In this document: positions 1 through 64,000 of the stretch, in pieces
How the letters are laid out: every line of letters starts with the position of its first letter
Position numbering within the stretch: position 1 is the stretch's first letter
From: an uncultured Gemmatimonadales bacterium
GTDB lineage: Bacteria; Gemmatimonadota; Gemmatimonadetes; Gemmatimonadales; GWC2-71-9
DNA length: 64,000 nucleotides
Direction: 5' to 3'
Assembly: GCA_963841505.1 (NCBI GenBank)
Contig: CAWJCZ010000001.1
Coordinates: forward strand, 149,834-213,833
The notes under the pieces: model-generated
Seen by the model: the letters and a program-made list of their open reading frames with translations, nothing else
Databases searched by the model: none
Told to the model about the DNA's origin: nothing
Position numbers and translations under genes: made by a program

Positions 1-1703
1 CGGCGAGCCATGCAGCGCTGTGGACCGGGACCTATGGCGATGCGAACGGCGTGGTGGCCAACACGATGACGCCCCTGCCATGGGAAGAGTTCCCGCTCAC
101 CGAGACCCGCTCAGGGTTCGATGCCCGTCAGCTCGATGCCGAACCGATCTGGATCACCGCGGCGCGGCAGGGCCGAAGGGTGGTGGACCATCATGCCACC
201 CAGACCGGCTACCCGGGACGCTGGCGCCCCGACGGGGGACGGGACACTGCGGCGGCGCGACGAGACAGCGCGGCCATTGCGAGCCCGCTTCTTTTCATGG
301 TGAATGGCTATACCGACGACACCGATCCCCGGCTGCTGACTCCCGCGCGTAACCCGGCGCACCCCGCTCCTGCCTGGGCCAACCTCGGCGAAGCGGGAAC
401 CACCACTTTGCGAGAGGTGAGCTGGACCATCGGGCGGGATTCGGTCTTTGCGCTCTTCCGTCCCGGCGAGGTCCTGGTCAACCGCTCCCGCGACGCAGGC
501 TCCGCGATCCACGTGAAGCTGATGCCGCCGGAACAGGCACCCCTCGAGGGCCGCGACCTGGCGCGCTATTTCTCGGATCCGCTCTGGTTTCCCGAGCCCG
601 GCGGGCGCCGGAGCGGGGTGTATTTCCGGCTCTGGCGGCTCGATGACCCGGACGGCCGGTCGTACCAGCTGTACCAGGGCGCGCGGCACACCAACTGGAC
701 CAATCAGCCCCAGGTCATCGCGGGTTATGAAGCGTATGTCGGCGGTTTCGTCGGCAACGGCGCGTGGAGTCTCATGCGCGAAGCGGGGCCTCCGATCGAG
801 CAGGGGGGCGACGGGAGTGCCGAGCTCAAGTATCTGGAGACCGCCGAGCTGGAAACCCGTCAGATGATGCGCGGGTCGGAATGGACCTGGAAGATCCGGA
901 ATCCCGATCTGCAGGTGGATTACTTCTCCCTCGCCGACGACCTGGACCACAGCTGGTACGGGTTTGTGACCGGAGCGGCCCCGGGGGTCGCGCCGGAGAC
1001 TGCCCGGAAAATCAACGCCATGCGAAGCCGGGGCTGGGGCCTGGTGGATCGGCGTCTTGCGGCGCTCCGGGAGCTGGCCCGCGGGAGCAACGCATTACTC
1101 GTGCTGAGCGGCGATCACGGGATGCGGGCAATCTGGCGGCTCTTCTATCCGAACAGCGTGTTACGCAATGCCGGGCTGCTGGCGCTGGACGCGAACCGGC
1201 GAATCGATCTCTCCCGGACCCGCGCGGTGGCCAATCCGTATTTCATCACCGTGAACCGGGTTCGCCGAAAGGGCGGCATCGTGCCCCCCGGAGAGATCGA
1301 GCGGGTCGTCGACTCCGTGATCGCCGCGCTCAAGCAAGCCAAAGGGCCTGATGGGGCACCCATCGTGACCGGGATCCGGCGCCCGGTGCCGAACGACACG
1401 CTGGGCATCGGCGGTCCTGCCGGTGGCGACGTGTACTTCGGTCTCGCGCCCGGCTACTACTACTCCGGCGCCATCACCGATTCCATCAGCAGCGGAAGAA
1501 CACCCGCCGGCAACCACGGGTTTCCCAGCACCGATACGGACATGCGGACGGTGCTCTGCGCGATCGGCCCCGGCATCGGGGGTCGTCACCTGCCGACGGC
1601 ACGAGTCATCGATGCCGCGCCGACGGTCAGCGCCTGGCTCGGGATCACTCCCCCGGCCGACGCGCGGGGCCAGTCACTCCTCGACGCGATGCGCACGCGA
1701 TAG
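1..1703 (+). CDS. alkaline-phosphatase-superfamily phosphodiesterase / nucleotide pyrophosphatase-like protein, 5' end cut by window edge
   Basis: Frame 3 is open from base 3 (track ORF 51..1703). Motifs LWTGTYGDANGVVAN, LVLSGDHGM and GNHGFPSTDTDMR resemble NPP/AlkP metal-site motifs. Confidence 0.65.
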   Translation, partial: ASHAALWTGTYGDANGVVANTMTPLPWEEFPLTETRSGFDARQLDAEPIWITAARQGRRVVDHHATQTGYPGRWRPDGGRDTAAARRDSAAIASPLLFMVNGYTDDTDPRLLTPARNPAHPAPAWANLGEAGTTTLREVSWTIGRDSVFALFRPGEVLVNRSRDAGSAIHVKLMPPEQAPLEGRDLARYFSDPLWFPEPGGRRSGVYFRLWRLDDPDGRSYQLYQGARHTNWTNQPQVIAGYEAYVGGFVGNGAWSLMREAGPPIEQGGDGSAELKYLETAELETRQMMRGSEWTWKIRNPDLQVDYFSLADDLDHSWYGFVTGAAPGVAPETARKINAMRSRGWGLVDRRLAALRELARGSNALLVLSGDHGMRAIWRLFYPNSVLRNAGLLALDANRRIDLSRTRAVANPYFITVNRVRRKGGIVPPGEIERVVDSVIAALKQAKGPDGAPIVTGIRRPVPNDTLGIGGPAGGDVYFGLAPGYYYSGAITDSISSGRTPAGNHGFPSTDTDMRTVLCAIGPGIGGRHLPTARVIDAAPTVSAWLGITPPADARGQSLLDAMRTR

Positions 1704-1728
1704 CGGACCACGGTTTTCGGGAGAGCTC

Positions 1729-2968
1729 ATGCCATCCACCAGACGACTCGGCGTCGGATTCATCGGCAGCGGGTTCAACGCGCGCTTTCACATGCTGTCC
1801 TGGGCCGGGGTCCGCGACGCCGACGTGCTCGGCGTCTGGAGCCCGAACGCGGCCCACGCCCGGGACACCGCGGCCTACGCGCGGTCGCTCGACATCGGCG
1901 ACTGCCGGGCCTATCGCTCCATCACCGACATGATTCGTAACCCGGCGATCGACGCCCTCTGGATCTGCTCGCCCAACCAGGCCCGGGTGGACAACATGGA
2001 GGAGATCGCCGCCGCCGATTGCGCGGGGGCGGGGGACCCTTCGCGGCATCGCCTGCGAAAAACCGCTAGCCCGGAACGTGGAGGAGGCCAAGCAGGTCAT
2101 CGCTCTCGCGAAACAGGCCCGGCTCGCCACGGGATATCTCGAGAACCAGCTCTTCGCCCCTGCGGTTGAGCGGGGCAAGCAGCTCTTGTGGGATCGGGGC
2201 GCCGCGCTCACCGGCCGACCCTATCTCGCCCGGGCCGCCGAGGAGCACAGCGGACCGCACATGCCGTGGTTCTGGAAAGGGAAACTCCAGGGCGGCGGCG
2301 TGCTCAACGACATGATGTGCCATTCCGCGCTGGTAGTGCGGCATCTCCTCACCAAACCGGGTCAGTCGCTCTCCACGGTCAAGCCGGTCCGGGTGACGGG
2401 GCACATCGCCAGTCTCAAGTGGACCCAGCCAGCCTACGCGAAGCGGCTGAAGAAGGAGATGGGGGCGGACTACACCCGCGAGCCCTCGGAAGATTTCGCC
2501 AGCGTCACGATCGAGTTCCGCACCCGGGAAGGGCAAACCGTCTTCGGTGAGGCGACCACATCATGGAGCTTCATCGGTGCCGGCTTGCGACTCAGCGCCG
2601 AACTCCTGGGTCCCGAGTACTCGATGAGCTGGAACAGTCTGGATCCCGGACTTCGGCTCTTCTTCAGCCGCGAAGTGAAAGGGAAAGCCGGCGAGGACCT
2701 GGTCGAGAAGCAGAACGCCGAGGTCGGGCAGATGCCGGTGGTGCCCAACGAAGCGGTCGCGTACGGATACGAGGCCGAAGACCGCCACTTTGCCCGGGTG
2801 TTCCTGGGAAAGGAGAAGCCGCTGCTCACGTTCCAGGATGGTCTCGACGTCGTGAAACTCCTGATGACTGCGTATCGAAGCGCGGAGCAGGGCAAGACGC
2901 TCCGATTCCCGCCGCCCGGCATTGATCGGTTCGTCCCAAGAGTCGCGAAAGGGACCTGGCGGCCATAG
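1729..2968 (+). CDS. Gfo/Idh/MocA family oxidoreductase, frame broken once (extra G in G5 run 2031-2035)
   Basis: ATG 1729. The Rossmann motif LGVGFIGSGFNARFH (tail of ORF 1423..2169) continues after a shift as TLRGIACEKPLARNVEEAKQVIALAK into ORF 2078..2968. Confidence 0.7.
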
Positions 2969-3102
2969 ATGCGACGAAACGGTCGCCCGATCCGCCATTC
3001 CACCCCTGGGACGGCTTTCTTCCCTCCGCTCGCCGAGGTCGCCGTCCATTGTGTTTGTGGCCCCAACGGGCTACATTTCAGCAGACCCCAACTGGAGGAA
3101 AC

Positions 3103-3369
3103 ATGGGCAAAGGCAAGACGGCAACTGCCCGGGCCCGGCTGGAACCCAGGATCAAGGAAGCGGCCGAGCGGATCCTCGAAGAATGCGGCGTCGGCCCTTC
3201 CGAGGCGATAGGCATGTTCTACCGCCAGGTGATCCTCCACCATGGCCTGCCGTTTCCCGTCCGGACGTTCAATCAGGAGACCAGAAAGGTTCTGAGAAAG
3301 AGCAGACAGGGGATTGGCGTGACCCGGTTCGATTCGGCTGAAGCGCTGTTCGAGGATCTCGGGATTTGA
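3103..3369 (+). CDS. dinJ: type II antitoxin, RelB/DinJ family
   Basis: ATG 3103 is preceded by GGAGG. KTATARARLEPRIKEAAERILEECGVGPSEAIGMFYRQV is DinJ-like. There is a 4-nt overlap with the toxin gene. Confidence 0.8.
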   Translation: MGKGKTATARARLEPRIKEAAERILEECGVGPSEAIGMFYRQVILHHGLPFPVRTFNQETRKVLRKSRQGIGVTRFDSAEALFEDLGI

Positions 3370-3659
3370 CGCCGCCGGGGCGTTCGCCCCTGCGGCCGGC
3401 GCGGACCAACCCGTTCAAGAAGGACCTGGAGCGATGCCGGAAGCGGGGGTACGACATGAACGTCGCTCGGGTTGTCATGGGGCGGTTGATCAATCGGCAG
3501 CGCCTGGATGCTTCGTTCAGCGACCATCCCCTGAGGGGGGAATGGGCGGGGCATCGCGAGTGCCACCTCGCTCCTGACTGGCTACTCATCTACCGGATCG
3601 ATGGAGGCCAGATCACATTCGAACGCACCGGCAGCCACGCAGACCTTTTCGACGAATGA
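3366..3659 (+). CDS. yafQ: type II toxin, YafQ/RelE-family mRNA interferase
   Basis: FKKDLERCRKRGYDM...DHPLRGEWAGHRECHLAPDWLLIYRIDGGQITFERTGSHADLF matches the YafQ signature (RECHI.PDWLLIY...RTGSHSDLF). Confidence 0.85.
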   Translation: MTPPGRSPLRPARTNPFKKDLERCRKRGYDMNVARVVMGRLINRQRLDASFSDHPLRGEWAGHRECHLAPDWLLIYRIDGGQITFERTGSHADLFDE

Positions 3660-3683
3660 CACCCGGGAAGCAGCGACCGACGT

Positions 3684-3770
3684 ATGAGTGACGCCGCCAG
3701 CCGCATCGTCCAGAAGCTCTGGTCCTACTGCGACGTCCTCCGCGACGACGGGCTCTGGCTGCGCGACGAG
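3684..3770 (+). pseudogene. orphan N-terminal stub of a type I R-M methyltransferase (HsdM-like)
   Basis: SRIVQKLWSYCDVLRDDGL resembles the conserved HsdM N-terminus (EcoKI LVAKLWKLCDNLRDGG). Similarity stops after ~25 codons and no methylase motifs follow. Confidence 0.4.
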
Positions 3771-3908
3771 AGCCTGGAGGATTCAGCGAGCCTCCCTGGG
3801 CCGCCATCTCCTGCACAGGATGATCGGCCCGAGGGCCGATCTGCGCTCGGCCCTGGTACAGGGATGTCGAACACCTTTAAGACCATTGATGCTGGAGGGT
3901 CGACGAAT

Positions 3909-5619
3909 ATGAGCGGTTTCTCCCGCAAGGAGTTTCTGGTGCTGGGAGCGTGGCTGGCGGCAGGCGGACGGGCGGGCTGGCGGACAGTCGGACGAACTCC
4001 AGCCGCCCAGCCGCCCGACAATCCGTTTGAGCCCGACCTCATCCTGGTGAATGGCCGGGTGCTGACCCAGGACGACGGACTACCCCGCGCCGAAGCCTTC
4101 GCCGTGAAGGATGGGAAGTTTCTCGCCGTTGGCTCCAATGCCGATGTCCGGAACCTCGCGACCCCGCGGACCCGGATCATCGACGCGGCCCGGATGACCG
4201 TCCTGCCGGGGTTCATCGACTGCCACTGCCACCCGAGCGGCGTGTCCGAGCTGTTCGATGTGAACGCCAACGTCCGAACCACCGCCGAGCTGCAGGCGAA
4301 TCTCCGGAAGCGGGCCCGGGAGACTCCAGCGGGGTTCTGGGTGGTCGGCGACATGTTCGACGACACCAAGCTGGACCGCGAGCTGACCCGCAAGGAGCTC
4401 GACGCGGTCAGCACCGAGCACCCCATCGCGGTCAATCATCGCGGCGGCCACACCAGCTGGTACAACAGCAAGGCGCTGGAGCTCGCGGGAATCACCCGGG
4501 ATACGCCGGACCCTCCCGACGGCCGGTTCTTCCGGGACGCAAGCGGGGAGCTCACCGGTCGAGTCGCCGAGCTGGCGCGGGGCGTAGTGGCCCGGGCCGG
4601 GAAGCACCAGGAATTCACCCTGGCCGAGGAGCGGGAGCGGGGTCGCCAGGGCATGGCCTACATCTCCGAGCTGCTGACCGCCTCGGGACTCACCACGGTG
4701 CACGATGCGGGCGCTAGTGTCGATCACATCAGCGCGTATCAGGACGTCTATCAGCGTGGGGAGCTTCGCCATCGCAGCTACATGCTGGTGCGGGGCGCCG
4801 CCTTCCCGCGGATGCGGGATGCCGGGCATCTACACCGGGTTAGGGGACGAGTGGCTCCGGGTCGGCCCGGTCAAGTTCGCGGCCGATGGGTCCGCCTCCG
4901 AACGCACCATGCGGATGAGCACGCCGTATGTGGGCACCCAGGACTACGGCATCCTCACCATGACCCAGGACCAGCTCTACGAGGCGGTGGACGACGCCCA
5001 CAGCCACAACTGGCAGATCGGGATCCACGCCAACGGCGACGTCACCATCGACATGGTCCTCAAGGCGTACGAGCGCGCTCTGGGCCAATGGCCTCATCCC
5101 GATCGGCGCCACCGGATCGAGCACTGCACCCTGGTGAATCCGGACCTGATCCGCCGTATCAAGGCGATCGGCGCAATCCCGACTCCGTTCTGGACCTACG
5201 TCTACTTCCATGGCGAGAAGTGGTCTCAGTACGGCGACGAGAAGCTGCGCTGGATGTTCGCCCACCGGTCGTTCCTGGACGCCGGTATCCGGGTGCCGGG
5301 CGCGTCGGACTACGGGCCGGGACCATTCGAGCCCCTCATGGCGATCCAGTCCATGGTGACCCGGCGCGACTATCGCGGGCGCGAGTGGGGACCCAATCAG
5401 AAAGTGACGGTGGACGAGGCGCTCCGGATCGGCACCCTGCACGGTGCCCATGCCTCCTATGAGGAGAAGGTGAAGGGCTCCATCACGGCGGGAAAGCTTG
5501 CCGATTTCGTGATGCTCGAGAAGGACCCCCGCGAAGTGGACCCGAACACGATCAAGGACATCACGGTGGTGCGTACGGTGGTCGGCGGCAGGACCATGTA
5601 TCCCAAGAGCGAGGGGTGA
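3909..5619 (+). CDS. metal-dependent amidohydrolase (amidohydrolase_3-like), one frame break near 4828
   Basis: ATG 3909 with a Tat-like SRKEFL leader. Contains PGFIDCHCHP (HxH metal site). ORF 3684..5462 joins ORF 4705..5619 at ...RMRDAG|IYTGLGDEWLRVGPVKFAADGS. Also contains IGIHANGD and HRIEHC. Confidence 0.75.
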
Positions 5620-5623
5620 TCTC

Positions 5624-6931
5624 GTGATGAAGCGCAACGTCGGCCGGCTCTCCCTGATGATGTTCCTCCAGTACGCGGTCTGGGGCGCCTGGCTGCCGCT
5701 GGCGGCCCGCTACCTCACCGCGAGCACCGGGGAAGGCGGGTTAGGCTTCACCGGGACCCAGATGGGAACCATCCTCGGGCTGGCCGGCTCGATCGGCGCC
5801 ATGGCCGCACCGTTCATCGCGGGGCAGTTCGCCGACCGCCGATTCAGCACCGAACGCTTTTTGGCGTTTCTCCTCGCGGTGGGCGGGGTGGTGAAGTGGG
5901 TAACCGCCTCCCAGACCGGCTTCGGGGCGTGGCTCCTCCTCTCGATCGTCTACAGCGTGGTGTACATGCCGACGCTGGCGCTGTCGAATTCGATGGCCTT
6001 TGCCCACCTCACCAACCGGGATCGCGATTTCGGCAAGATCCGGGTCTGGGGCACGATCGGGTGGATCGCGGCGAGCTGGATCTTCCCGATGATCTACCTC
6101 CAGACCGGCCTGCACCTGCAGTGGATGCCACCATTCCTGGTGGGACCCGAGCTCCCCAACGTCACCCACCGGCTCGCCGATTCGCTCCGGTTCTCCGCCT
6201 TCATCTCGTGGGGCTACGCCCTCTTCTGCTTTGCCCTCCCCCACACGCCGCCCAGGCGCGAGGGAGTAGAGCCTTTGGCGTTCGCCAAGGCCTTCGGCTT
6301 GCTGCGGGTGCGCTCCTTCGCGATTCTGGTCGCGGCGAGCCTGCCGATCAGCATCATTCACCAGGTGTATTTCCTGCAGACCCCGCCGTTCTTCTCGCAC
6401 CTCGGACTGCTGGACAGCCAGATCGGCCCCGCGATGACGATCGGGCAGTTCAGCGAAATCATCATCATGGCGTTGCTGGGTGTAATGCTGGTGCGCCTCG
6501 GGTTCCGGACCGTCATCACGATCGGCGCCTTCGGGTATTTCGTACGCTATCTCATCTGGAGCTTCCCGTCCCTTCCGGTCAGCGTCCTGGTCGGGAGCCA
6601 GTTCCTTCACGGGATCTGTTACGCCTGTTTCTTCGCGGGCGCATACATCTACACCGACCGGGTCGCCCCGCCCGATGTGCGCCACTCCGCGCAAACCGTG
6701 TTCGGCATTCTCATTCTGGGAGGCGGGCCGGTGCTCGGCGGCGTCCTGTCGGGCTGGCTGGCCGACAGCTATGCCAACGTAGGAGGCCAGATCGACTACG
6801 CCGCCCTCTGGCGGGTCGTTTCCCTGATCGGGCTCTTCGCGGCGGTGTTCTTCTGGACCCTCTTCCGGGAAGCCAAGGCCCCGTCCTCCGCTCCTGCAGC
6901 CAAGGGCCCGGCCGAAATCGCGCCGGCATAA
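5624..6931 (+). CDS. MFS transporter (nucleoside/H+ symporter-like, MFS_1_like)
   Basis: 435-aa ORF with about 12 hydrophobic segments. The N-terminus LSLMMFLQYAVWGAWLPLAARYL is typical of NHS-type MFS. Confidence 0.6.
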   Translation: MMKRNVGRLSLMMFLQYAVWGAWLPLAARYLTASTGEGGLGFTGTQMGTILGLAGSIGAMAAPFIAGQFADRRFSTERFLAFLLAVGGVVKWVTASQTGFGAWLLLSIVYSVVYMPTLALSNSMAFAHLTNRDRDFGKIRVWGTIGWIAASWIFPMIYLQTGLHLQWMPPFLVGPELPNVTHRLADSLRFSAFISWGYALFCFALPHTPPRREGVEPLAFAKAFGLLRVRSFAILVAASLPISIIHQVYFLQTPPFFSHLGLLDSQIGPAMTIGQFSEIIIMALLGVMLVRLGFRTVITIGAFGYFVRYLIWSFPSLPVSVLVGSQFLHGICYACFFAGAYIYTDRVAPPDVRHSAQTVFGILILGGGPVLGGVLSGWLADSYANVGGQIDYAALWRVVSLIGLFAAVFFWTLFREAKAPSSAPAAKGPAEIAPA

Positions 6932-6962
6932 ACCCGGGCAAGGTGGCCGGCATCCCACTGTT

Positions 6963-7568
6963 GTGTATACTGCCGCCCTCGCCGAGCTGGATGGACGGTC
7001 GGCCGCCGGTTCCCCGGTCCCGCAACATGCCGAGCCGGGGAGCCGCGCGGCTGTGAACGAGCTGATTCGGCAAGCGCAGGCAGGGGACGAGGCTGCCTTT
7101 GCCTCCTTGTACCGGGAGCACGCGGGACGGGTGCATGCGCTCTGCCTTCGTCTGTCGGGCGAGGCCGGTGCCGCGGAAGAGCTGACTCAGGACGTGTTCG
7201 TTCGGGTCTGGAATGCTTTGCCTTCGTTTCGCGGCGAGAGCGCCCTGTCGAGCTGGATTCACCGGCTGGCGGTGAACGTTTTCCTCGCCGAGCGCCGCGC
7301 CGCTGGCCGACGCGAGCGCCGGGTGTTCACCACCGCCGGTCCGGAGGAGTTCGAAACCACCGGGCAAAGGGCCAGCGATCCGGCTGGAATCGATCTGGAG
7401 CGGGCCATCGCAGGGTTGCCGAAGGGAGCGCGAACCGTTTTTGTGCTGCACGACGTCGAGGGGTATCAGCATGGAGAGATCGCCCGCATGATCGGAATCG
7501 CGGAGGGCACCTGCAAGGCCCAGCTCTTCCGGGCCCGCCGGCTGCTCCGGGAGGCGCTCAGCCGATGA
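6963..7568 (+). CDS. ECF (sigma-24) RNA polymerase sigma factor
   Basis: Region 2 is AEELTQDVFVRVWNALPSFRGES..SWIHRLAVN. Region 4 is ARTVFVLHDVEGYQHGEIARMIGIAEGTCKAQLFRARRLL. Confidence 0.85.
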   Translation: MYTAALAELDGRSAAGSPVPQHAEPGSRAAVNELIRQAQAGDEAAFASLYREHAGRVHALCLRLSGEAGAAEELTQDVFVRVWNALPSFRGESALSSWIHRLAVNVFLAERRAAGRRERRVFTTAGPEEFETTGQRASDPAGIDLERAIAGLPKGARTVFVLHDVEGYQHGEIARMIGIAEGTCKAQLFRARRLLREALSR

Positions 7569-8188
7569 CCTGCATGGAGCTTCGAGAGCGGCTGGACGAC
7601 TATGCCCGCGATGCGCTTGTCCCGGACGAGGCGACCGCCCTGGAAGCGCACCTCTCCACCTGCGAAAGCTGTAGCGCGCTTCTTGAGTCGCTGGCTCCCA
7701 GACTCGAGGAAACCACCGCGCTTCCCCGTGCCATCCAACCGCCTGCTCGAGTGTGGGAGAAAGTGTCGGGCGAGATCGCGCCTCGACGGTTTGGCCGAGG
7801 GCACGTACGGATCCCCTCGTGGATGCTCGCGGCTGCCGCGGTGCTTCTCATTGCGCTCTCGGCGGGAGCCACCGCGCTCCTGCTGCGGCGACCGGTTGCC
7901 GTGGTTCCTGGCGCGTCCTCGGCAATGGGCTCACCGCTCGAGGCCCAGTACGCGTCGGCGAGCGCCGATCTCGCCGCCGAGCTGGCCAAAGCCAAGGGAC
8001 TGCTGGCTCCCGCCACGGTGGCGGTCATCGAACGAAACCTCCGGGTCATCGACAGCGCCCTCGCGGAGTCGCGCCGGGCGCTTCAGGCCGACCCGAGAAA
8101 CCGGGTGCTGGAACAGATGCTGGTGGCGGTGTGGCGCCAGAAGATCGACTACCTTCGCCGCGCCACCGCGCTCTCCCCCGCCTCGTGA
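7565..8188 (+). CDS. anti-sigma factor, zf-HC2 type, single TM
   Basis: 4-nt overlap with the sigma gene. H-x3-C-x2-C motif in ALEAHLSTCESCSALL. TM segment WMLAAAAVLLIALSAGATALLL. Confidence 0.75.
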   Translation: MTCMELRERLDDYARDALVPDEATALEAHLSTCESCSALLESLAPRLEETTALPRAIQPPARVWEKVSGEIAPRRFGRGHVRIPSWMLAAAAVLLIALSAGATALLLRRPVAVVPGASSAMGSPLEAQYASASADLAAELAKAKGLLAPATVAVIERNLRVIDSALAESRRALQADPRNRVLEQMLVAVWRQKIDYLRRATALSPAS

Positions 8189-9063
8189 TGCGCACCTTCG
8201 CGTTGGTCCTCGCCGTCCTCACCGTCCCCGCTGTCCGACTTCCGGCCCAGCAGAAGATCGATCGTCGTTTCGCGGTCGATTCCGATGCCTCCATCCGGAT
8301 CAACAACCTCGCCGGCAACACCCGCCTGATCGGCTGGGACCGGGACAGCATCGTGGTCACCGGATTCGCCCCGCCGGGGACCAGCTTCTTCGGCGGTGGC
8401 TCGGGTCGGCTCGCCAAGCTGGGCCTCGAGCGGGACGAGAAGGTCCCGCTCAGCGGGTTAGGAGAGCTCGAGGTCCGGGTCCCGGCGGGCGCCCGGGTCT
8501 GGGTCAAGACCCTGGAAGGATGGATCGATGCCTCGGGCCTCTCGGGCGAGGCCGACCTGGTAACCGTGGCTGGCTCCATCAAGGTGACCGGATCGCTCCG
8601 GGTCCTCAGTGCGGAGACCCTGGACGGATCGATCGCGGTCGCAGGGGGCTCGCAAATCACCCGGCTCAAGACCGGGGGTGGAAAGGTCGATGTGACCCAG
8701 CCGGTCGGCGACCTGACGGTGTCGACCGTGGGAGGACCGGTCACGCTGCTCGCCGCCGAGCCGGCGTCGGCCCGGATCGAGACCGTCTCCGGTCCGGTGG
8801 TGTATGACGGGAGGCTCGGCCGCCGGGCCACCCTCGAGATCCAGACCCACAGCGGGGACGTGGAGCTTCGGCTGCCCCGCGACACCGGCGCCGAATTCGA
8901 CCTTCATTCCATTGATGGGACCGTCCAGGTCGCTCTGTCGCCCAAGGGTCCTTTCCCCAAGCCGGTGCACGGGAAGCCGCTCTTCTTCGGCAATGCCGGT
9001 GGCGGGGCCAGTGTGGTGGTGCGCTCCTTCAAGGGCGAGATCCGCATCGTGGGGCGCGAGTAG
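8188..9063 (+). CDS. DUF4097-type putative adhesin / beta-helical secreted protein
   Basis: ATG 8188 overlaps the anti-sigma stop by 1 nt. Signal peptide MRTFALVLAVLTVPAVRLPAQ. Repeated G.I.V.G...T..G.V strands. Confidence 0.6.
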   Translation: MRTFALVLAVLTVPAVRLPAQQKIDRRFAVDSDASIRINNLAGNTRLIGWDRDSIVVTGFAPPGTSFFGGGSGRLAKLGLERDEKVPLSGLGELEVRVPAGARVWVKTLEGWIDASGLSGEADLVTVAGSIKVTGSLRVLSAETLDGSIAVAGGSQITRLKTGGGKVDVTQPVGDLTVSTVGGPVTLLAAEPASARIETVSGPVVYDGRLGRRATLEIQTHSGDVELRLPRDTGAEFDLHSIDGTVQVALSPKGPFPKPVHGKPLFFGNAGGGASVVVRSFKGEIRIVGRE

Positions 9064-9121
9064 AATTCAAACCGCCGGCTCCGGTCCGGCATCCCAGGAG
9101 TATCTCTGACCGGAGCGTGTT

Positions 9122-9553
9122 ATGTCTCGCCTCACCCTCGCCGTCGTTGCCGGACTTCTGCTGCCCGCCGCCCTGCTGGCCAAAGGGCCGCCGTGGATCT
9201 CGATCGAGCTGCCCGCCAATCCGTGGGACCCCGAGACCCGCAACGCCTTTCTGGTGGTCCATGCGTTTCACCACGAGGTATCGCTTCCCCTCCCGGTGAC
9301 CGGCACCGCCGAAGGGATCGTGGATGGGAAGCGGCGCAGCGTGGCCCTGCAGTTCGAGCGCACCAGCCGGACCGGCGCGTATGCCCTCCGCAATCAGTGG
9401 GGCGCCAAGGGGAGGTGGGTGCTGATCATCAGCGTCAATCAGGGTGACCACGGTGACGTGGCTCAGGCGATGGTGCGGATTGCCGAAACCGGCCAGGTGG
9501 CGGGGTGGAGGTCCCTACCAGGACCCGGGACCGCGGGGTGCCCCGCCGGGTGA
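9122..9553 (+). CDS. hypothetical secreted protein
   Basis: Signal-like N-terminus MSRLTLAVVAGLLLPAALLAKG. No family recognised. The 3' end is uncertain because an alternative frame continues to about 9597. Confidence 0.45.
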   Translation: MSRLTLAVVAGLLLPAALLAKGPPWISIELPANPWDPETRNAFLVVHAFHHEVSLPLPVTGTAEGIVDGKRRSVALQFERTSRTGAYALRNQWGAKGRWVLIISVNQGDHGDVAQAMVRIAETGQVAGWRSLPGPGTAGCPAG

Positions 9554-9638
9554 CCTCGGAAGAAATCGAGGCCGCCGGTAGCCGGACGGGGCGGTAGGGA
9601 GGGGTGGCATCCCGACCGCTCGACGCCCCAGTGGTCCG

Positions 9639-10085
9639 CTACGGCTGCTTTGGCGCTGCCGGCGCTTTCTTGGCCGAACCGGACTGGTGGGTGTTGGACC
9701 CCAGCGCTCCCGTCATCGCGTCGACCGTCACGCGATCATAGCCTTCCTTCCCGCTCGTCTTGATGTTGAACACGTAGACGAGGTTCGTCTTCTCCTTGGT
9801 GATCATCCGTGCCGACACCATCCCGCCGGGAACCGCTCCCAGTGCGGTCTGCTCCGCGGCATCCGGAGTGATCTTCGCCTGTTTGAGCAGGCCGGGAGAC
9901 GACTCGTGCACCTTGTGCGTCGCGGTGTGCATCGCCATCTGGTTGGTGGGCTTGGGTGGCTGAGTAGCTGCCGCCGGGGCCGGTTTCGGGGTTGGCTTGG
10001 CGGGCTGGCCCTGCGCCGCTGCGCCAACGGCAACCGCCGCGAGCGCGAACACGAGCAACGAAGCCTTCTGAACCATACGGGTCAC
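9639..10085 (-). CDS. PepSY domain-containing secreted protein
   Basis: Signal peptide, a Pro/Ala/Lys-rich linker, then ITPDAAEQTALGAVPGGMVSARMITKEKTNLVYVFNIKT...VTVDAMTGAL (PepSY-like). Confidence 0.65.
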   Translation of the reverse strand: MTRMVQKASLLVFALAAVAVGAAAQGQPAKPTPKPAPAAATQPPKPTNQMAMHTATHKVHESSPGLLKQAKITPDAAEQTALGAVPGGMVSARMITKEKTNLVYVFNIKTSGKEGYDRVTVDAMTGALGSNTHQSGSAKKAPAAPKQP

Positions 10086-10232
10086 TCCTGTGCTGGGAGA
10101 GCCATTGAGACCGCCTCAGGCGAATCCTGATGCCCCCGGGCTCTGCGGCGAGCGCCACCCTAAAGGCAACGGCCATGCCCGGAGAAGTGGCTTGGCTCGG
10201 TGGGTCTGGGAAGGGACGCGACACTCCACCAT

Positions 10233-10263
10233 GACAAGCTGACCTCGAGGCGGTCAGCTTGTC
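10233..10263 (-). terminator. perfect 12-bp stem / 7-nt loop hairpin 12 nt downstream of the response-regulator stop
   Basis: GACAAGCTGACC-tcgaggc-GGTCAGCTTGTC. There is no U-tract, so it is only an intrinsic-terminator candidate. Confidence 0.4.
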
Positions 10264-10274
10264 CCGGCGCCTTG

Positions 10275-11659
10275 TCACCGGCGGGGTGGATTTTCCCAGC
10301 GCTGGAGCATCCGGACCAGGGTTCGTCGGGAGATTCCGAGCACCCGCGCGGCGCGCTCACGGTTTCCTTCCGATTGACCCAGCACCGCGAGGACGTGCCG
10401 CTTCTCTACCTCGGCCAGGGACAGGGGCGCTGGCGTCAATGAGGTTGCCGGCATCGGCGGAGAGGGCAGGCCGCTACCGTCGTGGAGATCACGGGGCAGA
10501 TGTTCCGGGCCGATTACCCCCTGCGCGGCGAGCACGATCGCCCGCTCGAGCACATTCTGAAGCTCGCGGATATTGCCCGGCCAGGGGTATCTGAGCAGTC
10601 GGGCCTCCGCTTCGGGATCCAGCGCGACCGGATCCCGATGATGTCGCTGCGCCAGCTCGCCCAGCAGGTGATAGATCAGCAACGGAATGTCCTGTTGCCG
10701 TTCGCGCAGCGGCGGCAATGCAACCCGCACGACATCCAGACGGTACAGCAGATCCTCCCGGAACCGTCCCTGCTTGACCAGCGCTTCCAGCTCCTGGTGG
10801 GTCGCGGCGATGATCCGCACATCGACCCGCACCGCGGTATCTGATCCCACCGGGGTGATCTCCCGCTCCTGCAGGACCCGAAGGAGCCGGGTTTGCAGCG
10901 CGGGCGAAATGTCTCCGACCTCGTCGAGGAAGATCGTGCCCCGGTCGGCTTCCCGGAACAATCCGGTTCGGGTTCCCGAAGCCCCGGTAAACGCTCCCCG
11001 GATGTGCCCGAACAATTCGCTCTCGAGCACTCCTTCGGCGAGGGCCGAACAGTTCACCGCGACGAAGCGACTGGCGCTGCGGTCCGAATAGCCGTGGATA
11101 GCCCGGGCAATCAGCTCCTTTCCGGTGCGGTCTCTCCCGTGATCAGCACCGTGGCCTGGCTCTGGGACACGCGCCCCACCGTCTTCATCACTTCGATGAT
11201 TGCCGGACTGTGGCCAACGATGACCGGACTTCCCGGAGCGATGCGGCCGTCTGGGTCGCGGGGAACCACCGGCCGCGCCCGGCGCTCCAGCGCTTGTCCG
11301 ATTGCCTGACGGAGCGCGGCAAGGTCGTACGGCTTCGAGATGAAGTCGTACGCGCCAGCGCGAATCGCAGCGCCCGCGGCCACTGCGTCGCCGAACGCGG
11401 TGAGCACGAACACGAGGGCGTTGGGATCTCGCCGGCGGATCTCCCGCACCAGATCGAGCCCGCTCGCGCCGGGCATCCTGAGATCGGTGAGCACCGCATC
11501 GAATGGCCGTGATTCGGCGTCGATGGTCGTGAGGGCCGCATCAACCGAAAGCGCCCGGGCCACGACATACCCCTCGCGCTCGAGCACCTCGGCGAGCATG
11601 CGGCAGGCTTGCTCGTCGTCGTCCACCAGCAACAGATGCCCGCGGCGGTCCGACATCAT
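10275..11659 (-). CDS. sigma-54-dependent response regulator (NtrC/Fis family), 1-nt deletion inside Walker A
   Basis: Receiver domain LLLVDDDEQ...LTDLRMPG...ISKPYD. VLITGET then reads APERS* but one restored G gives GTGKELIARAIHGYSDRSASRFVAVNC. Also has GAFTGA, the ESELFGH context, and a C-terminal Fis HTH. Confidence 0.8.
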
Positions 11660-11678
11660 CCTCGTCCCATCGGCAGGG

Positions 11679-13060
11679 TCAGCGCCAGGTAGTCCCCCGA
11701 TGGCTCGGTTCCAGGACCAGGTCTCCCCCAAGGGTTGCGGGCGGCGGCTCACCCTGAGGCCAAGCCCGCTCCCGAGGGCACCTTTGATTCGCGAAGGGAT
11801 GGAACAGCTGCTCACGAATTTTCCTGCTGATCCCCGGTCCGGTATCAGACAGAGTCAGCCAGGCGAAGTTCCCATCGCTTCCAAGCCGGATCTGGAGTGC
11901 GCCCCCTGGGGCATGGCATCGAGGGCATTCTTCAACAGATTGAGCAGGATCTGCTCCAGCAGGTCCTCGTCGCCGAGCGCCCGCACGGTGTGATCGCTTC
12001 CATTCTCGATACTGGTCGAGACGCCGGCGGCGAGCGTGGAGGGGCTCGAGAAATTCCAGCATTCGAGTCGCGATGTGGCCGAGGTCGAGCAAGTCGCTCC
12101 GGGCACTGGGCCAGGATACCCTGGTCAGCCACGCCCGCACGATTCCGGCGACCCGCTCGACCTGTCCCAGCATCAGATCCACTCGATGGGCAGGACCGGC
12201 GGCGTCGAGCTCTTTCAGATCGTCCCGCAGCATCTGGAAGTGCCCGTTGATGGTGCTGAGCGGCGTACCGATCTCGTGCGCGAAGCTGCTGGAGGCCTCC
12301 TCGACCAGGGCCGCCCGCTCCAATCCGCGATTCGGTCCTGAGGGTCAGGAGTGCGGCGCGTGACTCGCCCTCCGTTCCCATCTGCGAGGGAAGCCCGCAA
12401 CTCGTTGTAGCCTCGGGCCAGGGTTCGGAACTCCTGGGGGCCCAGCTCGGGCGCAACCGGCCCGAGGCGCGCACCGCCCCGTGCTCCCGCCATAGCCTCT
12501 CCGAGAGCCGCGAGCGGAGCGCCGATCCACCGGCTGGTGAGCCACATGACACTCCCTGCCAGAATCAGAGCGGCCAGGCCGGCGAGCAGGTAGCTTCGCG
12601 TCCTCTCCTCGCTGGCCCACTCGTGCAGCCGGGAGGTCGAAAGACGGAGAGTCAGAAGCGCGTTCACCGTACCGATGCCGAGCGGCTGGGCGACATGCCA
12701 TGCGGGGTGTGGACCGGATTCCTGCCAGGCCATGGCCTGGTCCCGGACAATTGCCTGGCGGTCCTGGGAGGACAGGGCGCGCTGCTCGAGTGAATCGGTC
12801 GCCGCAACGAAACGGGCCTCGCCACCCCGATTCACCACGAAGAGTGCAGCCGCGGTGGACCGCAGGCGAAGACCGCTCCAATCTGCCAGGGCATCCTCCA
12901 AGCCTTCCCGAGTCCCGTCCGCGCGGCGAGATTCGTAGTCTCCCAGCACCGTGGCAATGCGAGGGCTTCCTGCCGGAGGTCTTCCATCCGGGATCGTTCG
13001 GAAAGGGCAAGCGAAGCTTCCGTGGCAACCAGCACCAGTCCGGCTGCGAGGCTCGCGCAT
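11679..13060 (-). pseudogene. sensor histidine kinase (TM-HAMP-HisKA-HATPase_c), at least 5 frame breaks
   Basis: The H-box SFAHEIGTPL, N-box LEQILLNLLKNALDAMPQG, G1 LSDTGPGI and G2 GSGLGL lie in three different frames (ORFs 12215..13060, 11679..12323, 11855..12106, and the N-terminus of 11111..11815). Confidence 0.7.
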
Positions 13061-13088
13061 GACTGAAAAGGCGAGGGAGGTTATTTCT

Positions 13089-13094
13089 ATTATA
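13089..13094 (-). promoter_or_regulatory. perfect TATAAT hexamer on the minus strand 29 nt upstream of the kinase ATG
   Basis: The plus strand reads ATTATA inside a local AT-rich patch (GGTTATTTCTATTATACGG) in otherwise ~70% GC DNA. No convincing -35 element. Confidence 0.25.
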
Positions 13095-13170
13095 CGGCGG
13101 CAACGGCATGCGGATTGCCCGCCGGCACCGAAACCTTCGCCACCACTCCAACCCTTTTGAGTGAATCTGA

Positions 13171-14139
13171 ATGAGCCGCGAGCTCCGGCTCGGCCTGCTC
13201 CTGGTCGGTGCGGGCCTGGTCACCCTGATGATCTGGAAAGTGGGGCCCGCGACCATCTGGAACGGGGTCAGCGGATCATGGTGGGTGGCCCTGGCCCTGA
13301 TCCCGCTCTGGGCGACCGTGTATCTCCTCAATTCGATCGCCTGGCGCCAGCTCACCTCCGCCGGCGGCGCACCGATTCCGCTGCTGCACGCCCTGCGCAT
13401 GACGGTCATCGCCTTCGCGGTGAACTACTCGACCCCGCTCCTGAGCTTTGGCGGCGAACCGCTCAAGGTGATGGCGGCCACCCCGGCTCTGGGGCGCCGC
13501 CGGGCGGTGGGATCTATCGTCGCTTTCCGGCTGCTGCACTCCCTGGTCCACGTCGTCTGGTGGCTGGTCGCCCTGATCCCCGCGGCGCTGCTGCTTCCCA
13601 ACAGCCTGCTCGCGGATTCGACGATCCTGGTGACCGGCGCCGTGATGGTCGGTCTGATCCTCTTTTTTCTTTCCCGCCACCGGGAGGGGATGGCGCTCCA
13701 GTTGCTCCATCTGCTGAAGCGGATCCCTCTGCTCAAGCGGCTGGCCACCCGGCTCGAGCCCCAGGCCGAAGCGCTCCATGAGATCGATCAGCACGTCACC
13801 GAGATCTACAAGCGGGCCCCGGGACGATTTTACGTTGCCTTCGCCGCGGAGTCGGTGGCCCGGCTGCTGTCGCTGGCCGAGTACTGGGTCATTCTCTACG
13901 GGTTAGGGCTGGGGATGAATCCCTGGCGGGCGCTTGTGGTGGCGAGCTTCGCGTCCCTGGTTGTGAACGCACTGATCTTCGTGCCCTTCGAGATCGGGAC
14001 CCGGGAGGGTGGCTCCTATCTCATCTTCCACCTGCTCGGCATCGACCCTGCGCTGGGACTCGCTGCGGCGCTGCTCACCCGGATCCGGGAGCTTACCTGG
14101 ATCGTGATCGGCTGGGCGATGGTCTGGACGGTGAAGTAG
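13171..14139 (+). CDS. lysylphosphatidylglycerol-synthase-TM-like (UPF0104 / flippase-like) membrane protein
   Basis: 322-aa polytopic ORF. The N-terminus LLLVGAGLVTLMIWKVGP...IPLWATVYLLNSIAWRQL is typical of the family. Confidence 0.55.
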   Translation: MSRELRLGLLLVGAGLVTLMIWKVGPATIWNGVSGSWWVALALIPLWATVYLLNSIAWRQLTSAGGAPIPLLHALRMTVIAFAVNYSTPLLSFGGEPLKVMAATPALGRRRAVGSIVAFRLLHSLVHVVWWLVALIPAALLLPNSLLADSTILVTGAVMVGLILFFLSRHREGMALQLLHLLKRIPLLKRLATRLEPQAEALHEIDQHVTEIYKRAPGRFYVAFAAESVARLLSLAEYWVILYGLGLGMNPWRALVVASFASLVVNALIFVPFEIGTREGGSYLIFHLLGIDPALGLAAALLTRIRELTWIVIGWAMVWTVK

Positions 14140-16206
14140 TCAGCTGCCGCCCCGGCGGGCCAGCTCCTTGACGGCTTCGCTGTGTCCATGCTCCGCGGCG
14201 CGGCGGAGCCACTGCATCCCGGTCGCTTCGTCCTTGGTGAACCCGCCCTTGCCGGTGAGCAACCGGATCGCGATCTGGTATTCTCCCTCGGGGTCCCGCT
14301 GCTCCGCCGCCCGGCTGTACCATTGGCCCGCCGCCGCCTCATCCTTCTTCACTCCCTGTCCCCGATCGAGCAGCTCGGCGAGCCGGAGCATCGACGGGAC
14401 GTCGCCCGCTTCGGCCGCCTTCTGGTACCAGCGCGCCGCGATCGCTTCGTTCCGGCGCCGCCCATCGCCCATGGCGTAGCGCTGGGCAATGATCGGCCAG
14501 GCCCGGGAGACCCCCATCGCTGCGGCCACCTCCCATAACCCGGCGCCCTTGTCCCGGTCCGGGCCGCCCGCGATCCCCAGCCCCTGATCGTAGCGCTCCG
14601 CCATGAGCACCACGGCCTGGGTGTCGGGGAGAATCTGGTCCTGCGCCGCGAGTCCCAGGTGCACCGAGGCGAGCCGGTCGTTGCGCGCCACGCCTTTCCC
14701 TTCGGCGTACAGGATGCCGAGGTTGCGCCGGGCCGCACTGCTCGAATCGGCTTCCAGACTGCAGCGCGCGAAGGCGGTGGACCAGTCCTCCAGGTGCATT
14801 GCGTCCTGGCAGGTGGCCGGCACGGCCGGAGCAAGAGTCCCACCGCCCGCGGTGTCGCGGGTTAGGGGCCGGGACGCGGTACCCGGTCGGGTGGCCGGCG
14901 GATTCCGGGTGATCGGCCCGGTCGGGGCAGAGGCCGGGATCCTCCCCGGATCGGGGGGAGCCGGGGGAGAAGCGGTGGACGGCGTGGGCGCCCCGAAAAT
15001 CCCGGCTCGATTCGCTCCGTACCACCCGCCGGCCAGCAGCACCGCCCATACCGCCAGCGTGGCCCACCCCCGCCCGGCTTTGGGCTGGGCCGGATCCGGG
15101 CCGTTCTTCCGGATCTTCCGCCCCTTCACCGCGACCTGCTCGCCCTGAAGCGCTCGGGCAAACTCGTCCATCGAGGCGAAGCGCCGGTCGGGATCTTTCC
15201 GGAGGGCCCGATGGATCGAGGATGAAATGTCGGCAGGAATCTCGGGGAGCATCCGGGAGAGCGGAATCGGCTCGTCGAAGAGCTGGCGCGTCATCACTTC
15301 GCGCACGTTCTCCCCTTCGAACGGCACCCGACCCGACAGCATCTGGTAGCCGACCACTGCGAGCGAGTACTGGTCCGTCGCGGGGGTGAGTGCCTGGTTG
15401 CCGGTCGCCTGTTCCGGGCTCATGTACCGCGGGGTCCCGATGATCACACCGGTGCCAGTCAGGGAATGATCGCCTCCGGCGTCGATCGCCTTCGCAATAC
15501 CGAAATCCATCAGCATCACCCGGCCGGTGCCTCCCTCGATCATCAGATTCTCGGGCTTGATATCGCGGTGGATCACCCCAGCCTGATGGGCGGCGTGTAA
15601 TCCACTCGCAGCTTCAAGAAGAATCCGCCGGGCCTCCGCCACCGGCAGCCGTCCTTCCCGGGCCAGGGCGCCCTTCAGGGTTTCGCCCTGGATCAGCGGC
15701 ATGAGAATCCACAACACGCCCTCCGATTCGCCCACGTCAAAGACCGGCACGATGTGGGGATTCTGGACCGCGCCAACCGCGAGGGCTTCCCGGCGGAACC
15801 GCGCCACCAGCTGCTCGGAGAGAATCAGATCGGGGCGAAGGACTTTGACGGCGAGCTCGCGCTGGAGCCGGAGGTCACGAACCGTGAACACTTCCGCGTA
15901 GCCGCCCCGGCCCAGCAGCCGGCCCAGCTCGTAGTTCGGCCCCAGCGCGGCCTGGAGCCGCTCCGGGGCGACCTCGTAGCTCGGGGTGAGGCCGCCGGCT
16001 CGCCCAGCGCCCAGCAGGGTATCGTCGAGGGGTGCCGCGGTCAGGGATGCCCCGCAGCCCGGACAGAACGCGGCGTCCGCCGGAACCGAGGTGTCACAAC
16101 GGGGACAGGGATGGGTCACGCCGGGTGCCCCATCAGGGCTTGCGTCGCTGCATCTCTCGCTGCGCTTCGGGATGGCCTTTCGCCGCCGCTTGGGCGAGCC
16201 AGGCAT
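14140..16206 (-). CDS. Ser/Thr protein kinase with N-terminal zinc ribbon, TM segment and C-terminal Sel1 repeats
   Basis: CPRCDTSVPADAAFCPGCG; HRDIKPENLM; DFGIAK; GTPRYMSPE; Sel1-like repeats ...LGILYAEGKGVARN.../...AARWYQKAAEAGD.... An alternative GTG start at 16119 would remove the 74-nt overlap with the upstream kinase. Confidence 0.85.
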   Translation of the reverse strand: MPGSPKRRRKAIPKRSERCSDASPDGAPGVTHPCPRCDTSVPADAAFCPGCGASLTAAPLDDTLLGAGRAGGLTPSYEVAPERLQAALGPNYELGRLLGRGGYAEVFTVRDLRLQRELAVKVLRPDLILSEQLVARFRREALAVGAVQNPHIVPVFDVGESEGVLWILMPLIQGETLKGALAREGRLPVAEARRILLEAASGLHAAHQAGVIHRDIKPENLMIEGGTGRVMLMDFGIAKAIDAGGDHSLTGTGVIIGTPRYMSPEQATGNQALTPATDQYSLAVVGYQMLSGRVPFEGENVREVMTRQLFDEPIPLSRMLPEIPADISSSIHRALRKDPDRRFASMDEFARALQGEQVAVKGRKIRKNGPDPAQPKAGRGWATLAVWAVLLAGGWYGANRAGIFGAPTPSTASPPAPPDPGRIPASAPTGPITRNPPATRPGTASRPLTRDTAGGGTLAPAVPATCQDAMHLEDWSTAFARCSLEADSSSAARRNLGILYAEGKGVARNDRLASVHLGLAAQDQILPDTQAVVLMAERYDQGLGIAGGPDRDKGAGLWEVAAAMGVSRAWPIIAQRYAMGDGRRRNEAIAARWYQKAAEAGDVPSMLRLAELLDRGQGVKKDEAAAGQWYSRAAEQRDPEGEYQIAIRLLTGKGGFTKDEATGMQWLRRAAEHGHSEAVKELARRGGS

Positions 16207-18193
16207 AACCCGCTGAATCCGACTTGGCCAGACCGCCCCGGCCCCTCAGGTATGCCATCCCCAGCTCGTACTCGGCGTCGCGGTTTTCCTTGTCGGCGGC
16301 GAGCCGGAACCATCGCATGGCCTCGGTTTCATCCTTGTCCACGCCTTTGCCACGCAGGTACATCTCGCCCAGCTTCGATTGCGCCAGGACTTCGCCCTTC
16401 TCGGCTGCCTTGCGGGTCCAGTACGCCGCGTCCTTGTCGCTCTTCTTGGTTCCCAGTCCCTTCTCGAATCGATCGGCGAGCACCATCCACGCTGGCTGAT
16501 AGTCCGCTTCGGCGGCCTGGCGGATCCGCTCGGTGGCTTCGAGCTCATTCTTGGTCACGCCCTTGCCGAGGCTCAGGAGCTGGCCGTAGCGAAGGGCCGA
16601 GGGAAGGTCGCCGGCTTCCGCCGCCTTGCGATACCAGGTCACCGCTTCGGCGTCGTGCCCGGGCACCTGGCTCTGATCGTACAACCCGGCCAACAGGCGT
16701 TCGGAGACCGGACTGCCACGCTGGGCTTCCTGGGTGCAGACCCGGAACGCGAGGTCGCGATCGTCGCTTGCGGCCGCCTTGGCACAGGTCGGCGCGTTCG
16801 AGGCGGATGGCGGAGCCGGCGGAGGAGCAGCCGGCGTCGTTGCACCACGCTTGGGATCGGGAGTCGCCGGCTTCTTTGCGTTGGTGCCGGTCTCTGCCGG
16901 CGGAGCCGCAGGCGGATTCACCGCCGCAACCTGGGTTCCTGCGACGGTCTGACCGGGGGCGGCGGCGAGCGAGTCGGCATGCCGGGTGGTATCGGTCGCG
17001 ACGGTCGTGCTGTCGGATGGCAGAACCTCGGCCTGCGGTCCCTTGCGGAGCAGGGCCGCGGTGACCGCCGCGACGACGAGAAGCCCGGCGCCTGCGGCCA
17101 TCCAGGTCGCGCGGGACCGCTTGCGAGGAGGCACCGTGGCGAGGGCCGCCGCCCGGGTCTCTTCCATGATGGTATGCTCGATCGCTTCGCCGAAGGCTTC
17201 CATCGAAGGGAATCGCTCGGCGGCTTCCTTCGCCATCGCCCGGGACACCGATTCCATCAGGGCCTGGGGGACCTCGGGCACCAGCTCCCGCATCGAACGG
17301 GGCGACTCCATCATCTGTTTGAAGAGCACCTGGCGGGTGCTCTCGCCCTCGAAGGGGACCGCCCCGGTCAGCATGTGATAGCCGACCACCGCGAGGGAGT
17401 ACTGGTCGGTGCGGGCGTCAATGCGGGGATCGCCGCTGGCCTGCTCCGGACTCATGTAATGCGGCGTCCCGACAATGGTGCCGGTCGAGGTCAGGGTGCT
17501 GTCGCCGGCGGCATCCATCACCTTCGCGATGCCGAAGTCCATGACCAGGACCCGCCGGGCCTTGCCCTCGAGCATGATGTTCTCGGGCTTGATGTCACGG
17601 TGGATCAGTCCGGCCTCGTGCGCCGATCCCAGCGCCGCCGCCGCTTCGAGCATGATGCGCCGGGCTTCATTGATCGGCCGCCGCCCGTCCCGGATCAGCA
17701 GCGACTTGAGGCTTTCTCCCTTGATGAGCGGCATCAGGATGTACATGATGCCGTCGGCTTCGCCGATGTCGTAGATCGGCACGATGTTGGGATGGCGCAG
17801 TGCGGCGACTGCTTCTGCTTCGCGACGGAACCGGGCCAGGATGGTCTCCGAAACCCCCAGGTCGGGCCGCAAGGCCTTGAGCGCGAGATCCCGCTTGAGC
17901 CAGAGATCGCGGACCTGGAAGACCTCAGCAAATCCGCCCCGCCCGATCAGGTGGCCCAGCTCGTAGTGGTTCCCCAGCGCTGGTTTGAGCTTGGCGGTCA
18001 GGCTCTCGGTTGCCGCCCCCGGCCGGAGCAGACCATCCGGGATGAGGATCTCGCCGGTTTCCTTGTCGATGGCGGGAGGGGTGGCCGATCCACAGACATA
18101 GCAAACCGAGGCCTGCTCGGGGAGCGGTGTGCTGCAGGATGGGCAGAGCCGGGTGGTCGCCACGAGACACGATCTTGCTGAGGGGTTGACCAA
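16133..18193 (-). CDS. Ser/Thr protein kinase with N-terminal zinc ribbon, TM segment and C-terminal Sel1 repeats (tandem paralogue)
   Basis: CPSCSTPLPEQASVCYVCG; HRDIKPENIM; DFGIAK; GTPHYMSPE; Sel1 repeats AVTWYRKAAEAGD..., AAYWTRKAAEKGE..., AMRWFRLAADKEN.... Confidence 0.85.
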   Translation of the reverse strand: MVNPSARSCLVATTRLCPSCSTPLPEQASVCYVCGSATPPAIDKETGEILIPDGLLRPGAATESLTAKLKPALGNHYELGHLIGRGGFAEVFQVRDLWLKRDLALKALRPDLGVSETILARFRREAEAVAALRHPNIVPIYDIGEADGIMYILMPLIKGESLKSLLIRDGRRPINEARRIMLEAAAALGSAHEAGLIHRDIKPENIMLEGKARRVLVMDFGIAKVMDAAGDSTLTSTGTIVGTPHYMSPEQASGDPRIDARTDQYSLAVVGYHMLTGAVPFEGESTRQVLFKQMMESPRSMRELVPEVPQALMESVSRAMAKEAAERFPSMEAFGEAIEHTIMEETRAAALATVPPRKRSRATWMAAGAGLLVVAAVTAALLRKGPQAEVLPSDSTTVATDTTRHADSLAAAPGQTVAGTQVAAVNPPAAPPAETGTNAKKPATPDPKRGATTPAAPPPAPPSASNAPTCAKAAASDDRDLAFRVCTQEAQRGSPVSERLLAGLYDQSQVPGHDAEAVTWYRKAAEAGDLPSALRYGQLLSLGKGVTKNELEATERIRQAAEADYQPAWMVLADRFEKGLGTKKSDKDAAYWTRKAAEKGEVLAQSKLGEMYLRGKGVDKDETEAMRWFRLAADKENRDAEYELGMAYLRGRGGLAKSDSAGYAWLAQAAAKGHPEAQREMQRRKP

Positions 18194-18340
18194 AATAGCT
18201 CTCGGACCGCCAATTCGAAAAACCGGTAGCCTGACCGGGGTGCAATTTCGAGCAGGGGGTCGGGGGGAGGAAGCGGAAGGGTCGGAGGCCGGAACATCCC
18301 ACGCGAGGGCACTACGTTGTCCCGACCCCCGATCCTGATC

Positions 18341-21094
18341 CTAACGATTGATCCAGTAGTTGAGTTTCACCAGGAAGATGTTGTCCGCCTTCGCCGAGAA
18401 GAGGGCATCGACGTCACGGGAGAACTGGAGGTCCCCGACCCGGCTGGCAAAGTCGCTGCCGCTCCGGGTCCAGACCAGGAAGAGGGTCGAGCCGGGCCGG
18501 TACTCCCATCGGATCACCGCATTGCCCCGGAGCGATCGCAGGTTGAAATCAGGATTCGACACCACCATTTCGGGAGCAGGGCCGGTCCCGTCCGGATCGA
18601 TGTGATAGGTGTTGACTCGGCCGTTGGCGTCCAGGTCGGTGGTGACCGTCCCGATTCCTTCGCCGTAGACCACCACGTCGAGGCTCCGGGGGGCGGCGAT
18701 CTCCTTGAAGCGGCTGTAATGGGCGCTGGCGATAAACGGCTGGGCGTAGAGCTCGAAGCTCAGCGTCGGGGAGAATGTCAGGCTCATCCGGGTGTCGATA
18801 CTCGCGGTCTTCTGATCGATTCCTGCGAAGAGATAGCGGGAGCCATAGAAGGCCGTTGCGGTGGCATCGGTGAACCGGCTCACGTACTGCCGGTTGCTCC
18901 GGGAGTGATCGAAGTACGGCGAAAGAGACACCGAAAAGTTCGACGCGACCCGAACCTGCACCTGGGCAGAGATGCTCTTGTCGTCGTAGCCCTCGGAGCT
19001 GCGATAGTAGGAGGGGCTGAGGCTCAATCCGATCCGTTTGCGGCTGTCGGTGTTGACGCTCAGGGAGTAGTACATGCTGCCGGGGCGCTTGACCACCGGG
19101 CCGCCGCGGGTCAGCCGGTCATCGTAGACGCTGGGCCGGTGGATGACGAACGTGTTCACACTCCAGTAGTTCCGAAACGTGCCAAACAGTCCGCCATGAA
19201 CCTGGGTGTCGGTCCGGTCGCCGTCGAAATTCATGGCGGCCTGGGTGCCCGCCACGATGAAATAGTTCTGGTACCAGCGGGTCGGCTTGCTCAGGGACAG
19301 GGCGAGATTGGTGTTGCCCCACAGGTAGTCGGCCCGGGTATTGAACGCCACGTCATTAGCCTCGAAGCCCGGGGTCCGCCAGTTCACCGTGCTCTCGAAA
19401 AGAATCTTCCCGGCGTCCTTGGCGAACCGGGTGTATCCCCCTAACCCGCGTAGCCGGCTCAGGGTCGGGTCGTACCCGTTGGTCAGGAATCCGTTGCCGT
19501 GGCTCTCCCGGTCGGGGCGCTGGAAGTACCGGGCGCTCGAATTCTGGAGCCGGAGGATCGCGGCGGGGTCGCCCACGTTGTTGGTCAGGGCGAGGTTGCC
19601 CACCACCGAATAGGTACGATTCTTCCAGCGGGCGGCGTAATCGAACCCGACCGATTCGGAGTGCCGGTTGAGCCGCTGCACCAGCAGGGGATCCTCCAGC
19701 GAGCGGATCACCGAGGTGACCATCCCACCCACCACGAGGTTGCCGCCCCGCATGTCCTGCTTCATCCGGCCCACGAAATAGTTGGTGAGTGGCTCGACTT
19801 CCTGCTTGATCTCGTCGCCATCTACCAGCGCCGTGGCGCGCTCCCGGCCGGTCACCGCGTTGAGGAGGCCCAGGGTCGTTCCGCCCCGGGTCCGGCCGGT
19901 GACCTTGGCCGCGCCGAGGATAGAGGTCGCGTCCGGAATCGAGGAATAGGTCGCATCGGAGGGGAGCACCCCTTGGGGCGACCGGCCGATTCGCCGGCTG
20001 TAGAAGAGCGACAGCGACGACACGTTGCTGCAGAAGAAACAGCTGAAGCCGCCGAACCCGAAGGTCCCGCTGCCTTCGATGAAGAAAGGCCGCTTCTCCT
20101 GAAAAAATGTCTCGAACGCCGAGAGGTTCACCACCGCGGGATCCACTTCGACCTGGCCGAAGTCCGGATTGATGGTGGCGTCGAGCGTGATGTTCGAAGT
20201 CAGCAGGTACTTGAGGTCCGCGCCAAACCGGCCGTCCACCTTGCGCTGGTGATAATACGGGTCGCCGGGGTCGCCCGGCTGGAGCCGTTGATAGCGCGCC
20301 ACCGTGTAGGGCAGGAGCTCCAGGCGGCGGGCCGATGACTGGCCCGGCATCAGCTCGGTGATGTGGCCGAACCGGGAAGGCCCACCGGTTTCATCGGGCC
20401 CCCAGTAGGACCACATCGAGATCTCGTTGGTGCGCGCTTCGGTCCGCCAGACCTGCATCCCCCAGACCTGCACCGAATCCCGCGCAAAACGAAGTTGGGA
20501 GAACGGAATCCGGAACTCGGCGGTCCAACCCAGTGAATCGATCTGGGTTTTCACTTGCCAGACCGGGTCCCAGGATTCGTCGGCGTTTTCGGACGCCTGG
20601 CCGGCGTCACTCTTCACGCCCGAGGGATTGACCGAGAAAATGGTGCGCCCCAGATGGTTGTGGTACGTGTCGAAAATGAACTGAATCAGATCGCTGTTGG
20701 CCGCCTCGCCGTCGCGCCGGACCAGCTGACTCCGCACCCCCGCGGCTCCCTTCTCATCGAACATCCGGGCGCCGAGGTACAACGCATCGTCGTCAAAGAG
20801 AATCCGGATCTCGGTCCGCTGGGTCGCGGGATTTCCCGGGTTGGGCTGCGCTTGCCGGAAATCCGTGGCGATCTGGGCCTCTTTCCAGACCGCCTCGTCG
20901 AGCTTTCCATCCAGGATGATCGGAGTATCCCGTCGGAGCGCGCGAATCGAGGGCGACGGAATGGCGTGCATGGCGGCGGTGTGGGACTCGCGAGAGACTG
21001 AGCCCTCATTGCTTGCGGCCTGGGCGCCGAGCCGGACCGGGGCGGCGGCCGTCAGGAGGAGCATCCATTGGGGAAAGCGCTTCCGCATTGCCAC
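18341..21094 (-). CDS. CBM9-like + DUF5916 outer-membrane beta-barrel protein
   Basis: 917 aa with a signal peptide. IILDGKLDEAVWKEAQIATDFRQAQPNPGNPATQRTEIRILFDDDALYLGARMFD is the CBM9/DUF5916 N-terminal signature. The ORF is uninterrupted. Confidence 0.7.
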   Translation of the reverse strand: MAMRKRFPQWMLLLTAAAPVRLGAQAASNEGSVSRESHTAAMHAIPSPSIRALRRDTPIILDGKLDEAVWKEAQIATDFRQAQPNPGNPATQRTEIRILFDDDALYLGARMFDEKGAAGVRSQLVRRDGEAANSDLIQFIFDTYHNHLGRTIFSVNPSGVKSDAGQASENADESWDPVWQVKTQIDSLGWTAEFRIPFSQLRFARDSVQVWGMQVWRTEARTNEISMWSYWGPDETGGPSRFGHITELMPGQSSARRLELLPYTVARYQRLQPGDPGDPYYHQRKVDGRFGADLKYLLTSNITLDATINPDFGQVEVDPAVVNLSAFETFFQEKRPFFIEGSGTFGFGGFSCFFCSNVSSLSLFYSRRIGRSPQGVLPSDATYSSIPDATSILGAAKVTGRTRGGTTLGLLNAVTGRERATALVDGDEIKQEVEPLTNYFVGRMKQDMRGGNLVVGGMVTSVIRSLEDPLLVQRLNRHSESVGFDYAARWKNRTYSVVGNLALTNNVGDPAAILRLQNSSARYFQRPDRESHGNGFLTNGYDPTLSRLRGLGGYTRFAKDAGKILFESTVNWRTPGFEANDVAFNTRADYLWGNTNLALSLSKPTRWYQNYFIVAGTQAAMNFDGDRTDTQVHGGLFGTFRNYWSVNTFVIHRPSVYDDRLTRGGPVVKRPGSMYYSLSVNTDSRKRIGLSLSPSYYRSSEGYDDKSISAQVQVRVASNFSVSLSPYFDHSRSNRQYVSRFTDATATAFYGSRYLFAGIDQKTASIDTRMSLTFSPTLSFELYAQPFIASAHYSRFKEIAAPRSLDVVVYGEGIGTVTTDLDANGRVNTYHIDPDGTGPAPEMVVSNPDFNLRSLRGNAVIRWEYRPGSTLFLVWTRSGSDFASRVGDLQFSRDVDALFSAKADNIFLVKLNYWINR

Positions 21095-21272
21095 CTCTGC
21101 TGGATCCCGTTGGGTCGTAACGGGATTTGATGCCTCGGAGCAGCGAAACGTTGCCGCCGAACCCTCGTCAGACCGACCCGGTCACTACGACAATGCCGCC
21201 AGGAAGGTTCTGAGCCATGAACTCGACACCGATCCTCGGAAATCATTTGAATTCAGCTTTCAAGGCGCCGAG

Positions 21273-21301
21273 TTGAATCGGGCGGATGATCAGCCTATCT
21301 T
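21273..21301 (+). promoter_or_regulatory. sigma-70-like promoter candidate for efp (TTGAAT-N17-TATCTT) overlapping an 8-bp palindrome
   Basis: TTGAAT at 21273-21278, a 17-nt spacer, TATCTT at 21296-21301. The hairpin CAGCCTAT-cttt-ATAGGCTG at 21291-21310 overlaps the -10 element. Confidence 0.3.
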
Positions 21302-21334
21302 TATAGGCTGTCTGCGTTTACGGGATTGGAAACC

Positions 21335-21901
21335 ATGGGAATCATTGCGAGCGACATCCGCCGGGGCATGGCGATCATTTTCAACGGGGAGCCTTGCCGG
21401 GTCCTCGAGTTCCACCACCACACGCCGGGGAATCTCCGGGCCATGGTGCAGGCCAAGCTGCGTCGCCTCAAGACCGGGACCCAGATCGAGCACCGGTTCC
21501 GCTCGACCGATACCGTGGACGTGGCGGATCTGGAAACCCACGAGCTCGACTTCATGTACCGGGCCGGGACGACCTACCACTTCATGAACGCCGACAACTT
21601 CGACCAGCTCGAGATCGACGAGGAAACGCTGGGCGATGCCGCCAAGTGGATGGCCGAGGGCATGCGGATTCTGGCGGAGTGGTACGAAGGGCGACCCATC
21701 GGGATTCAGCTTCCGTCCGCCCTCACGCTCGAGGTGGCGGACACCACCCCGGTCATGAAGACCGCGACCAAGACCGCCTCCAGCAAGCCCGCCACCCTCA
21801 GCAATGGCGTCACCATCAACGTGCCTGAATTCATCCAGCCCGGCGAGCGGGTACGGGTGAATCCGACCACGGGCGAGTACATCGACCGCGCCAAGGAATA
21901 A
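21335..21901 (+). CDS. efp: translation elongation factor P
   Basis: Full-length similarity to EF-P (FNGEPCRVLEF...AKLRRLKTG...YHFMNADNFDQLEI...KPATLSNGVTINVPEFIQPGERVRVNPTTGEYIDRA). ATG 21335 is preferred to the track TTG at 21326. Confidence 0.9.
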   Translation: MGIIASDIRRGMAIIFNGEPCRVLEFHHHTPGNLRAMVQAKLRRLKTGTQIEHRFRSTDTVDVADLETHELDFMYRAGTTYHFMNADNFDQLEIDEETLGDAAKWMAEGMRILAEWYEGRPIGIQLPSALTLEVADTTPVMKTATKTASSKPATLSNGVTINVPEFIQPGERVRVNPTTGEYIDRAKE

Positions 21902-21970
21902 GGGTCAGACTCCTTTTCCTGGTCCGCGATGGAATGATTCGCGGCGCGGAAAAAACGGTCCCCTTCTTTA

Positions 21971-22201
21971 GTGGCATTGGACCGAATCTGGAGGAATGGC
22001 GAGGCTGCCCGCTATTTCCTTCCTGGAATTCCCCAACACGTCATCCAGCGCGGGAATAACCGCTCGGCCCTGTTCACCGCGTCGGATGACTACCGATTTT
22101 GCCGGTTTCTTCATGGAATTTCGGGCCTTCAAGCAAACTGCAGCTTCCGCTCTCTCTGGGTTCGGTCGCCCACTAAGATCGTCAACAGTAGACGCGAATG
22201 A
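21971..22201 (+). mobile_element. truncated REP-associated tyrosine transposase / IS200-like TnpA (COG1943) stub
   Basis: YFLPGIPQHVIQRGNNRSALFTASDDYRF matches the conserved N-terminus (PG.P.H.IQRGNNRQ..F..DEDY) of RAYT-type transposases. The catalytic remainder is missing. Confidence 0.5.
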
Positions 22202-22333
22202 GCGTGGGAACAGGGATGGAACCGATCAGCGCCTAGCTACTGCGAGTTTGGCCGACCGCCGATTGATCCTTCCCTGGTCCAGTTACCTCGACGACGCCCC
22301 CGGCCATCCGGATCGACTGGTCACGCGGCACGC

Positions 22334-22393
22334 TATAAGATGTTATAGTCGCGCGTCACGACTACAAGATGTTATAGTCCGACCTAACCCGCC
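22334..22393. repeat. REP-like element: 14-bp direct repeat AAGATGTTATAGTC (22337-22350, 22366-22379) flanking hairpin TAGTCG-cgcgtca-CGACTA, followed by CCTAACCCG
   Basis: Read directly from the sequence. The minus strand contains GTAG next to the palindrome, as in REP heads. It lies 130 nt downstream of the transposase stub. Confidence 0.55.
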
Positions 22394-22513
22394 TCAATAA
22401 TTGCTTGCGTACTAACCGGATTTTTTGTACCTTCGTGTGGAAGGCCTTGTCCGTTTGCTGCATACCGGTTTCCTGTGGGCGCACCTAACGCCGCAGCAGA
22501 GGGAGGAGAGCGA

Positions 22514-23860
22514 ATGTCTCTCTTCAGACGATCCAAGCCGGCATTGGGCCATCTGTTCATAATTGCCGTGGTGGCCGCCTGTACTGAAAGCACTATCGGC
22601 CCACGTAGGCTTCCATTTACTACTCTTCCACTATTCTCGGTCCATTCCATCTCTGATGACCAATGGCCATTTTCTCTCAGTCCTTCAAACAGCAATGACA
22701 CTGTTGGCCCCTACACCATCACCACTCTACCCCGGTGGACTCTCCTAGAGCTGATCGTGTCCGGATCTGAGGAGGCTACGTACGAGTATGGGCCTCATAT
22801 CGGGGAGGCGACTGGGTTCACTTAGGGACCAGGTGGTGAGCCAACTCTCAGCGGTTGTTCTGGAGCGAATATCGCCATCACCTTCACCACAGGAGGTGGC
22901 TACACGTGGTGTGGGAACGACACAACGTCCAGTGTCGTCTCAATCGCCAAGGGGACGGGGGTAGTCTTTTGGAATCCGGGGCCTGGGGACGTACACATAC
23001 CCGAGTGCGGTCGCCCTCCATATAGTCCGTGTTACTCGATAAGCGGGACTTTCGATGTAACTGTTAAGAAACCTGCCACAACGCTTTCTTTAACTCCGGA
23101 TGCAATCTCGACCACGGCCGGAGCAGAACTAACCTGGTATCTCACCCTGACACCCTACAGCTACCACGGAGTAGCATTTCCGTTTCAGATCCAGGATTAC
23201 TGGAAGTACTACGCTGACTCTGGAGGAACGTATTCTGTTTGCCTTTTCTACGACAGTTGTTCCTATTCTCCAACGAAGACTGGAACGATCAAGGTCCCTG
23301 TGTTTGTCCAGGGAGACAGCGTCATGATGTTTGGCAAAGTCTACGTGTTCCCATGCCTGATTGGAGACTCCTTGCTTGACGACCCGATCATCCGACAGGG
23401 CCTTCGTGATGCATGGGCTGGCTCCAACCCTGATGGGAATGCCAATGACCGTACTGAGAGATACGGTGGCAAGGCTTGCACGAACGGAGTGTGTTCTCCA
23501 GTGTTGGGACCTATCGGGGCCAACGACAACGCTTGCAGGAATTTCCCGAGCGATCCGTCTGGAAGTTGGACAGTCACCTGGCATACCCACCCGTTCATGC
23601 CAGGTGATACCCTAGACCCACTACCATCGGATTCTACGAAGTGCGCTTGGCCAAGGGACACGAATGGGAATCCTTTTCAACCGCCGAGTCCCCGTAAGTC
23701 AGCTCCAAGGCCCTCACGTGAAGATCGGGTGACCAATTCCTGGCTTCCAAGAATCGTGATAGACAAGCAGAACGTCTACTTCTTACCCGCCAATGATACC
23801 CTTACGGTCAAGACCTTCGACAGGAACACTTGCGACCCGCTTGCCGGTGCTATCTATTAA
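22514..23860 (+). CDS. lipoprotein with Cys-rich middle region and tentative JAB/MPN-like C-terminal motif, interrupted by one in-frame TAG (22823-22825)
   Basis: GGAGG plus ATG 22514. Lipobox IIAVVAAC. Frame 2 is open from 22514 to 23860 except for the TAG (hand-translated). The C-terminus has ERYGG...WHTHP...PSREDRV. Track ORFs 22475..22825 and 23300..23860 are in the same frame. Confidence 0.55.
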
Positions 23861-23900
23861 ATGCGATGGTGGGAGGGTCATCCCAGCCTTGGAGTTCAAG

Positions 23901-24302
23901 ATGCGATACTCGACACTTCTAGTATTCGTCGTACTCAGTGGGGTTTCGACAGCTGCTCGTAGTCAGTCGAGTTGCTTGAACGACGGTGGAGTGGGCCTCC
24001 AACTCATTGCACTCAAGCAGATGGTTGCCTCCAATGATTCACTAACATTGGCCAAGCTGTCGATCATTAAAGTTGACAGCTCACAGGTTGTGGCGGTATC
24101 GACCGACTCGGTCTGCTCGCCTGCTGTCTCGTCCTTCCGCTCCAAACTCGGACTCTCAACTAGTCCGACAACAGCCTATGTATTCCAGGTCGGAGCCAGT
24201 CGTTTGGTAGTGCTGCATCCCTCCATCGGATCGGGCGAGTTTCGAACCCACGTTGTAATGCGAGCATCGGATTACGTGGTTCTTGACGTCTTTGAAGGCT
24301 AG
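23901..24302 (+). CDS. small secreted hypothetical protein
   Basis: ATG 23901. Signal peptide MRYSTLLVFVVLSGVSTAARSQ. 133 aa, low GC, no recognisable family. Confidence 0.5.
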   Translation: MRYSTLLVFVVLSGVSTAARSQSSCLNDGGVGLQLIALKQMVASNDSLTLAKLSIIKVDSSQVVAVSTDSVCSPAVSSFRSKLGLSTSPTTAYVFQVGASRLVVLHPSIGSGEFRTHVVMRASDYVVLDVFEG

Positions 24303-24329
24303 CACTTGCAGTGGGCCGAGGACCCCATT

Positions 24330-25448
24330 TCAGACCCGCAGTACGAGACCCCGTCGCTCCATAACCCGCAGTATCCCGTACCACAGCGCCACAAACCCGA
24401 TCGCATAACCGAGCGAGGCGACTCGTGGCGGCAGCCACGACGCGAATGCGGCGTGGTAGATCCCCTGTTGCAGCGACGTCGTGCCGTCGGCCGAGGGCAG
24501 CCGGATCATGCCGAGGACCCGGGCCATCGCCCCGGAGCCAATGAACGCGGTGAGCGGGTTGAGCCCATAGGTCACCAGCGGCGCGGCCCAGCGATTCTTT
24601 CCCTTGACGTCCATGATCCAGGAAATCACCCCGAGGATTACTGCGGCCATCCCGGCGGTGAAGACCACGTAGGAGCTGGTCCACAGGTTCTTGTTGATGG
24701 GGAGGGCCCAGTTCCATACCAGGCCCGCCATCATTCCAATCGCTCCGGCCGAAAACAGGCCGTTCAGCCGTTCGGCCAGCGGAAGGGGCCGGGTCAGCCA
24801 GCGCCCGGTGAGGAGACCGAGGAGACAGGTGCCAATCGCCGGCAGGGTCGAGAGGAGACCTTCGGGGTCCCAGGTCCGGGATTCCTTCCAGAGGTGGGTG
24901 CCGAAGATGCTACGGTCGATCCAGGCCGACAGGGTCTCGCCCGGAACATCGATCGTGGGATGGACAACCCCGGGCGGCGCAATGAGGGTCTGAAGGCCCC
25001 AGTAGCCGAACAGGAGCACGACGACGATCAGGGTGATCCGACGCCAGGAGCTGCCCCGGGCCAGGAATGCGGTGGCCAGATAACACAGGCCGATCCGCTG
25101 GAGCACGCCGGGGAAGCGAACTTCGGTGATTCGGGTCAGGGGAAACCACGGGAAGGACTGAAGCATCAAACCAAGGAAGATGATGAGCAGTCCACGCTTC
25201 AGAATCCGGAGCCGGACCGAGGCAGGTGCAATTCCCCTCCGCTCGGCACTCTCCAGCGAGAGGTGGCTGGTGATGCCCACGATGAATACAAAGAACGGGA
25301 AGATGAGATCGGTCGGGGTCCAGCCGTGCCAGGGTGCGTGCTCGAGCGGCGGGAAGATCGCGCTCCAGGTCCCGGGATTGTTGACCAGCAGCATCCCCGC
25401 GATAGTCAGGCCGCGGAATGCGTCCAGGGCGGCGAGGCGCTCCCGCAT
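24330..25448 (-). CDS. acyltransferase, heparan-alpha-glucosaminide N-acetyltransferase-like (DUF1624/DUF5009)
   Basis: GGAGGA plus ATG 25448. RLAALDAFRGLTIAGMLLVNNPG...PLEHAPWHGWTPTDLIFPFFVFIVG is the family signature. The track ORF extends spuriously to 26159. Confidence 0.75.
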   Translation of the reverse strand: MRERLAALDAFRGLTIAGMLLVNNPGTWSAIFPPLEHAPWHGWTPTDLIFPFFVFIVGITSHLSLESAERRGIAPASVRLRILKRGLLIIFLGLMLQSFPWFPLTRITEVRFPGVLQRIGLCYLATAFLARGSSWRRITLIVVVLLFGYWGLQTLIAPPGVVHPTIDVPGETLSAWIDRSIFGTHLWKESRTWDPEGLLSTLPAIGTCLLGLLTGRWLTRPLPLAERLNGLFSAGAIGMMAGLVWNWALPINKNLWTSSYVVFTAGMAAVILGVISWIMDVKGKNRWAAPLVTYGLNPLTAFIGSGAMARVLGMIRLPSADGTTSLQQGIYHAAFASWLPPRVASLGYAIGFVALWYGILRVMERRGLVLRV

Positions 25449-25521
25449 GATTCCTCCGACGAGGTATCTTCCGAATGAGTCTCCCAAGATACCGTCGTTC
25501 AGCAGGTTGTGATTCAGTATC

Positions 25522-27831
25522 GTGCAAAACGCTCTAGACGCCCTGCTCGCCTTTCTCTTCAAGTTCCCCCCGCACTTGTTCAAGCGCGGGGTTCTGGCTC
25601 TGGCCCCGGACCTGCCGATCCCGCTTCTGATCGGAGCGATCGGAATCGGACTGGCGGTGATTCTCTTCGCCTTGCGGGGACTCCGAACCTCCGCCCCAGG
25701 ACGCGATCGCCTGGTTCTGGGCGCGATCCGGCTCGCGGTCGTGCTGCTCCTCGCCGGCTGCCTGATGCGACCGGTGCTTCTGCTTTCCAGCTCGGTTCCC
25801 CAGCGTAACATCCTCGCCGTACTGCTCGACGATTCGCGCAGCATGCAGCTTCGTGACGTGAACGGCGCGCCCCGGCTCGATGCGGTCAGGGCCGCCTTCG
25901 GCGATTCGGCGGCCCTGGTGCGACGGCTGGGCGAACGATTCGTGCTTCGATTCTTCCGTTTCGGGGCCGATGCCGGTGCGATCACCGGAACCACGGCACT
26001 CAAAGGCAACGGAACCAGAACGGATCTCGCGGGTGCGCTCCAGGCGGCCCAGGATGAGCTGGCGGGCGCTCCGCTCGCCGGTCTGGTCCTGGTGACCGAT
26101 GGCGCCGACAACGCCGGCGCCGACCTCACCGCGCCCCTCCTCTCGCTACGGGCCCGCAAGGTCCCGGTCTACAGCGTCGGGGTCGGGCAGGAGCGATTCG
26201 AGAAGGATGCCGGGATCGAGCGGGTTTCTCTGCCGGCGAGCGCCCTGACCGGCGCCGGGGTGATGAGCGAGGTCGCGATCCGGGTGCGGGGCTTGAGCGG
26301 CCAGGAACTCGCGGTGGTGGCAGAAGACGATGGCCGGGTAGTCGCCGAGCGCACGGTGCCGATTGGCAAGGAGGACGTGGCACGGGTTCAGCTTCGGCTC
26401 CCCCAGCTCGCACCCGGGTCGCATCCGCTCACCTTCAAGATCCGGCCGATCCCGGGAGAAATCGTCACCGAGAACAACGAGTATCGCAGCGTGCTGCGGG
26501 TCCGGCCCGGGCCCGAAAAGATTCTCTACGTCGAAGGTGAGCCTCGTCCCGAGCTGGCATTCATCCGCCGGGCGGTCTCGGGAGACAGCGCGCTGCAGCT
26601 GGTGGCGATGCTGCGGAGCGCCAAGGGCAAGTATCTCCGGCTCGGCGTGGACGACAGCCTCGAGCTGGCGAGCGGCTTTCCGACCCGGCGCGAGGATCTG
26701 TTCCGTTACCGGGCGATCGTCCTGGGGAGCATCGAAGCGTCGTTCTTCACCGGCGATCAGCTCCGGATGATGGCCGACTTCGTGAGTCGCCGGGGGGGCG
26801 GCCTCGTGGTCCTGGGCGGCCGATCGGCGCTCGCCGAGGGCGGCTACGCCGATACTCCGCTCGAGGACGTGTTGCCGGCGGGGCTCCGGCGCCCGGCCAA
26901 TGAGGAAACCGACCCGGTCGCCATCGAGCTGACCCCCCGACTCACCCCGGCGGGCAAGGTCCATCCGATTCTTCAGCTCGGCGCGACCGAAGCGGCCGCG
27001 GCGCGGTGGGATTCGATGCCGGCGCTGACCTCGGTTAACCCGCTCGGGCCCATCAAGCCGGGCGCGACGGTGCTCCTCAACGGGAAACCTGCAGGGACCA
27101 CCAACAACACCGGAGCCGGCCAGCCGCTGCTGGTGGTGCAGCGGGTGGGGCGGGGCACCGTGGCCCTGCTCGACGTCCAGGACACCTGGCTCTGGCGGAT
27201 GGACGCGCGGATTCCGGTGGAGGACCGGACCCACGCGACGTTCTGGCGTCAGCTGCTCCGCTGGTCGCTGGACGGGGTGCCTGAGCGGCTCGAAGTCGCA
27301 TCCGCACCGACCCGGGTGGGTCCCGGGGAGCCGGCGACCATACGGGCCCGCCTGGTGGACCAGAGTTATCTCGACGCCAATGACGGCAACGTGATCGCGA
27401 GGGTGGTGGCACCGGGGGGAGATACCATCGAAGTGCCGCTGACCTGGACCATGCGGGGCGATGGGATCTACGAGGGCCGCTACGTGGCTACCGATCCGGG
27501 GGTCTATCGGGTCGAGGCGGAAGCCCGGCGGAACGATGAGCCGGGCCTGATCCGCGCGGATCCGGCCGCCCTTCTGGTCGATGACTTCGGGGCCGATGTC
27601 GAGCAGCCCGAGCTCCGGACCCAGCTACTCGAGCGGATCGCCGGGGAAACCGGAGGCCGCTACTACCCGCTGCGCGAGGCAGCCCGACTCTCCGAGGACG
27701 TCGGGTACACCGAGAGCGGAGTTACAGTGCGGGAATCCCATGACCTGTGGGACATGCCGATCGTGTTTCTCCTTCTGGTGGGCCTCCTTGGGACCGAATG
27801 GGCCTATCGCCGCCGCCGGGGACTCGCGTGA
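25522..27831 (+). CDS. membrane-anchored vWA domain protein with C-terminal GATase1-like region (first gene of the MoxR/Bat-like operon)
   Basis: N-terminal TM segments. MIDAS LLDDSRSM...VTDGADN. Later ...ILYVEGEPRPELAFIRRA...VLGGRSALAEGGYADTPLEDVLP, with a C-terminal TM. Confidence 0.65.
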   Translation: MQNALDALLAFLFKFPPHLFKRGVLALAPDLPIPLLIGAIGIGLAVILFALRGLRTSAPGRDRLVLGAIRLAVVLLLAGCLMRPVLLLSSSVPQRNILAVLLDDSRSMQLRDVNGAPRLDAVRAAFGDSAALVRRLGERFVLRFFRFGADAGAITGTTALKGNGTRTDLAGALQAAQDELAGAPLAGLVLVTDGADNAGADLTAPLLSLRARKVPVYSVGVGQERFEKDAGIERVSLPASALTGAGVMSEVAIRVRGLSGQELAVVAEDDGRVVAERTVPIGKEDVARVQLRLPQLAPGSHPLTFKIRPIPGEIVTENNEYRSVLRVRPGPEKILYVEGEPRPELAFIRRAVSGDSALQLVAMLRSAKGKYLRLGVDDSLELASGFPTRREDLFRYRAIVLGSIEASFFTGDQLRMMADFVSRRGGGLVVLGGRSALAEGGYADTPLEDVLPAGLRRPANEETDPVAIELTPRLTPAGKVHPILQLGATEAAAARWDSMPALTSVNPLGPIKPGATVLLNGKPAGTTNNTGAGQPLLVVQRVGRGTVALLDVQDTWLWRMDARIPVEDRTHATFWRQLLRWSLDGVPERLEVASAPTRVGPGEPATIRARLVDQSYLDANDGNVIARVVAPGGDTIEVPLTWTMRGDGIYEGRYVATDPGVYRVEAEARRNDEPGLIRADPAALLVDDFGADVEQPELRTQLLERIAGETGGRYYPLREAARLSEDVGYTESGVTVRESHDLWDMPIVFLLLVGLLGTEWAYRRRRGLA

Positions 27832-28757
27832 TTGGCCTGGTGTGCTTCGGGGCGCTGGCAATCGCCCTTGGCGGTGCTCTCCAACAGGGTCCCGCGACGC
27901 ACGTGCTCATCGTTTCGGGGCTTTCGGGCGAACCCCAGTACGCGACCGCATTCCATGCCGCGGCTTCGCAGGTATTCGATGCGGCAAGGACCCGGTGGGG
28001 AGTCTCCGATTCCAGTCTGGTGTACCTGGCGGAGGCGCCCGAAGCCGATCCCGCCCGGATCCGCGGCAAGGCGACCCGCGACGAGCTGGCCGCCGCCTTC
28101 GGGCGATTGACCCGCCGGAGCCGGCCCGGCGATCTGGTGCTGGTGCTGCTCCTGGGTCACGGCAGTGGACAGGGCGCCGATTCCCGCCTCAGTGTTCCCG
28201 GGCCGGACCCGAGTGCCGCGGATTTCGCCGAGTGGATCAAGCCACTTACCGGACGGACGACGGTGCTGATCAATGCGGCGACCGGCAGTGGCGATTTCGT
28301 GGCGGCCCTGAACGGCCCCGATCGGCTGGTGATCACCGCGACCAAGAGCTCCTTCGAGCGCAACGAATCGGTCTTCGCGGAGATCTTCGTGAAGGGACTG
28401 ACCGGCGAGGCCGATGCCGACAAGGACGGCCGGGTCTCGATGCTCGAAGCGTTTCAGTACGCTCGGCGCGAAGTAACCCGGCGCTATGAATCGAAGGGCC
28501 TGCTCCAGACCGAGCACGCCCAGCTCAGCGATTCCTCCCTCGCGCGCACTGTCGCGCTGGAGACTTCGGCGCCGCCGGCGGATCCCCGCGTGGCGGGCTT
28601 GATCGCGGAGCGGCGCGCCCTCGAAGCCCAGGTCGATGCGCTGCGGCGGAAGAAAGCCACCATGGACTCGGTGAGCTACGAGAACGAGCTGGAGCGTCTC
28701 CTCATCCTTCTCGCGGAGAAAACCGCCGCGATCAAGGCCGCCGGGGAGAAACCGTGA
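27828..28757 (+). CDS. legumain/caspase-fold (peptidase C13-like) protein with the nucleophile Cys position occupied by Thr
   Basis: GTG 27828 in a GTGA overlap. LVLVLLLGHGSG is the His-Gly dyad context. TTVLINAATGSGDF aligns to legumain EACESGS with C replaced by T. C-terminal coiled coil. Confidence 0.5.
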   Translation: MIGLVCFGALAIALGGALQQGPATHVLIVSGLSGEPQYATAFHAAASQVFDAARTRWGVSDSSLVYLAEAPEADPARIRGKATRDELAAAFGRLTRRSRPGDLVLVLLLGHGSGQGADSRLSVPGPDPSAADFAEWIKPLTGRTTVLINAATGSGDFVAALNGPDRLVITATKSSFERNESVFAEIFVKGLTGEADADKDGRVSMLEAFQYARREVTRRYESKGLLQTEHAQLSDSSLARTVALETSAPPADPRVAGLIAERRALEAQVDALRRKKATMDSVSYENELERLLILLAEKTAAIKAAGEKP

Positions 28758-31246
28758 GCATGCTTCTCCGGGCAGCCGCGATGGTCCTTGCGCTCGGCAT
28801 GACCGGCTCGCGGGTGCCGGCAGGACAGGTCGTGCAGTCACCGGCTGCGCAGGTCAGAATGCTGGCGGAGACCGGGCGCCTCGCCGAGGCGGAGCGGATG
28901 GCCCGGGAAGGAGGGCCGGCCTTGCTGACCCCATTGGGAGAGGTGCTCGCGCTGGAGGGCAGGCTGGTGGCCGCCGAGTCCGCCTTTGCCGCCGCGGCGA
29001 GGGCGGGCGGGTCCGACCGCCGCACCGCGGAGGTGTCGCTCGCGGAGCTTGCGGTCCGGCGGGGCGATCCCCCGACCGCGCATCGGATGGCGGAGAATGT
29101 CGTCGCGGGTTATGAAGGCGAGGGCGACCGCTGGTCGCCGGCCGACCGGGTGGCCGCGGGCCGGGCCTATGCGGTGCTCGCGCCCGGCGATGCCGAAGCG
29201 GCCCGCGCGGCGCTCCGCGCGTTCGATGCCGCGGTCGCGGCCGACAGCGGGCTGCTCGAGCCGCGGCTTCGGACCGGCGACCTCTTCCTCGATCATTACA
29301 ACGCCCCCGATGCGGAGGCGAGCTATCAGGGCGTCCTGGCGCGTGCGCCCGAGAATGCCCGTGCCCTGCTCGGCATGGCGCGGGTCCAGCAGTTCCAGGG
29401 GAATCCCCACGGGTTCGAGACGACGCAACACAGCCTGCGGGTTAACCCGGCGCTGGTGCCGGCCCTGGTGCTCGAAGGCGAGCTCTTCCTGGACGCGGAG
29501 GCCCACGACTCGGCCGCGGCGCTCGGCCGCCGGGCGCTGGGGGTCGATTCCACCGCACTCGGGGGCTGGGCCCTGCTCGGCGCGACCGCGTTGCTCACGG
29601 GCGATTCCGCGGGCTTCGCATCGGCGCGGGCCGGCGCCCGGCGATTCCATCCCCGGCCGGCGGCTTTTTTCGCGATGATTGCGGAATGGACTGCCCGGCA
29701 CCGCCGCTACGCCGAGGCGGCCCGACTGGGCCGTGAGGCGGTGGCGATCGATCCGGAGTCCTCCGAGGCTCAGGGGGTGCTGGGGATGAACCAGCTCCGG
29801 ATCGGCGCGATGGATTCGGGGCGGGTCCATCTGGAGCGGGCCTTTGCGCAGGACCCGTTTCACGTGTGGTACAAGAACACCCTCGATCTCCTCGACGAGC
29901 TGGCGAAGTTCCGAACCATCACCACCGGACGGTTTCAGATCGTCGCCCCGGCCGATCAGGCCGAGCTGCTGGCGATGTATCTCGGGCCCCTGCTCGAAGA
30001 GGCCTACGACACGCTGGCGGCGCGCTACGAATACCGGCCGCCGACTCCGGTCCGGATCGAGCTCTACAGCCGCCCCGCCGATTTTTCGGTGCGGACCGCC
30101 GGTCTCACCGGGTTAGGGGCGCTCGGCGTCAGCTTCGGGTCGGTGCTGGCGATGGATGCGCCCTCGGCGCGGGAAGCCGGAAACTTCAACTGGGGGTCCA
30201 CCGCCTGGCACGAGCTGACCCATGCCTTCACCCTGGGACTTTCGGACCACAAGGTCCCCCGTTGGTTTTCGGAAGGTTTGTCGGTGCTGGAGGAGCGACG
30301 AGCCCGGCCCGGCTGGGGCGCGGGTCCCTCGCTGGCGTTTCTCGCGGCCTTCAAGGGAGACAAGCTGCTGTCGATGAAACGCCTCAATGAGGGATTCGTC
30401 CGGCCCAGCCATCCCGCCGAAATTCAGTTCAGCTACTACCAGGCGTCGCTGGTCTGTCAGATGATCGAGGAGCAATGGGGAAGAAAGGCCCTGGTGGCGA
30501 TGCTGCGCGCCTATCGCGACGGACTCGACACACCGGGCGTCTTCCAGAGAGTGCTGGGCGTCAATGAGGATGAGCTGGGGCGGCGCCTTGCCGGGTGGAG
30601 CCGGCAGCGGTTCGGGCCGGCGCTCCAGGGCGTCGAGGCATGGGACGGGAAATCACCGCCCCGTGGCGAGTTCGTCACGCTTCTCAACGAGGCCGAGGCC
30701 TCACTCCGCGCCCGGCGCCCGGAAGAAGCCCGGCCCAAACTCGAACGGGCGGCGGCGATGTTTCCCGAGTACACCGGAGAGGATGCCCCCCTCGTCCTGT
30801 TGGCCGAGATTCGCGCTTCCCGGGGGGACCGGAAGGAGGCGGCGGATCTGCTCGAGCGCTACAATGCGGTGGACGAGGCGAGCTGGGAGTCGAACCAGCG
30901 GGAAGCCGAACTCCGTGAACAGCTCCAGGACTGGGCCGGAGCCCGCAAGGCGCTGGAGCGGATGATCTGGATTTCACCGGGCGAGGCATCGCTGCATGAG
31001 CGGCTGGCGGTGGCCGCGGAGCACCTGAGCGATCGCCGGACCGCGCTGCGGGAACGGCGCGCCGTGCTTGCCGCGGGCCCCAGCGACGTGACCGAGGCTC
31101 GCTACCAGCTCGCCCGCGCGATGCTGGCCGCGGGGGATCCCGCCGCGGCGCGCCGGGAGATTCTCCAGGTGCTGGAGAACGCACCGGGATTCGAGAAGGC
31201 GCAGGCCCTGTTGCTGGAGCTGGCGAACCGCCGGCCGGAGGATTGA
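28754..31246 (+). CDS. TPR-repeat protein with embedded MA-clan peptidase-like domain (HExxH)
   Basis: GTGA overlap start. Multiple TPR-like helices. STAWHELTHAFTLG...PRWFSEGLSVLEE matches the Peptidase_MA_2 pattern (HExxH...W..EG.A...E). Confidence 0.65.
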   Translation: MSMLLRAAAMVLALGMTGSRVPAGQVVQSPAAQVRMLAETGRLAEAERMAREGGPALLTPLGEVLALEGRLVAAESAFAAAARAGGSDRRTAEVSLAELAVRRGDPPTAHRMAENVVAGYEGEGDRWSPADRVAAGRAYAVLAPGDAEAARAALRAFDAAVAADSGLLEPRLRTGDLFLDHYNAPDAEASYQGVLARAPENARALLGMARVQQFQGNPHGFETTQHSLRVNPALVPALVLEGELFLDAEAHDSAAALGRRALGVDSTALGGWALLGATALLTGDSAGFASARAGARRFHPRPAAFFAMIAEWTARHRRYAEAARLGREAVAIDPESSEAQGVLGMNQLRIGAMDSGRVHLERAFAQDPFHVWYKNTLDLLDELAKFRTITTGRFQIVAPADQAELLAMYLGPLLEEAYDTLAARYEYRPPTPVRIELYSRPADFSVRTAGLTGLGALGVSFGSVLAMDAPSAREAGNFNWGSTAWHELTHAFTLGLSDHKVPRWFSEGLSVLEERRARPGWGAGPSLAFLAAFKGDKLLSMKRLNEGFVRPSHPAEIQFSYYQASLVCQMIEEQWGRKALVAMLRAYRDGLDTPGVFQRVLGVNEDELGRRLAGWSRQRFGPALQGVEAWDGKSPPRGEFVTLLNEAEASLRARRPEEARPKLERAAAMFPEYTGEDAPLVLLAEIRASRGDRKEAADLLERYNAVDEASWESNQREAELREQLQDWAGARKALERMIWISPGEASLHERLAVAAEHLSDRRTALRERRAVLAAGPSDVTEARYQLARAMLAAGDPAAARREILQVLENAPGFEKAQALLLELANRRPED

Positions 31247-31247
31247 G

Positions 31248-32057
31248 ATGACAGACAGGCGGACAGGCGGAAAGGCGGGCCGGCGGACCGTGCGGGTTCT
31301 TGCCGTTGCCACGGCGCTCGCGGCGGGGGTGGCAGGGCTGGTGCTGGCCCAGCGGGGCTGGTACGTGAACGGTGAGGCCGCGCTCTACGCGCCTCCTAAC
31401 CCGCGCTACGACGGGCGCTTTACCTATGCCCGGATCCGGTACACCCAGACCTGCTGCGTGTACAACGGCCAGTATCGCGACGTGAAGTGGGGCCACGACT
31501 ATCCCAAGTCGGATTTTCACTTCCCCAAGCTGCTGGAAGAGCTGACCACAATGAAGGTCCGGACCGACTCGACCGCCATCGTGACGTTCGACGATCCCCA
31601 GTTGTTCCGCTATCCCTGGGCCTACTTCTGCGAGCCGGGCTACTGGATGCCGAACGACAAGGAAGTCGAAGGGATGCGAAATTATCTCCTCAAGGGCGGC
31701 TTCCTGGTGATCGACGATTTCGTCGGCAATCACTGGTACAACTTCGAGGAGCAGATGCGGCGGGTTTTCCCGACCCTGCGGCCGATCCTCCTCGCCCGGG
31801 ACCATCCGATCTTCGATTCCTTCTACCGGATCGAGTCGCTGGAGTTTCCCCACCCGAACTATCCGGGGATTACCGGCAAGTTCTACGGATTCTTCGAGGA
31901 CAACGATCCCGCCAAGCGGATGATGGCGATCGTGAACTACGATTACGACGTGAGCGAGTACTGGGAATATTCCGACGAGGGACTCTTTCCGGTCGATCTT
32001 ACCAACACCGCGTACAAGCTCGGCATCAACTACATGATCTACACGCTTTCCCGTTAG
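31248..32057 (+). CDS. DUF4159 domain protein
   Basis: FTYARIRYT...WGHDYPKSDFHFPKLLEELT...FRYPWAYFCEPGYW...MRNYLLKGGFLVIDDF is characteristic of DUF4159. Confidence 0.7.
   Translation: MTDRRTGGKAGRRTVRVLAVATALAAGVAGLVLAQRGWYVNGEAALYAPPNPRYDGRFTYARIRYTQTCCVYNGQYRDVKWGHDYPKSDFHFPKLLEELTTMKVRTDSTAIVTFDDPQLFRYPWAYFCEPGYWMPNDKEVEGMRNYLLKGGFLVIDDFVGNHWYNFEEQMRRVFPTLRPILLARDHPIFDSFYRIESLEFPHPNYPGITGKFYGFFEDNDPAKRMMAIVNYDYDVSEYWEYSDEGLFPVDLTNTAYKLGINYMIYTLSR
31253..31284 (+). repeat. degenerate tandem octamer array (AGACAGGC GGACAGGC GGAAAGGC GGGCCGGC)
   Basis: Read directly from the sequence. It begins 5 nt into the DUF4159 gene, right after the stop of the upstream gene. Confidence 0.7.
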
Positions 32058-32070
32058 CGAAAGGAATCCC

Positions 32071-33109
32071 GTGACCGCCGCCCCCTCCTCCACCGCGCTC
32101 GACTCCCGGGATGACGCCGCACTGGCCCAGCGCCTCACCGACGCGCGGGGCCGGATCCTCACCGAGCTGCGCAAGATCATCGTGGGACAGGACGGGGTGA
32201 TCGAGCAGGCGCTGGTCGCCCTTCTCGCCGGCGGAAACTGCCTCGTGGTGGGCGTACCGGGATTGGCCAAGACGCTGCTGATCCATTCGCTGGCGCGGGC
32301 CCTCGATCTTCAACTTCTCGCGGATCCAGTTCACCCCCGACCTGATGCCCTCCGACGTAACCGGCACCGACGTGATCCAGGATGACCCCGCGACCGGCAA
32401 GCGCCACCTGGTCTTCATGCGGGGGCCGATCTTCGCGAACGTGGTGCTGGCCGACGAAATCAACCGGACTCCGCCCAAGACCCAGGCCGCGCTGCTCGAA
32501 GCCATGCAGGAGCACCGGGTGACGGTGATGGGCAAGACCTACGAGCTGGAGCCGCCTTTCTTCGTCTTTGCGACCCAGAACCCGATCGAGCTGGAGGGAA
32601 CCTATCCGCTGCCCGAGGCGCAGCTCGACCGGTTCCTGTTCGAGGTGGTGATGACCTATTCGCCCGCCGAAGAAGAGGTGGAGATCGTGCGGGCAACCAC
32701 CCGCGCCGCGCCGGAGGTGATCCGGCCGGTGGTTTCCCGGGAGGAAATCCTGGCCTACCAGGCCCTGGTGCGCCGGGTCCCGGTGGCCGACCCGGTGATC
32801 GAGTACGCGGTGCAGCTCTCCCGGATGAGCCGGCCGGTGGATTCGGGATCGCCCGACTTCGTGCGGCAATACATCGCCTACGGCACCAGTGTGCGGGCGC
32901 CCCAGGCGCTGATCCTGGGGGGCAAGGCGCGGGCACTCCTCCAGGGCCGGACCCATGTGAGCTTCGACGACATCAAGGCGCTCGCCCCGGCGGTGTTCCG
33001 ACACCGGATCCTGCTCAACTTCCAGGCCCAGTCCGAGCGGGTCACCACCGACCAACTGGTCGAGCGGCTCATCGGGACCGTCCCGACACCGCGTTCCGGG
33101 TTAGGATGA
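32071..33109 (+). CDS. MoxR-family AAA+ ATPase, one frame break near 32313
   Basis: IVGQDGVIEQALVALLAGGNCLVVGVPGLAKT. After a 1-nt shift it reads QFSRIQFTPDLMPSDVTGT...VLADEINRTPPKTQAALLEAMQEHRVTV...FFVFATQNPIELEGTYPLPEAQLDRF. Confidence 0.85.
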
Positions 33110-34008
33110 CCGCGACCGCCCCGGCCACTCTGCTCGATCCCGCGCTGCTCGCGCGGATCGGCGACCTGCCGCTCCTGGCGCGCACGGTGGTGGATGGGTT
33201 CATGCACGGGCTTCACCGGTCCCGCCGGGTCGGCCTCTCGCTCGACTTCGCGGAGCACCGGGCCTACCAGCCCGGCGACGACATCCGCCGGATCGACTGG
33301 CGGGTCTATGGACGCACCGATCGCCACTTCGTGAAGGAATACGAAGCCGATACCAACGCCAGTGTGATCTTCGCGCTGGACGCCTCGGGCTCGATGGATT
33401 TCGCGAGCGGGGCGATCACCAAGTTTCACTACGGGCGGGTGCTGGCCGCATCGCTCGCCTGGCTGTCCCAGCGGCAAGGCGACCGGATCGGCCTGGTGAC
33501 GTTCGCCGACGATCTCATCGATGTGGTGCCGCCCTCGACCCGTCACCTCCAACTCCTGCTGCACACCCTGGGGCGTTCCCGGGCGGCTGGCGCCGGCCGG
33601 TTCGCGCCGATCCTGGAGCGGGCCGCCCGGCTGATGAGCCGGGCCGGCATCGTCGTGGTAATCTCCGATTGCTACGAAGATCCCGCGCTGGTGCAGCATA
33701 GCGTCGGCGCTCTCCGGGGCCGGGGCCATGACGTGGTCCTCTTCCATGTCCACGACCCCGCCGAGCGGGAGCTGCCGGGCGATGCCCCGGTCACGTTCGA
33801 AGACGCCGAGTCGGGCGAGCGGCTTCCGCTCCGGCCCGAAGTCCTTCGGCCGAAATATCAGGCCGAGGTGGAAGCCCACCGCCGCGAGCTGGCCCGGCTC
33901 CTGGGCCGGGACCGGGTGGACTACGTGCCGCTGGTGACCACCCAACCGCTCGACGTCGCGCTGCACGCGTATCTCGAGAGTCGTCTCGCCAACAGCCGGG
34001 TCCGGTGA
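33106..34008 (+). CDS. DUF58 domain protein (MoxR partner)
   Basis: ATGA overlap. GLSLDFAEHRAYQPGDDIRRIDWRVYGRTDRHFVKEYEADTN...ALDASGSM. Confidence 0.85.
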   Translation: MTATAPATLLDPALLARIGDLPLLARTVVDGFMHGLHRSRRVGLSLDFAEHRAYQPGDDIRRIDWRVYGRTDRHFVKEYEADTNASVIFALDASGSMDFASGAITKFHYGRVLAASLAWLSQRQGDRIGLVTFADDLIDVVPPSTRHLQLLLHTLGRSRAAGAGRFAPILERAARLMSRAGIVVVISDCYEDPALVQHSVGALRGRGHDVVLFHVHDPAERELPGDAPVTFEDAESGERLPLRPEVLRPKYQAEVEAHRRELARLLGRDRVDYVPLVTTQPLDVALHAYLESRLANSRVR

Positions 34009-36050
34009 TGGGTCTCGGATTCCTGGTTCCGCTCTTTCTGGCTGGGCTCGCCGCGCTCGCGATCCCGGTGTTCATCCACCTCCGTCATCGGGAATGGGAG
34101 AAGCCGCACCGGTTCCCCTCGCTCATGTTCCTCCGCCGCATTCCGATTCGCACCGCCCGGCGGCGACGGATCACCGACTGGCTGCTCCTGCTGCTTCGCG
34201 CCGCGGCGGTCGCACTGCTGGTGCTCGCCTTCTCGCGGCCGTTCTTCCATAAGGATGCCGCCGCGGTCGCCGCGGGCCGTTCGCGTGCGGTGGTCGTGCT
34301 GCTGGATCGGTCGCTCAGCATGGGACATCGCGAGGTGTGGCCTGCCGCGCTCGATTCCGCTGCCGGAGTGGTGCGCTCCCTGGGAGCGAACGACCGGGTC
34401 GCGGTGGTCCGCTTCGACGAGCAGACCGAGCTGGCCCAGGCGCTCACCACCGATCACGGGGCCGCGCTCGCCGCGATTTCCTCGACCGCACCCACGACGC
34501 GTGGCACCCGCTACGCGGCCGGCCTCCGGGCCGCCCGCCAGGCGCTGGTGGGCGCGGGCGAGGCGGGAGAGATCGTGGTGATTACTGATCTCCAACGGAG
34601 CGGTCTGGCCGGACTTGCCGGGGTGGAGCTTCCCTCCGGCACCCTGGTGCGCACGGCGAGTGTCGCGGCGCATGACCGGAGCAACCTCTCGGTTCTGAGC
34701 GCCGAGGTGCAGCGGGTGCCGTCGGGCGATCGCACCGAGCTCCTGGTCACCGTCCGGATCCGGGCCCAGGACCTGCCGGCTCCCAGGAAAGCGCGGGTTA
34801 TGCTGAGCGTGGACGGCCGCGCCGCCGGCAGCAAGGATGCCCCGGTCTCCACCGACGGCGTGGTGACCGTGTCCTTCGACCCGGTGCCCCTGGCGGCGGG
34901 GCGGGCCCGCGCGGTGGTGGCGCTGGAGCCCGATGCGCTTCCGGCGGACGACACGTTGCGCATGGTAGTGCCCGCCGAAGCCGGTCTCCGGGTGCTGATG
35001 ATCGGGTCCCGGGGCACCGGGGGAGACGACCTCCTGTTCACCGAGCGCGCGTTAGGGATCGGGCGGGATCCCCGCTTTACCGTCGAGCGGCGCCAGGTAC
35101 TCGACGCTTCCGCGCTCCGGGGCGCCAGCGTGGTGCTCTGGCTCGAGGGCAGCGTCCCGGACCAGGTGCTGACGCCTTGGGTTCGCGAGGGGGGCGGGCT
35201 CATCGTCGGAGCGGGGGCGCGCCTGGCGGGTGAGAATGCCCTGCTTCCGGGAACCAGCAACGGGATGATCGAGCGGCTCGGCGATGGTGGCGGCGCTTTC
35301 GGCGAAGTGTCGGTGGATCACCCGATCTTTTCCCCCTTCAAGGAAGGGGGCACCGCGGTGCTCGGCGCAGCGCGGTTCCTCCGCTATCCGCGGATTGCCG
35401 CCTCGGAGGGAACCCAGGTGCTGGCGCGATTCGATGACGGCTCCCCGCTGCTGCTCGAACGGAAAGTTGGCGATGGGCGGGTGCTGCTGGTGGCCGCGCC
35501 GCTGGACAACCTCACCGGAGATTTCCCGCTTCAGCCGGGGTTTCTTCCTTTCGTCCGCCGCCTCGCGATCTACGCGGCGGGCCACCAGGTGGCGCCCCTC
35601 TGGCGCACCACCGGTGAAACCGGCATCGTTCCTGGGGGAGTGCGCGAGCCGGTCATCGCAACCCCTCGGGGCGAGCTGGTTCGTCCCGCATCGGATTCGG
35701 CGCCGTGCACCGTGGTGCTCGAGGATGCGGGCTTCTATCAGACCTATGCGAATCGCGCAGCGGGGGAGCCGATCGATGTGGTCGCGGTCAATCCACCCAA
35801 CGCGGAATCGGATCTCACCCCGGCCGACCCGCGCGAGCTCCTGATCGGGGTCCGTCAGAGCGATTCGGCGAACGCCGCGCCTCGGGAGCGACTGGCCGCG
35901 GCGGAGCAGGAATCGCAGCAGGGTGTCTGGCGCCTCCTGATCGCCGCGGTTCTGGTGCTGGTGGTGCTCGAAGCGTTCGTCGCCAATCGTGGCTGGAGAG
36001 GCACCGCAGCATCGGTGCTGCCGGCCCCGCCGGAAAGGAAGTCTCCATGA
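34005..36050 (+). CDS. BatA-type N-terminal double-TM domain + vWA-like protein
   Basis: FLVPLFLAGLAALAIPVFIHLRHR...FPSLMFLRRIP is the aerotolerance BatA_N signature. Also contains LLDRSLSM. Confidence 0.75.
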   Translation: MMGLGFLVPLFLAGLAALAIPVFIHLRHREWEKPHRFPSLMFLRRIPIRTARRRRITDWLLLLLRAAAVALLVLAFSRPFFHKDAAAVAAGRSRAVVVLLDRSLSMGHREVWPAALDSAAGVVRSLGANDRVAVVRFDEQTELAQALTTDHGAALAAISSTAPTTRGTRYAAGLRAARQALVGAGEAGEIVVITDLQRSGLAGLAGVELPSGTLVRTASVAAHDRSNLSVLSAEVQRVPSGDRTELLVTVRIRAQDLPAPRKARVMLSVDGRAAGSKDAPVSTDGVVTVSFDPVPLAAGRARAVVALEPDALPADDTLRMVVPAEAGLRVLMIGSRGTGGDDLLFTERALGIGRDPRFTVERRQVLDASALRGASVVLWLEGSVPDQVLTPWVREGGGLIVGAGARLAGENALLPGTSNGMIERLGDGGGAFGEVSVDHPIFSPFKEGGTAVLGAARFLRYPRIAASEGTQVLARFDDGSPLLLERKVGDGRVLLVAAPLDNLTGDFPLQPGFLPFVRRLAIYAAGHQVAPLWRTTGETGIVPGGVREPVIATPRGELVRPASDSAPCTVVLEDAGFYQTYANRAAGEPIDVVAVNPPNAESDLTPADPRELLIGVRQSDSANAAPRERLAAAEQESQQGVWRLLIAAVLVLVVLEAFVANRGWRGTAASVLPAPPERKSP

Positions 36051-39000
36051 GTGGAATCGATCTGGCCCTTCGCCAGGCAGTCGAGCGACTGCGGCGCCGG
36101 CGCCTGAACCGGGTGTTGCTGGAGGGCGCGGTGAAGGTGGTGGCCGCGGTGTTCCTCGCAGTGCTCGCGGCCATGGTGGTGAGCGCGCTGCTCGGGTCCG
36201 GCTCGAACTCCCTGATCGTCGCGCGGGTTATCGGATACCTGCTGATTGCGGCTGCGCTGGTGCGCTACCTGGTGGTTCCTCTGCTTCGGCGTCCTGATGA
36301 TCGCGTCCTGGCCCTCTATATCGAGGAGCGGGAGCCCGATCTCAAGCAGGCCCTCCTCAGCGCGGTGCACGAGCTGAACATTCCGGAAGAGGAGCGGGCA
36401 TCTTCGGGCCTCAGCGCCCTGGTGGTGGAGCGAGCACTGGCGGAAGTCCGGAAGCTCGAAACTGGGCCGGGCCTCGAGCGCACCCAGGTGCAGCGAGCGG
36501 CCGGGATGCTGGCGGCCGGCGTGGCGATCGGCGCGATTCTCGTGTTGGCGGGTCCCCGCGTGGTGCGCGATGCGGCCAAGGTGCTGTTCGTACCGTGGAG
36601 CGAAGCCGAAGCCGAGCCGGTGCTCGCGATCTCGGTGATCCCGGGAAATGCCGCGGTGCCTCGGGGTGGTGCGGTCCAGGTCGAAGCTTCCCTCCGGGGC
36701 TTTCAGTCCGACGGCGCCGAGCTGGTGATGCGGGCGGACACGGCGAGCGAGTGGATCCGGGTGCCGATGCAGCGCGATTCGGCGGCGGGAACCTTTTCCG
36801 CGCGGGTCTTCGATCTGGTCCGGCCCACCGAATACTTCGTCGAGTCGGAGGGGGTCAAGTCTCCCGCCTACCGACTGGGCGTCACCGATCTCCCCGCGAT
36901 TCAGCGTCTCGCGCTCACCCTGCGCTATCCGGCGTACACGAGGCTCGCGCCCGAAACCATGGATCCGGGCGGCGACGTCGCCGCGCTCACCGGAACCACG
37001 GTGACAGTCCGGAGCACGTTAACCCGCGCTGCCAAATCCGCTTCGCTCCGGCTCGATGACGGCACGGTGATTCCATTCACCGCCGACTCCGCGGGGCGTT
37101 GGAGCGGCAGCTTCCGGATCGCGAAGGACGGTTTCTACCGGGTGGACCTGGTGGCCCCCGATGGGACCCCGGTCCCCGGTTCGGTGCAGTATGTGATCGA
37201 AGCGCTGGAGGATCACAAGCCCGCGGTGCGGATCGAACAGCCGGGTCGGGACACCAAGGTGACCTCGGTGGAAGAGGTCACCATCGCCCTGGCGGCGTCG
37301 GACGACTACGGCGTGACCGGCCTCGAGCTGCTCTATTCGGTCAACGGCGGCCCGGAGCAGCGGGTCATCGTTTCCGACTCCGGAAAATCATCGGAAGACC
37401 TTCGCGCGGCCCACACACTCTTTCTCGAGGAGATGCAGCTCAAGGCCGGCGATCTGATCTCCTACCACGCCACGGCGAAAGACGGGGCGGGGAACACCGG
37501 CTCGAGCGACATCTATTTCCTGGAAGTGCGCCCCTTCGGACGGGACTACCGCCAGGCCGAATCCGGCGGCGGAGGTGGTGGCGGGGGCGGTGAATCTCCC
37601 GAAGGCCTCTCGGCGCGGCAGCGCGACGTGATCGCAGGCACGTTCAACTGGTTGCGTGACAGCGCCGCCACCGTGGCCAAGCAGCGCACCGAAGATGTGA
37701 CGACGCTGGCGATCAGCCAGGGCCGGCTCAAACAGGACGTCCAGGGAATGGTGCGCCGCCTGGTAGAGCGGAATGTGGCTTCGCGCGACACCAATTTCGC
37801 CAAGATCAAGGATGAGCTCGATGCCGCCGGCAAGGAGATGGAAACGGCGGAGCAGCAGCTCGGCACCGGGAAGGCCCGTGACGCGCTCACGCCGGAACAG
37901 CGGGCGCTTCAGCATGTTCAGCGAGCCGAAGCGGTGTACCGCGAGGTCCAGATTCAGCTTGGTGGCGGGGGAGGAGGCGGAGGGGGCGGAGCCCAGCAAT
38001 CCCGGGCCGAGGATCTTGCCGACCTCTTCGAGTTGGAGAATGACAAGCTCAAGAATCAGTACGAGCAGGTTCAGCGGGAGCAGTCCCAGGCCGCGCAGCA
38101 GGAAGTGGACGAAATCGCGGAGCGCCTGCGTCAGCTTGCCGCGAGGCAACAGCAGGAGAATGAGCGGATGCAGCGCGCGGCCGATGCCATGCGCGACCGG
38201 GTCGGGCAGCAGGGCGGTGGCGGCGGTGGTGGCGGAGGCGGAGCCCAGCGCGATCTGGCCCGGCCAGGCCGAAGAAGAAGCGCGCCGGCTGGAACGGCTG
38301 GCCCGGGAGCAGAACCAGCCTCAACTCAATGAGACCGCGCGTCAGCTCCGGGAGGCCGCCGACGCGATGCGGCGAGCCGGGAGCGACGCGGCGGGCTCCG
38401 CCGCGCAGGGCGGGAATGCGCTGGACCGGCTGCGGCGCGCGACCAAGGATCTGGAAGAATTCCCGGAGCACCGGCCTGGCGGATCAGGTCCGCGACCTCG
38501 AGCGCCGGGCCCGGCAGCTTGCGGAGCGGCAGCAGGATATCGCGGACCAGGTCCGCGGGTTAGGCTCGGCGTCTCCGGCCGAGCGGAACGAGCGGCTCCA
38601 GCGGCTCGATGAACGAAAGGACGGATTGGCTGCCGAAGTTGACCGGCTCCAGTCTGACGCCGAGCGCGCGGCGCGGGAAGGGCGCCGGGAACAACCCGGG
38701 GCCGCGGGCCGGGCGGGACAGGCCGCGGAACAGCTTCAGAGCGGGCAGGATCCGCGATCGCATCGTCTATTCCAAGGGAGTGATGCGAGGGAATTCCCCC
38801 GATTACGCCAACCAGTTCGAGGGACAGATCACCCAGGGGCTCAAGGACGCCGCGGACCGACTCCGGGATGCGGCCGGTGCGCTGGGTGAATCAACGGACG
38901 ATAAGCGCGACCGCGCGCTCGAGCAGGCCAGGAACCTGGTGCGAGGGCCTCGAGTCGACGAAGGAGAGGAGCCAGAGTGGTCAGGCCGCCGGACAGGCGG

Positions 39001-39605
39001 ACAGGCGGACAGGCGGCCAGGAGAGTGATCAGCAGGGGCAGGCCCAGGGGGGCCAGCCGGGAGCACAGCCCGGGCAAAGCCAGGGCGGAAGTCAAGGAGG
39101 TCAGCCGGGACAGGCTCAGGGCCGGCAGCAGGGAGGTCAACCCGGCGGTCAGCCGGGCCAGAACCAGGGCGGGTTAGGGCCGAATCCGATGGGCGGCGCC
39201 GGCAATCCATCGGGCGGGGCGGGCCCGATCACCGGGGAACAGGCTCGGCAGCTGAGCCGGGAGTACCGGCTGCGGCGGGAAGCCGCCGAGAGCCTGCGCC
39301 GCGAGGTGGGCAGGCAGGAGGGGGTCGAGCTGGGCGAGCTGGATCGTGCGATTCGCGGTTTGCGTCAGCTCGAGAGCGGGGAGCCGTTTCGGGATCCCCA
39401 GCGGATGGAGGATCTCCAGCGCTCCATCATCGAGGGACTCAAAACCTGGGAATTCCGGCTGTGGCGCGCGCTGACTCAGAACGGCGACAAGGGACCGGCG
39501 GTGGGGTCGCCGTCGCAGGCCCCGGCCGAGTACCGTGCGCTGGTGGAAGAATATTATCGGTCGCTGGCGCGGGAGAAGAAGCCGAACTCGAACCCGAGGC
39601 CCTAA
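36047..39605 (+). pseudogene. large DUF4175-like membrane/coiled-coil protein with three poly-Gly tracts, 4 frame breaks in the last third
   Basis: ATGA overlap start with N-terminal TM segments. Intact to about 38260, then continues through ORFs 37773..38612, 38329..38889, 38609..39028 and 38868..39605. The C-terminus AEYRALVEEYYRSLA is typical of the family. Confidence 0.6.
38991..39016 (+). repeat. tandem octamer array GGACAGGC x3
   Basis: Read directly from the sequence. It lies inside the low-complexity tail of the DUF4175-like gene. Confidence 0.75.
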
Positions 39606-39619
39606 CCCGGAGGGACATC

Positions 39620-40009
39620 ATGTCGGTCGAGAGCACTCGCAAGGCAGTGGAGCGTTACATCCAGTCGGACCACACTGACCTCAGCATGATGGCCGCCAAC
39701 GTGGTCTTCACCAACATGGCCACGGGAGCCGAGCACAAAGGGGTCGATGGAGTGAAGCAAATGCTGCACTACGTCTACCATGTCGCGTTCGACGCCAGGG
39801 CCGAAACCAGAAGCCTGGTGGTAGCGGACGGGAAAGCGGTGTTCGAGGCGGACTTCGTTGGCAAGCACATCGGGGAATTCGCCGGGGTCAAGCCGACTGG
39901 TAAGCAGGTGCGGGTTCCGCTCTGCGTGACCTACGATCTGGAGAATGACCAGATCAAGCGGGGCCGGGTGTACTGGGAGGTTCCGGCTTTTCTCAAGCAA
40001 GTGGGGTAA
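39620..40009 (+). CDS. SnoaL-like / ester-cyclase (NTF2-fold) protein
   Basis: ATG 39620. FTNMATGAEHKGVDGVKQMLHYVYHVAF...FVGKHIGEFAGVKPTGKQVRVPLCVTYDLENDQIKRGRVY is typical of ester cyclases. Confidence 0.6.
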   Translation: MSVESTRKAVERYIQSDHTDLSMMAANVVFTNMATGAEHKGVDGVKQMLHYVYHVAFDARAETRSLVVADGKAVFEADFVGKHIGEFAGVKPTGKQVRVPLCVTYDLENDQIKRGRVYWEVPAFLKQVG

Positions 40010-40014
40010 AAGGC

Positions 40015-40865
40015 TCAGCGCCCCCGACGGGTCCAGAGGACGATCACTCCGCATTGACCGAGCTGCCGCTGAATTCAGCGGGTAGCTCCGCGGCGCTGCG
40101 GTACACCTCCACCGCCTCGTACTCGTTGATAGAGAACTGCCGGCTCCAGTCGGGCGGGTATCCCAGGCCTCCGTCGGACCGATAGATCATCATGCCGTCT
40201 TCGATGATCGTCGCGAAGCACGCCCCTGACATTCTGCCAGTTCGAGTCCCTCGTGCGTAGAGCTCACGGGGGCATCTTTTGAAATCTCCGAATGGGCAGT
40301 CAGGAATCGGGGCCCACACGAAAGCGATCCCGGAGATACCTCGCAGGAGGTCCACCATTCGCCGGTGCTCGTTTCGGCGGAGCACCGTCGAGTCGATGAA
40401 CTTTCCGAATCCCATCTTCCTCCGCTCCTCGAAGGATTCGCGGATTCCCATCCCTCGCGGTGGTTGCGCTCGCGTTTTCGTCGTGACGGTGGGCAGGGTC
40501 TGGGCAGATTCGGCGGTCAGGGTGATCTCGAGGCGAGTCGTGTCGCCCTTGAGCAGGATCACCCCCCGCTCGACCGGGCGGAACCCCACTGAGCGAATCA
40601 GGAGCGTGACCGGACCGAAGGGCAACCCGGTGAGCACGAAATAACCGGCCTTGTCGGTCGTGGTCTGACGCCCTGATCCCTGGACGAGCAGTTCAATTCC
40701 GGGAAGGGGAGCCCCGCTTGAGTCACGGCGGACCGTTCCGCTCAGCGTGCCCTGCTGGGCAAGGAGCGCTCCGGAAGATTGCAGCAGAGCTCCAGCAAGG
40801 AGCCACCTGGAAGCAGCCATCCACCGTCCTGAAAGTCCGCCCGGTGAACTTACCGGCTGGAACAC
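40015..40865 (-). CDS. carboxypeptidase-regulatory-like domain protein, frame break near 40052
   Basis: Signal peptide. GTLSGTVRRDSSGAPLPGIELLVQGSGRQTTTDKAGYFVLTGLPFGPVTLLIRSVGF (CarboxypepD_reg). The expected C-terminus CGVIVLWTRRGR-stop (40015) is reached only after a 1-nt shift. Confidence 0.6.
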
Positions 40866-40928
40866 CAGGCGGCAATTCTGGTGGGTTGGTCCTGAGAGGG
40901 ATACTGCTATGACAAGTTATAGCCTGGC

Positions 40929-41093
40929 CTAACCCGGGGCCTCTGCCTTCTTCCGGAGCCGCAGCGCGCTTAGGTCAGGGCCGCCTTGAGCACGGCTTCC
41001 TCTTCCGATGCGATCGAACGAGCACAGCTCTCGCGCCTCGCCGCCCGGAGCATGATCACCGGTGCCTCCCGGAAGCAGGTCGGGTAGCAAGGG
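40929..41093 (-). pseudogene. orphan copy of the lhr 3' end
   Basis: The minus strand reads ...SIASEEEAVLKAALT* and ...LRLRKKAEAPG-TAG, paralleling the real lhr end (FAPEEEHAIKAALIR...RLRKKAPAPG-TAG at 42846). The DNA at 40928-40965 is near-identical to 42845-42885. Confidence 0.45.
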
Positions 41094-41149
41094 CGGGGGG
41101 TCTGCAGGCCTTGCAAAATTACCCTAGTGATGCCATTTTGGGACTCAAT

Positions 41150-42334
41150 ATGGCGCTAATAGGTAGATTTCTCCAGCTCCCTCCGGGGAGCTTCTTCTCT
41201 TCGGACCCCGGGGCACCGGTAAGACGACCTGGCTTGAGCTTCAACTCCCCGGCGCGCTGATGGTGAATCTGCTCGAGCCAGAAACCTATCGGAGCCTGAC
41301 CGCCCGGCCGGAGCGGCTTCGGGAGCTGGTGCTGGGAACGAAGAGTCGGGATGTGGTAGTGGATGAAGTACAGCGGATTCCTGACCTTCTGCATGTGGTT
41401 CACGACCTGATCGGGCGGCGAACGTCGCATCGATTCGTGCTGACCGGCTCGAGTGCGAGAAAGCTGCGGCGCGGGGGGGTGAATCTACTGGGTGGGCGCG
41501 CAGTGGTCCGGACCCTGCATCCTTTTCTTGCAGCGGAACTGCCGAGCTTCGACCTGCCCCGGAGCTTGGCGATCGGGCTGTTGCCTCTGGTGGTTACCTC
41601 GCCGACTCCCGAAGATGTCCTGAGAGCCTACGCCACGCTGTACCTGGAACAGGAGGTTCAGGCGGAAGGGATGGTTCGCAATATTGGGAGCTTCGCCAGG
41701 TTTCTCGAGGTGGTCAGTTTTTCCCATGGCTCGGTCCTCAATCTCAGCAACGTAGCGCGGGAGAGCGCGGTCAACAGGAAGACCGTGGAAGGGTATCTCG
41801 AAGTCCTGGAAGACCTGTTGCTGGCGTACCGAGTTCCTGTGTTCACGCGCCGGGCAAAGCGGGAGACCTCGGTCCATCCCAAGCTCTATCTCTTCGATAC
41901 TGGAGTGTTTCGTTCGCTCCGCCCGAGTGGGCCGCTCGACCGTCCGGAGGAGATCGAGGGAGTGGCTCTGGAGGGACTGGTGGCGCAGCACCTCCGCGCC
42001 TGGGCGGCGTACGGAGGTGAGAAGGACGCGCTGTTTTTCTGGAGAACCCGGTCCGGGGTCGAAGTGGATTTCGTGCTGCATGGGAAGTCGGGATTGTACG
42101 GGATCGAAGTCAAGAACACCGATGCGGTTCGCCCTGAGGATCTGCGGGGCCTGCGGGCATTCGGGGAGGATTATCCCGAGGCCCGCCTGGTACTCCTGTA
42201 TCGTGGGACGCGAGCGCCTTCGGATAAAGAACGTGCTTTGCTTGCCGGTCAGAGAGCTGCTGGAGAACCTGCGGCCCGGGGCCAAGCCGGTGCCGTCCGA
42301 ATCCTCACCGTCCCCGCCTGGTATGGTACAATGA
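41150..42334 (+). CDS. AAA+ ATPase with DUF4143 domain (COG1373-like), two frame breaks (~41197, ~42208)
   Basis: MALIGRFLQLPPGSFF | LFGPRGTGKTTWL (Walker A). DUF4143-like region ...LLAYRVPVFTRRAKRE...PKLYLFDTGV. The tail LLYRG|RERLRIKNVLCLPVRELLENL is in a third frame. Confidence 0.65.
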
Positions 42335-42359
42335 CCCCGCACAACTGGATCCAATCGAG

Positions 42360-42842
42360 GTGAAGGGGGCTCCAGACCCTCCTCGTGGCATCGGAATCAG
42401 AGAGTCTATTGAGGAACGCAAAAAGTTAGGTTTCGGCAAATTCGTGACCACCGAGTTCCTTAGAGCAAATGAGCATAGACGGGTGGGGGACATTCTCCGA
42501 GGTATCCCCGGACTATGGCTGATTTGGTACGCCGATACCCTGCGGGGGGTGCCCCGAGCGGTTGGCATTGGGGCCCAGCGTGAACCTCCTGAGCTGAGAG
42601 CAACGACGACTCGCCGTCCATTTGGAATCCGGGGGATGTGCTGGTCGTCGGTCTTCCTCGATGGCATGATCCTCTATCGCTCCTGGAGCAACGCCCCGCC
42701 CCCGGATTGGAGCAAGGACTTCTACGTAAATGAACTCGATGCGATAGAAGTCTATCGAAGCGCCGCAGAGCTACCTTCGGAATTCGGCGGTACCGTGGGT
42801 GAATGCGGCGTGATCGTGCTTTGGTCTCGACGAGGAGGATAG
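42360..42842 (+). pseudogene. 5'-truncated, inverted paralogue of gene 40015..40865 (C-terminal half only)
   Basis: PPRGIGIRESIEERKKLGFGKF...LDAIEVYRSAAELPSEFGG..CGVIVLWSRRGG parallels PPRGMGIRESFEERRKMGFGKF...YEAVEVYRSAAELPAEF. It lacks the signal peptide and CarboxypepD_reg domain. Visibly lower GC with rare codons. Confidence 0.5.
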
Positions 42843-42845
42843 ACC

Positions 42846-45800
42846 CTAACCCGGGGCCGGCGCTTTCTTCCGGAGCCGCGGCGGCCGATCGGGCGATTCT
42901 GCGCCCGCCCGGCAATCCCCAGATACATCCGGAGGCTCGGACTGACCGCCCGCCTGATCAAGGCGGCCTTGATCGCGTGTTCCTCTTCCGGTGCGAACTC
43001 CTTGAGAAACCGGGTCTCGCCCGACTCGAGCACCGCCACCGGCACTCCGTCTTCGAACAGGATCCGGTTCCGGGCCAGCGCCGGAATCCGCTCGCCCGGA
43101 GTCACGATCCCCACCAGGTTGAGCGGGTCGGCCGCTGAAATGCTGACCAGCGTTCTGCCCCGCTCTCCCGCCGAGCTGCCCGGAGCGCGACCACCGCCTC
43201 GGGCAGCGCGAACTGCTCGCCGGTCACCCCCGCCACGAACCGCCCGCCCCGAATCTCGCCTCGCGCTTCCAGGCGGCGATAAACCATCATCAGCTCGCGC
43301 CACGGAACCGTGAAGGGCTCCCGGGTCAGCAGCTTGTGGAACACCACCCCATACCGCTTGAGCAGGATCCTCGCATACCGCTCGATCGCCTTGGGATGGT
43401 TCCTGGGGCTCCCGGGGCTCCGGGTCCTGACCAGTGACCAGCGCCCGGCGCGATCGATCCCGAACGGGGCGACCCGGTGCCGCCTCGGACCGCCGGTGAG
43501 GGGCTGGCGCTTGGCCGACGGGGTGAGCAGCGCCCGTAACCCGGCAAAACTGTCCGAGCGTCACCAGCCCGGCCGCCGCGAGCTCGGCCAGCGCCTGCTC
43601 GACCTGGGTCGCCAGGAGCCCCGATTCCGCCACGATCTCCGGGAAGAACGAAGCTCCCCGCCGCTCCAGCACATCCCGTACCGCCTCACCATAACTCGAC
43701 AACACCGGCTCTCCCTCGCCTCCACCAGCTCACGCCACAGGTCGGCGTTGCTGCGCTGGAGCAGAGCCATCGGCGTGCTGCGGATCGGGCGCGCCGCCGG
43801 CCCATCTCCATTCTCCCTGATGACGCTCGGCAGTGACAGCCGGCCCCAGGTAACCCGGCCGGTGAGACACAGCATGTCGAGCAGCGCGGGATCGTATTCT
43901 TCGCAGCGGGTACCAAGGACATCTGCCTCCCAGGCCGATGCCGCGGGACCTCGTAGCCGTCGAGCTGCTCGATGATCGAGGCGAGCCCTTCGAGCCCCGC
44001 GACCTGCTCGCCCGGCTCAACCCTCTGCCACCCAAACAGAAATCGCTGGAAGTCCGCCGCGTTGACCGGCGCGATCTCGGCGCGGAGCCGGTTCAGGGTG
44101 TAGCGATGAATCCGGGCCAGCAGGCGGCGTTCGCACCATTCGAGGTCCGAGGTGTGGGTGTGGGTTGAGGAAGAACGAGGGGTAAAGCGGCCCCGGAGGA
44201 TCACCCCTTCGCTCTCGAGCGCGATCAGGGCGGCGTCCACCACCGGAACATCGACGCCGAGGGAGGCGGCGAGCTCGCGTGCGGTCGTCGGGCCGACGAT
44301 CTCGAGCCGGCCCCGGAGCAGCTCACGCACCGCGCCGTCTTCCGGCAACGCCCGCGCCAGCGGGACTCGCTCCGCCGCCACCCAAAGTCCCGACCCGCTC
44401 GGCCCGACGGTCCCGGACCAGCTCGTCGAACCAGGGCTCCCAGGAACATTCCGTTCCGCCCGGTCCGACCTTCCGCCTCGGTCAGGAAGCCCGACACCAG
44501 CAACGCATCGTGCAGCTCGTCGGCGTGGATCACTTCGGGCCAGGCCTCGTCCCGCACCCGTGCGATCGCATCGGCATCCAGCGCGCCGAGATCATCAGCG
44601 GAGCCGGGCTCGAAGGCGCGCCGCGTCTGCACCGCCTGGGTGCGGCGCTCCTCCAGCGGCGCATCGTCCAGGAAGGCGTAGGGTCGCGCGTTCAGGATCT
44701 CATGGGAGAGCGGCGACGGCTCGGGTAGGTCGCGCGCGACGCAGCGGATCTCCCGCTCTCGATCTGTCGAGCATCTCTTCGAGCCCGGTCAGGTCCATCG
44801 CCTCGTGCAGGCAGTCCTCGATGGTCTGCTCCACCAGCGGATGGCTCGGGAATCTCCCGATCGCCCGGAATGTTCTCCAGGCACGCTGCTGCATCGGGAA
44901 ACGCCGCCGCGAGCAGATCCTCCGACTCCATCCGCTGAAGCTGGCGGCGCCACCTTCTTCCCGCTCCGATATCGCGGCACCGCGAGCGAGATGTTCGCGT
45001 TCCAGCGCCAGCGGGTCCCGAACACCGGCGCATCGAGAAAAGCCTGGATCAGGATTTCTTGCGCGGTCTTCGGGTTCAGGAACCGGAAGACCGAATCGAG
45101 CGGGAAGGAATGCTGCGGTCCGAGGGAGAGCAGCACCGCGTCTTCGGTCGCCGCGGCCTGGAGCTCGAAGTTGAACGTGCGGCAGAACTTCTTCCGGAGT
45201 GCGAGCCCCCACGCCTTGTTGATCCGGCTTCCAAAGGGCGAGTGCAGCACCAGCTGCATCCCGCCCGCCTCGTCGAAGAATCGCTCGGCGATCAGGGTCT
45301 CCCGGGTCGGCAGGTCGCCCAGCAGGCGATACGACTCGCCCAGGTACTCCACGATCTGGAGCGCGCCGGATTGGGGAATGCCCTGGCTCGATCAGCCATT
45401 CCACCGCCTCCGCGCGGTCTTCCAGCCGCTCCTCGATCTCGCGGCGGAGCTCGGAGACTTCGGCGGAAAGCTCGTTGCTCCGGCCCAGCGCTTCGCCGAG
45501 CCAGAAGGGCACGGTGGGCGGCTGGCCCCGCGCGTCTTCCACCCGCACGGTGCCGCGCTCGATCCGCAGCATGCACCACGCCGTGTTGCCGAGCTGGAAG
45601 ATGTCGCCCGCGCTGCTCTCGATCGCGAAGTCTTCGTTGATGGTGCCGACGAAGGTCCCTTCCGGCTCGACGACCACCCGATAGTCGGCGACATCGGGGA
45701 TGGCCCCGCCCGAGGTGAGTGCGGTGAGCCGCGCTCCTCGGCGTCCCCGGATGCGTCCATTCACCGTGTCATGGTGGATCAGCGACCCCGCCGGCCGCGC

Positions 45801-47180
45801 CGGGTCACGAACCCGTTGGCCAGCATCTCGACGACCGCGTCGAACTGCTCGCGTGTCAGCCCGCGATAGGGATAGGCCTGGGGAATCGCTCGAACAAGCG
45901 CCTCAGTGGACCACTGCTCGGCGGCGGATTCGGCGGTGATCTGCTGGGCCAGCACATCGAGCGGCCGCTCCTGCATCACGATCCGGTCGAGGTCGCCCTT
46001 GCCGACCGCGCGGAGCAGCGCGGTGCATTCGACCAGCTCGTCGCGGGTGAGGGGGAACAGCCGTCCCTTCGGCGTTCCGCGCACCGTATGGCCGGACCGG
46101 CCGACCCGCTGGAGGAAGGTGGCGATCCGCCGGGGCGAGCCAAGCTGGCAGACCAGGTCCACATGGCCGATGTCGATGCCCAGCTCGAGCGAGGAGGTCG
46201 CGACGAGCGCCCGTAACCCGCCGTTCTTCAGCCGATCCTCGGCGTCGAGCCGGGTTTCCTTGGCGAGACTGCCGTGGTGGGCGGTAACCGCCTCGTCGCC
46301 CAGCCGGTCGGCGAGCTGGCGGGCCGCCCGCTCGGCGAGCCGCCGGGTGTTCACGAAGATCAGGGTGGTCTTGTGCTGCCTGATGAGCTCGAGTCAGCCG
46401 GTCATAGACCTCGCTCCAGACTTCGGCCGACATCACCGCCTGGAGCGGCGAACCGGGCAGTTCGAGCTGGAGGTCCGGGCCGGCGGCGATGGCCTTCATC
46501 GATGATGGTCGCGCGTGCCCGCCGCTCCCGGTCAGCCATTCGGCCACCATCTCGATCGGCTTCTGGGTCGCCGAGAGCCCGATGCGCTGGAGCTTCCGTC
46601 CGGCGACGTGGTCGAGCCGCTCCAGACTCAGCGCGAGGTGCGCGCCCCGGCGGGTCTCCACCACCGAGTGGATCTCGTCCACGATCACGGTGCGCGCGGT
46701 GCGGAGCATCTCCCGGCTCCGCTCCGAGGTGAGCAGCAGGTAGAGCGACTCCGGCGTGGTCACCAGGATATGCGGCGGGGTCTTGAGCATCGCGAGCCGC
46801 TCGGCGGGCGTGGTGTCGCCCGAGCGGACCGCCGCGGTGAGGTGCGGAGCGTTCCTAACCCGGCTTCCTCGGCGAGCTTCCGGATCTCGCGGCGGGGCTC
46901 GGCCAGGTTCTTGTGGATGTCGGCGCTCAGCGCCTTGAGCGGAGAGACGTAGATGACCCGGACTTCGTCGGGCAGCGGGCCTTCGAGCGATTCACGGAGG
47001 AGCTGATCGAGCGAGATCAGGAATGCGGCGAGGGTCTTCCCGGAGCCGGTCGGGGCGGCGATGAGGGTATTCTGGCCGGCCCGGATGGACTCCCAGCCGC
47101 GGGACTGCGCGGCGGTCGGCTGCCCGATCCGTTTCCGCGAACCAGTTTGAGATTACGGGGTGGAAACGAGTCAGCGGCAT
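42846..47180 (-). pseudogene. lhr: Lhr-family large ATP-dependent helicase, roughly 19 frame breaks
   Basis: FHPVISNWFAE...IAAPTGSGKTLAAF (motif I), VIVDEIHS (DEAH-type), [31 protein letters not shown], then DEAD-associated C-terminal segments. These are spread over many overlapping minus-strand ORFs in all three frames. Confidence 0.8.
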
Positions 47181-47263
47181 AGCTTGAAAAGATACGAGCG
47201 CAGAGATGACGCAGATGAGACGGGTCCCGAATCCGCCTCATCCGTGTCACCTGTGGACCAGCA

Positions 47264-48759
47264 TCAATAGCGGTAATGCTCGGGCTTGTACGGGCCCTCG
47301 ACCTTGACCCCGATGTACTCGGCCTGATCGGGCCGGAGCTGGGTCAGCTTCACGCCCAGCTTGTCGAGATGGAGCCGAGCCACCTGCTCGTCGAGGTGTC
47401 TTGGGCAGGATGTAGACCTGCTTCTGGTACTTCGACGCGTACTTGTGCAGCTCGATCTGCGCCATCACCTGGTTGGTGAAGCTGGCCGACATCACGAAGC
47501 TCGGGTGGCCGGTGGCGCAGCCCAGGTTGAGGAGCCGTCCCTCGGCGAGGATCAGCACGCTGTGGCCGTCGGGGAAGACGAATTCGTCGTACTGCGGCTT
47601 GATATTGATCCGCTTGATCCCCTTGATCTTCTTGAGCCCGGCCATGTCGATCTCGTTGTCGAAGTGGCCGATGTTCCCGACGATCGCCTTGTCCTTCATC
47701 CGCGCCATGTGCTGGCGCGGTGATCACGTCGTGGTTTCCGGTCGCGGTGATGAACACGTCGGCGGTCTCGACCACGTCGTCCACGGTGGTCACCTGGAAC
47801 CCTTCCATCGCCGCCTGCAACGCGCAGATCGGATCGATCTCGGTGATGACCACCCGGGCTCCCTGGCCCTTGAGCGCCTGGGCGCATCCCTTGCCGACCT
47901 CGCCGTAGCCGCAGACCACCGCGACCTTCCCGGAGAGCATCACGTCGGTGGCGCGGTTCAGCCCGTCGATGACCGAGTGGCGGCAGCCGTAGATGTTGTC
48001 GAACTTCGACTTGGTCACCGAGTCGTTCACGTTGATGGCGGGGAAGAGCAGGGTGCCCTTCTCCATCATCTCGTAGAGCCGCCGCACCCCGGTGGTGGTC
48101 TCTTCGGAGACGCCCACGATGCCGGCCGCCACCCTGGTCCAGCGTCCCGGGTGCTTCTTCTGCTCGGCGCGGAGGAGGTCCAGGATCACGCCCCACTCCT
48201 CGGGCTCCTTGTCGGCATCGAAGCCCGGGACCTTGCCGGCCTTCTCGAACTCGGCGCCCTTGTGGATCAGGAGGGTGGCGTCGCCGCCGTCATCGAGCAG
48301 CAGGGTCGGGCCCGACCCGTCGGGCCACATGAGGGCCTGGTCGGTGCACCACCAGTATTCCTCGAGGGTTTCGCCCTTCCAGGCGAAGACCGGCGTGCCC
48401 TGCGGGTTAGCCGGCGTGCCGAGCTTCCCGACCACGACCGCGGCAGCGGCCTGGTCCTGGGTCGAGAAGATGTTGCAGGAGACCCACCGGACGTCGGCAC
48501 CCAGCTCCGTCAGGGTTTCGATCAACACGGCTGTCTGTATGGTCATGTGGAGCGAGCCCATGATCTTCGCCCCGGCCAGGGGCCGCTCCCCGGCCAGCTC
48601 GGCGCGGAGGGCCATCAGGCCCGGCATTTCCTGCTCGGCGAGGCGGATCTCCTTGCGCCCAAGCTCGGCGAGCGAAAGGTCCCGCACCTTGAATGCGGGC
48701 CGGCCCGATTCGCGGGCCGGGGTGAAGGCGTCGGGCGGAAGGGTCGCTGTGGACGTCAT
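47264..48759 (-). CDS. ahcY: adenosylhomocysteinase, two frame breaks (~47715, ~47405)
   Basis: [63 protein letters not shown], and C-terminus [15 protein letters not shown] at 47264. ORFs 47350..48804 and 47247..47708 plus a third frame are involved. Confidence 0.9.
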
Positions 48760-48821
48760 GCGGCATGAGCTCCGTCGAAGTAGTTGAAAACTAACATCCG
48801 ACACACTTTCATTCAGGTCTT

Positions 48822-49355
48822 ATGCAAATCCGATTCCTCGCCCTGATGGCCGCGCTCTCTGCCGGTGGCACCGGCCTGCTCACCGCCCAGGAACAACCCA
48901 AGCCGGTCGAGAAACCCCAGCCTCCGAAGAAGCCCACGGTGGACTTCTCGAAATTCAAGTTCATGGAAGGGTGCTGGCGCGGCCAGACCGACAAGGACGA
49001 CTTCGTCGAGGAGAACTGGACTTCGCCGTCGGAAAACCTGCTCCTCGCGACCACCCGGTATCTCACCAAGGATCGCGCCACCGGATACGAATTCACCCGG
49101 ATTCAGTGGGTCGATTCCATGGTGGTGTTCGCCGCGTCGAGCGATGGCAAGCCGGAGGACGTCTATCCGCTCAAGACCCTGGCGGATGAGTACGTCCTGT
49201 TCGAGAATCCCGCCAAGAAGGGATTTCCCACCCGCATCATCTACCGCATGGCGTCGGACGGCTCGCTGATTCCCCGGAACGAAGGAGAGGGGCCGAGCAT
49301 CGAGGTGCGCTTCGAGCGGGTCAAGTGCCCGGGAGCGGACATCAAGATCAAATAG
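48822..49355 (+). CDS. secreted hypothetical protein (DUF6265-like)
   Basis: Signal peptide. FMEGCWRGQTDKDDFVEENWTSPSENLLLATTRYL...YEFTRIQ pattern. The family call is tentative. Confidence 0.5.
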   Translation: MQIRFLALMAALSAGGTGLLTAQEQPKPVEKPQPPKKPTVDFSKFKFMEGCWRGQTDKDDFVEENWTSPSENLLLATTRYLTKDRATGYEFTRIQWVDSMVVFAASSDGKPEDVYPLKTLADEYVLFENPAKKGFPTRIIYRMASDGSLIPRNEGEGPSIEVRFERVKCPGADIKIK

Positions 49356-49364
49356 CCCGCCGAA

Positions 49365-51220
49365 TCAGGGCGAATCGCGACGCTGCTCGGTCGGAGTGCG
49401 GCGGAGCCACTCCTCGATGGCAGGAACCAGCTTCCCGGCGAGCTGCTCCGGCGCGCTCCGGGCGCCATGGTGCGGAAGGAGCGAAGGTAGCGCTGGGCCC
49501 GGGTGTCGAAGACGGCGACGAAGAGCATCAGGCTGTCCCGCCGGGATGTGAGCGAGCTGCGGAGCACCGCTGAGGCCCCCAGGGTCATCCCGAGTACCTG
49601 ATCGCTGCCGAACTGCCGCTCCAGCTCGTCGAGCCGGCCTCCACTCAGCACGTGCACGTTGTTCTGCCGGCGAAGGGTCTGGACCAGGGAGTCGGTCACC
49701 GCCGACGCGACATCGCCAGATCACGCTCCCGGCTCACATCCACCACATCGAGCACCACCAGACGATGGGGGCCGCGCGGTGCTGGCCGGCCGGGGGAGCG
49801 GCGAGCTCGGGTGGGAAGCGCCACGCCAGGGCGCTGGTGGGAATTCTGCCCCGGAGGTTCCGCATCACGCGAGGGTCCGCAGCACCGAATCGCCGATGGC
49901 GTGTTCGACCAGGATCCGGACCGAATCCATTCCTTCAGGGTGACCCCGGGGCCGGTGCGGATGGTGATCGTGGCGTTCCGGCCACCACTTCCCCACCGCG
50001 TCGGGAGCCACCGGAGCGGGGCGGCGCCTGGGTGGCCGCCTTCCCGGACTGCTGGTTCGCGGTCCCGATGGGTGCCGGACTCACCGTGCCTCGCTGCTCC
50101 AGGATGCGGCGGGCAAACGCGGCGGCGATGGCTTCCGAATCAGCGCGGGTTAGGGCGCCCTGGGTCGAAGTCCGGATCGAATCCGGCGCCGGCGCGACCG
50201 GCTCGGGCCTGGCTTTCCGGTGCGCCCCCAGCATGGCGTAGGTGCTCAGGCTGGCCGCCAGGAGCATGATCAGCGTGCTGCCCACGAGGACCTGCGCCGG
50301 GGCGCCTTGGGCATGTGGGCGAGCCCCAGTGCGCGACTGATCGCGGGCATCCCGCCCGAGGTGAGCCGCAGCCTGGACAGGGCGCCCAGCAGCTCGTCCG
50401 CGGAACTCCAGCGCGACTCAGGAGCCTTCTCCAGGCACCGCATGATCAGGTCGGAGAGATCAGAGGGGATATCGGAGCGGCGAAGGTGGGGCGGGGTGGG
50501 CCGCTCGGTCATCTGCCGGGCCAGGGTCTGCTGGGGCGAGGAGCCGCTGAACGGGGAGGACCCCGAGAGCAGCTCGTACCCGAGAAGTCCCACCGCGTAG
50601 AGGTCGATGCGGTGGTCGGCCGCTGGGTCGGCGGCAAGCTGCTCCGGCGCCATGTAGGCCGGGGTACCCACCGCGATCCCGATCGTGGTGGCGGCGGTTC
50701 CGGGGAGCGCCTCGCTGATCGCCTTGGCCACCCCGAAATCGGTGACCAGAGCGTGATTCCGCTGGAGCAGAATGTTCTCCGGCTTGATGTCGCGGTGGAT
50801 CAGCCCGCGTCCGTGAGCGTACGCGAGGGCATCCACCACGTCCTGGAGAATGGAGACGACGGTGGCCGCCGGCAGCCGCTTGTCACGATCCAGGCGGGAG
50901 CGCAGGGTTTCGCCCTCGACCAGCGGCATCGTGTAGTACAGGATGTCGCCGACCTGACCCGCGGTGAGCAGCGGAACGATGTGGGGGTGCTGGAGCCGGG
51001 CGGCGAACTGGATCTCCCGGCGAAACCGCTCCCGGTTGACCCCGGCGGTGAGCTCGGGTGGCAGGACCTTGATGACCACCCGGCGGCCGAGGGCGCGTTC
51101 GGTCCCGACGAACACGCGGCTCATCCCGCCCCCGATTTCGCGCTCGATCTCGTAGGTCGAGTCGAGCGCTCCCCGGAGGGTGCTCAGCAGTCCCGGATCG
51201 GGAGAAGCAAAGGATGACAT
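49365..51220 (-). pseudogene. Ser/Thr protein kinase with TM and TolB-N/LpoB-like extracytoplasmic domain, at least 4 frame breaks
   Basis: The kinase domain is intact (HRDIKPENILL, DFGVAK, GTPAYMAPE) in ORF 50270..51220. The TM segment LIMLLAASLSTYAML and downstream RLVVLDVVDVS...AVTDSLVQTLRR... lie in other frames (ORFs 49935..50285, 49241..49699, 49365..49724). Confidence 0.7.
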
Positions 51221-51286
51221 GGAGGCGCCTAAACCTATACGACGCGCCAGGGCTTCAGGTTGTTGCGTCCCGACCCGGACGCCGTC

Positions 51287-51562
51287 CTAGACCTGTGCCG
51301 CCTCCCTGGACTCCCGCTGCCCGGCCAGCATTCGCTCGGTGAAGTCGAGCCGGGATTCCAGCTCGTTGATCCGCCGCTGAAGGTCCTCGATCACCTGATC
51401 GCGTTGCTCGAGCGCGGAATCCAGCCGGGAGTCTTCCTGCTGGTTTCCCCGCTTGCCACGGACTCTCCGCCTGGCCTCTCCCCCCTGACCGAACATCCAT
51501 CGCATCATGGGACCGATCCAGAAGATCGCGAAGAGAACGAACAGCCATGTCGGGAATCTCAT
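51287..51562 (-). CDS. small single-TM protein with coiled-coil tail (PspB-like architecture)
   Basis: The ATG at 51562 forms an ATGA overlap with the PadR stop. TM segment FPTWLFVLFAIFWIGPMM followed by DQVIEDLQRRINELESRLDFTERML. Confidence 0.5.
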   Translation of the reverse strand: MRFPTWLFVLFAIFWIGPMMRWMFGQGGEARRRVRGKRGNQQEDSRLDSALEQRDQVIEDLQRRINELESRLDFTERMLAGQRESREAAQV

Positions 51563-52158
51563 TCGACGCCTCCCTTGTTCCATTCGGCTTCGATTTCAGT
51601 CGCGGCCCGATTCAGAATCTCGACGATTTTCGGTACGGCGGGATGTCCCGGTCCAAACCGCCAGGCCCGCTTGTACGAGGCGCGTGCGACTCGGCCGAAG
51701 GCCTGGTGCAGGTCGCCCATGGGCCCCCCGGCAACGTCCCGCACCGTGTCGCGAAGCCGGTCGAAAATGCTCTCGACCGCGTCCTTGTGCTCGGTGAGGA
51801 AGGCCTCGCCCTCGGGGGTGATGTGGTAGACTTTCTTGCCGTTCTCTTCCACCACCCTGACGTACCCTTGATCCTCGAGGAGCTGGAGCGTCGGGTAAAC
51901 GGTTCCCGGCGACGCGGTGTAGCACCCCGCGAGACGCTCTTCCAGGGCTTTGATGACTTCGTAGCCGTGACGGGGCTTTTCCTTGAGTAGGCGGAGGATG
52001 ACAAACTTGACCTCTCCCGACTCAAACATCGGAGCCCGCCTGCGGTGGCGGTTCCGGTGACGTCCCGACCCAGCCCGGAATCCGAAGACGCCGGGCAGGT
52101 CGAACGCGAAGAAGTCAGAAAAACCGCCTAACCCCCAGTCGTCATGTGACTTACGCAT
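51559..52158 (-). CDS. PadR family transcriptional regulator
   Basis: VKFVILRLLKEKPRHGYEVIKALEERLAGCYTASPGTVYPTLQLLEDQGYV is the PadR winged-helix signature. Confidence 0.85.
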   Translation of the reverse strand: MRKSHDDWGLGGFSDFFAFDLPGVFGFRAGSGRHRNRHRRRAPMFESGEVKFVILRLLKEKPRHGYEVIKALEERLAGCYTASPGTVYPTLQLLEDQGYVRVVEENGKKVYHITPEGEAFLTEHKDAVESIFDRLRDTVRDVAGGPMGDLHQAFGRVARASYKRAWRFGPGHPAVPKIVEILNRAATEIEAEWNKGGVE

Positions 52159-52238
52159 AAGATACCTGGTGAGATGTTACGGACGATAGCTCTTACGATA
52201 TATCGGCAAATCTAGTTTCGAAAGGGGGTTCCAGGCCC

Positions 52239-53375
52239 GTGCTTGTCGTCGCTGGTCTGCTCCTGGCCGGAAGCCTTCTGATCTGGCTCGATCTCTGGTT
52301 CGGTCTCCGGCAGCTGCCCCAGCTTCTGAGTCTCCCCGCCCAGCCGCACGGCCCGATGGTTTCGATCATCGTTGCCGCTCGCGATGAAGCCCGAGGGATC
52401 GCTGACGCGGTGGAGTCGTTCCTGGCTCAGGACTACGAATCGCTCGAGGTCATCGGCATCGACGATCGCTCCAGCGATGGCACCGGCGGGATCCTCGACC
52501 GGCTGGCCCGGGAAGACCCGCGGTTGCGGGTTATGCACGTCACCGACCTCCCGGCCGGCTGGCTCGGTAAGAACCACGCGCTCGCCATGGGCGCCGGGGC
52601 CGCTCGGGGCGAATGGCTCCTCTTCACCGACGGCGACGTGGTGCTGGAACCGGGGGCGGTGGGCCGCGCCGTGGGCCATGCCACGGCGAGCGGATTCGAC
52701 CATGTCACCATCCTGCCCGATCTCCTGGTGCCCGGCTACTGGTTGCAGGTCTTCGTGACCGCCTTCGCCGTCTGGGGCCTTGCCGCGGCCCGACCCTGGC
52801 GGGTTGGGAAACCGGGAAGCCAGCGCCATGTCGGGGTCGGAGCCTTCAACCTGGTTCGCGCTTCCTCCTATCGCGGTGCGGGGGGGCACGAGGCGATCCG
52901 GCTCCGCCCCGATGACGACCTGAAGCTTGGCAAGTTGCTGCTGCGGAGTGGCGCCCGCACGACGGTTCTTCGCGGGCTCCGCGGCGTCAGGGTGGAATGG
53001 TACAGCACGCTCGGAGCCGCGATCGACGGCCTGATGAAAAACTCGTTCGCGGTGGTGGAATACCACGCCACGCTCGCTTTGGGCGGCGTGCTGCTCTATC
53101 TCGTGGCGGGCCTGGGGCCGCTCGGGGTGATTATCGCCGGCGGTGCCGCCGCCAAGGCTCTGGGTGCGGCGGCGCTGGTCTTCCAGGTGCTGGCGGCCTG
53201 GACCATGAGCAGGGAGGTGCCGACCCGGGCCGCTGCGGCGCTGATGTTCCCGGCCGGCTGTCTCCTGCTTGGCTGGGTGGTGCTTCGCGCGACCGTGCTG
53301 ACCCTCGGGCAAAAGGGAATCCGCTGGCGGGGAACCTTCTATTCGCTGGAGGAGCTGCGGCGGAACCGGATCTGA
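52239..53375 (+). CDS. glycosyltransferase family 2, membrane-bound
   Basis: VSIIVAARDE...IGIDDRSSDGT...GKNHALAMGAGAARGEWLLFTDGDV (DxD context), followed by C-terminal TM segments. Confidence 0.75.
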   Translation: MLVVAGLLLAGSLLIWLDLWFGLRQLPQLLSLPAQPHGPMVSIIVAARDEARGIADAVESFLAQDYESLEVIGIDDRSSDGTGGILDRLAREDPRLRVMHVTDLPAGWLGKNHALAMGAGAARGEWLLFTDGDVVLEPGAVGRAVGHATASGFDHVTILPDLLVPGYWLQVFVTAFAVWGLAAARPWRVGKPGSQRHVGVGAFNLVRASSYRGAGGHEAIRLRPDDDLKLGKLLLRSGARTTVLRGLRGVRVEWYSTLGAAIDGLMKNSFAVVEYHATLALGGVLLYLVAGLGPLGVIIAGGAAAKALGAAALVFQVLAAWTMSREVPTRAAAALMFPAGCLLLGWVVLRATVLTLGQKGIRWRGTFYSLEELRRNRI

Positions 53376-53411
53376 TTGCTCACTCGAGGTGGGCGTTCGG
53401 CAGCGCGGTCT

Positions 53412-53945
53412 TTATGCTGGTTTCAGGCGGTCGGCGTATTTGCTGCGGAGCTTGGCGACCTTGGGTCCGATGGTGGCGCTGCAGTAGGCCTTGTCCGGAT
53501 TGCGCCGGTAGTAGTCCACGTGATACGGCTCCGCCGGATAGAACTCTTTCGCGGGGGAAAGCTCGGTCACGATCCGGTCGGAGAACGTCGCGTTCCGCTC
53601 GAGCTCGCGAATCGTTTCCTCCGCCTGCCGCTTCTGTTCTTCCGAATGATAGAAAATCGCGGATCGATACTGGGTCCCCTCATCGTGGCCCTGGCGGTTC
53701 AGCGTGGTCGGATCGTGGAACCCGAAAAAGAACTCGAGCAGCTCGCGGTAGGAAATTTCCTCGGGGTCGAACCGGACTTCGATCGCTTCGGCGTGTCCGG
53801 TGGCTCCGGAGCAGACCCGCTCGTAGCTCGGGTTCGGTATCCGACCACCGGTATAGCCGGAGACCACCTGCTCGACGCCTCTGAGGGACTGGAAGATCGC
53901 TTCCATGCACCAGAAGCACCCGCCCGCAAACGTCGCCACTTCCAT
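53412..53945 (-). CDS. msrA: peptide-methionine (S)-S-oxide reductase
   Basis: ATFAGGCFWCMEAIFQ...GYTGG...YERVCSGATGHAEAIEV.FDP...HDPTTLNRQG.D.GTQYRSAIF. Confidence 0.92.
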   Translation of the reverse strand: MEVATFAGGCFWCMEAIFQSLRGVEQVVSGYTGGRIPNPSYERVCSGATGHAEAIEVRFDPEEISYRELLEFFFGFHDPTTLNRQGHDEGTQYRSAIFYHSEEQKRQAEETIRELERNATFSDRIVTELSPAKEFYPAEPYHVDYYRRNPDKAYCSATIGPKVAKLRSKYADRLKPA

Positions 53946-53974
53946 GGGTCATATCCTCGAGCCGGAATGCCTGG

Positions 53975-54370
53975 TCACGGCAGGAATCGCTCCCGCTCTT
54001 CCGGAGTCGGGATCCTGCAGGTGTCGCGCTGTCCAAACCAGCGGAACCGGTGGCTCGCGACGTAGTGGTACACTCGATCGCGGACGGCCGCGGGGATCAC
54101 CCTGACAATCACTGACAGCCTCCAGATGCCCCCGAGGCCAGCCAGGATCGTGAGCACCGCATCGGAGCGGTATCGCAGCCGGCCGGGAGTCTCCAGCGCG
54201 AGGGTGCCGAGGACCGATCCGGTGAGCCAGCCCGGCAACCGCTCCCGGGCGGTCGATCCCTGGAGCGAGGCGAAACGGAATCGTCGGTGCCGGTCGCGCC
54301 GGATGACGAAGTCGACGAACCGGTTGCACAGATTGCAGACACCATCGAAATAGATGACCGCTTCGCCCAC
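53975..54370 (-). CDS. DCC-family thiol-disulfide oxidoreductase (DUF393)
   Basis: VIYFDGVCNLCNRFVDFVIRRD is the DxxCxxC family motif. Confidence 0.75.
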   Translation of the reverse strand: MGEAVIYFDGVCNLCNRFVDFVIRRDRHRRFRFASLQGSTARERLPGWLTGSVLGTLALETPGRLRYRSDAVLTILAGLGGIWRLSVIVRVIPAAVRDRVYHYVASHRFRWFGQRDTCRIPTPEERERFLP

Positions 54371-54408
54371 GCCGGGGTCCTACCGTCCACCCTCCCGGTG
54401 TCCGGCTC

Positions 54409-54924
54409 CTACATTCCGCCCGACTGGCTCGACGGCGGCACCATGTTCTTGAGCCGGAAGTAGGTGACCAGGTTGCCGTAGTGTTCGTTGTTGTGAGCGA
54501 CGTTGAACATGAGGCCCCAGAGCTTGTTGCCTTTCATGTTCTCGAATGGCATCGCGATCGGGTCGCCCAGCGTCGCGGCGGGAATCTTGTAAGCCTTGTC
54601 GCAATAGGCGAACGCGCTCTTGAGACCCTGAATCGCGGCGGTCCGGCTGGTGGCTTTTTCGTACTGCATGGTCTGGGGGCTCTTCTCGCCCAGGACGATC
54701 GAGCAGAACATGTAATTCGCGTCGGCCACGTGCCCGATGATCTCGCCGAAGCTCCGAACCTCTGGGGTCGGCTTGAAGGACCAGTTCGCCTCCGGCATCT
54801 GTTCCGCCGACTTGATCAGCCATCCTTTGCCCATCTCGTAGATCGGGGTAACCGCTTCGAGTCCCTGCGCCGCGGCCACGCCGGGCACCGCCAGCATCAG
54901 CACCACTGCCAACCGGGTCTGCAT
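54409..54924 (-). CDS. DinB-superfamily protein, secreted
   Basis: Signal peptide MQTRLAVVLMLAVPGVAAAQG. Contains FGEIIGHVADANYMF and HNNEHYGNLVTYFRL (the His triad context of the DinB fold). Confidence 0.65.
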   Translation of the reverse strand: MQTRLAVVLMLAVPGVAAAQGLEAVTPIYEMGKGWLIKSAEQMPEANWSFKPTPEVRSFGEIIGHVADANYMFCSIVLGEKSPQTMQYEKATSRTAAIQGLKSAFAYCDKAYKIPAATLGDPIAMPFENMKGNKLWGLMFNVAHNNEHYGNLVTYFRLKNMVPPSSQSGGM

Positions 54925-55091
54925 CGTATCCTCCTCAAACTGCGGGTTAGGTCGGGCGTCGGGCCGGGCCGCCGGACCCTGCCCGGCGCCGGACTCCCCG
55001 GACCGGCCGGTCCGGAAGCCGGGTTACCGGCCGGTTCCGGGGGACCAAACATGCCACCCCGGGCGCTCCCTGTCCACCGTATTATTCCCGG

Positions 55092-56201
55092 ATGAGCGCC
55101 GGCCCCCCTGACCTGGCTTCCGAACCCCCGGCCTCCCGGCTCCGTCCCAGCCCGCTCGCTATTCTGGCTTTTCTCGCGGTGGCCTATACCCTGTATTTCG
55201 CCCGGGCCTTTCTGCTCCCGGTCACCTTCGCGGTCCTCCTGAATTTCGTGCTGGGGCCGGTGGTGCGGGTGCTGGGTCGGTTGCGGATCCCCACCGGCGT
55301 CGGGTCGGCCCTGGTGGTGCTGGGGCTGGTGGGGACCGTCGGGTTCGGGGTGTACAAGCTCGCCGGCCCGGTCCAGGCCTGGGGAGAAAAGGCCCCCCAG
55401 GCGATCGCGGGAGCCGAGCGCGAGCTGCGCAAACTGTTTCGTCCCTTCGAGCGGGTGAGCCAGACCGCCAAGCAGGTGGAGAGCGCCGCCGGTCAGGTCG
55501 GAGGCGTCGAGCCGACCAAGGCCCAGGAGGTCGTGGTCCGGGGGCCGACCCTCCTGTCCCGGCTGTTCGGCTCGAGCTCCCGGGCGGTGGCGGCGCTCCT
55601 GGAGATCGCGATCCTGCTGTATTTCCTGCTCGCGGCGGGCGACCTGTTTCTCCGGAAGCTCATCAAGCTGCTTCCCAATCTCACCGACAAGCTGACCGCG
55701 GTCCGGATTGCCCGGCAGACCCAGGCCTCGATCTCGACCTACCTGGGCACCGCGGCGCTGATCAACCTGATCGAAGGGCTGGTGGTGGCGGCGGCGATGC
55801 AGCTGATCGGCATGCCTAACCCGCTGCTCTGGGGCGCGGCGGCGTTTCTCCTCGAATTCGTTCCCTATCTCGGCGCGGCCCTCCTGACCGTGGTTCTCTT
55901 CGTGGCCGGCCTCTCCACTTTCCACCAGCTGGGACCCGCCCTGCTGCCCCCCGGCGCCCTGATCCTGATCAACCTGCTCCAGGCCAACCTGCTCTACCCG
56001 GTGCTCCAGGGGCGCCGGCTCGCGCTCAACCCGGTGGCGGTGTTCATCGGGATCGCATTCTGGTACTGGATCTGGGGCGTGGCGGGCGCGTTCGTGGCGG
56101 TGCCGATCCTCGCGACCCTCAAGATCTGCGGGGATCACATCGAAGGACTCTCGCCGTTGGGCGAGTTTCTCGGCGCCCGGGACGAAACCCCGCTGCCATG
56201 A
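55092..56201 (+). CDS. AI-2E (PerM/UPF0118) family transporter
   Basis: Polytopic. Contains ...AAFLLEFVPYLGAALLTVVLFVAG... and ...NPVAVFIGIAFWYWIWGVAGAFVAVP..., typical of AI-2E. Confidence 0.75.
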   Translation: MSAGPPDLASEPPASRLRPSPLAILAFLAVAYTLYFARAFLLPVTFAVLLNFVLGPVVRVLGRLRIPTGVGSALVVLGLVGTVGFGVYKLAGPVQAWGEKAPQAIAGAERELRKLFRPFERVSQTAKQVESAAGQVGGVEPTKAQEVVVRGPTLLSRLFGSSSRAVAALLEIAILLYFLLAAGDLFLRKLIKLLPNLTDKLTAVRIARQTQASISTYLGTAALINLIEGLVVAAAMQLIGMPNPLLWGAAAFLLEFVPYLGAALLTVVLFVAGLSTFHQLGPALLPPGALILINLLQANLLYPVLQGRRLALNPVAVFIGIAFWYWIWGVAGAFVAVPILATLKICGDHIEGLSPLGEFLGARDETPLP

Positions 56202-58003
56202 GCAGTGGGGGATCCGCGCTCAACGTCAGTCTGCTGTCGCGGCCCCGCCGCGTGCTCATCGTGGGATGGTTTCTCGGAACGTTGGTGCTGGGCACCCGGG
56301 GCTATCTGGAGTATGCCCAAGCGATCGGGGCCGACCGATCGATCGGAACCGCGCTCTATCACTGCGCCCAGCTCTTCCTCCTCCACGCGCCCCACTTCGA
56401 ACACCCGGTCCCGGTCGCCCTCGAGATTGCCCGCTGGTCGGCGGCGATCTTCCTGGCCGGGACGGTGCTCCAGATCGGTCGCCAGCTCTTTCCCAACGAG
56501 TTTGCCGCCCTGCGATTTCGCCGTTTCTCGAACCACGTGGTCATCGGGGGACTGGGACGGCGCGCGGTGCAGTGCGTGCGCCATGAGCGGGACCATGCCG
56601 GCCGCCGGCGACAGGTGGTGGTGATCGACCGGCAGCCACCCGAGGAGCAGACCCGGGAATGCCTCGCGCTCGGGGCCCACGTGATTACCGGGAACGTGGC
56701 CGATCCCGCGGTGCTCCGGTCCGCCGGGCTGCATCGCGCCGCCGAGCTCTGGGCGCTGTGCCCCGACGATAGCGTGAACTGCGAAACCGCGGTGCAGGCA
56801 GAGGCGGTGCTCGATGCGGCCGCGCGTTACCGGCGCAAACGGGGCCCCCTGCTCTGCAACGTGCACCTCTCCGATGTCGATCTTCGGGTCGAGCTCCAGC
56901 GGCTGGCCCAGCGGACTGTCGAGGGATCGCCGGCGGCGATTCAGTTCTTCGACCTCTACGACCGGGAGGCCCGCCGGGTCCTCCTCTCCGAGCTGCCGAT
57001 CGACCACGGCGGGATCGGCTCCGGGGAAGCCCGCAGACCCCACCTCGTGATTTTCGGGTTCGGCCGGATGGGCCGGTCGGTGGCGCTTCGAGCCGCCAAG
57101 CTGGGGCACTTCGCCAACGGCATCGAGGTTCCGGAACGCAGGCTCCGTATTTCGGTGATCGATCGGCAAGGCACTGCCGGGGAGGATGCCTTTCTGTTTC
57201 GCTATCCCCGGTTCCGTGAGGTCTGCCGGCTGGACGTTCATCAGCTCGACCTTGAATCCGCCAGAGCCCGGGAGCTGATCGAGGAATGGTCGGGCGATCC
57301 GGGAGCCCTCACCAGCCTGGTGGTGTGCTTCGACGACCAGTCCCGGGCGGTCGAAGTCGCCCTTCGGCTTCTCCCGGCGCTTCAGGCCGACGCGGTGCGG
57401 GTCGCGGTGCGGGTGGCCCACCGGGAAGGCCTCGGCGCCATGGTGGACCGGCTGTGGAGCCGGCCCGAGCCGGGAGCGCGGGTTAGGGTCAGGACCTTCG
57501 GGCGCCTCGACGAGGGATGCTGTTCGGCGGCACTCCAGGATACCCGGGAGGAAAAGCTCGCCCGCGCCATCCACGCCGATTTCGTGACCCGGCGACTCGC
57601 CGAAGGAGAGCGGAGTCCGGCCGACCGGAGCGTGGTCCCATGGTCCCTGCTGGAAGAGGACCTCCGCGAATCCAATCGCCAGCAGGCCGACCACGTCGCC
57701 ATCAAGCTCCGCTCGATCGGAGCGGACCTCCATCCTGGCTCGGCAAGCTCCGATGCTCGATTCCGTTTTTCCGGGGGAGAAATCGAGATGCTGGCCCGGA
57801 TGGAGCATCACCGATGGAATGCCGAGCGTCTGCTGGCCGGATGGACCCGGGGGCCCAAGAGCGTCGAGCGGCGAACCAGTCCGTATCTCTGTGACTGGTC
57901 GGAGCTTCCCGAGGAGATCCGGGACTACGACCGCGCCGCGGTACATACCATCCCTGCACTGCTCGACGAGATCGGCCTGCACGGGGAACGTCGCACCCGG
58001 TGA
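56198..58003 (+). CDS. 2-TM, degenerate-pore, double Rossmann (TrkA-N/RCK-like) protein with C-terminal RyR domain
   Basis: ATGA overlap with the AI-2E gene. TM1, then TALYHCAQLFLL (no TVGYG filter), then TM2. HVVIGGLGRRA and HLVIFGFGRMGRS glycine loops. C-terminus EHHRWNAERLLAGWTRGP...SPYLCDWSELPEEIRDYDRAAVHTIPALLDEIGL (RyR). Confidence 0.7.
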   Translation: MSSGGSALNVSLLSRPRRVLIVGWFLGTLVLGTRGYLEYAQAIGADRSIGTALYHCAQLFLLHAPHFEHPVPVALEIARWSAAIFLAGTVLQIGRQLFPNEFAALRFRRFSNHVVIGGLGRRAVQCVRHERDHAGRRRQVVVIDRQPPEEQTRECLALGAHVITGNVADPAVLRSAGLHRAAELWALCPDDSVNCETAVQAEAVLDAAARYRRKRGPLLCNVHLSDVDLRVELQRLAQRTVEGSPAAIQFFDLYDREARRVLLSELPIDHGGIGSGEARRPHLVIFGFGRMGRSVALRAAKLGHFANGIEVPERRLRISVIDRQGTAGEDAFLFRYPRFREVCRLDVHQLDLESARARELIEEWSGDPGALTSLVVCFDDQSRAVEVALRLLPALQADAVRVAVRVAHREGLGAMVDRLWSRPEPGARVRVRTFGRLDEGCCSAALQDTREEKLARAIHADFVTRRLAEGERSPADRSVVPWSLLEEDLRESNRQQADHVAIKLRSIGADLHPGSASSDARFRFSGGEIEMLARMEHHRWNAERLLAGWTRGPKSVERRTSPYLCDWSELPEEIRDYDRAAVHTIPALLDEIGLHGERRTR

Positions 58004-58019
58004 TCCGCTCGCTCTTTCC

Positions 58020-58490
58020 ATGATGCAGCCGGTCGCGCTCCCTCCCGGCGTGGTCGAGCAGCTTGCCCGGGCCATACACGCGCGATATCTCCAGAACCAG
58101 AAGGACCGAAAGGCACCCGATGATCCGGCCATGCAGCCGTGGGACAAGCTTCCCGCGGCGCTCCGGGAATCGAACCATGTGCAGGCCGCCGCGATCCCGC
58201 GGACGGTGGCGCGCATGGGCTACCACATTGGTCCGTTGAACCGCGATGCGCATCGGGTATTCCTCGATGAGGAGCTCGAGCTCCTCGCCGAGGGAGAACA
58301 TGACCGGTGGGTGGCCGAACGGAGAAACGCCGGGTGGAGCGCAGGGCCGGCCCGCGATGCCGAACGGAAACAGACGCCTTACCTGGTGAGCTGGACCGAG
58401 CTGGACGAGGAAATCCGCGAGTACGACCGGGATGCGATTCGCGCGATTCCGGAGGTACTCGCCGAGGTCGGGCTCGGCCTCTTTCGCTAG
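58020..58490 (+). CDS. stand-alone RyR-domain protein (copy of the upstream protein's C-terminal module)
   Basis: LARAIHARY...W..LPAALRESNHVQAAAI, then EHDRWVAERRNAGWSAGP...TPYLVSWTELDEEIREYDRDAIRAIPEVLAEVGL. Confidence 0.7.
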   Translation: MMQPVALPPGVVEQLARAIHARYLQNQKDRKAPDDPAMQPWDKLPAALRESNHVQAAAIPRTVARMGYHIGPLNRDAHRVFLDEELELLAEGEHDRWVAERRNAGWSAGPARDAERKQTPYLVSWTELDEEIREYDRDAIRAIPEVLAEVGLGLFR

Positions 58491-58549
58491 GCGATCACAA
58501 CTGCCGCGGTTCTTGGCGAGGCCCCCGGCAATGGAGTACGTTGATAGTC

Positions 58550-59599
58550 ATGCGGATCCCGGTTCGGGTCTGGACCCCCCTCCTGGTCCTGACACAGGCA
58601 TTCCTCTCCCCTGCAGGCGCCCAGGAATCGGGCACACCGACCAACGACCTTCCCAATCCATTTCGAACCGTATCGGGGTGGGCAAAGCTCCCCGAAGGGC
58701 GGACCTGGGGTTCCACCAGCGCCGTGGCGGTCGACCAGGATGGCAGGAGTGTCTGGGTGGGAGAACGCTGCGGCGAAAACAGTTGCGCCGGATCGGCGCT
58801 CGATCCGGTGCTTCTCTTCGACGCTGAAGGCAGGCTGGTCCGGAGCTTCGGAAAGGGCCTGTTCCTTTCTCCCCACGGCATCACCGTGGATCGAGACGGC
58901 AACGTCTGGCTGACGGACTGTGCCTGCACCGGCACCCCCGAGCAACGCAACACGCCGGGCAAGGGTCACCAGGTGTACAAGTTCAGCCCCGACGGCACGC
59001 TGCTCCTGACCCTGGGGAAACCGGGCGGCGGAAAAGGCACCGAGTTTTTCTATCAGCCCAACGATGTGCTGGTCGCGCCGAACGGTGACATTTTCGTCGC
59101 GGAAGGGCACTCCGATGCGGCCGACGCGAATGCCCGCATTCTCAAATTCGACAAGACCGGTAAGCTCCTGAAGACCTGGGGTGTGAAAGGCAGCGGGCCG
59201 GGAGAATTCGCCCAGCCCCACGCGCTCGCGATGGATTCCCGCGGCCGGCTCTTCGTCGGCGACCGGAGCAACAACCGGATCCAGATCTTCGATCAGGACG
59301 GGAAATACCTGGCCGAGTGGGCCCAGTTCAGCCGGCCCAGCGGGATCACCATCGACAAGCACGACACGATCTATGTGGCGGACTCCGAATCCGGATCGGT
59401 CAATCCCGCGCACGGGGGGTGGAAACGGGGGATCAGGATCGGCACCGTCCGCGACGGTAAAGTGATCTACTTCATCCCGGATCCCGACCAAGCGGCTCGC
59501 AACACCAGCGCCGCGGAAGGTGTCGCGGTGGATGCCCGCGGAATCATCTACGGGGCCGAGGTCGGTCCCCGCGCGCTCAGGAGGTACGTGAGACCATGA
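58550..59599 (+). CDS. secreted NHL-repeat beta-propeller protein (peptidyl-hydroxyglycine lyase-like)
   Basis: ATG 58550 with a signal peptide. Repeated ...[16 protein letters not shown]..., ...[17 protein letters not shown]..., ...[26 protein letters not shown]..., ...[17 protein letters not shown].... Confidence 0.7.
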
Positions 59600-60105
59600 G
59601 CACGAGCTTCAAGGTCAACGGCAGGACCGTCACGGTGGACGTTCCGCCCGAAATGCCCCTGCTCTGGGTGCTCCGCGACGTTCTCGATCTCAAGGGCACC
59701 AAGTTCGGTTGCGGCGTCGCGCAGTGCGGCGCGTGCACCGTGCATCTTGGGGGGTCACCGACCCGCTCCTGCGTGCTCCCGGTGTCCGCCGTGAACGGCG
59801 CCGAGGTGACCACGATCGAGGGATTGTCGCCCGACGGCACCCATCCGCTCCAGCGGGCCTGGGAAGAGCTGGACGTGCCCCAGTGCGGATACTGCCAGGC
59901 CGGCCAGCTGATGAGCGCGGCGGCGCTGCTCTCCCGGAAACCCAAGCCGACCGATGCCGATATCGATTCCGCGATGAACGGAAATCTCTGCCGCTGTGCC
60001 ACCTACCTCCGGATCCGCCAGGCGATCCATCTGGCTGCGACGCTTCCCGCCGGATCGGTGAGCTCTACCGGGCGCTCGGGCCCGGGAGAAGGGAGGGAGC
60101 CGTGA
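59596..60105 (+). CDS. (2Fe-2S)-binding small subunit of an aldehyde oxidase/isoquinoline oxidoreductase-type molybdoenzyme (IorA-like)
   Basis: [11 protein letters not shown] and CGYCQAGQ...NLCRCATY cluster motifs. ATGA overlap with the upstream gene. Confidence 0.88.
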
Positions 60106-62285
60106 GCGCCCCGAAGCAGGTCAGCCGGCGGGAGTTTCTCACCGTCACGGCCATTGCGGGCGGCGGGTTGCTCCTGGGCACGCGGGTTACGCGGGCCGCG
60201 AACCCCACCGGCTCGACCGCGGCGGAATTCCTGCCCAATCCGTTCATCCGGATTACCCCGGACGGCGCCGTCACTCTGATCGCGCAGAATCCGGAAATCG
60301 GCCAGGGCATCAAGACCATGCTGCCGATGATTATCGCCGATGAGCTCGATGTGGACTGGAAAGACGTGAGCATCGAGCAGGCCGGACTGGACACCGACCG
60401 CTTCCAGCAACAGTTCGCCGGTGGAAGTACTGCGACGCCGAACCACTGGACCCGGATGCGGAGGGTCGGTGCCGCCGGCCGGGCGATGCTGGTCACCGCC
60501 GCCGCGGAGATCTGGCAGGTTCCCGAATCCGAATGCGAAACCGCCTCGGGAGCCGTCACGCACAAACGGAGCGGCCGCAGTCTCAAATACGGAGCCCTGC
60601 TGCCGAAGGCCGCGACCGTCGCGCCGCCCGCGCTCGAATCGGTGACCCTCAAGGATCCCCGGCAGTTCCGGATCATCGGCCAGCGGATCCATGGGGTGGA
60701 CAACCACGCGATTGTGACGGGAACCCCGTTGTACGGAATCGACGTCAAGGTTCCCGGGATGCTCTACGCGGTGTATGAAAAATGTCCCGTCTTCGGCGGC
60801 ACCGTCAGCAGCGCGAACCTGGAAGAGATCCGGGCCAGACCGGGGATCCGGCAGGCGTTCGTGGTCGAGCCGGGAGCGGGTGGCGCGCTGAACGGGTTGC
60901 TGGGGGGTGTGGCCATTATCGGCGATACCTGGTGGGTCGCCAAGCATGCGCGCGATGGACTCAAGGTGACCTGGAACGAAGGCGAGACGGCGGCCCAGAG
61001 CAGCGCAGGCTTTGCCGCCCAGGCCGCCCAGCTGAGCCGAAGCGCTCCGCAACGGAATCTCCGCAAGGATGGTGACGCCGAAGTGGCGTTGGCCGGGGCT
61101 GCCCGGAAAGTACGGGCAGAATACTTCTATCCGTTCATCGCCCACGCACCGCTCGAGCCGATGAACTGCACCGCGAGCTACCAGGATGGAAAGCTCGAGA
61201 TCTGGGCTCCGAGCCAGACCCCTGCGGGGGGCCGGGCCCTGGTGTCGCGCACCCTGAACATTCCGGAATCCGACATCACGATCCACCTGACCCGCAGTGG
61301 CGGCGGGTTCGGACGGCGGCTCAACAACGATTACATGGTCGAAGCCGCGGCGATCGCGAAACAGGCCGGGGTTCCCGTGAAGCTCTTGTGGACCCGGGAA
61401 GACGACATGCGCCATGATTTCTACCGGCCGGCAGGGTTCCACTACCTGGCCGGCGGGGTCGATTCAGCCGGGAAACTGGTCGCGTGGCACAACCACTTCG
61501 TTTCCTTCGGCGAGGGCGAGCGATTTGCCCCGGCCGCCGGCCTCGGCGCGACCGAATTCCCCCAGCGTTTCATTGCCAATTATCAGCTGGACGCATCGGT
61601 GATGCCGCTTGGCGTTCCCACCGGGGCATTGCGAGCGCCGACCAGCAACGGCGTGGCGTTCGTGATCCAGTCATTCCTGGATGAGCTGGCCCATGCGGCG
61701 GGGAAAGATCCGGTCGCCTTCCGGCTCGACTTGCTCTCCAACGCACCCGAGGGCGAGGGTTTCAATGCCCAGCGGATGGGTGCAGTGCTCGCGCTGGTCG
61801 CCGAGAAGTCGGGTTGGAGCGCGCGGAGGAAGGAGCGGGGCAAGGGGATGGGGGTGGCTTTCCACTACAGCCACCGCGGTCACTTCGCCGAGGTGGTGCA
61901 GGTGAGCGTGACCCGAGCCGGGGCCCTGACGATCGAGAAGGTCTTCGTGGCGGGCGATATCGGCAGTCACGTCATCAATCCGCTCAACGCGGAGAACCAG
62001 GTCCAGGGAGCGGTGCTCGACGGACTGGCGGAAGCGCTGGGGCAGCAGATCACCATCGAAAAAGGCCGGGCGGTCCAGAGCAACTTCCACGACTTTCCCC
62101 TGCTTCGGCTGACCCAGGCGGTCCCGATCGAGGTGTTCTGGAGCCAGCCCGACTTCCCGCCCACCGGGTTAGGGGAGCCGGCGCTTCCCCCGGTCATCCC
62201 CGCGCTCTGTAATGCGATATTCGAGGCGACCGGGAAACGGATCCGGTCCCTGCCGATCGGCAAGCAGGACCTGAGCTGGACATAA
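60102..62285 (+). CDS. molybdopterin-binding large subunit (IorB-like), Tat-exported
   Basis: GTG 60102 in a GTGA overlap. Tat motif [19 protein letters not shown]. Full-length aldehyde oxidase/xanthine dehydrogenase-family similarity. The track ORF start at 59709 is an out-of-context extension. Confidence 0.85.
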
Positions 62286-62322
62286 CAGGCGGACAGGCGG
62301 GCAGGCGGACAGGCGGACAATC
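62283..62322 (+). repeat. tandem octamer array (TAACAGGC GGACAGGC GGGCAGGC GGACAGGC GGACAATC)
   Basis: Read directly from the sequence. It is intergenic, starts at the TAA stop of the IorB-like gene and ends 14 nt before the next ATG. Confidence 0.75.
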
Positions 62323-62335
62323 GAAAGGGGCGATC

Positions 62336-63505
62336 ATGAGTACCATGTTTCCAGTGAGCCGGCGGCGATTCTTCGGTGGAGTGGCCACGGCGGTCGGGGC
62401 CTTGACCATCCGGCCCGAGCTCGCGCTCTGGTCGCAGGGCACCCCGGCCCAGCAGCGGCCGCGGACCTCGGTCGACGAGTACGACGCGTTGGCCAAGCTC
62501 GCCAACAACGAGAACCCGTACGGGCCGCCCGAATCGGTGCTCAAGGCGATGACCGACGCATTCAAATACGCCAATCGCTATGGCTATCCGGATGGCGGCA
62601 TCACCGACGCGATCGCCAAACATCACGGGGTGGAGCCGGAGAACGTCATGCTCGGCGCCGGCTCGGGCGAGATTCTCGACATTGCCTGCATCGCGCTGCT
62701 GCGTGACGACAAGAAGGTGGTCGGGGTGGATCCGTCGTACGATATCCTCTATCAGCACGCCAGAACGCTCAAGGCGGACCAGATCCGTCTCCCCTTGCTC
62801 AAGGATTACACCCAGGACATTCCCGCCATGATCAAGGCGGTCAAGCAGAACTATCGCGATGTGGGATTCGTGTACCTGGTGAATCCCAACAACCCGACCG
62901 GCCGCACCGTCTCCCGGAAAGATGTGGCACTACTCCTCGATTCGATTCCCGAGGACGTTCCCGTCCTGATCGACGAGGCCTATCACCATTTCGTGGAAGA
63001 TCCCGAGTACGCCACCTCGGTGCCCTACGTGCTTCAGGGGCGCAACGTGATCGTGGCGCGCACCTTCTCGAAGATCGCGGCGCTCGCCGGCATGCGGCTG
63101 GGCTACGCCATTGCGCCGCGGAGCCTGCTCCAGCAGATGCGTCCGTTCAGCACCGGCAGCATCAACGCGGTGGTGAAGTGGGGCGGGGTGGCCGCGCTCC
63201 AGGATACCGCGGCGCAGGCCTGGGTGAAGAAGGTCACCATCGACGAACGGGAGAAGGCGACCCGCCAGCTCAATGCGATGGGGTTCGAGACGATTCCTTC
63301 CCAGTGCAATTTCTTCATGGTGAACCTCAAGCGGCCGGTCCAATCGGTGACCGAGGAATTCCGCAAGCGGAAAGTACTGGTGGGACGGCCCTTCCCGCCG
63401 CTGGTTGAGCACCTCCGGGTCTCGATCGGGACGCCGGATGAAATGGGGCGATTCATGGTCGCCTTCCGCGAGATCTTCGCGAACGGGAAGGCGGCGGGGG
63501 GGTAG
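62336..63505 (+). CDS. class I/II PLP-dependent aminotransferase (HisC-like) with Tat signal
   Basis: SRRRFFGGVATAVGALT twin-arginine leader. LANNENPYGPP, NPNNPTG and TFSKIAALAGMRLGY (PLP lysine context). Confidence 0.8.
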   Translation: MSTMFPVSRRRFFGGVATAVGALTIRPELALWSQGTPAQQRPRTSVDEYDALAKLANNENPYGPPESVLKAMTDAFKYANRYGYPDGGITDAIAKHHGVEPENVMLGAGSGEILDIACIALLRDDKKVVGVDPSYDILYQHARTLKADQIRLPLLKDYTQDIPAMIKAVKQNYRDVGFVYLVNPNNPTGRTVSRKDVALLLDSIPEDVPVLIDEAYHHFVEDPEYATSVPYVLQGRNVIVARTFSKIAALAGMRLGYAIAPRSLLQQMRPFSTGSINAVVKWGGVAALQDTAAQAWVKKVTIDEREKATRQLNAMGFETIPSQCNFFMVNLKRPVQSVTEEFRKRKVLVGRPFPPLVEHLRVSIGTPDEMGRFMVAFREIFANGKAAGG

Positions 63506-63510
63506 CCGGA

Positions 63511-64000
63511 ATGGACAGAGGGGCCAGCACGGCCAGAGGGGGCAGAGGAGCGATGCTTCTCTGCCTTCTTGTTTTAGCTCCTTCGGGCCACGCCGCCCGC
63601 CCCGCGGAGGCTCCGCTGGTGGCCATTACCCACGTCGCCATCATCGACGGAACCGACTCTCTTCCCCGCCGCGACCAGACCATCCTGATCCGCGGCAACC
63701 GGATCCTCGCCGCCGGGCCCGCCGCGGACCTGCCGGTTCCCGCGGGGAGCCGGGTCATTGCCGGTCGGGGTCGCTACGCCATTCCCGGGTTATGGGACAT
63801 GCACGTCCACACCGTAGTGCCGGGGGGACGAAGAGTCCTGGGCCTGTACCTGGCCAATGGCGTGCTGGGCGTTCGCGATCTTGCGGGGGACTGGGACTCT
63901 CTCCAGAGCTGGCGTCGCGAGATCGCGAGCGGCCGCCTGGTGGGTCCGAGGATGCTGGTCTCGGGGCCATACATCGAGGGCGGCGACGTCCCGATCGCTC
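63511..64000 (+). CDS. amidohydrolase family protein, 3' end cut by window edge
   Basis: The frame is open to the window end and is not in the ORF track because it has no stop. Signal-like MLLCLLVLAPSG (alternative ATG at 63553). ITHVAIIDG...GRYAIPGLWDMHVHT is the HxH metal motif. Confidence 0.65.
   Translation, partial: MDRGASTARGGRGAMLLCLLVLAPSGHAARPAEAPLVAITHVAIIDGTDSLPRRDQTILIRGNRILAAGPAADLPVPAGSRVIAGRGRYAIPGLWDMHVHTVVPGGRRVLGLYLANGVLGVRDLAGDWDSLQSWRREIASGRLVGPRMLVSGPYIEGGDVPIA

Follow-up and report, generated by a model that had tools for sequence, protein, structure and literature searches.

What keeps a single nine-base word, CGGGTTAGG, recurring through the 64-kb stretch of DNA analysed here (the window)? 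The word occurs 21 times, compared with an expectation of about 0.2, and its over-representation, first pointed out in the initial annotation, is confirmed. All 22 positions listed there for the 8-mer GGGTTAGG are present, and 21 of these sites extend to CGGGTTAGG; the exception, at 52127–52134 on the minus strand, is alone among the 8-mer sites in having G instead of C immediately 5′ of the 8-mer (GGGGTTAGG). In 100 dinucleotide-preserving shuffles, 0.20 matches to the 9-mer and 0.80 to the 8-mer were expected, with a maximum of 2–3. The enrichment also withstood a higher-order Markov model of the window: a third-order model predicts 0.23 copies of the 9-mer and 3.9 of the core CGGGTTA, of which there are 43 (0.67/kb). 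Word frequencies taken from 0.7 Mb of GC-matched sequence from relatives predict 0.09 and 1.6, respectively. The base after the 43 cores is G in 22, T in 9, C in 8 and A in 4, and the roughly 20 further cores with a different next base that had been reported earlier are real.

The full consensus is S-CGGGTTA-K-G, with information limited to approximately 10 bp; the flanks of the window sites carried none outside positions 0 to 9. Because these flanks are unrelated, CGGGTTAGG is a free-standing oligomer and not part of a repeat element; a REP, a MITE or another dispersed repeat was ruled out by the uninformative flanks and the intragenic location of most sites. The word is not its own reverse complement. 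It is sharply defined: 131 kb of clade sequence contains 39 perfect sites versus at most 12 of any one single-mismatch word, and over-representation falls from ∼25-fold at zero mismatches to 0.24 at one mismatch, a drop of ∼100-fold. This is comparable to the 82–92-fold perfect-to-one-mismatch drop of the H. influenzae USS and the N. gonorrhoeae DUS (PMC1939737, Table 1). Compared with the word usage of relatives, no neighbouring word was depleted as a source pool.

Relative to the gene calls of the window, motif sites occupy five of the six reading frames; the sixth, in which TAA would fall in frame, is empty, and the frame xCG-GGT-TAx is represented only by TAT variants or by words at a gene end. 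Within gene calls, the sense reading is xxC-GGG-TTA for 11 of the 43 cores, and 8 of these 11 continue as GGN. Sites reading GGG-TTA-GGN had been counted as 12; they exist, but we find 11, with 8 in intact gene calls and 3 in frameshifted genes (38556, 39170 and 46856). TTA is, as had been supposed from the GC content, a rare leucine codon (1%, 18/1809), and 12 of the 18 TTA codons are preceded by GGG. Tabulation of Gly-Leu-Gly tripeptides revealed that 9/20 are written GGG-TTA-GGN.

Perfect 9-mers read in sense as Gly-Leu-Gly lie on the plus strand at 4836–4844 (amidohydrolase gene, GGG-TTA-GGG), 5737–5745 (nucleoside:H+ symporter gene), 8454–8462, 13899–13907 (LPG_synthase_TM gene), 30109–30117 (TPR/Peptidase_MA gene; kept in the relatives' loci L081–L084, with GGT-CTG-GGC in L085) and 62165–62173 (molybdopterin oxidoreductase gene; kept in L092), and on the minus strand at 19440–19448 (DUF5916 gene) and 46854–46862 (lhr; kept in L092). 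At 33097–33105 (plus) the 3′ end of a MoxR gene reads Gly-Leu-Gly-stop and overlaps the ATG of the next gene. Two plus-strand copies fall in the DUF4175 gene, which is frameshifted, at 38556–38564 (kept in L081, L082 and L084) and 39170–39178 (kept in L081, L082, L084 and L085). Other copies encode something else. The sense frame is CGG-GTT-AGG (Arg-Val-Arg) at 57479–57487 (plus; window-specific). Antisense copies are found at 14858–14866 (plus; Ser/Thr kinase gene, Leu-Thr-Arg), 31395–31403 (minus; DUF4159 gene, Pro-Asn-Pro; kept in 6/6 aligned genomes), 50146–50154 (plus; truncated C-terminal part of a kinase gene; kept in L092, with CGGGTCAGG in L093) and 55815–55823 (minus; AI-2E transporter gene, Pro-Asn-Pro; kept in L092). 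The DUF4175 gene takes its TAA stop from the reverse complement of the minus-strand copy at 39601–39609, and the end of the 36047–39605 open reading frame at 39603–39605 indeed lies within the site, as had been claimed. The 3′ end of lhr is duplicated, with a minus-strand copy of the word both at the gene itself (42845–42853) and where the orphan 3′ end stops (40928–40936), followed there by a hairpin repeat; the initial annotation assigned the TAG of both as stop codons. Approximately 5 of the 43 cores are truly intergenic, most of the others being intragenic; intergenic 9-mers lie at 22383–22391 (minus), which borders a low-GC insertion and adjoins hairpin repeats, and at 54943–54951 (plus), whose core is kept in L092 and L093.

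Cores that do not extend to the 9-mer are similarly scattered. The variant CGGGTTACG is found on the minus strand at 350–356 (antisense), 1938–1944 (intergenic), 43537–43543 and 46214–46220 (both in lhr), and on the plus strand at 60183–60189 (window-specific). CGGGTTATG lies on the plus strand at 721–727 (frame xCG-GGT-TAT; TAG in its place would end translation), 29106–29112 (frame GGT-TAT; it arose with a Ser/Ala-to-Gly replacement and is also in L085), 34794–34800 (kept in L081 and L082), 52527–52533 (kept in L092) and 63786–63792 (sense GGG-TTA-TGG), and on the minus strand at 14536–14542 (sense GGG-TTA-TGG), 16206–16212 (frame GGT-TAT) and 24362–24368 (kept in L081 and L082). CGGGTTAAC is on the minus strand at 27036–27042 (common to the window and L082) and 37020–37026 (kept in L081, L082 and L084); CGGGTTACT (28474–28480, minus) and CGGGTTATC (36224–36230, plus) are window-specific. 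CGGGTTACC occurs at 43851–43857 (minus; lhr) and 55020–55026 (plus; intergenic), and CGGGTTAGC at 48403–48409 (plus), antisense in the AdoHcyase gene and kept in L092 and L093. Finally, the intragenic palindrome CGGGTTAACCCG at 29438–29449 consists of two overlapping cores, one per strand. In all, 23 cores are on the plus strand and 20 on the minus strand, and 44 kb of contig_16002, from one relative, give 13:10. Spacing is more even than random (42 sites; coefficient of variation 0.67 versus 0.96, P = 0.004).

Among related Gemmatimonadales, eight loci, drawn from no fewer than six genomes and including Illumina assemblies, show the same enrichment. With the window counted in, the nine loci (212 kb) carry 0.55 cores and 0.31 9-mers per kb, versus a density of 0.05/kb for three sister lineages compared in synteny and of 0.03/kb for a further 80 loci totalling 1.33 Mb; the CGGGTTAGG word is specific to one Gemmatimonadales clade of uncultured soil bacteria. 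Within it, conservation applies to the DNA word itself. At 77–82% nucleotide identity, perfect 9-mers are kept in 5/6 cases, compared with 12–18% of all 9-mers (P about 10−3 to 10−4). Where sites differ, orthologues interconvert GGT-CTG-GGC and GGG-TTA-GGG, or swap an amino acid to create the word, and near-cognate words become sites through point changes. L085 retains GCGGGTTA, with a weaker 3′ AGG. A 16-kb alignment contained no recent inter-lineage recombination tracts; few would be expected because the lineages are 70–82% identical. The view, already raised in the initial annotation, that CGGGTTAGG is kept at the DNA level and not at the protein level is supported by the frames that the sites occupy, by codon usage, by conservation between orthologues and by the synonymous changes through which sites are gained and lost.

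Neisseria and Haemophilus recognise their own DNA by DNA uptake sequences, which to our knowledge have been known so far from these two families only. We also know of no other non-palindromic words with this genomic signature and a known function. An uptake-signal-like sequence, one of the candidates originally proposed, appears to fit every property that could be tested, and a DNA uptake enhancing sequence, working by a DUS/USS-type mechanism, is in our estimate the most likely explanation of CGGGTTAGG, with a probability of roughly 45%. From these patterns we infer competent cells, a receptor, and uptake biased toward the word. A force acting on double-stranded DNA would hold cores at about one every 1.5 kb and perfect 9-mers at about one every 3 kb, whatever the strand, frame or gene. 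Such a force could arise if the transformation machinery had a DNA receptor at the cell surface, such as a minor pilin of a type IV pilus, that bound the word preferentially. Uptake and recombination would then favour conspecific fragments, mutations creating the word would spread while those destroying it would be replaced (molecular drive), and copies would build up at any position where coding constraints permit. Pfam searches of the window and of the relatives' loci found no competence or pilus genes, whether for a type IV pilus or secretin, ComEA, ComEC, DprA or a sequence-specific receptor, and in the literature searched we found no report of competence or uptake sequences in Gemmatimonadota.

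The rival we take most seriously, although we consider it unlikely, is a protein-binding site, also one of the initial candidates: an abundant chromosomal protein peculiar to the clade, such as a factor that associates with the nucleoid or organises the chromosome, or a defence component that marks self, would bind CGGGTTAGG, and site-wise purifying selection would maintain the word with no role in uptake. A very abundant sequence-specific protein of this kind would fit every tested property, including action as duplex DNA irrespective of strand and frame, even spacing, restriction to one clade, and retention of perfect sites across genomes 70–82% identical. However, the rapid gain and loss of sites between sister genomes fits genome-wide drive better than site-by-site selection. 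Known specific sites such as parS, matS and those of SlmA and Noc number in the tens per genome, abundant nucleoid proteins bind degenerate sequences, and we know of no nucleoid, segregation or occlusion protein that uses an exact 9–10-bp word at ∼0.3–0.7/kb, mostly inside genes.

It is rather improbable that the word is a motif driven by mutation or repair without any per-site function, as has been proposed for cyanobacterial HIP1, and is regenerated by sequence-specific modification with very-short-patch-like mismatch repair or by gene conversion; a modification target was also among the initial candidates. Such a process would account for an enrichment that is genome-wide and indifferent to gene function and for the origin of sites from near-cognate words by point changes; it sits poorly with the undepleted neighbouring words, and VSP-type effects shift word frequencies well under 2-fold, compared with the 100–250-fold enrichment here. 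A contiguous non-palindromic 9–10-mer is atypical as a methyltransferase specificity. Pfam scans found no methyltransferase or Vsr-like gene among the window ORFs, nor among the families of loci L081–L086 and L089–L093.

Still more doubtful is a Chi-like recombination hotspot or a polar architecture word of the KOPS/AIMS type, read by RecBCD/AddAB or FtsK, even though CGGGTTAGG is over-represented, rich in G and roughly as long as such words are, and five cores lie within the DNA-repair helicase gene lhr. Words of this type are co-oriented with replication, one strand carrying at least ∼75% of them. Across the window the cumulative GC skew is monotonic, with no switch inside it, and a polarity of 75% is rejected for the window cores (binomial test, P = 0.002); the enrichment is also far above that of known Chi sites. 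A recombination site was among the earlier candidates; one of the Chi type is disfavoured because strand polarity is lacking.

Two further explanations have a negligible probability. Selection for a rare TTA codon or a Gly-Leu-Gly peptide, as in bldA-type regulation, has in its favour the 11 cores with the sense reading xxC-GGG-TTA, but is refuted by the frame distribution: sites also occupy two other sense and two antisense frames, intergenic DNA and stop codons, antisense site 31395 is universally kept among the aligned genomes, and fewer than half of Gly-Leu-Gly tripeptides use the word. A sequencing or polishing artefact of long-read assembly, with a systematic consensus error wherever the motif is modified (such an error was also suggested initially), might seem plausible given the uncorrected single-base insertions that break the amidohydrolase, sigma-54 activator, MoxR, DUF4175 and lhr genes of the window and the 53 private frameshifting indels in 15.6 kb of L081, but the indel errors of the window lie 100–800 nt away from motif sites, neighbouring words show no depletion, and the artefact is refuted because short-read contigs (L083 and L084, JGI; L085-86, k141; L093, SPAdes) carry the motif: in Illumina-type assemblies from other samples (JGI, MEGAHIT, SPAdes) the word is equally dense and frequently occupies orthologous positions.

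Returning to uptake, the proposal that CGGGTTAGG is a true DNA uptake signal, which would be the first outside Proteobacteria and a third independent origin of such signals, is one we advance slightly more tentatively than the DUS/USS-type reading above. If it is correct, natural transformation with a preference for self DNA extends to a clade of uncultured soil Gemmatimonadales, and comparison of motif-bearing with motif-free sister genomes could reveal a new sequence-specific DNA receptor.

Among known systems, Chi (e.g., GCTGGTGG), KOPS and other polar words resemble CGGGTTAGG in being short, G-rich, over-represented and dispersed through genes, but they are strongly co-oriented and only modestly enriched, in contrast to a 23:20 distribution and 100–250-fold enrichment. 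HIP1 (GCGATCGC) of cyanobacteria is likewise hyper-abundant, lineage-specific, octamer-scale and conserved at the DNA level inside genes, with an unproven function; however, it is palindromic and overlaps methyltransferase sites, whereas CGGGTTAGG is asymmetric. The DUS (GCCGTCTGAA and dialects) of Neisseriaceae is bound by the minor pilin ComP. It differs in phylum and sequence from CGGGTTAGG, whose role as an uptake signal is putative, and it is enriched as inverted pairs in terminators; no inverted motif pairs were seen in intergenic terminators here, the sole paired copy being the intragenic palindrome. Both words are non-palindromic, within a 9–12-bp range, found on either strand, both within genes and between them, at about one per 1–3 kb, hundreds of times more enriched as perfect than as one-mismatch copies, and common to a family-level clade, with hints of a dialect here from L085. 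The USS (AAGTGCGGT / ACAAGCGGT) of Pasteurellaceae has AT-rich flanking segments, in contrast to CGGGTTAGG, with no information beyond ∼10 bp, and unlike the USS, CGGGTTAGG contains otherwise avoided TTA and TAG because its genome is high in GC. The two nevertheless share a 9-bp core, a mostly intragenic location with frames set by coding, amino-acid changes sometimes imposed, even spacing, and one dominant frame that encodes a common tripeptide, which for CGGGTTAGG is Gly-Leu-Gly.

The 64-kb window contains 21 copies of the 9-mer CGGGTTAGG and 22 of the 8-mer GGGTTAGG; every site that the initial annotation had picked out by eye was confirmed at its position. Dinucleotide-preserving shuffles of the window predict 0.2 and 0.8 copies, respectively. 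A higher-order Markov test had been proposed, and a third-order model of the window gave 0.23 expected copies of the 9-mer. Independent base composition gave 0.81, and word usage in GC-matched relatives (0.7 Mb) only 0.09, because high-GC coding DNA normally shuns TTA and TAG. In an unbiased k-mer scan of the window, words of the CGGGTTA type ranked first by far. This 7-mer core is present in 43 copies; C precedes GGGTTA in 43 of 44 cases, and the core is followed by GG at 21 sites, TG at 8, C at 8 and A at 4. Information in the flanks was limited to S at position -1 and G at position +9, and no longer motif was found around the window sites. Since the flanking bases are uninformative, the word is free-standing, about 10 bp long (S-CGGGTTA-K-G), and we rejected the reading that it is the core of some repeat (REP, MITE or another kind). 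The consensus is sharp: 131 kb of clade sequence holds 39 perfect copies versus 0–12 of each single-mismatch word. The window also has secondary biases in TGGCCAA/TTGGCCA (18 versus 4.3), in the over-represented palindrome TTGGCCAA (8 versus 0.5, third-order Markov) and in CACCGTG/CACGGTG (31 versus 10), and CGCGCGC is strongly depleted relative to other Gemmatimonadota (19 versus 115 expected from relatives).

By its AdoHcyase and further genes, the window belongs to the Gemmatimonadota, order Gemmatimonadales, and lies among uncultured MAGs. We gathered syntenic loci through its TPR/Peptidase_MA protein (28754–31246) and its TrkA_N/RyR protein (56198–58003). The motif-bearing set comprises the window and relatives' loci L081–L085, L092 and L093, with 64–85% protein and 70–82% DNA identity to the window, and the word is present at the window's density in every one of these loci. 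Cores and perfect 9-mers number 11 and 7 in L081 (long-read, 21 kb), 13 and 7 in L082 (long-read, 22 kb), 10 and 6 in L092 (long-read, 22 kb of the same contig as L082), 3 and 3 in L083 (JGI, 12.5 kb), 14 and 8 in L084 (JGI, 22.5 kb), 9 and 3 in L085 (MEGAHIT k141, 22.5 kb), and 12 and 8 in L093 (SPAdes, 22 kb). Over nine loci (the window plus eight from relatives, 212 kb), the density is 0.55 cores/kb and 0.31 9-mers/kb. Three sister lineages that share the gene order (L089, L090 and L091; 58–66% protein identity; GCA_036002045.1, GCA_964439025.1 and ERZ2606016 NODE_6) have 0.05 cores/kb, and 80 loci from other Gemmatimonadota, Acidobacteriota and others (1.33 Mb) have 0.03 cores/kb and a single 9-mer. 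A metagenome scan gave two loci, one of them a duplicate. The word is confined to a single clade.

Of the motif-bearing genomes, L085 is the most distant; it retains GCGGGTTA but with a looser 3′ end, which may represent an incipient dialect. Apart from this weaker end, no dialect emerged from the top k-mers of sister lineages: those of L089 and L085 were local tandem heptamer or octamer arrays, not dispersed words, and those of L083 and L091 were at chance or peptide level. The arrays, which could be phase-variation-like repeats, are (TGGGCTA)n heptamers at the starts of two neighbouring genes in motif-free L089 (GCA_036002045.1; 9052–9086 and 12493–12534) and an octamer array (CCCACTAT)n in L085 (1972–2011). 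A conserved Bat/MoxR-type operon (window 25522–39605; GATase1_like, TPR/Peptidase_MA, DUF4159, MoxR AAA_3, DUF58, BatA/VWA and DUF4175) is syntenic in all relatives collected.

Several window genes are split by frameshifts: an amidohydrolase (3684–5619, near 4.8 kb), a sigma-54 activator (~11057–11111, near 11.08 kb), MoxR (~32314–32385, near 32.3 kb), a DUF4175 gene of 1186 codons (36047–39605) and lhr, which is in at least six pieces (42845–47200). Alignable relatives trace these breaks to single-base insertions (at 32314, 38264, 38455, 38747 and 38948), as is typical of a long-read assembly that has not been polished; L081 carries 53 private indels of the frameshifting kind in 15.6 kb. The broken genes resemble uncorrected sequencing errors of long reads rather than pseudogenes. 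Given this signature, we took seriously the initial annotation's suggestion that the word is a systematic consensus error. Several sites adjoin frame changes, but alignment to intact relatives puts the window's indels 100–800 nt from the nearest motif, and the frameshifts near 11.08 kb and 32.3 kb are distant from every motif; we rejected a link, and the proximity is coincidental. Short-read assemblies of relatives, from other samples, carry the same word at the window's density, so it is not a nanopore base-calling error. Judged from these assemblies, an artefact is effectively excluded.

Within gene calls, sense-frame cores read xxC-GGG-TTA at 11 sites, CGG-GTT-Axx at 7 and xCG-GGT-TAx at 3, and nine cores are antisense, in two frames; the remainder are intergenic, at gene boundaries or within frameshifted genes. 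The sole frame left unoccupied in the window is the one that places TAA in frame, and in xCG-GGT-TAx, where TAG would stop translation, all three intragenic copies are of the TAT variant. This is the expected product of a DNA-level pull limited by coding. Codon tabulation in the window bore out the suspected anomaly: of 1809 Leu codons, 18 are TTA and 12 of these 18 are preceded by GGG, and GGG-TTA-GGN encodes 9 of the 20 Gly-Leu-Gly tripeptides. In orthologues (a 16-kb six-genome and a 17-kb three-genome alignment), different lineages encode identical residues as GGT-CTG-GGC, GGA-CTG-GGA or GGG-TTA-GGG. Some sites arose together with a residue replacement (at 29106, for example, Ser/Ala became Gly), and other sites were gained or lost in single lineages. 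Conservation in relatives, a check proposed in the initial annotation, extends to the motif itself: against L081, L082 and L084, perfect 9-mers are kept in 5 of 6 cases, versus 12–18% of all 9-mers in the same alignment (P about 1e-3 to 1e-4), with faster turnover at core-only sites. All six aligned genomes share the antisense site at 31395 unchanged, with variable flanks. Frames, codon use, orthologue switching and conservation all agree with the early view of selection or bias at the DNA level; what is constrained is the DNA and not the protein.

Sites are spaced more evenly than random (CV 0.67 versus 0.96, P = 0.004). Two small islands lacking in relatives (~22.4–24.3 kb and 40.94–42.84 kb) contain no internal copies versus ~2.6 expected, in the predicted direction and not significant, and no recent recombination tracts between lineages were found. 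A 2.4-kb, low-GC (~0.58) insertion between EF-P and an HGSNAT_cat gene (21902–24329) is missing from L081, L082 and L085. It starts with a 32-codon remnant (22010–22105, 75% identical) of a Y1 transposase (PF01797) gene, intact at this spot in L084, and otherwise consists of unannotated low-GC ORFs. The hairpin repeat CTAYRAsnnGTTATAG has three copies (22333–22350, 22362–22379 and 40907–40922; 0.04 expected), the last two each 5 bp from a CCTAACCCG copy and at an inserted island's edge. These repeats may be att-site features, or REP-like sequences linked to the remnant of the Y1 (RAYT-like) transposase. An IS200/REP-type element as source of the motif was rejected: hairpins accompany just 2 of 43 sites (22383 and 40928) and so do not explain it. 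The lhr 3′ end is duplicated (40928–41061 and 42845–43196; 78–87% identity in three collinear blocks), ~130 nt of orphan sequence matching across ~350 nt of lhr. The copies bracket a 1.9-kb island with a DUF4143/AAA_14 ATPase gene (41260–42363), which looks like an element integrated in the lhr 3′ end, bringing a substitute for that end; we saw no integrase.

These data show a genome-wide force on duplex DNA that favours one exact word, indifferent to strand, frame and gene, at work for as long as a family-level clade has been diverging and absent from that clade's sisters. To our knowledge, among asymmetric words of known function, such a signature occurs only in the DNA uptake enhancing sequences of Neisseriaceae and Pasteurellaceae, and the literature surveyed treats uptake sequences as confined to these two proteobacterial families. 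By analogy, we therefore favour the reading that the word may be an uptake or self-recognition tag, at a probability of roughly 0.45; it would accumulate through uptake bias and homologous recombination. An abundant sequence-specific chromosomal binding protein might instead account for the word, which we consider unlikely. Still more doubtful is a modification and repair drive like that proposed for HIP1, the hyper-abundant cyanobacterial word: conversion of a neighbouring word into this one, whether in the cell or in base calling, would require depletion of the source word, and no one- or two-mismatch neighbour is depleted relative to its frequency in GC-matched relatives. A Chi-like word, of the recombination-site kind listed in the initial annotation, is effectively excluded by orientation, as 23 cores on the plus strand and 20 on the minus reject the polarity of at least 75% typical of words such as Chi and KOPS (P = 0.002). 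Within the 64-kb window, cumulative GC skew does not switch; one relative's contig has 13:10. A translational explanation is likewise effectively excluded, since cores also lie antisense, between genes and in other sense frames.

Whatever its function, the word is a further case of a genomic phenomenon that is very rare, and it adds a new phylum. In the literature we found it only in telomere papers, and for Gemmatimonadota we found reports of neither natural competence nor an uptake-type sequence. Why uptake sequences exist is debated, the models being mate recognition and molecular drive from uptake bias. If the word is an uptake tag, it would offer a naturally occurring, independent replicate on which to test both models in a distant, high-GC, uncultured phylum, with a sharp boundary among same-gene-order sisters having or lacking it. 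It would also indicate that a phylum abundant in soil, with no documented case, undergoes natural transformation, and would make a comparative screen for the receptor gene possible. The mechanism is directly approachable by comparative genomics because motif-bearing and motif-free genomes are closely paired and share gene order. Even with another function, the word is a useful clade-specific marker for contig binning and foreign-DNA detection. It accounts for the anomalous TTA codon usage of the clade's genomes. Unlike the Neisseriaceae word (DUS), with its terminator-pair habit, the Gemmatimonadales motif is without such pairing, and the AT-rich flanks of the Pasteurellaceae word (USS) were not found around the window sites. 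From zero to one mismatch, the over-representation of the Gemmatimonadales word drops ~100-fold, comparable with the 92-fold drop of the H. influenzae USS and the 82-fold drop of the N. gonorrhoeae DUS (Bakkali, PMC1939737).

Follow-up and report, generated by a model that had tools for sequence, protein, structure and literature searches.

The stretch between positions 22514 and 23860 of the window, as the whole 64,000-nucleotide segment of DNA from an uncultured Gemmatimonadales bacterium analysed here is called, raises the question of whether two short open reading frames are separate genes or the remains of a single one, and of what their product would do. The list of open reading frames cuts the region into 22475..22825 and 23300..23860, and the initial annotation regarded both pieces as parts of one lipoprotein gene split by an in-frame TAG codon at 22823-22825. 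Reading and translation of frame 2 bear this out: from the ATG at 22514-22516 to the TAA at 23858-23860, the natural stop of the large gene, the TAG is the only internal stop, flanked by the residues EATGFT on one side and GPGGEPTLSGC on the other. The remaining five frames contain 12-24 stops each across the same interval, the base composition of which predicts 17.5 stops for 448 codons, the probability of encountering at most one being approximately 5e-7. The frame is a real coding sequence carrying one lesion. It lies on the forward strand, as do all of the features of the large gene and its partner described below, and its start is preceded at a distance of 7 nt by the Shine-Dalgarno sequence GGAGG (22502-22506); both this strong ribosome-binding site and the lipobox VVAAC ending in Cys23, noted earlier, are present.

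Comparison with other proteins bears on the first part of the question. When the read-through translation was compared with 5.8 billion proteins, the search retrieved three full-length relatives, P0001 (455 amino acids), P0002 (447 amino acids) and P0003 (424 amino acids), which display 37-40% identity to the read-through protein and cover 64-97% of it. A profile built from these sequences and the window protein matched 503 of 1.84 billion cluster representatives at E<=1e-3 (61 at E<=1e-30), with a typical length of ~450 amino acids; the family, of at least 503 sequence clusters, is represented by no Pfam or NCBIfam model. A scan of genome contigs returned neither a relative nor the window's own genome, and a metagenome scan returned only the P0001 locus; no second assembly of the lineage emerged from these scans. 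The relatives examined (400-468 amino acids, spanning 91-97% of the read-through protein) all continue through the position of the TAG, none ending there and none possessing a nearby start, and in a codon-level alignment, a check suggested in the initial annotation, three of them carry the sense codons TAC (Tyr), CTT (Leu) and ATC (Ile) at this position. When P0001 was used as a tblastn query, a single colinear HSP spanning the TAG was obtained (22550-23854, E=2e-77), which excludes a frameshift or a second lesion. Relative to intact colinear orthologues the stop is thus premature, with no restart behind it, as in a nonsense pseudogene. As judged from these alignments, 22514-23860 is one gene broken by the TAG, as had been proposed.

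It is exceedingly improbable that the region instead harbours two real genes, one encoding a short lipoprotein from the N-terminal part (22514-22825) and the other a separate C-terminal protein with its own start at 23300. A gene caller did record the 186-residue product of 23300..23860 as protein P0005, but this entry of the public protein collection is a mis-called fragment from the window's own contig, and no full-length relative examined is split at the TAG. Beyond the TAG the frame offers no start before 23300, so that 158 conserved coding codons would stay untranslated, and the resulting product would have no signal peptide despite its four conserved cysteines, which are typical of an exported domain. 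The two-gene interpretation was rejected on the grounds of the unsplit relatives and of the distance to the downstream start.

The large gene and the partner gene that follows it lie in a compositionally foreign island. The GC3 of both is 0.56, whereas that of the neighbouring genes is 0.82-0.88, and the island (21900-24300) has a GC content of ~53%, compared with 62-70% in its flanks. It is bordered by efp (21326-21901) and by a convergent membrane-protein gene on the minus strand (24330-26159), and holds a transposase-like remnant, a pair of repeats, the broken gene and the partner. The remnant, at the left edge of the island right after efp, is a short open reading frame (21971-22201) the translation of which includes RYFLPGIPQHVIQRGNNRSALFTASDDYRFCRFL; it has no match in Pfam or NCBIfam, and we take it to resemble the N-terminus of a Y1 (IS200/RAYT-type) transposase, beyond which it degenerates.

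The repeats of the island are two copies of the 18-bp sequence CTAyAAGATGTTATAGTC (22333-22350 and 22362-22379, 29 nt apart), located 135-180 nt upstream of the ATG and each containing the palindrome CTATAA-N4-TTATAG. Chance would not be expected to produce any such pair, none having been recovered in 100 shuffled sequences. Upstream of the orthologue at the P0001 locus (L001, about 7769-7815) lies a comparable tandem pair that is oppositely oriented, and the repeat is absent upstream of the large genes in L004 and L007; since it is common only to the window and the P0001 locus, it is not a general feature of the family, and the pair is possibly the operator of some regulator. A different motif, ATTTGAGG-N3-TGGTTGAG, is common to two distant orthologues (L001 7900-7960 and L007 300-345), 40-230 nt before their starts, and no copy of it was observed ahead of the large gene in the window. 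Searching the region for promoters, terminators, tRNA genes and Rfam elements yielded nothing informative. The wider neighbourhood of P0001 (L001 5000-16500) encodes a Rep_1 replication protein, a reverse transcriptase fused to a trypsin-like domain, a KAP NTPase and a divergent 352-residue protein with the zincin motif HEMGHALG, and looks like a mobile or defence island.

The initial annotation left three options for the TAG itself: a recent nonsense mutation, a base-call error or a site of read-through. The best explanation overall, and probably the correct one, is that 22514-23860 was recently inactivated by a nonsense substitution at codon 104. The event is likely to be recent since the near-invariant positions of the family downstream of the TAG are all retained, with the exception of two tolerated substitutions, and a single change from a tyrosine codon (TAC or TAT) to TAG is a plausible origin since TAC is among the codons of the aligned relatives. 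The same facts can be read differently, in that one wrong base would suffice to produce the TAG, the closest relative has TAC at the same codon and the well conserved downstream sequence contains no second lesion; the source contig, moreover, is a long assembly (534,890 bp) of unknown quality. An error of base calling or assembly, which would mean that the organism has an intact, working gene, is nevertheless an unlikely account: polished assemblies seldom contain substitution errors, the foreign island around the gene looks as if it is decaying and holds, next to the gene, what appears to be a truncated transposase fragment, and the loss of a large gene with retention of its small partner is a familiar pattern of toxin-like cassettes. 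We infer that a true mutation, and not a base error, gave rise to the TAG, and a recent nonsense pseudogene is the most likely reading.

Read-through of the TAG, the third option, found no support. Programmed read-through, a suppressor tRNA or pyrrolysine would allow the full-length protein to be made and would agree with the fully preserved downstream frame. However, several genes in the window that are ordinary and high in GC3 also end in TAG (18341..21094, 13171..14139 and 62213..63505 among them), scanning the window for tRNA genes and Rfam elements detected neither, and no relative inspected has an in-frame stop at this position. The aligned residue varies among relatives (Tyr, Leu or Ile), and therefore no special residue is needed there. 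Recoding is accordingly a highly improbable explanation, and was rejected because TAG is an ordinary terminator in the window and the aligned codon is variable. As an instance of ordinary gene decay, or possibly of a wrongly assembled base, the amber break is of consequence chiefly for annotation: the region is to be recorded as one pseudogene, in place of two 'hypothetical proteins' of 116 and 186 amino acids.

Read through the TAG, the large gene would encode a modular exported protein. Codons 1-103 (22514-22822) comprise a lipoprotein signal peptide and the start of a conserved β-rich N-terminal region, which is interrupted by codon 104 and continues, modelled with low confidence, from 22826 to 23080. 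The N-terminus reads MSLFRRSKPALGHLFIIAVVAA, immediately followed by Cys23 (22580-22582), with a positively charged n-region, a hydrophobic core and the lipobox VAAC. Among 151 relatives, 61-68 begin with a lipobox-like N-terminus, and many of the others are fragments or have mis-called starts; indeed, P0003 and P0004 gain lipoboxes (VSGC and LQAC, respectively) if read from upstream starts. By textbook signal criteria the large protein would be a lipoprotein, in line with the original proposal. A PKD/Ig-like β-sandwich domain (23081-23350) follows, recognized in the structure model, by Ig-like matches in the PDB and by Pfam PKD matches in 33 of 117 relatives, and the C-terminus is formed by a head domain of 173 amino acids (23339-23857). 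An AlphaFold2 model of residues 105-448, calculated from a 150-sequence alignment (pLDDT 84), displays an Ig-like sandwich followed by an α/β head, the Ig-like domain corresponding to residues 86-175 of the model (md71c7272ae56) with pLDDT >90. In Foldseek searches with this three-part model Ig-like matches dominated and nothing was learned about the head, which was therefore modelled alone. Scans of the window proteins against Pfam, NCBIfam and PADLOC produced no matches, and neither RHS nor PAAR modules were matched by Pfam among 117 family members.

In an alignment of 132 sequences, the near-invariant positions of the head are C281, E315, C341, H357, H359, C377, S401, D404 and C440 (read-through numbering), and the set of Glu, two His, Ser and Asp is complete in 115 of the 132 aligned C-terminal domains. 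In the window these residues are encoded at 23456-23458 (Glu), 23582-23590 (His-x-His), 23714-23716 (Ser) and 23723-23725 (Asp), within the segments ERYGG, WHTHP and PSRED, which are all present as the initial annotation had reported, together with the gap of 41 residues between HxH and Ser. The caution expressed there over the length of this gap was justified: an insertion of 21-49 residues (median 33) is found throughout the family, which departs from the canonical JAMM arrangement H-x-H-x(7)-S-x(2)-D. The middle residue of HxH is variable in the family (T, M, V, G, S and others), the window having HTH, and the four nearly invariant cysteines possibly form two disulfides.

Modelled alone, the head was predicted with a pLDDT of 92.8, placing HxH at the end of a strand and SxxD at the start of a helix, which is the topology of JAMM enzymes. 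In the structure prediction of the C-terminal region, proposed at the outset, the nearest folds were JAMM deubiquitinases and a DUF4329 phage protein. Against the PDB, the top Foldseek matches were AMSH, Sst2, AMSH-LP, Rpn11 and BubCD, accompanied by cytidine deaminases, members of the same fold class, although with E>=0.1 and TM-scores of 0.3-0.38. Predicted viral structures (BFVD) provided a stronger match (best E=2.4e-4, probability 1.0), with neighbours that include a 'Deubiquitination hydrolase' and p25 of Xanthomonas phage Xop411. The p25 protein itself matches nearly the whole Pfam DUF4329 model (E=8e-5), and an hhalign comparison of the family with the single p25 sequence aligned the Glu, the conserved Cys and HTH, although weakly (E=0.13). 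In a profile search of the PDB, the HTHP motif was aligned to the HTHP of AMSH (E=0.57).

Sequence profiles point in the same direction, below threshold. The family consensus, compared with 24,736 Pfam models, matched only DUF4329 and Prok-JAB, both below threshold. DUF4329 was matched by three family members over the stretch from Glu to HxH (best E=7e-4), the best of them scoring 19.9 bits with a gathering cut-off of 28.6, and Prok-JAB was matched by two; no family member reaches the gathering score of either model, and the window copy has no Pfam match at E<=1. The consensus scored 13.2 bits against Prok-JAB (cut-off 25), rising to 19.2 bits when the insertion was cut out, and in this exploratory comparison the match extended through SxxD (E=1e-3). 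In the Pfam search put forward in the initial annotation, the head thus matched only families of the JAB clan, with every score below threshold.

The head very probably adopts a JAB-like fold, as far as the structural models and profiles allow this to be judged. It is improbable, although worth weighing, that the head is unrelated to JAB and that E..HxH..SxxD forms a metal or active site on some other fold. Such a reading would be consistent with sequence matches that are all sub-threshold, with PDB TM-scores of only 0.3-0.38 and with the non-canonical motif spacing, but it would leave to coincidence the convergence of independent weak signals on one clan: of 24,736 Pfam models only DUF4329 and Prok-JAB were matched, JAMM or DUF4329 proteins rank first among the structural neighbours in both the PDB and BFVD, and the strands and helices next to the motifs follow one another as in the JAMM topology. 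Because the scores are sub-threshold and the HxH-to-Ser spacing is 21-49 residues, the head is probably best described as JAB-like in fold and in probable chemistry, and not as a member of DUF4329 or Prok-JAB as these families are now defined. Of the original assignment as a JAB/DUF4329-type domain, the JAB-like fold and the conserved E..HxH..S..D set stand, whereas membership of DUF4329 does not.

Directly downstream, the intact partner gene (23901-24302) encodes a secreted protein of 133 amino acids with a signal peptide and two conserved cysteines, Cys25 and Cys72. Homologues of 134-148 amino acids directly follow every JAB-headed large gene examined, in at least nine distinct loci (those of P0001, P0002, P0003, P0004, P0012 and P0152, two pairs in L010 and one pair in L013), at a distance of 25-55 nt or with an overlap of 4 nt. 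L010 (287-4420) contains a tandem duplication of the pair, in which the first pair overlaps by 4 nt, and L013 (2-2505) contains a further copy of the small gene that has no large gene beside it; the partner in L004 carries a lipobox, LSAC. The small partner has no match in Pfam or the PDB at E<=10, known immunity families included. It may serve as an inhibitor or immunity protein towards the large gene product.

The N-terminal carrier and PKD domain are also found with different C-termini, in P0014, P0034, P0093, P0097, P0110, P0112, P0121 and P0147, an arrangement of one carrier with exchangeable heads that is characteristic of polymorphic toxins. Inspected by eye, the alternative heads display several metallohydrolase-like motifs (QHEAFG..NGHEARA, HEQVH and SPHKYGVAVD..HVHFD), the last of which looks like that of a LAS/M15 peptidase; Pfam detected no matches in the heads of P0014, P0034, P0093, P0147, P0112, P0121 and P0097. 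P0110, the sole alternative-headed locus examined, has no partner gene of this kind, its flanks being occupied by a resolvase and an IS3-type transposase. In its modularity, pairing, tandem and orphan copies and mobile context, the cassette of large and small genes resembles polymorphic toxin-immunity systems. By this analogy a toxin-immunity function can be suggested only tentatively, and should be regarded as doubtful.

Several known systems provide points of comparison. DUF4329 (PF14220) corresponds to the toxin domain Tox-JAB-2, with the signature E, H[ST]H, S, D, versions of which occur in Xanthomonas phages (Zhang et al., 2012; PMC3482391). The E...HTH...S..D of the window agrees with this signature, and further likenesses are the predicted deaminase/JAB-like α+β fold, the C-terminal position in a modular exported protein with a small partner gene next to it and the structural neighbour Xop411 p25, a DUF4329-type protein. 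The family differs in its Cys-bearing HxH-to-Ser insertion of 21-49 residues (the gap in p25 is short) and in a head with four conserved cysteines that scores below the Pfam gathering threshold. Its carrier consists of a lipoprotein signal and PKD domain, not of RHS, PAAR, T6SS or T7SS modules, and its secreted partner has no detectable similarity to Imm-NTF2-2.

The JAMM/MPN+ isopeptidases (AMSH, AMSH-LP, Sst2 and Rpn11; Pfam JAB and Prok-JAB) have the same order of catalytic residues, place HxH at a β-strand end and SxxD at a helix start, and are the best structural matches in the PDB. Unlike the exported and probably disulfide-bonded head described here, JAMM enzymes work in the cytoplasm, where ubiquitin-like tails are their substrates; there is no ubiquitin-like context at this locus, the motif spacing is non-canonical and the TM-scores are low. 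Prokaryotic JAB domains were known in 2012 as intracellular enzymes, the activity of toxin-type JAB domains being then only predicted (Zhang et al., 2012; PMC3482391), and no later experimental or biochemical work on Tox-JAB domains was found in the literature searched. An exported partner has a precedent, since Tox-JAB-1 is paired with the exported Imm65 in Bacteroidetes (Zhang et al., 2012; PMC3482391). In both cases a JAB-type head is accompanied by an exported partner, Imm65 having a signal peptide and a lipobox as does the L004 partner, but Tox-JAB-1 has an NxxxE motif and sits on RHS repeats, and neither the Tox-JAB-1 nor the Imm65 model is among the Pfam matches of the family and its partner.

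A different parallel is offered by the myxobacterial SitA/SitI proteins, lipoprotein polymorphic toxins passed between cells, in which the SitA heads are nucleases and SitI is cytoplasmic. Lipobox anchoring, exchangeable C-terminal heads and an adjacent small gene are common to both, with tandem and orphan copies in the present family; the partner differs in being secreted, whereas SitI is cytoplasmic.

From these features we infer metal binding, a substrate and a role for the partner, as a proposal drawn from sequence and predicted structure. If intact, the protein would leave the cytoplasm by the Sec/Lol route, carry a lipid anchor at Cys23 and, beyond the anchor, present the β-rich region, a PKD/Ig-like spacer and a divergent JAB-fold domain that may be stabilized by disulfides. 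As in JAMM enzymes, a catalytic metal would be bound by Glu315, His357, His359 and Asp404 of the predicted site, and Ser401 would assist. The large protein would act as a hydrolase outside the cytoplasm, presumably on an amide or isopeptide bond in the cell envelope, and the co-encoded small secreted protein would hold this metallohydrolase in check as its putative inhibitor or immunity factor. In this genome the large gene would be silenced at codon 104, with the partner gene still intact.

It is conceivable, but rather doubtful, that the family constitutes an undescribed class of lipoprotein-anchored, envelope-acting polymorphic effectors, combining a disulfide-bonded, Tox-JAB-2-like isopeptidase head with a secreted immunity protein. 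Were this so, the head would act in the periplasm or at the cell surface, where isopeptide links of peptidoglycan or lipoproteins might be among its targets, and the window would represent a classic end state in which the toxin gene has been lost through a nonsense mutation and the immunity gene kept. In this family a JAB-type catalytic signature occurs on a protein that is exported, anchored by a lipid and probably disulfide-bonded, and that has a constant secreted partner; the family may be viewed as a modestly novel variant of the JAB superfamily that, although unnamed, merits a family model of its own. An envelope JAB enzyme together with its candidate inhibitor would provide a tractable system for learning what divergent JAB domains cut.

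Follow-up and report, generated by a model that had tools for sequence, protein, structure and literature searches.

The window analysed here, a stretch of 64,000 nucleotides from an uncultured Gemmatimonadales bacterium, raises the question of why its reading frames are broken again and again in some places and hardly at all in others, and whether such breaks are mutations carried by the organism or errors of the assembled sequence. The frame breaks are almost certainly consensus errors. More specifically, we put at roughly 0.93 the probability that they arose in low-support stretches of a long-read metagenome assembly rather than by mutation in the organism, the platform and the depth being the parts of this reading that we infer.

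Breaks were mapped with a frameshift-aware protein-to-DNA aligner written for the analysis, the queries being intact orthologues from close Gemmatimonadales relatives: the genome MFD04944.bin.1.208 (loci L001, L004 and L008; 72–96% amino acid identity), a 1.55 Mb JGI contig (L006) and a second reference set (L002). At 67% GC, a GC3 frame plot proved too noisy for counting breaks and was replaced first by a codon-model Viterbi segmentation and then by the orthologue-guided alignment. Where conservation is poor, pairwise alignment with the relative at the nucleotide level calls too many compensating gap pairs; it served for sequence context only, and break counts were not taken from it. False positives were gauged by running the same aligner, with unchanged settings, on ~35 kb of clean genes, some of them only 56–72% identical to the reference; it called no break.

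Orthologue-guided alignment placed 51 frame breaks in the 55.5 kb (55,465 nt) of testable coding DNA in the window, distributed over the following segments and genes.

38264–50292, no strand: main high-error segment, 37–38 frame-breaking indels of 1–2 nt, edges within the DUF4175 and kinase genes
11127–12956, no strand: second high-error segment, 9 breaks, 5 per kb
13171–32308, no strand: clean territory, 11 genes matched along their whole length to the relative's proteins, no break
50293–63502, no strand: clean territory, ~15 genes, no break
2017–2037, forward strand: isolated break in a GFO_IDH_MocA oxidoreductase gene (1729–2965)
4824–4827, forward strand: isolated single-base insertion in an amidohydrolase gene (3909–5613)
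~9501, forward strand: probable isolated break in a gene for a 158-aa hypothetical protein (9128–9576)
32309–32314, forward strand: isolated single-base insertion in a MoxR AAA_3 ATPase gene (32071–33106)

The main segment, for which the first-pass annotation had counted about 34 frame changes between 38.2 and 50.3 kb, contains 38 (37–38) by alignment, that is, 3.5 per kb of its 10,968 tested nucleotides. A second cluster of about 8 had been described in 10.3–13.1 kb, and 9 breaks were found there. Between the two, positions 12957–38263 hold a single break (22.2 kb tested; ~0.04 per kb), and there is none in the 12.5 kb tested of 50293–63502. The long break-free stretches of the earlier reading were recovered as well, with no breaks on orthologue-guided alignment in 13171–32308, 32315–38263 and 50293–63502; so were its single breaks at ~2035, ~4828 and ~32313, to which the probable fourth at ~9501 has to be added. 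Scanning the window for Rfam families and tRNAs gave no match, and a low-GC insert at 21.9–24.4 kb had no Pfam match either.

The occurrence of 38 of the 51 events in 10,968 of the 55,465 tested nucleotides (binomial P ~5e-17) bears out the claim that the breaks are clustered and excludes a uniform error process; the scan statistic of 38 compares with a maximum of 25 over 20,000 simulations. Within the main cluster, by contrast with the window as a whole, the spacing of the events is consistent with a uniform rate (KS p = 0.25), which agrees with a step change in error rate. Indeed, the observed indel density is piecewise constant, passing along the contig from 0.04 to 3.5 to 0 per kb, and both transitions lie inside genes, as can be seen from the gene content of the two patches.

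36047–39605, forward strand: DUF4175 gene, first 2.2 kb clean, then 6 breaks (38264, 38457, 38743, 38945, 38980, 39005)
39620–40009, forward strand: SnoaL-like gene, short, intact within the error segment, 89% identical to L001
40021–40820, reverse strand: CarboxypepD_reg gene, 1 break (1 nt missing) at ~40057
41114–42280, forward strand: AAA_14/DUF4143 ATPase gene, 2 breaks, at 41199 (in the Walker A motif FGPRGTGKT) and 42211
42855–47180, reverse strand: lhr (large helicase-related), 17–18 breaks
47267–48759, reverse strand: ahcY (S-adenosylhomocysteine hydrolase), 2 single-base insertions, at 47715 and 47399
48822–49355, forward strand: DUF6265 gene, intact, 87.6% identical
49368–51220, reverse strand: Ser/Thr protein kinase gene, catalytic half (51220–50293) clean, all 9 breaks in 49458–50292
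10284–11644, reverse strand: sigma-54 response regulator gene (ntrC-like), 1 break, in the Walker A motif
11671–13056, reverse strand: histidine kinase gene, 8 breaks

The DUF4175 gene passes from no break in 2.2 kb to 6 in 0.74 kb, and the Ser/Thr kinase gene from none in its first 928 nt to 9 in the next 834 nt, 5 of these 9 being placed identically by both references. Gene by gene, the tallies made from the bare sequence stood for CarboxypepD_reg (1), the DUF4143 ATPase (2) and ahcY (2), came close for lhr (~19) and were compatible with the result for the kinase (at least 4), and for DUF4175 the 4 breaks claimed fell short of the 6 found. Downstream of lhr, inside the patch, lies a strain-variable hotspot at which relatives carry different cargo, and the block contains an insertion, possibly recent, at 40.9–42.9 kb, formed by the DUF4143 ATPase gene and a truncated paralogue. 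Repeats at the patch edges that might explain an assembly join were looked for and none was found; the only repeat of note is internal to the patch, where the 3′ end of lhr recurs as a relic second copy.

The damage itself is confined to indels. All 47 events of the two patches are insertions or deletions of 1–2 nt, with +1 and –1 events equally frequent (19:19). The first-pass annotation had located several breaks in short homopolymers, which would be expected if they reflected systematic basecalling errors at homopolymers or methylation motifs, of the classic Nanopore or 454 type; among long-read errors, indels in homopolymers are the best known (PMC9262707), and a G5 run at 2031–2035 had been noticed near one break. 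This proposal did not hold up. Within 6 nt of the breaks the longest run has a mean length of 2.63, as against 2.73 at random positions (P = 0.79), and runs of at least 4 accompany 8% of the breaks and 15% of random positions. The break attributed to the G5 run is placed by alignment near 2017–2023 and so not necessarily in the run, and G7 runs at 26792, 52880 and 63496, all in clean regions, are without any break. Moreover, errors driven by context would not be restricted to two patches, and this explanation thus appears very improbable. The balance of insertions and deletions, together with the absence of homopolymer enrichment, implies random rather than systematic errors, and these look context-independent, like those of raw reads.

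Once the frames are corrected, the proteins prove to be preserved. Comparison with the orthologous genes of close relatives, which the first-pass annotation had recommended, yielded full-length patch proteins that align end to end with their orthologues at 83–96% identity, clean neighbours showing 72–93%, and complete Pfam architectures were regained. The corrected DUF4175 product is 87.9% identical to its L001 orthologue, and AhcY reaches 95.8% across all 496 residues. Lhr becomes a protein of 1440 aa, 88.7% identical to P0001, with every Lhr Pfam domain present; the corrected sequence retains 563 of 569 near-invariant residues, and the 6 that are violated fall within the range of 0–11 seen in intact homologues. 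No in-frame stop occurs in the 3338 frame-corrected codons of 38264–50292 or in the ntrC and HisKA genes, and alignment of the patch to orthologues revealed no frame-breaking indel exceeding 2 nt and, apart from ordinary in-frame codon gaps, no large deletion.

Such features are difficult to reconcile with genuine regional decay, in which blocks of 12 kb and 2 kb of the chromosome would have turned into pseudogenes and be gathering frameshifts. Reductive genomes, such as those of Mycobacterium leprae or of recently host-restricted symbionts, do have pseudogene-rich regions, and the many neighbouring broken genes seen here resemble them, as does a block that includes a possibly recent insertion. 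True pseudogenes, however, also show nonsense mutations, larger deletions and relaxed amino acid conservation, and their decay follows gene units, all of which are absent here. Simulated decay left all codons free of stops with a probability of 0.0055 when each indel was accompanied by 5 substitutions and of less than 0.0005 when it was accompanied by 10, and thus at most 0.0055 from 5 substitutions upwards. Conserved Lhr positions show no excess of change, the breaks begin and end in the middle of genes, the SnoaL-like and DUF6265 genes are intact within the patch, and the housekeeping gene ahcY is broken in spite of the near identity of its product to the orthologue. Of the two alternatives raised by the first-pass annotation, locally poor consensus is accordingly supported and regional gene decay is not; we consider the latter very unlikely, if marginally less so than systematic basecalling error.

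A comparable patch was found in another contig. The nearest relatives of the source contig, which is 535 kb long, are Microflora Danica Nanopore MAGs, and no conspecific assembly, which would have shown the intact sequence directly, was present among the collections searched, the best Lhr relative being 89% identical and the JGI relatives at most 81%. L005 (contig_77914) comes from sample ERZ25039533, which also contains contig_16002 of MFD04944.bin.1.208, a MAG obtained by Nanopore-only Flye assembly with one Medaka round (PMC12313526). The same pattern recurs in this related Nanopore contig: 39 breaks are packed into 2.8 kb (16278–19077; ~14 per kb) without any stop, and the flank at 5.3–15.7 kb has none. 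The genes hit are those for DUF4159, MoxR, DUF58 and BatA, which are clean in our window, and an equivalent patch striking other genes again argues against decay. Taken together, the tiny and balanced indels, the lack of stops, the conserved proteins, the edges inside genes and the L005 patch indicate consensus error rather than decay.

The L005 patch also bears on a real and very recent burst of clustered indels, such as a single episode of error-prone repair or of break-induced synthesis might produce, which would have been fixed before substitutions could follow and would have left dozens of fresh frameshifts in genes including ahcY and lhr. A burst of this kind would account for indel-only damage whose sharp boundaries ignore gene borders. 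It would nevertheless require a viable lineage to carry 38 frameshifts disabling the broadly conserved housekeeping gene ahcY and many others, a second independent tract at 11–13 kb and a third in the unrelated contig L005. The balanced, context-free spectrum of +1 and –1 events matches sequencing noise and, to our knowledge, no known polymerase signature. Of all the explanations considered, this one seems to us the least probable.

A different artefact deserves more weight, even though it remains unlikely as the explanation. Co-existing strains or diverged haplotypes may have been collapsed onto one path, so that misaligned reads caused the polisher to introduce indels; in that case one would expect local depth to be heterogeneous but at a normal or high level. 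At least three related populations at 84–90% amino acid identity occur in these soils, and the patch holds both the strain-variable hotspot downstream of lhr and the relic lhr copy. Collapsed alleles are documented to yield INDEL errors and apparent frameshifts (Cosentino et al. 2021, PMC8445201): as would be the case here, the frameshifts appear locally, where the consensus mixes non-identical molecules, and vanish when haplotypes are separated, although that study concerned a diploid eukaryote and the present case would involve putative co-existing strains of soil bacteria. Such a collapse does not sit easily with an indel density that stays uniform across 12 kb, highly conserved genes like ahcY included. 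Nor does divergence jump in a mosaic fashion along the corrected sequence, and the error rate of 0.35–0.5% is nearer to single-read noise than to misalignment induced by variants.

A foreign or chimeric origin of the patch was also considered and gave no clear signal. Identity to the relative at four-fold sites is 62% inside the patch and 56% outside, a difference within the gene-to-gene scatter of 44–71%. The slightly higher value inside the patch counts against the consensus-error account and is unexplained, though within the range of individual genes.

Patchy poor consensus thus remains the favoured account, and the way in which it may have arisen can be outlined. The contig most likely derives from a long-read metagenome assembly of Nanopore type, a platform suggested by its relatives, and its consensus would have been built on very few reads in two stretches, of ~12–13.7 kb at 38.3–50.3 kb and ~2–3 kb at 11.1–13.0 kb. 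Low local depth, as we infer, would be the immediate cause; the thin support could mean that only a sparse bridge of reads spanned these stretches or that the path followed a variant from a minor strain. Polishing would then have been unable to outvote the random insertions and deletions of 1–2 nt typical of single reads, and adequate depth elsewhere would have given an essentially error-free consensus. In the real genome lhr, ahcY, the kinase gene, the DUF4175 gene and the two-component pair would be intact and under purifying selection. Nanopore consensus quality does depend on coverage, near-finished genomes needing ~40-fold (PMC9262707). The frameshift and truncated-gene artefacts of long reads (Nanopore or PacBio CLR), as measured by the IDEEL test (Sereika et al. 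2022, PMC9262707), are similar in that small indels break conserved ORFs, that their severity depends on coverage, and that they disappear on polishing or on reference-guided correction of the frame. They differ in that the classic form consists of homopolymer indels spread genome-wide, whereas the indels described here show no dependence on homopolymers and occupy only two patches of one contig, both with sharp boundaries.

The consequences are practical. Error in a long-read MAG contig can be strongly patchy, from at most ~0.04 per kb in the flanks to 3–5 per kb in the patches and ~14 per kb in L005, so that genome-wide quality scores can mask stretches that are locally unusable. The density of frameshifts per window, measured against close orthologues, provides a cheap and read-free flag for such stretches. 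Gene callers will list lhr, ahcY and the genes for the Ser/Thr kinase, the DUF4175 protein, the DUF4143 ATPase and the two-component pair as fragments or pseudogenes in this MAG, and any gene loss or metabolic gap deduced from these calls would mislead. For the bacterium itself, the finding is accordingly a warning about data quality, of practical value, rather than a statement about its biology.

The window (G+C content, 67%) carries genes whose best matches lie in uncultured Gemmatimonadales, and its initial segmentation with a codon-usage Viterbi model already revealed many same-strand frame switches in 38–50 kb and 10–13 kb. The nearest relative used as reference was the MAG MFD04944.bin.1.208 (CAVSLV010000002.1, contig_16002, 479,654 bp), whose loci L004, L001 and L008 are collinear in gene order with the window from ~13 kb to 63.5 kb; a JGI contig of 1.55 Mb (L006) is collinear with 1.7–13 kb. 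Each orthologue was compared with its window region using a custom protein-to-DNA aligner in which the frame may slip by 1 or 2 nt. Sequence divergence by itself does not make it call frameshifts, since the clean stretches include genes with only 56–72% identity to the reference that gave no calls. Over 55,465 tested nucleotides, 51 breaks were called.

Frame-breaking indels relative to the orthologue, by orthologue alignment
38264–39005, DUF4175 tail: 6 breaks
40057, CarboxypepD_reg gene: 1 break
41199 (Walker A motif) and 42211, DUF4143 ATPase gene: 2 breaks
47132–42900, lhr (large helicase-related): 18 breaks
47715 and 47399, ahcY (S-adenosylhomocysteine hydrolase): 2 breaks
50292–49458, Ser/Thr protein kinase gene: 9 breaks
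11127, sigma-54 response regulator gene (second cluster): 1 break
11680–12956, histidine kinase gene (second cluster): 8 breaks
near 2017, 4824, 9501 and 32314: isolated breaks
13171–32308, 32315–38263 and 50293–63502: no break called

An independent reference set (L002) gave 17 breaks in lhr, 2 in ahcY and 9 in the kinase gene. The first-pass annotation had come close to these counts (~19 for lhr, 2 for ahcY, at least 4 for the kinase and about 8 for the second cluster as a whole); its single breaks at ~2035, ~4828 and ~32313 were recovered, and the one near 9501 has to be added to them. The clustering that it proposed is real. Breaks per kb amount to 0.38 in 1–11.1 kb, 5.0 in 11127–12956, 0.04 in 12957–38263, 3.5 in the main patch (38264–50292) and 0 in 50293–63502. 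The binomial probability of at least 38 breaks in the main patch is 5e-17, and none of 20,000 simulations reached the observed scan statistic. Inside this patch the breaks are compatible with a uniform rate (KS p = 0.25, spacing CV 1.16).

The patch edges disregard gene borders. The DUF4175 gene runs for 2.2 kb without breaks and then has 6 in 0.74 kb, and the first 928 nt of the kinase gene are unbroken, with 9 breaks in the following 834 nt. Because the edges fall inside these two genes, their placement fits an effect tied to physical position along the assembled molecule and not to genes under selection. The kinase gene (49368–51220) is one of three paralogues, the other two lying in tandem within 14146–18223 with a repeat spacing of 2032 nt; the three have catalytic-core DNA segments in common (repeat families D1, D4 and D5).

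All events are insertions or deletions of 1 or 2 nt, and net +1 and net −1 shifts in the main patch stand at 19:19. Nucleotide alignments give contexts such as GCG[C]CAG, AAG[A]CAC and ACG[CT]CCG. The location of breaks in short homopolymers, previously read as a sign of indel error, did not hold up: the longest run lying up to 6 nt from a break has a mean length of 2.63, as against 2.73 at random positions of the same region, and G7 runs in clean regions are untouched. The indels are therefore context-free, resembling the noise of individual long reads and not systematic homopolymer error.

Genuine regional gene decay had been offered as one explanation of the clusters. Spontaneous bacterial mutation consists mainly of substitutions, and real neutral decay should therefore leave nonsense codons and eroded conserved residues. 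Contrary to this expectation, the main patch contains no in-frame stop in 3338 codons after frame correction. When random substitutions were placed on the corrected coding sequence, the simulated probability of finding no stop codon was 0.0055 at 5 substitutions per indel and <0.0005 at 10. The corrected alignments extend to the orthologue's final residue for Lhr (1443/1443; 88.7% identity), AhcY (496/496; 95.8%) and the kinase (620/620; 85.5%), matching the 72–93% identity of unbroken neighbour genes. Aligned with 120 Lhr homologues, corrected Lhr differs at 6 of 569 near-invariant columns, and intact homologues at 0 to 11. Complete Pfam architectures are regained for Lhr, AdoHcyase, AAA_14/DUF4143, NtrC-type and HisKA/HATPase proteins. 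Decay is thus very improbable, and a real mutational burst is, in our estimation, even more so.

A second instance comes from L005 (ena:ERZ25039533:contig_77914), a contig from the same sample as MFD04944.bin.1.208, which encodes proteins ~90% identical to those of the window. Aligned with the relative's proteins, its positions 16278–19077 show 39 frame-breaking indels in 2.8 kb (~14 per kb), insertions being dominant, next to a 10-kb flank (5.3–15.7 kb) with no breaks; no stops were found. The broken genes (DUF4159, MoxR, DUF58 and BatA) have essentially clean counterparts in the window. The L005 patch is thus a recurrence of patchy error at another place in that assembly. For the MFD MAGs, Nanopore-only metagenomes were assembled in Flye and received one round of Medaka polishing (PMC12313526). 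Nanopore consensus quality depends on coverage, near-finished sequence requiring about 40-fold (PMC9262707), and collapse of diverged alleles is a documented source of indels and apparent frameshifts (PMC8445201).

Locally poor consensus, strain collapse included, had been the other explanation proposed, and it is strongly supported (probability about 0.93) by indel-only lesions, the lack of stops, conserved products, edges inside genes and the L005 patch. The window contig is most likely a long-read consensus in which two stretches presumably had too few supporting reads, or reads that disagreed with one another; read-level random indels, at 0.35–0.5%, would have outlasted polishing there, read support having probably sufficed elsewhere. 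Mixed-strain collapse or an unpolished chunk is a plausible alternative to low depth. It is also plausible that the main patch follows a path through a minor-strain variant, because it holds a strain-variable spot downstream of lhr. At four-fold sites, identity to the relative (62% inside the patch, 56% outside) gives no clear sign of a different ancestry.

At that spot, a 39-nt direct repeat (40928–40966 and 42845–42883, 87% identical) belongs to a degenerate duplicate of the final ~130 nt of lhr, stop codon included. Between the true lhr 3′ end and this relic lies a 1.9-kb block with the DUF4143 ATPase gene and the 3′ half of a CarboxypepD_reg paralogue (42360–42842). The relatives carry different cargo: an APH/M23/aminotransferase gene and NYN in L001, and a PIN toxin–antitoxin and BBE in L002 and L003. 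The segment 40928–42883 resembles a hotspot of insertion or replacement, or possibly a strain-variant junction.

Other features of the window were also recorded. A 2.5-kb block of low G+C content (21900–24400; 54–58% versus ~67%) separates efp (21335–21898) from the HGSNAT_cat gene (24333–25448), which adjoin in L004 and L005. It holds only short ORFs (≤186 aa), two with signal-peptide-like N-termini, matched no Pfam, tRNA or Rfam entry, and may have been acquired as a small island. Oxidoreductase and amidohydrolase genes flank a toxin–antitoxin pair (RelB antitoxin with a YafQ/ParE-type toxin; 3049–3659); syntenic L006 has an alpha-L-fucosidase gene at this site. The 8-nt unit GGCGGACA forms short tandem arrays at 31250, 38988, 62288 and 3960–4006; they occupy gene starts or the sequence immediately before them, and also the DUF4175 tail. 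The arrays are kept at orthologous sites of the close relative (L004 15750, L008 12505, L001 21625), and none turned up in about 80 Gemmatimonadota loci that are less closely related.

The clustered breaks reflect data quality and not biology. What is gained is a corrected version of the affected genes, along with a caution that errors can be spread very unevenly along contigs of this kind.

Follow-up and report, generated by a model that had tools for sequence, protein, structure and literature searches.

Signal-gated membrane effectors include the Thoeris ThsA variants with TM domains, the TM effectors of CBASS, the CARF-TM protein Cam1 and the ADPR-gated TRPM2, and their shared logic, which would recur in the protein family described below, is that of a cytosolic nucleotide sensor fused to a membrane-perturbing domain and encoded beside an enzyme that makes the signal or cleaves NAD. 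GsuK, the multi-ligand-gated potassium channel of Geobacter sulfurreducens, combines a 2TM pore domain with a following tandem pair of RCK domains in a single chain, has been solved with ADP bound and is also regulated by NAD+. A different nucleotide-binding module, the Repeat12 domain of the animal RyR proteins, belongs to a Ca2+ release channel of 5000 aa whose pore is unrelated; it has a regulatory role at the periphery of that channel, and ATP, ADP and dantrolene all bind to it in the same cleft. Related proteins occur in phages, where according to a 2026 preprint they bind or cleave cADPR immune signals: in RyDEP, which was crystallised as a homodimer, the catalytic residues are H75 and D117, W78 stacks against the adenine and the product ADPR occupies the pocket, while other phage RyR homologues have nanomolar affinity for 2'/3'cADPR, and the sponge-type homologues of RyDEP retain the same His, Trp and Asp residues (PMC13232231).

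The locus studied here lies in a 64,000-nucleotide stretch of DNA from an uncultured Gemmatimonadales bacterium, the whole of which was analysed and is referred to below as the window. Three genes follow one another on the + strand, which carries all the features of the locus given below: an AI-2E family transporter gene (369 aa; 55092–56201), a gene for a 601-aa protein, here called MID (56198–58003), in which a 2TM part with a pore helix and without a filter is followed by two Rossmann domains of the RCK/KTN-like type and a C-terminal two-repeat RyR module of the Repeat12 type, and a gene for a free RyR protein of 156 aa (58020–58490), which holds a complete two-repeat Repeat12-type domain in one chain. 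The initial annotation had described these genes as overlapping or abutting, and the reading frames indeed lie so: the stop codon TGA of the transporter gene (56199–56201) overlaps the MID start codon ATG (56198–56200) in an ATGA (56198–56201) that reads ccATGAgc, as ...CCATGAGC..., and a 16-nt spacer (58004–58019) separates MID from the third gene, which starts immediately after it with ATGATG. Within this spacer no recognisable Shine-Dalgarno sequence, promoter-like site or terminator was found by inspection of the sequence or by scanning. Judged by position, the AI-2E gene appears to be co-transcribed here with the MID and free RyR genes. Comparison with the syntenic relative L001 (dS 0.6–1.0) gave dN/dS values of 0.11 for the AI-2E gene, 0.13 for MID and 0.26 for free RyR; the three reading frames are therefore real genes and not chance ORFs of high-GC DNA, and the MID and free RyR genes are under purifying selection.

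The membrane part of MID has the 2TM/P-loop topology of potassium channels, as seen from its colinearity with MthK, from the model helices at residues 15–43, 49–59 and 73–97 and from the alignment of full-length GsuK chains. TM1 (residues 15–43; 56240–56326) contains the invariant G32 and G35 within an LGTxGY motif which, according to the family columns and the hhalign comparison, is common to MthK (YGTAGF). It is followed by the equivalent of a pore helix (residues 49–59, ALYHCAQLF), in which Y54 is nearly invariant, and by a 13-residue loop (residues 60–72, LLHAPHFEHPVPV), the two together occupying 56342–56413, and then by TM2 (residues 73–97; 56414–56488), which opens with a conserved LExARW motif. 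When the MID family profile was compared with MthK by hhalign (probability 96.5), TM1, pore helix, TM2 and RCK were colinear and a 5-residue gap in the MID family fell exactly opposite the TVGYG of MthK; a T-V-G-Y/F-G selectivity filter was found in MID neither in this alignment nor in that of the family. The earlier description of a channel-like topology lacking TVGYG is thus borne out. The loop that replaces the filter is free of glycine and varies in sequence across the family, and the invariant R79 of TM2 sits at the outer mouth, for which reasons the membrane part may be only an anchor.

The first of the two Rossmann domains (56525–56992) has a GxGxxA loop with invariant G118 and G120 and a VVVID strand; it is recognised by Pfam TrkA_N (PF02254) at residues 114–205 (E = 1.2e-12; 48.7 bits, the cut-off being 23.8), and its matches in a PDB profile search include TrkA, GsuK, TM1088A and KefC. 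The second (57035–57535), which received no Pfam call, has a GxGxxG loop with invariant G287 and G292 and an ISVID strand with invariant D322; a beta-alpha-beta pattern begins at residue 280 in the AlphaFold2 model, and Foldseek alignments of 420–450 columns to the tandem-RCK proteins TrkA and GsuK cover this domain. Two glycine-loop Rossmann domains had been predicted from the sequence, and the stretches then quoted are all present: TALYHCAQLFLL at residues 51–62, HVVIGGLGRRA at 113–123, HLVIFGFGRMGRS at 282–294 and the two-part C-terminal module. The predicted domains are upheld by TrkA_N for the first and by the GxGxxG loop, D322 and Foldseek for the second, and the invariant G118/G120, G287/G292 and D322 constitute nucleotide-binding fingerprints.

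For the whole protein, modelled with a pLDDT of 91.2 and a pTM of 0.87, the top Foldseek matches were GsuK (4gx1/4gx0, E = 9e-9), TrkA, MthK, Slo1 and RyR3 Repeat12, and the matched structures include GsuK with ADP, the TrkA ring with ATP-gamma-S and RyR3 Repeat12 with ATP or ADP. GsuK (PDB 4GX0, 4GX1, 4GX5) is the best match, its full-length chains aligning over 535–618 columns; however, identity is only about 15%, and in contrast to GsuK, MID lacks both the TVGYG filter and the C-lobes of the RCK units and carries the RyR Repeat12-type domain in addition. With the MthK/TrkA/KTN-RCK family it shares the order from TM1 through RCK, the TrkA_N match and the GxGxxG loops, whereas the filter is deleted, the second Rossmann domain is missed by Pfam and there was no evidence of Ca2+ sites in the comparison with this family. 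Profile and model comparisons, with 91 full-length homologues collected, place MID in a widespread family that is still uncharacterised and whose ancestors were 2TM potassium channels gated by RCK domains, of the GsuK/MthK type. MID has kept the topology, the pore helix and the gating-ring-type tandem-Rossmann module, has lost the K+ filter and has gained a complete RyR Repeat12-type domain. Some homologues are labelled "voltage-gated potassium channel Kch" by JGI, and topology and RCK domains do match those of MthK and GsuK, yet it is highly improbable that MID is an ordinary potassium channel of the Kch/MthK type with the free RyR protein as an unrelated neighbour: there is no TVGYG or other glycine-containing filter, its place being taken by a gap and a loop that is not conserved, Pfam Ion_trans_2 was not detected in MID by the Pfam search, and the free RyR and other RyR proteins recur beside the MID family.

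The RyR module of MID (57545–57991) consists of repeat 1 (residues 450–513, with H459, W482 and ESNRQQA) and repeat 2 (residues 526–598, with E536, H537, R539, W540 and D578). Pfam RyR matches it at residues 529–589 (E = 4.8e-10; 40.0 bits) and matches the free RyR protein more strongly (E = 3.9e-18; 65.9 bits), the cut-off being 27.4 bits, so that of the two profiles proposed earlier for checking, TrkA_N and RyR, both score above cut-off in MID and RyR does so in the free protein as well. A PDB profile search with the MID module retrieved Repeat12 of RyR1/2/3 at E = 1e-21 to 1e-23, and Foldseek retrieved RyR3 Repeat12 complexes with ATP, ADP and dantrolene; phmmer against the PDB with the free protein found RyR1/2/3 at E = 1e-18 and also 35tm, a 139-aa "RyR domain-containing protein". 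The AlphaFold2 model of the free RyR protein (pLDDT 95.9) aligns as a whole domain with RyR3 Repeat12 bound to ADP or AMP-PCP (TMq 0.70–0.74), although the animal domain exceeds the bacterial module by about 50 residues. Both the MID module and the free RyR protein thus have the two-repeat, pseudo-symmetric Repeat12 fold, and off-register BLASTP matches show each to be an internal two-repeat unit.

The two modules are 44% identical over 144 aa (BLASTP, E = 3e-36). The free protein had been called a stand-alone copy of exactly the MID module, which is correct as to domain type but not as to recent origin: stand-alone RyR proteins, a family of about 48 or more members of about 160 aa each, form a clade of their own, and RyR modules group with others of their architecture, not with those of their locus. 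The free RyR protein is therefore no recent duplicate of the MID module and represents a separate, old lineage.

Candidate ligand residues of the free RyR protein are H94, W97 and D136, together with H20, W41 and S51-N52 in repeat 1. Using the register of the 35tm alignment and the residue numbers in PMC13232231, the RyDEP-type dyad and adenine-stacking Trp were found to have equivalents in H94/W97/D136 of the free RyR protein and H537/W540/D578 of MID. The underlying pattern, E-H-x-R-W followed by D, is invariant or nearly so in the MID, free RyR, AAA-RyR and RSH-RyR proteins, with 41–42 residues from H to D, whereas MID and free RyR have Gln/Thr or Thr/Ser in place of the His that contacts the phosphate (H100). 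The conserved H/W/D residues do not separate a binder from an enzyme, because sponge-type RyDEP homologues retain them. RyDEP and the sponge-type RyR proteins share with MID and free RyR the PF02026 fold and the His, Trp and Asp residues at matching spacing (PMC13232231), but RyDEP is a viral, single-repeat, homodimeric counter-defence protein, whereas MID and free RyR are cellular, chromosomally encoded and have two repeats per chain, one of them being fused to a membrane domain. The earlier statement that no function is established for bacterial RyR domains is outdated for phage members (PMC13232231) and still holds for cellular proteins such as these.

A C-terminal RyR domain common to several different proteins encoded side by side is a pattern typical of adaptor domains, and the RyDEP homodimer would fit such a role. 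It is nonetheless unlikely that the RyR module serves chiefly as a homotypic adaptor of the effector-associated or Death-like kind, joining MID, AAA-RyR, RSH-SLOG-RyR and free RyR, with the free protein as a competitive inhibitor or bridging subunit and not a ligand binder. Each module is a tandem two-repeat unit predicted with very high confidence to close intramolecularly (pLDDT 95.9; TMq 0.7 to RyR3 Repeat12), leaving no unpaired repeat; conservation is highest at the ligand-contact H/W/D positions and not in a surface patch; and clustering by architecture and not by locus gives no sign of co-evolving cognate pairs.

The first gene is spanned almost entirely by PF01594 (AI-2E_transport; residues 23–346, E = 4.6e-42, 144.8 bits against a cut-off of 34.3, profile positions 3–322 of 327), as in AI-2E/UPF0118 transporters such as TqsA/YdgG and the UPF0118 Na+(Li+)/H+ antiporter; NCBIfam gave only sub-threshold AI-2E, YtvI and CxpE matches, with equivalog scores far below their cut-offs. 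The initial annotation had proposed to check whether the transporter forms a conserved triad with the RCK-RyR and RyR proteins, and such a triad is not supported by the comparison of 80 genome loci, which come from archaea and about 10 phyla. With a dedicated HMM, and even at E <= 1, an AI-2E gene adjoins a MID homologue in only two of the 80, both within a syntenic Gemmatimonadales block; AI-2E lies by a MID homologue only in L001, L003 and, as a further case, L081, where an oppositely oriented phosphatase gene intervenes. Co-conservation, proposed earlier as a check on all three genes, therefore holds for the MID and free RyR pair within Gemmatimonadales, where it was found in every relative with enough flank (L001, L003, L004, L005, L081 and L083), but not for AI-2E. 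The AI-2E gene is not a conserved partner of MID or free RyR, and the latter two stand behind it through lineage-specific synteny.

These data bear on an ion-homeostasis module, essentially the idea of the initial annotation, in which AI-2E would be the working transporter, MID a membrane-bound RCK regulator sensing NAD(H)/ATP in the manner of TrkA, KtrA and the Kef KTN domains, and the free RyR protein an accessory. Such a module is doubtful. The ATGA overlap and the 16-nt spacer imply a single transcript, AI-2E lies upstream of MID in L001, L003 and L081, where MID identity ranges from about 59 to 81%, RCK/KTN domains often regulate separate transporters (TrkH-TrkA and KefC structures being among the matches) and antiporter activity is documented for members of the AI-2E family (PMC7221264), which includes Na+(Li+)/H+ antiporters. 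However, 78 of the 80 loci have no AI-2E gene by MID, the Gemmatimonadales relatives L004, L005 and L083 lack one next to MID, a phosphatase gene on the opposite strand parts the two in L081, and the channel-derived membrane domain of MID itself makes a separate transporter unnecessary. Moreover, the loci that do have it share with the window a longer upstream backbone, DCC-DinB-AI-2E, so that the adjacency can be inherited gene order.

The pairing of MID with free RyR is conserved in Gemmatimonadales only, other RyR partners occurring elsewhere. Neighbours of conflict type (DUF4062/TIR-STAND NTPases, AAA-RyR, RelA/SpoT-SLOG-RyR or free RyR) were found at 45 of the 80 loci and not found at the remaining 35; among loci having at least 3 kb on both flanks the count was 26 of 42. 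By class, DUF4062 or TIR domains neighbour MID at 18 loci, STAND NTPases at 16, AAA-RyR at 14, and RelA/SpoT-type and free RyR proteins at 12 each. The DUF4062/TIR and STAND neighbours mostly share a strand with MID, at gaps as small as −81 to +119 nt, and most of the DUF4062 proteins retain the glutamate of the CLxEI motif; DUF4062 is described in three 2026 preprints as a TIR-like NADase that makes ADPR. This operon-like arrangement in other genomes would place the MID family in a nucleotide-centred conflict or immune-type network.

Because the MID family adjoins NAD-cleaving immune-type genes in other genomes, it probably acts as a membrane device gated by a nucleotide, not as a partner of the transporter next to it, and the ligand-gated module suggested earlier is in this sense the most reasonable reading. 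From the directly supported domain identities, homology, conservation and gene neighbourhoods we infer, at roughly even odds, that an adenine nucleotide or one derived from NAD gates MID, which would be a membrane effector or sensor, and that this ligand is also bound by the free RyR protein. MID would assemble like its channel relatives, and its Rossmann sites and RyR pocket would bind adenine nucleotides, likely ligands being NAD+ itself or a product derived from it, for instance ADP-ribose or a cyclic isomer of ADPR. Binding would alter the membrane domain, most plausibly by opening a non-selective leak that collapses the membrane potential, while the free RyR protein, binding the same ligand in the cytosol, could set the threshold or end the signal, either by buffering that ligand or by working as a RyDEP-like glycosidase. 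In comparison with the immune TM effectors and TRPM2, both the sensor (RyR plus RCK) and the K-channel-derived membrane part differ, and MID has no PADLOC match.

No PADLOC model matched the AI-2E, MID or free RyR protein, or most of the neighbour proteins, and the window holds no known anti-phage system of the Thoeris or Avs type, whether judged by a PADLOC model or by a TIR, NADase or STAND gene at the locus. The MID family is nearly absent from plasmids and tblastn of the free RyR protein against phage genomes gave no match, so that neither behaves like typical mobile defence cargo. Since NADase, STAND, TIR, AAA-RyR and RelA/SpoT homologues were not found within the 64-kb window, any source of the signal would need to be encoded in another part of the genome. 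The genes immediately around the locus are of the housekeeping kind and syntenic with L001, and the window holds a reduced, two-gene version of the cluster, consisting of MID and free RyR only. In relatives, MID and free RyR are separated or flanked by an AAA-RyR gene, an OMP-like gene and a phosphatase gene. Among loci approached from the side of the free RyR protein, TIR_2 and WD40 genes lie within the cluster of L081, a DUF4062-NACHT-WD40 gene is found nearby in L083, and in L085 a TIR_2-WD40 and an HSP70-TIR_2 gene adjoin two RyR genes.

The gene positions given in the initial annotation, which had proposed that an AI-2E transporter (55092-56201, +), a 601-aa protein with two transmembrane helices, two Rossmann domains and an RyR module (MID; 56198-58003, +) and a free RyR protein of 156 aa (58020-58490, +) form a ligand-gated regulatory triad, were confirmed for all three genes, and its RyR and TrkA_N calls were upheld by Pfam. 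The transporter matches AI-2E_transport (E = 4.6e-42), the free RyR protein matches RyR (E = 3.9e-18), and MID, with matches to both TrkA_N (E = 1.2e-12) and RyR (E = 4.8e-10), is a true member of PF02254 and PF02026. Long chance ORFs are common in the window because its GC content is about 67%; all three genes are nevertheless under purifying selection, with dN/dS values of 0.11 (AI-2E), 0.13 (MID) and 0.26 (free RyR) at dS of 0.6-1.0 relative to L001, a syntenic locus used for neighbourhood comparison, whose gene order from a Ser/Thr kinase to an aminotransferase is entirely common to the window. The nearest relatives are uncultured Gemmatimonadales.

The TGA stop codon of the AI-2E gene (56199-56201) overlaps the ATG of MID (56198-56200), and a 16-nt spacer lies between the MID stop codon and the ATGATG start of the free RyR gene at 58020; a promoter and terminator scan gave nothing usable. 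By its position the ATGA overlap shows co-transcription of the AI-2E gene and MID here, without thereby demonstrating a functional triad. Eighty genome loci encoding MID homologues were compared by scoring their ORFs in all six frames against the window proteins and neighbour-derived queries, representative neighbours being identified with Pfam. Co-conservation of AI-2E, RCK-RyR and RyR as a triad did not hold, as AI-2E stands beside MID homologues in only two loci (L001 and L003), a count that a dedicated HMM left unchanged even at E <= 1. An ion-homeostasis module centred on the transporter is accordingly improbable, since the AI-2E gene, besides its rarity, lies inside a syntenic upstream block (DCC-DinB-AI-2E) common to the window and L003.

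A search of 5.8 billion proteins returned 91 full-length MID homologues, each about 600 aa long and likewise annotated with TrkA_N and RyR, named in their sources only as "NAD-binding protein", "RyR domain-containing protein" or, wrongly, "Kch". They occur in Gemmatimonadota, Verrucomicrobiota, Planctomycetota, Acidobacteriota, Bacteroidales, Chloroflexota and several archaeal MAGs, as well as in Myxococcota isolates (Archangium, Vitiosangium); one Verrucomicrobiaceae locus (L020) has two paralogous MID genes separated by 3.9 kb (5905-7731 and 11609-13393) together with an AAA-RyR gene. The AlphaFold model of MID (pLDDT 91.2, pTM 0.87) has residues 15-43, 49-59 and 73-97 as helices, followed by two Rossmann folds that begin at residues 113 and 280 and by a module of four helices and two strands at the C-terminus. 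Foldseek ranked GsuK, a tandem-RCK K+ channel solved with ADP, at the top, followed by the TrkA ring, MthK, Slo1 and RyR3 Repeat12 with ATP, ADP or dantrolene.

A profile of 83 family members aligns with MthK colinearly over TM1, pore helix, TM2 and RCK (hhalign probability 96.5), with a five-residue gap opposite the TVGYG filter of MthK. The loop replacing the filter varies in sequence across the family, while the glycine loops (G118/G120 and G287/G292), D322, R79 at the start of TM2 and an E-H-x-R-W motif are invariant. Judged from these alignments MID is a channel-derived protein for which K+ selectivity can be ruled out, since despite the channel homology the filter is a gap and the replacing loop is unconserved. 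MID is therefore built like GsuK but fails the defining test of a K+ filter, which makes the view that it is an ordinary K+ channel barely credible. The family offers a view of a K+ channel scaffold after loss of its filter, with the gating machinery retained.

The C-terminal part of MID, previously described as a bipartite module, was recognised by BLASTP as two tandem RyR repeats; the free RyR protein is 44% identical to it in register, with further significant off-register matches between repeats 1 and 2. The model of the free protein (pLDDT 95.9) superposes on the entire RyR3 Repeat12 domain (TMq 0.70-0.74). The free protein had been called a stand-alone copy of exactly this module, which is right as to domain type but not as to a recent copy: in a tree of 99 RyR modules the members cluster according to architecture, and the free RyR proteins from the window and from L001, L003, L004 and L005 fall into a single clade, apart from the MID modules found at those loci. 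Recent duplication of the MID C-terminus was therefore rejected. With its own clade and at least 48 stand-alone members of about 160 aa, the free RyR protein belongs, on phylogenetic grounds, to an old, independent lineage.

RyR domains outside animals have long been puzzling, and the earlier statement that they lack an established function is outdated for phage members while still applying to cellular ones. A function was first reported only in 2026, and solely for phage proteins, which degrade or sequester cADPR immune signals: a May 2026 preprint, confined to viral proteins and silent on cellular ones, described the mycobacteriophage protein RyDEP as a glycosidase converting 2'cADPR and 3'cADPR to ADPR, and further phage RyR homologues as nanomolar sponges for the same Thoeris signals (PMC13232231). 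In the RyDEP pocket H75 and D117 serve catalysis, W78 stacks on adenine and H100 contacts the phosphates, and these residues are conserved across PF02026, animal Repeat12 included (PMC13232231). The His/Trp/Asp pocket is shared by MID (H537/W540/D578) and the free RyR protein (H94/W97/D136) with the spacing seen in RyDEP, whereas the phosphate-contacting His is replaced in both by Thr/Ser or Gln/Thr. With the same domain type in both proteins, RyR might instead act as a homotypic adaptor, which we consider unlikely; the pocket His, Trp and Asp are invariant or nearly so in all four RyR architectures.

Conflict-type genes neighbour MID homologues in many loci, with at least one such gene in 45 of the 80 loci and in 26 of the 42 having at least 3 kb on both flanks. 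STAND NTPases (NACHT, nSTAND1 or NB-ARC with TPR or WD40) are found in 16 loci, mostly on the same strand with gaps down to -81 to +119 nt; in L065 just 1 nt separates the end of an upstream TIR-NB-ARC-TPR gene from MID. DUF4062 or TIR_2 domains, usually forming the N-terminus of the STAND proteins, occur in 18 loci. DUF4062 is a TIR-like NADase making ADPR in Avs-type and other anti-phage systems according to three 2026 preprints, in which RyR or TrkA partners are unmentioned, and most DUF4062 domains adjoining MID retain the CLxEI glutamate. AAA ATPases fused to RyR (850-1030 aa) are present in 14 loci, free RyR proteins in 12 and RelA/SpoT-type proteins in 12, of which five are (NUDIX)-RelA_SpoT-TPR-SLOG(LSDAT)-RyR proteins and four are ORFs of about 310 aa directly upstream.

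A search begun with homologues of the free RyR protein led to the same result. L081 reads AI-2E, phosphatase (-), MID, AAA-RyR, WD40 (-), TIR_2 (-), OMP-like and free RyR; in L083 MID and AAA-RyR are followed by OMP-like, phosphatase and free RyR genes, a DUF4062-NACHT-WD40 gene lying close by. A census with the RyR-module profile returned, behind a word prefilter, almost only free RyR proteins plus PTP-RyR fusions. An origin from mobile elements or phages was dropped, plasmids giving a single weak match (to an RyR-only protein) and phages none. PADLOC matched none of the three window proteins, and for ten neighbour proteins of related loci it gave only PDC-S33 (the RelA/SpoT part) and generic TPR or WD40/TIR-like matches. 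No catalogued defence model therefore matches MID, and no earlier description of RyR with SLOG, DUF4062, NADase-STAND or conflict systems was found in the literature searched, which included papers on RyDEP, on DUF4062 and on STAND conflict systems.

On the basis of homology, conserved pocket residues and gene association, we infer that MID is a tetrameric, nucleotide-gated membrane effector or sensor, a reading that has the best support of those compared but that we judge evenly balanced between right and wrong. Its Rossmann sites and RyR pocket would read NAD+ or an NAD-derived adenine nucleotide, and the filterless membrane domain would provide the output, most simply as a non-selective leak, so that MID would work like signal-gated membrane effectors; the free RyR protein would act as a buffer, binding or degrading this ligand and so imposing a threshold or switching the signal off. 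A wider and more doubtful proposal is that RyR/Repeat12 is a host-side receptor for NAD-derived signals, either ADPR or cADPR isomers, made by TIR or DUF4062 NADases, the MID family being an unrecognised effector class, a filter-stripped K+-channel scaffold gated jointly by the nucleotide sites of RCK and RyR, and soluble RyR the cell's own signal buffer or terminator.

In this family the RyR pocket belongs to the host, as part of a channel-derived membrane protein whose gene repeatedly lies beside NAD-cleaving TIR/DUF4062-STAND genes. Should the inference hold, it would constitute a new sensor-effector pair in nucleotide-based immunity, give a reason for phage RyR-domain decoys and provide a simple bacterial model of Repeat12 nucleotide binding coupled to a channel; the receptor proposal, if true, would imply a prokaryotic origin for the control of channels by adenine nucleotides or cADPR via Repeat12, as in animal ryanodine receptors.

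This family-level lead is stronger than anything particular to the reduced locus in the window. Gemmatimonadales relatives carry MID, AAA-RyR, an OMP-like protein of about 230 aa, frequently a Y_phosphatase3-type phosphatase, and last the free RyR gene; in the window and L001 the cluster consists of just MID and, directly after it, the free RyR gene, a reduced version maintained under selection. Searched end to end, the 64-kb window contains no NADase, STAND, DUF4062, TIR, AAA-RyR, RelA/SpoT, PTP or OMP-like homologue, and the cluster is flanked by housekeeping genes (MsrA, DCC-type, DinB, NHL protein, Ior-type oxidoreductase, aminotransferase). Elsewhere in it, 22000-24400 has a GC content of 0.54 against about 0.67 and may be a foreign insertion; two ORFs there (23300-23860 and 23793-24302), beside EF-P (21326-21901), encode small, apparently secreted proteins. 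Two ORFs at 35705-39605 have long poly-Gly and Gly/Gln-rich low-complexity runs, coinciding with a spike of GC and AT skew at 38-40 kb. No tRNA genes and no Rfam families at gathering threshold were found in 1-64000.

Several accessory genes recur in RyR clusters. An atypical Cys-phosphatase (Y_phosphatase3, PF13350) directly adjoins the free RyR gene in L083 (7543-8486, overlapping it by 4 nt), L005 (7379-8659) and L004 (4921-6062), and some metagenomic proteins of about 307 aa are phosphatase-RyR fusions (P0149, P0151 and P0174); this adjacency, overlap and fusion suggests that the RyR ligand or its product carries a removable phosphate. The conserved protein of about 230 aa encoded immediately before the free RyR gene in clusters of Gemmatimonadales (L081 7282-7980, L083 6866-7546, L002 4475-5266, L003 10149-10883, L005 6900-7688), for which no Pfam match was recorded, looks like an outer-membrane beta-barrel because of its signal peptide and C-terminal GLGMQF/GLGMRL. 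The large AAA-RyR proteins (L004 7746-10832 (-), L070 7792-10425, L081 2406-5051 and 11 other loci) have an N-terminal domain of about 400 aa (VAGDVxxDW...GGAxLLA...VLDDAGNGFR) matched by no Pfam or PADLOC model, which may form the core, enzymatic or sensing, of the complete RyR cluster. Small RelA/SpoT-like ORFs of about 310-375 aa directly upstream of MID and followed by DUF4062-STAND genes (L016 1353-2294, L017 1987-2922, L018 5002-5925, L022 2785-3909) hint at an alarmone-type second signal. Finally, L085, which lacks MID, has a pair of RyR genes encoding 261 aa and 154 aa, adjoining TIR_2-WD40 and HSP70-TIR_2 genes, with a transposase fragment and a terminase-like gene nearby, and its region 6795-13288 looks like a defence island.
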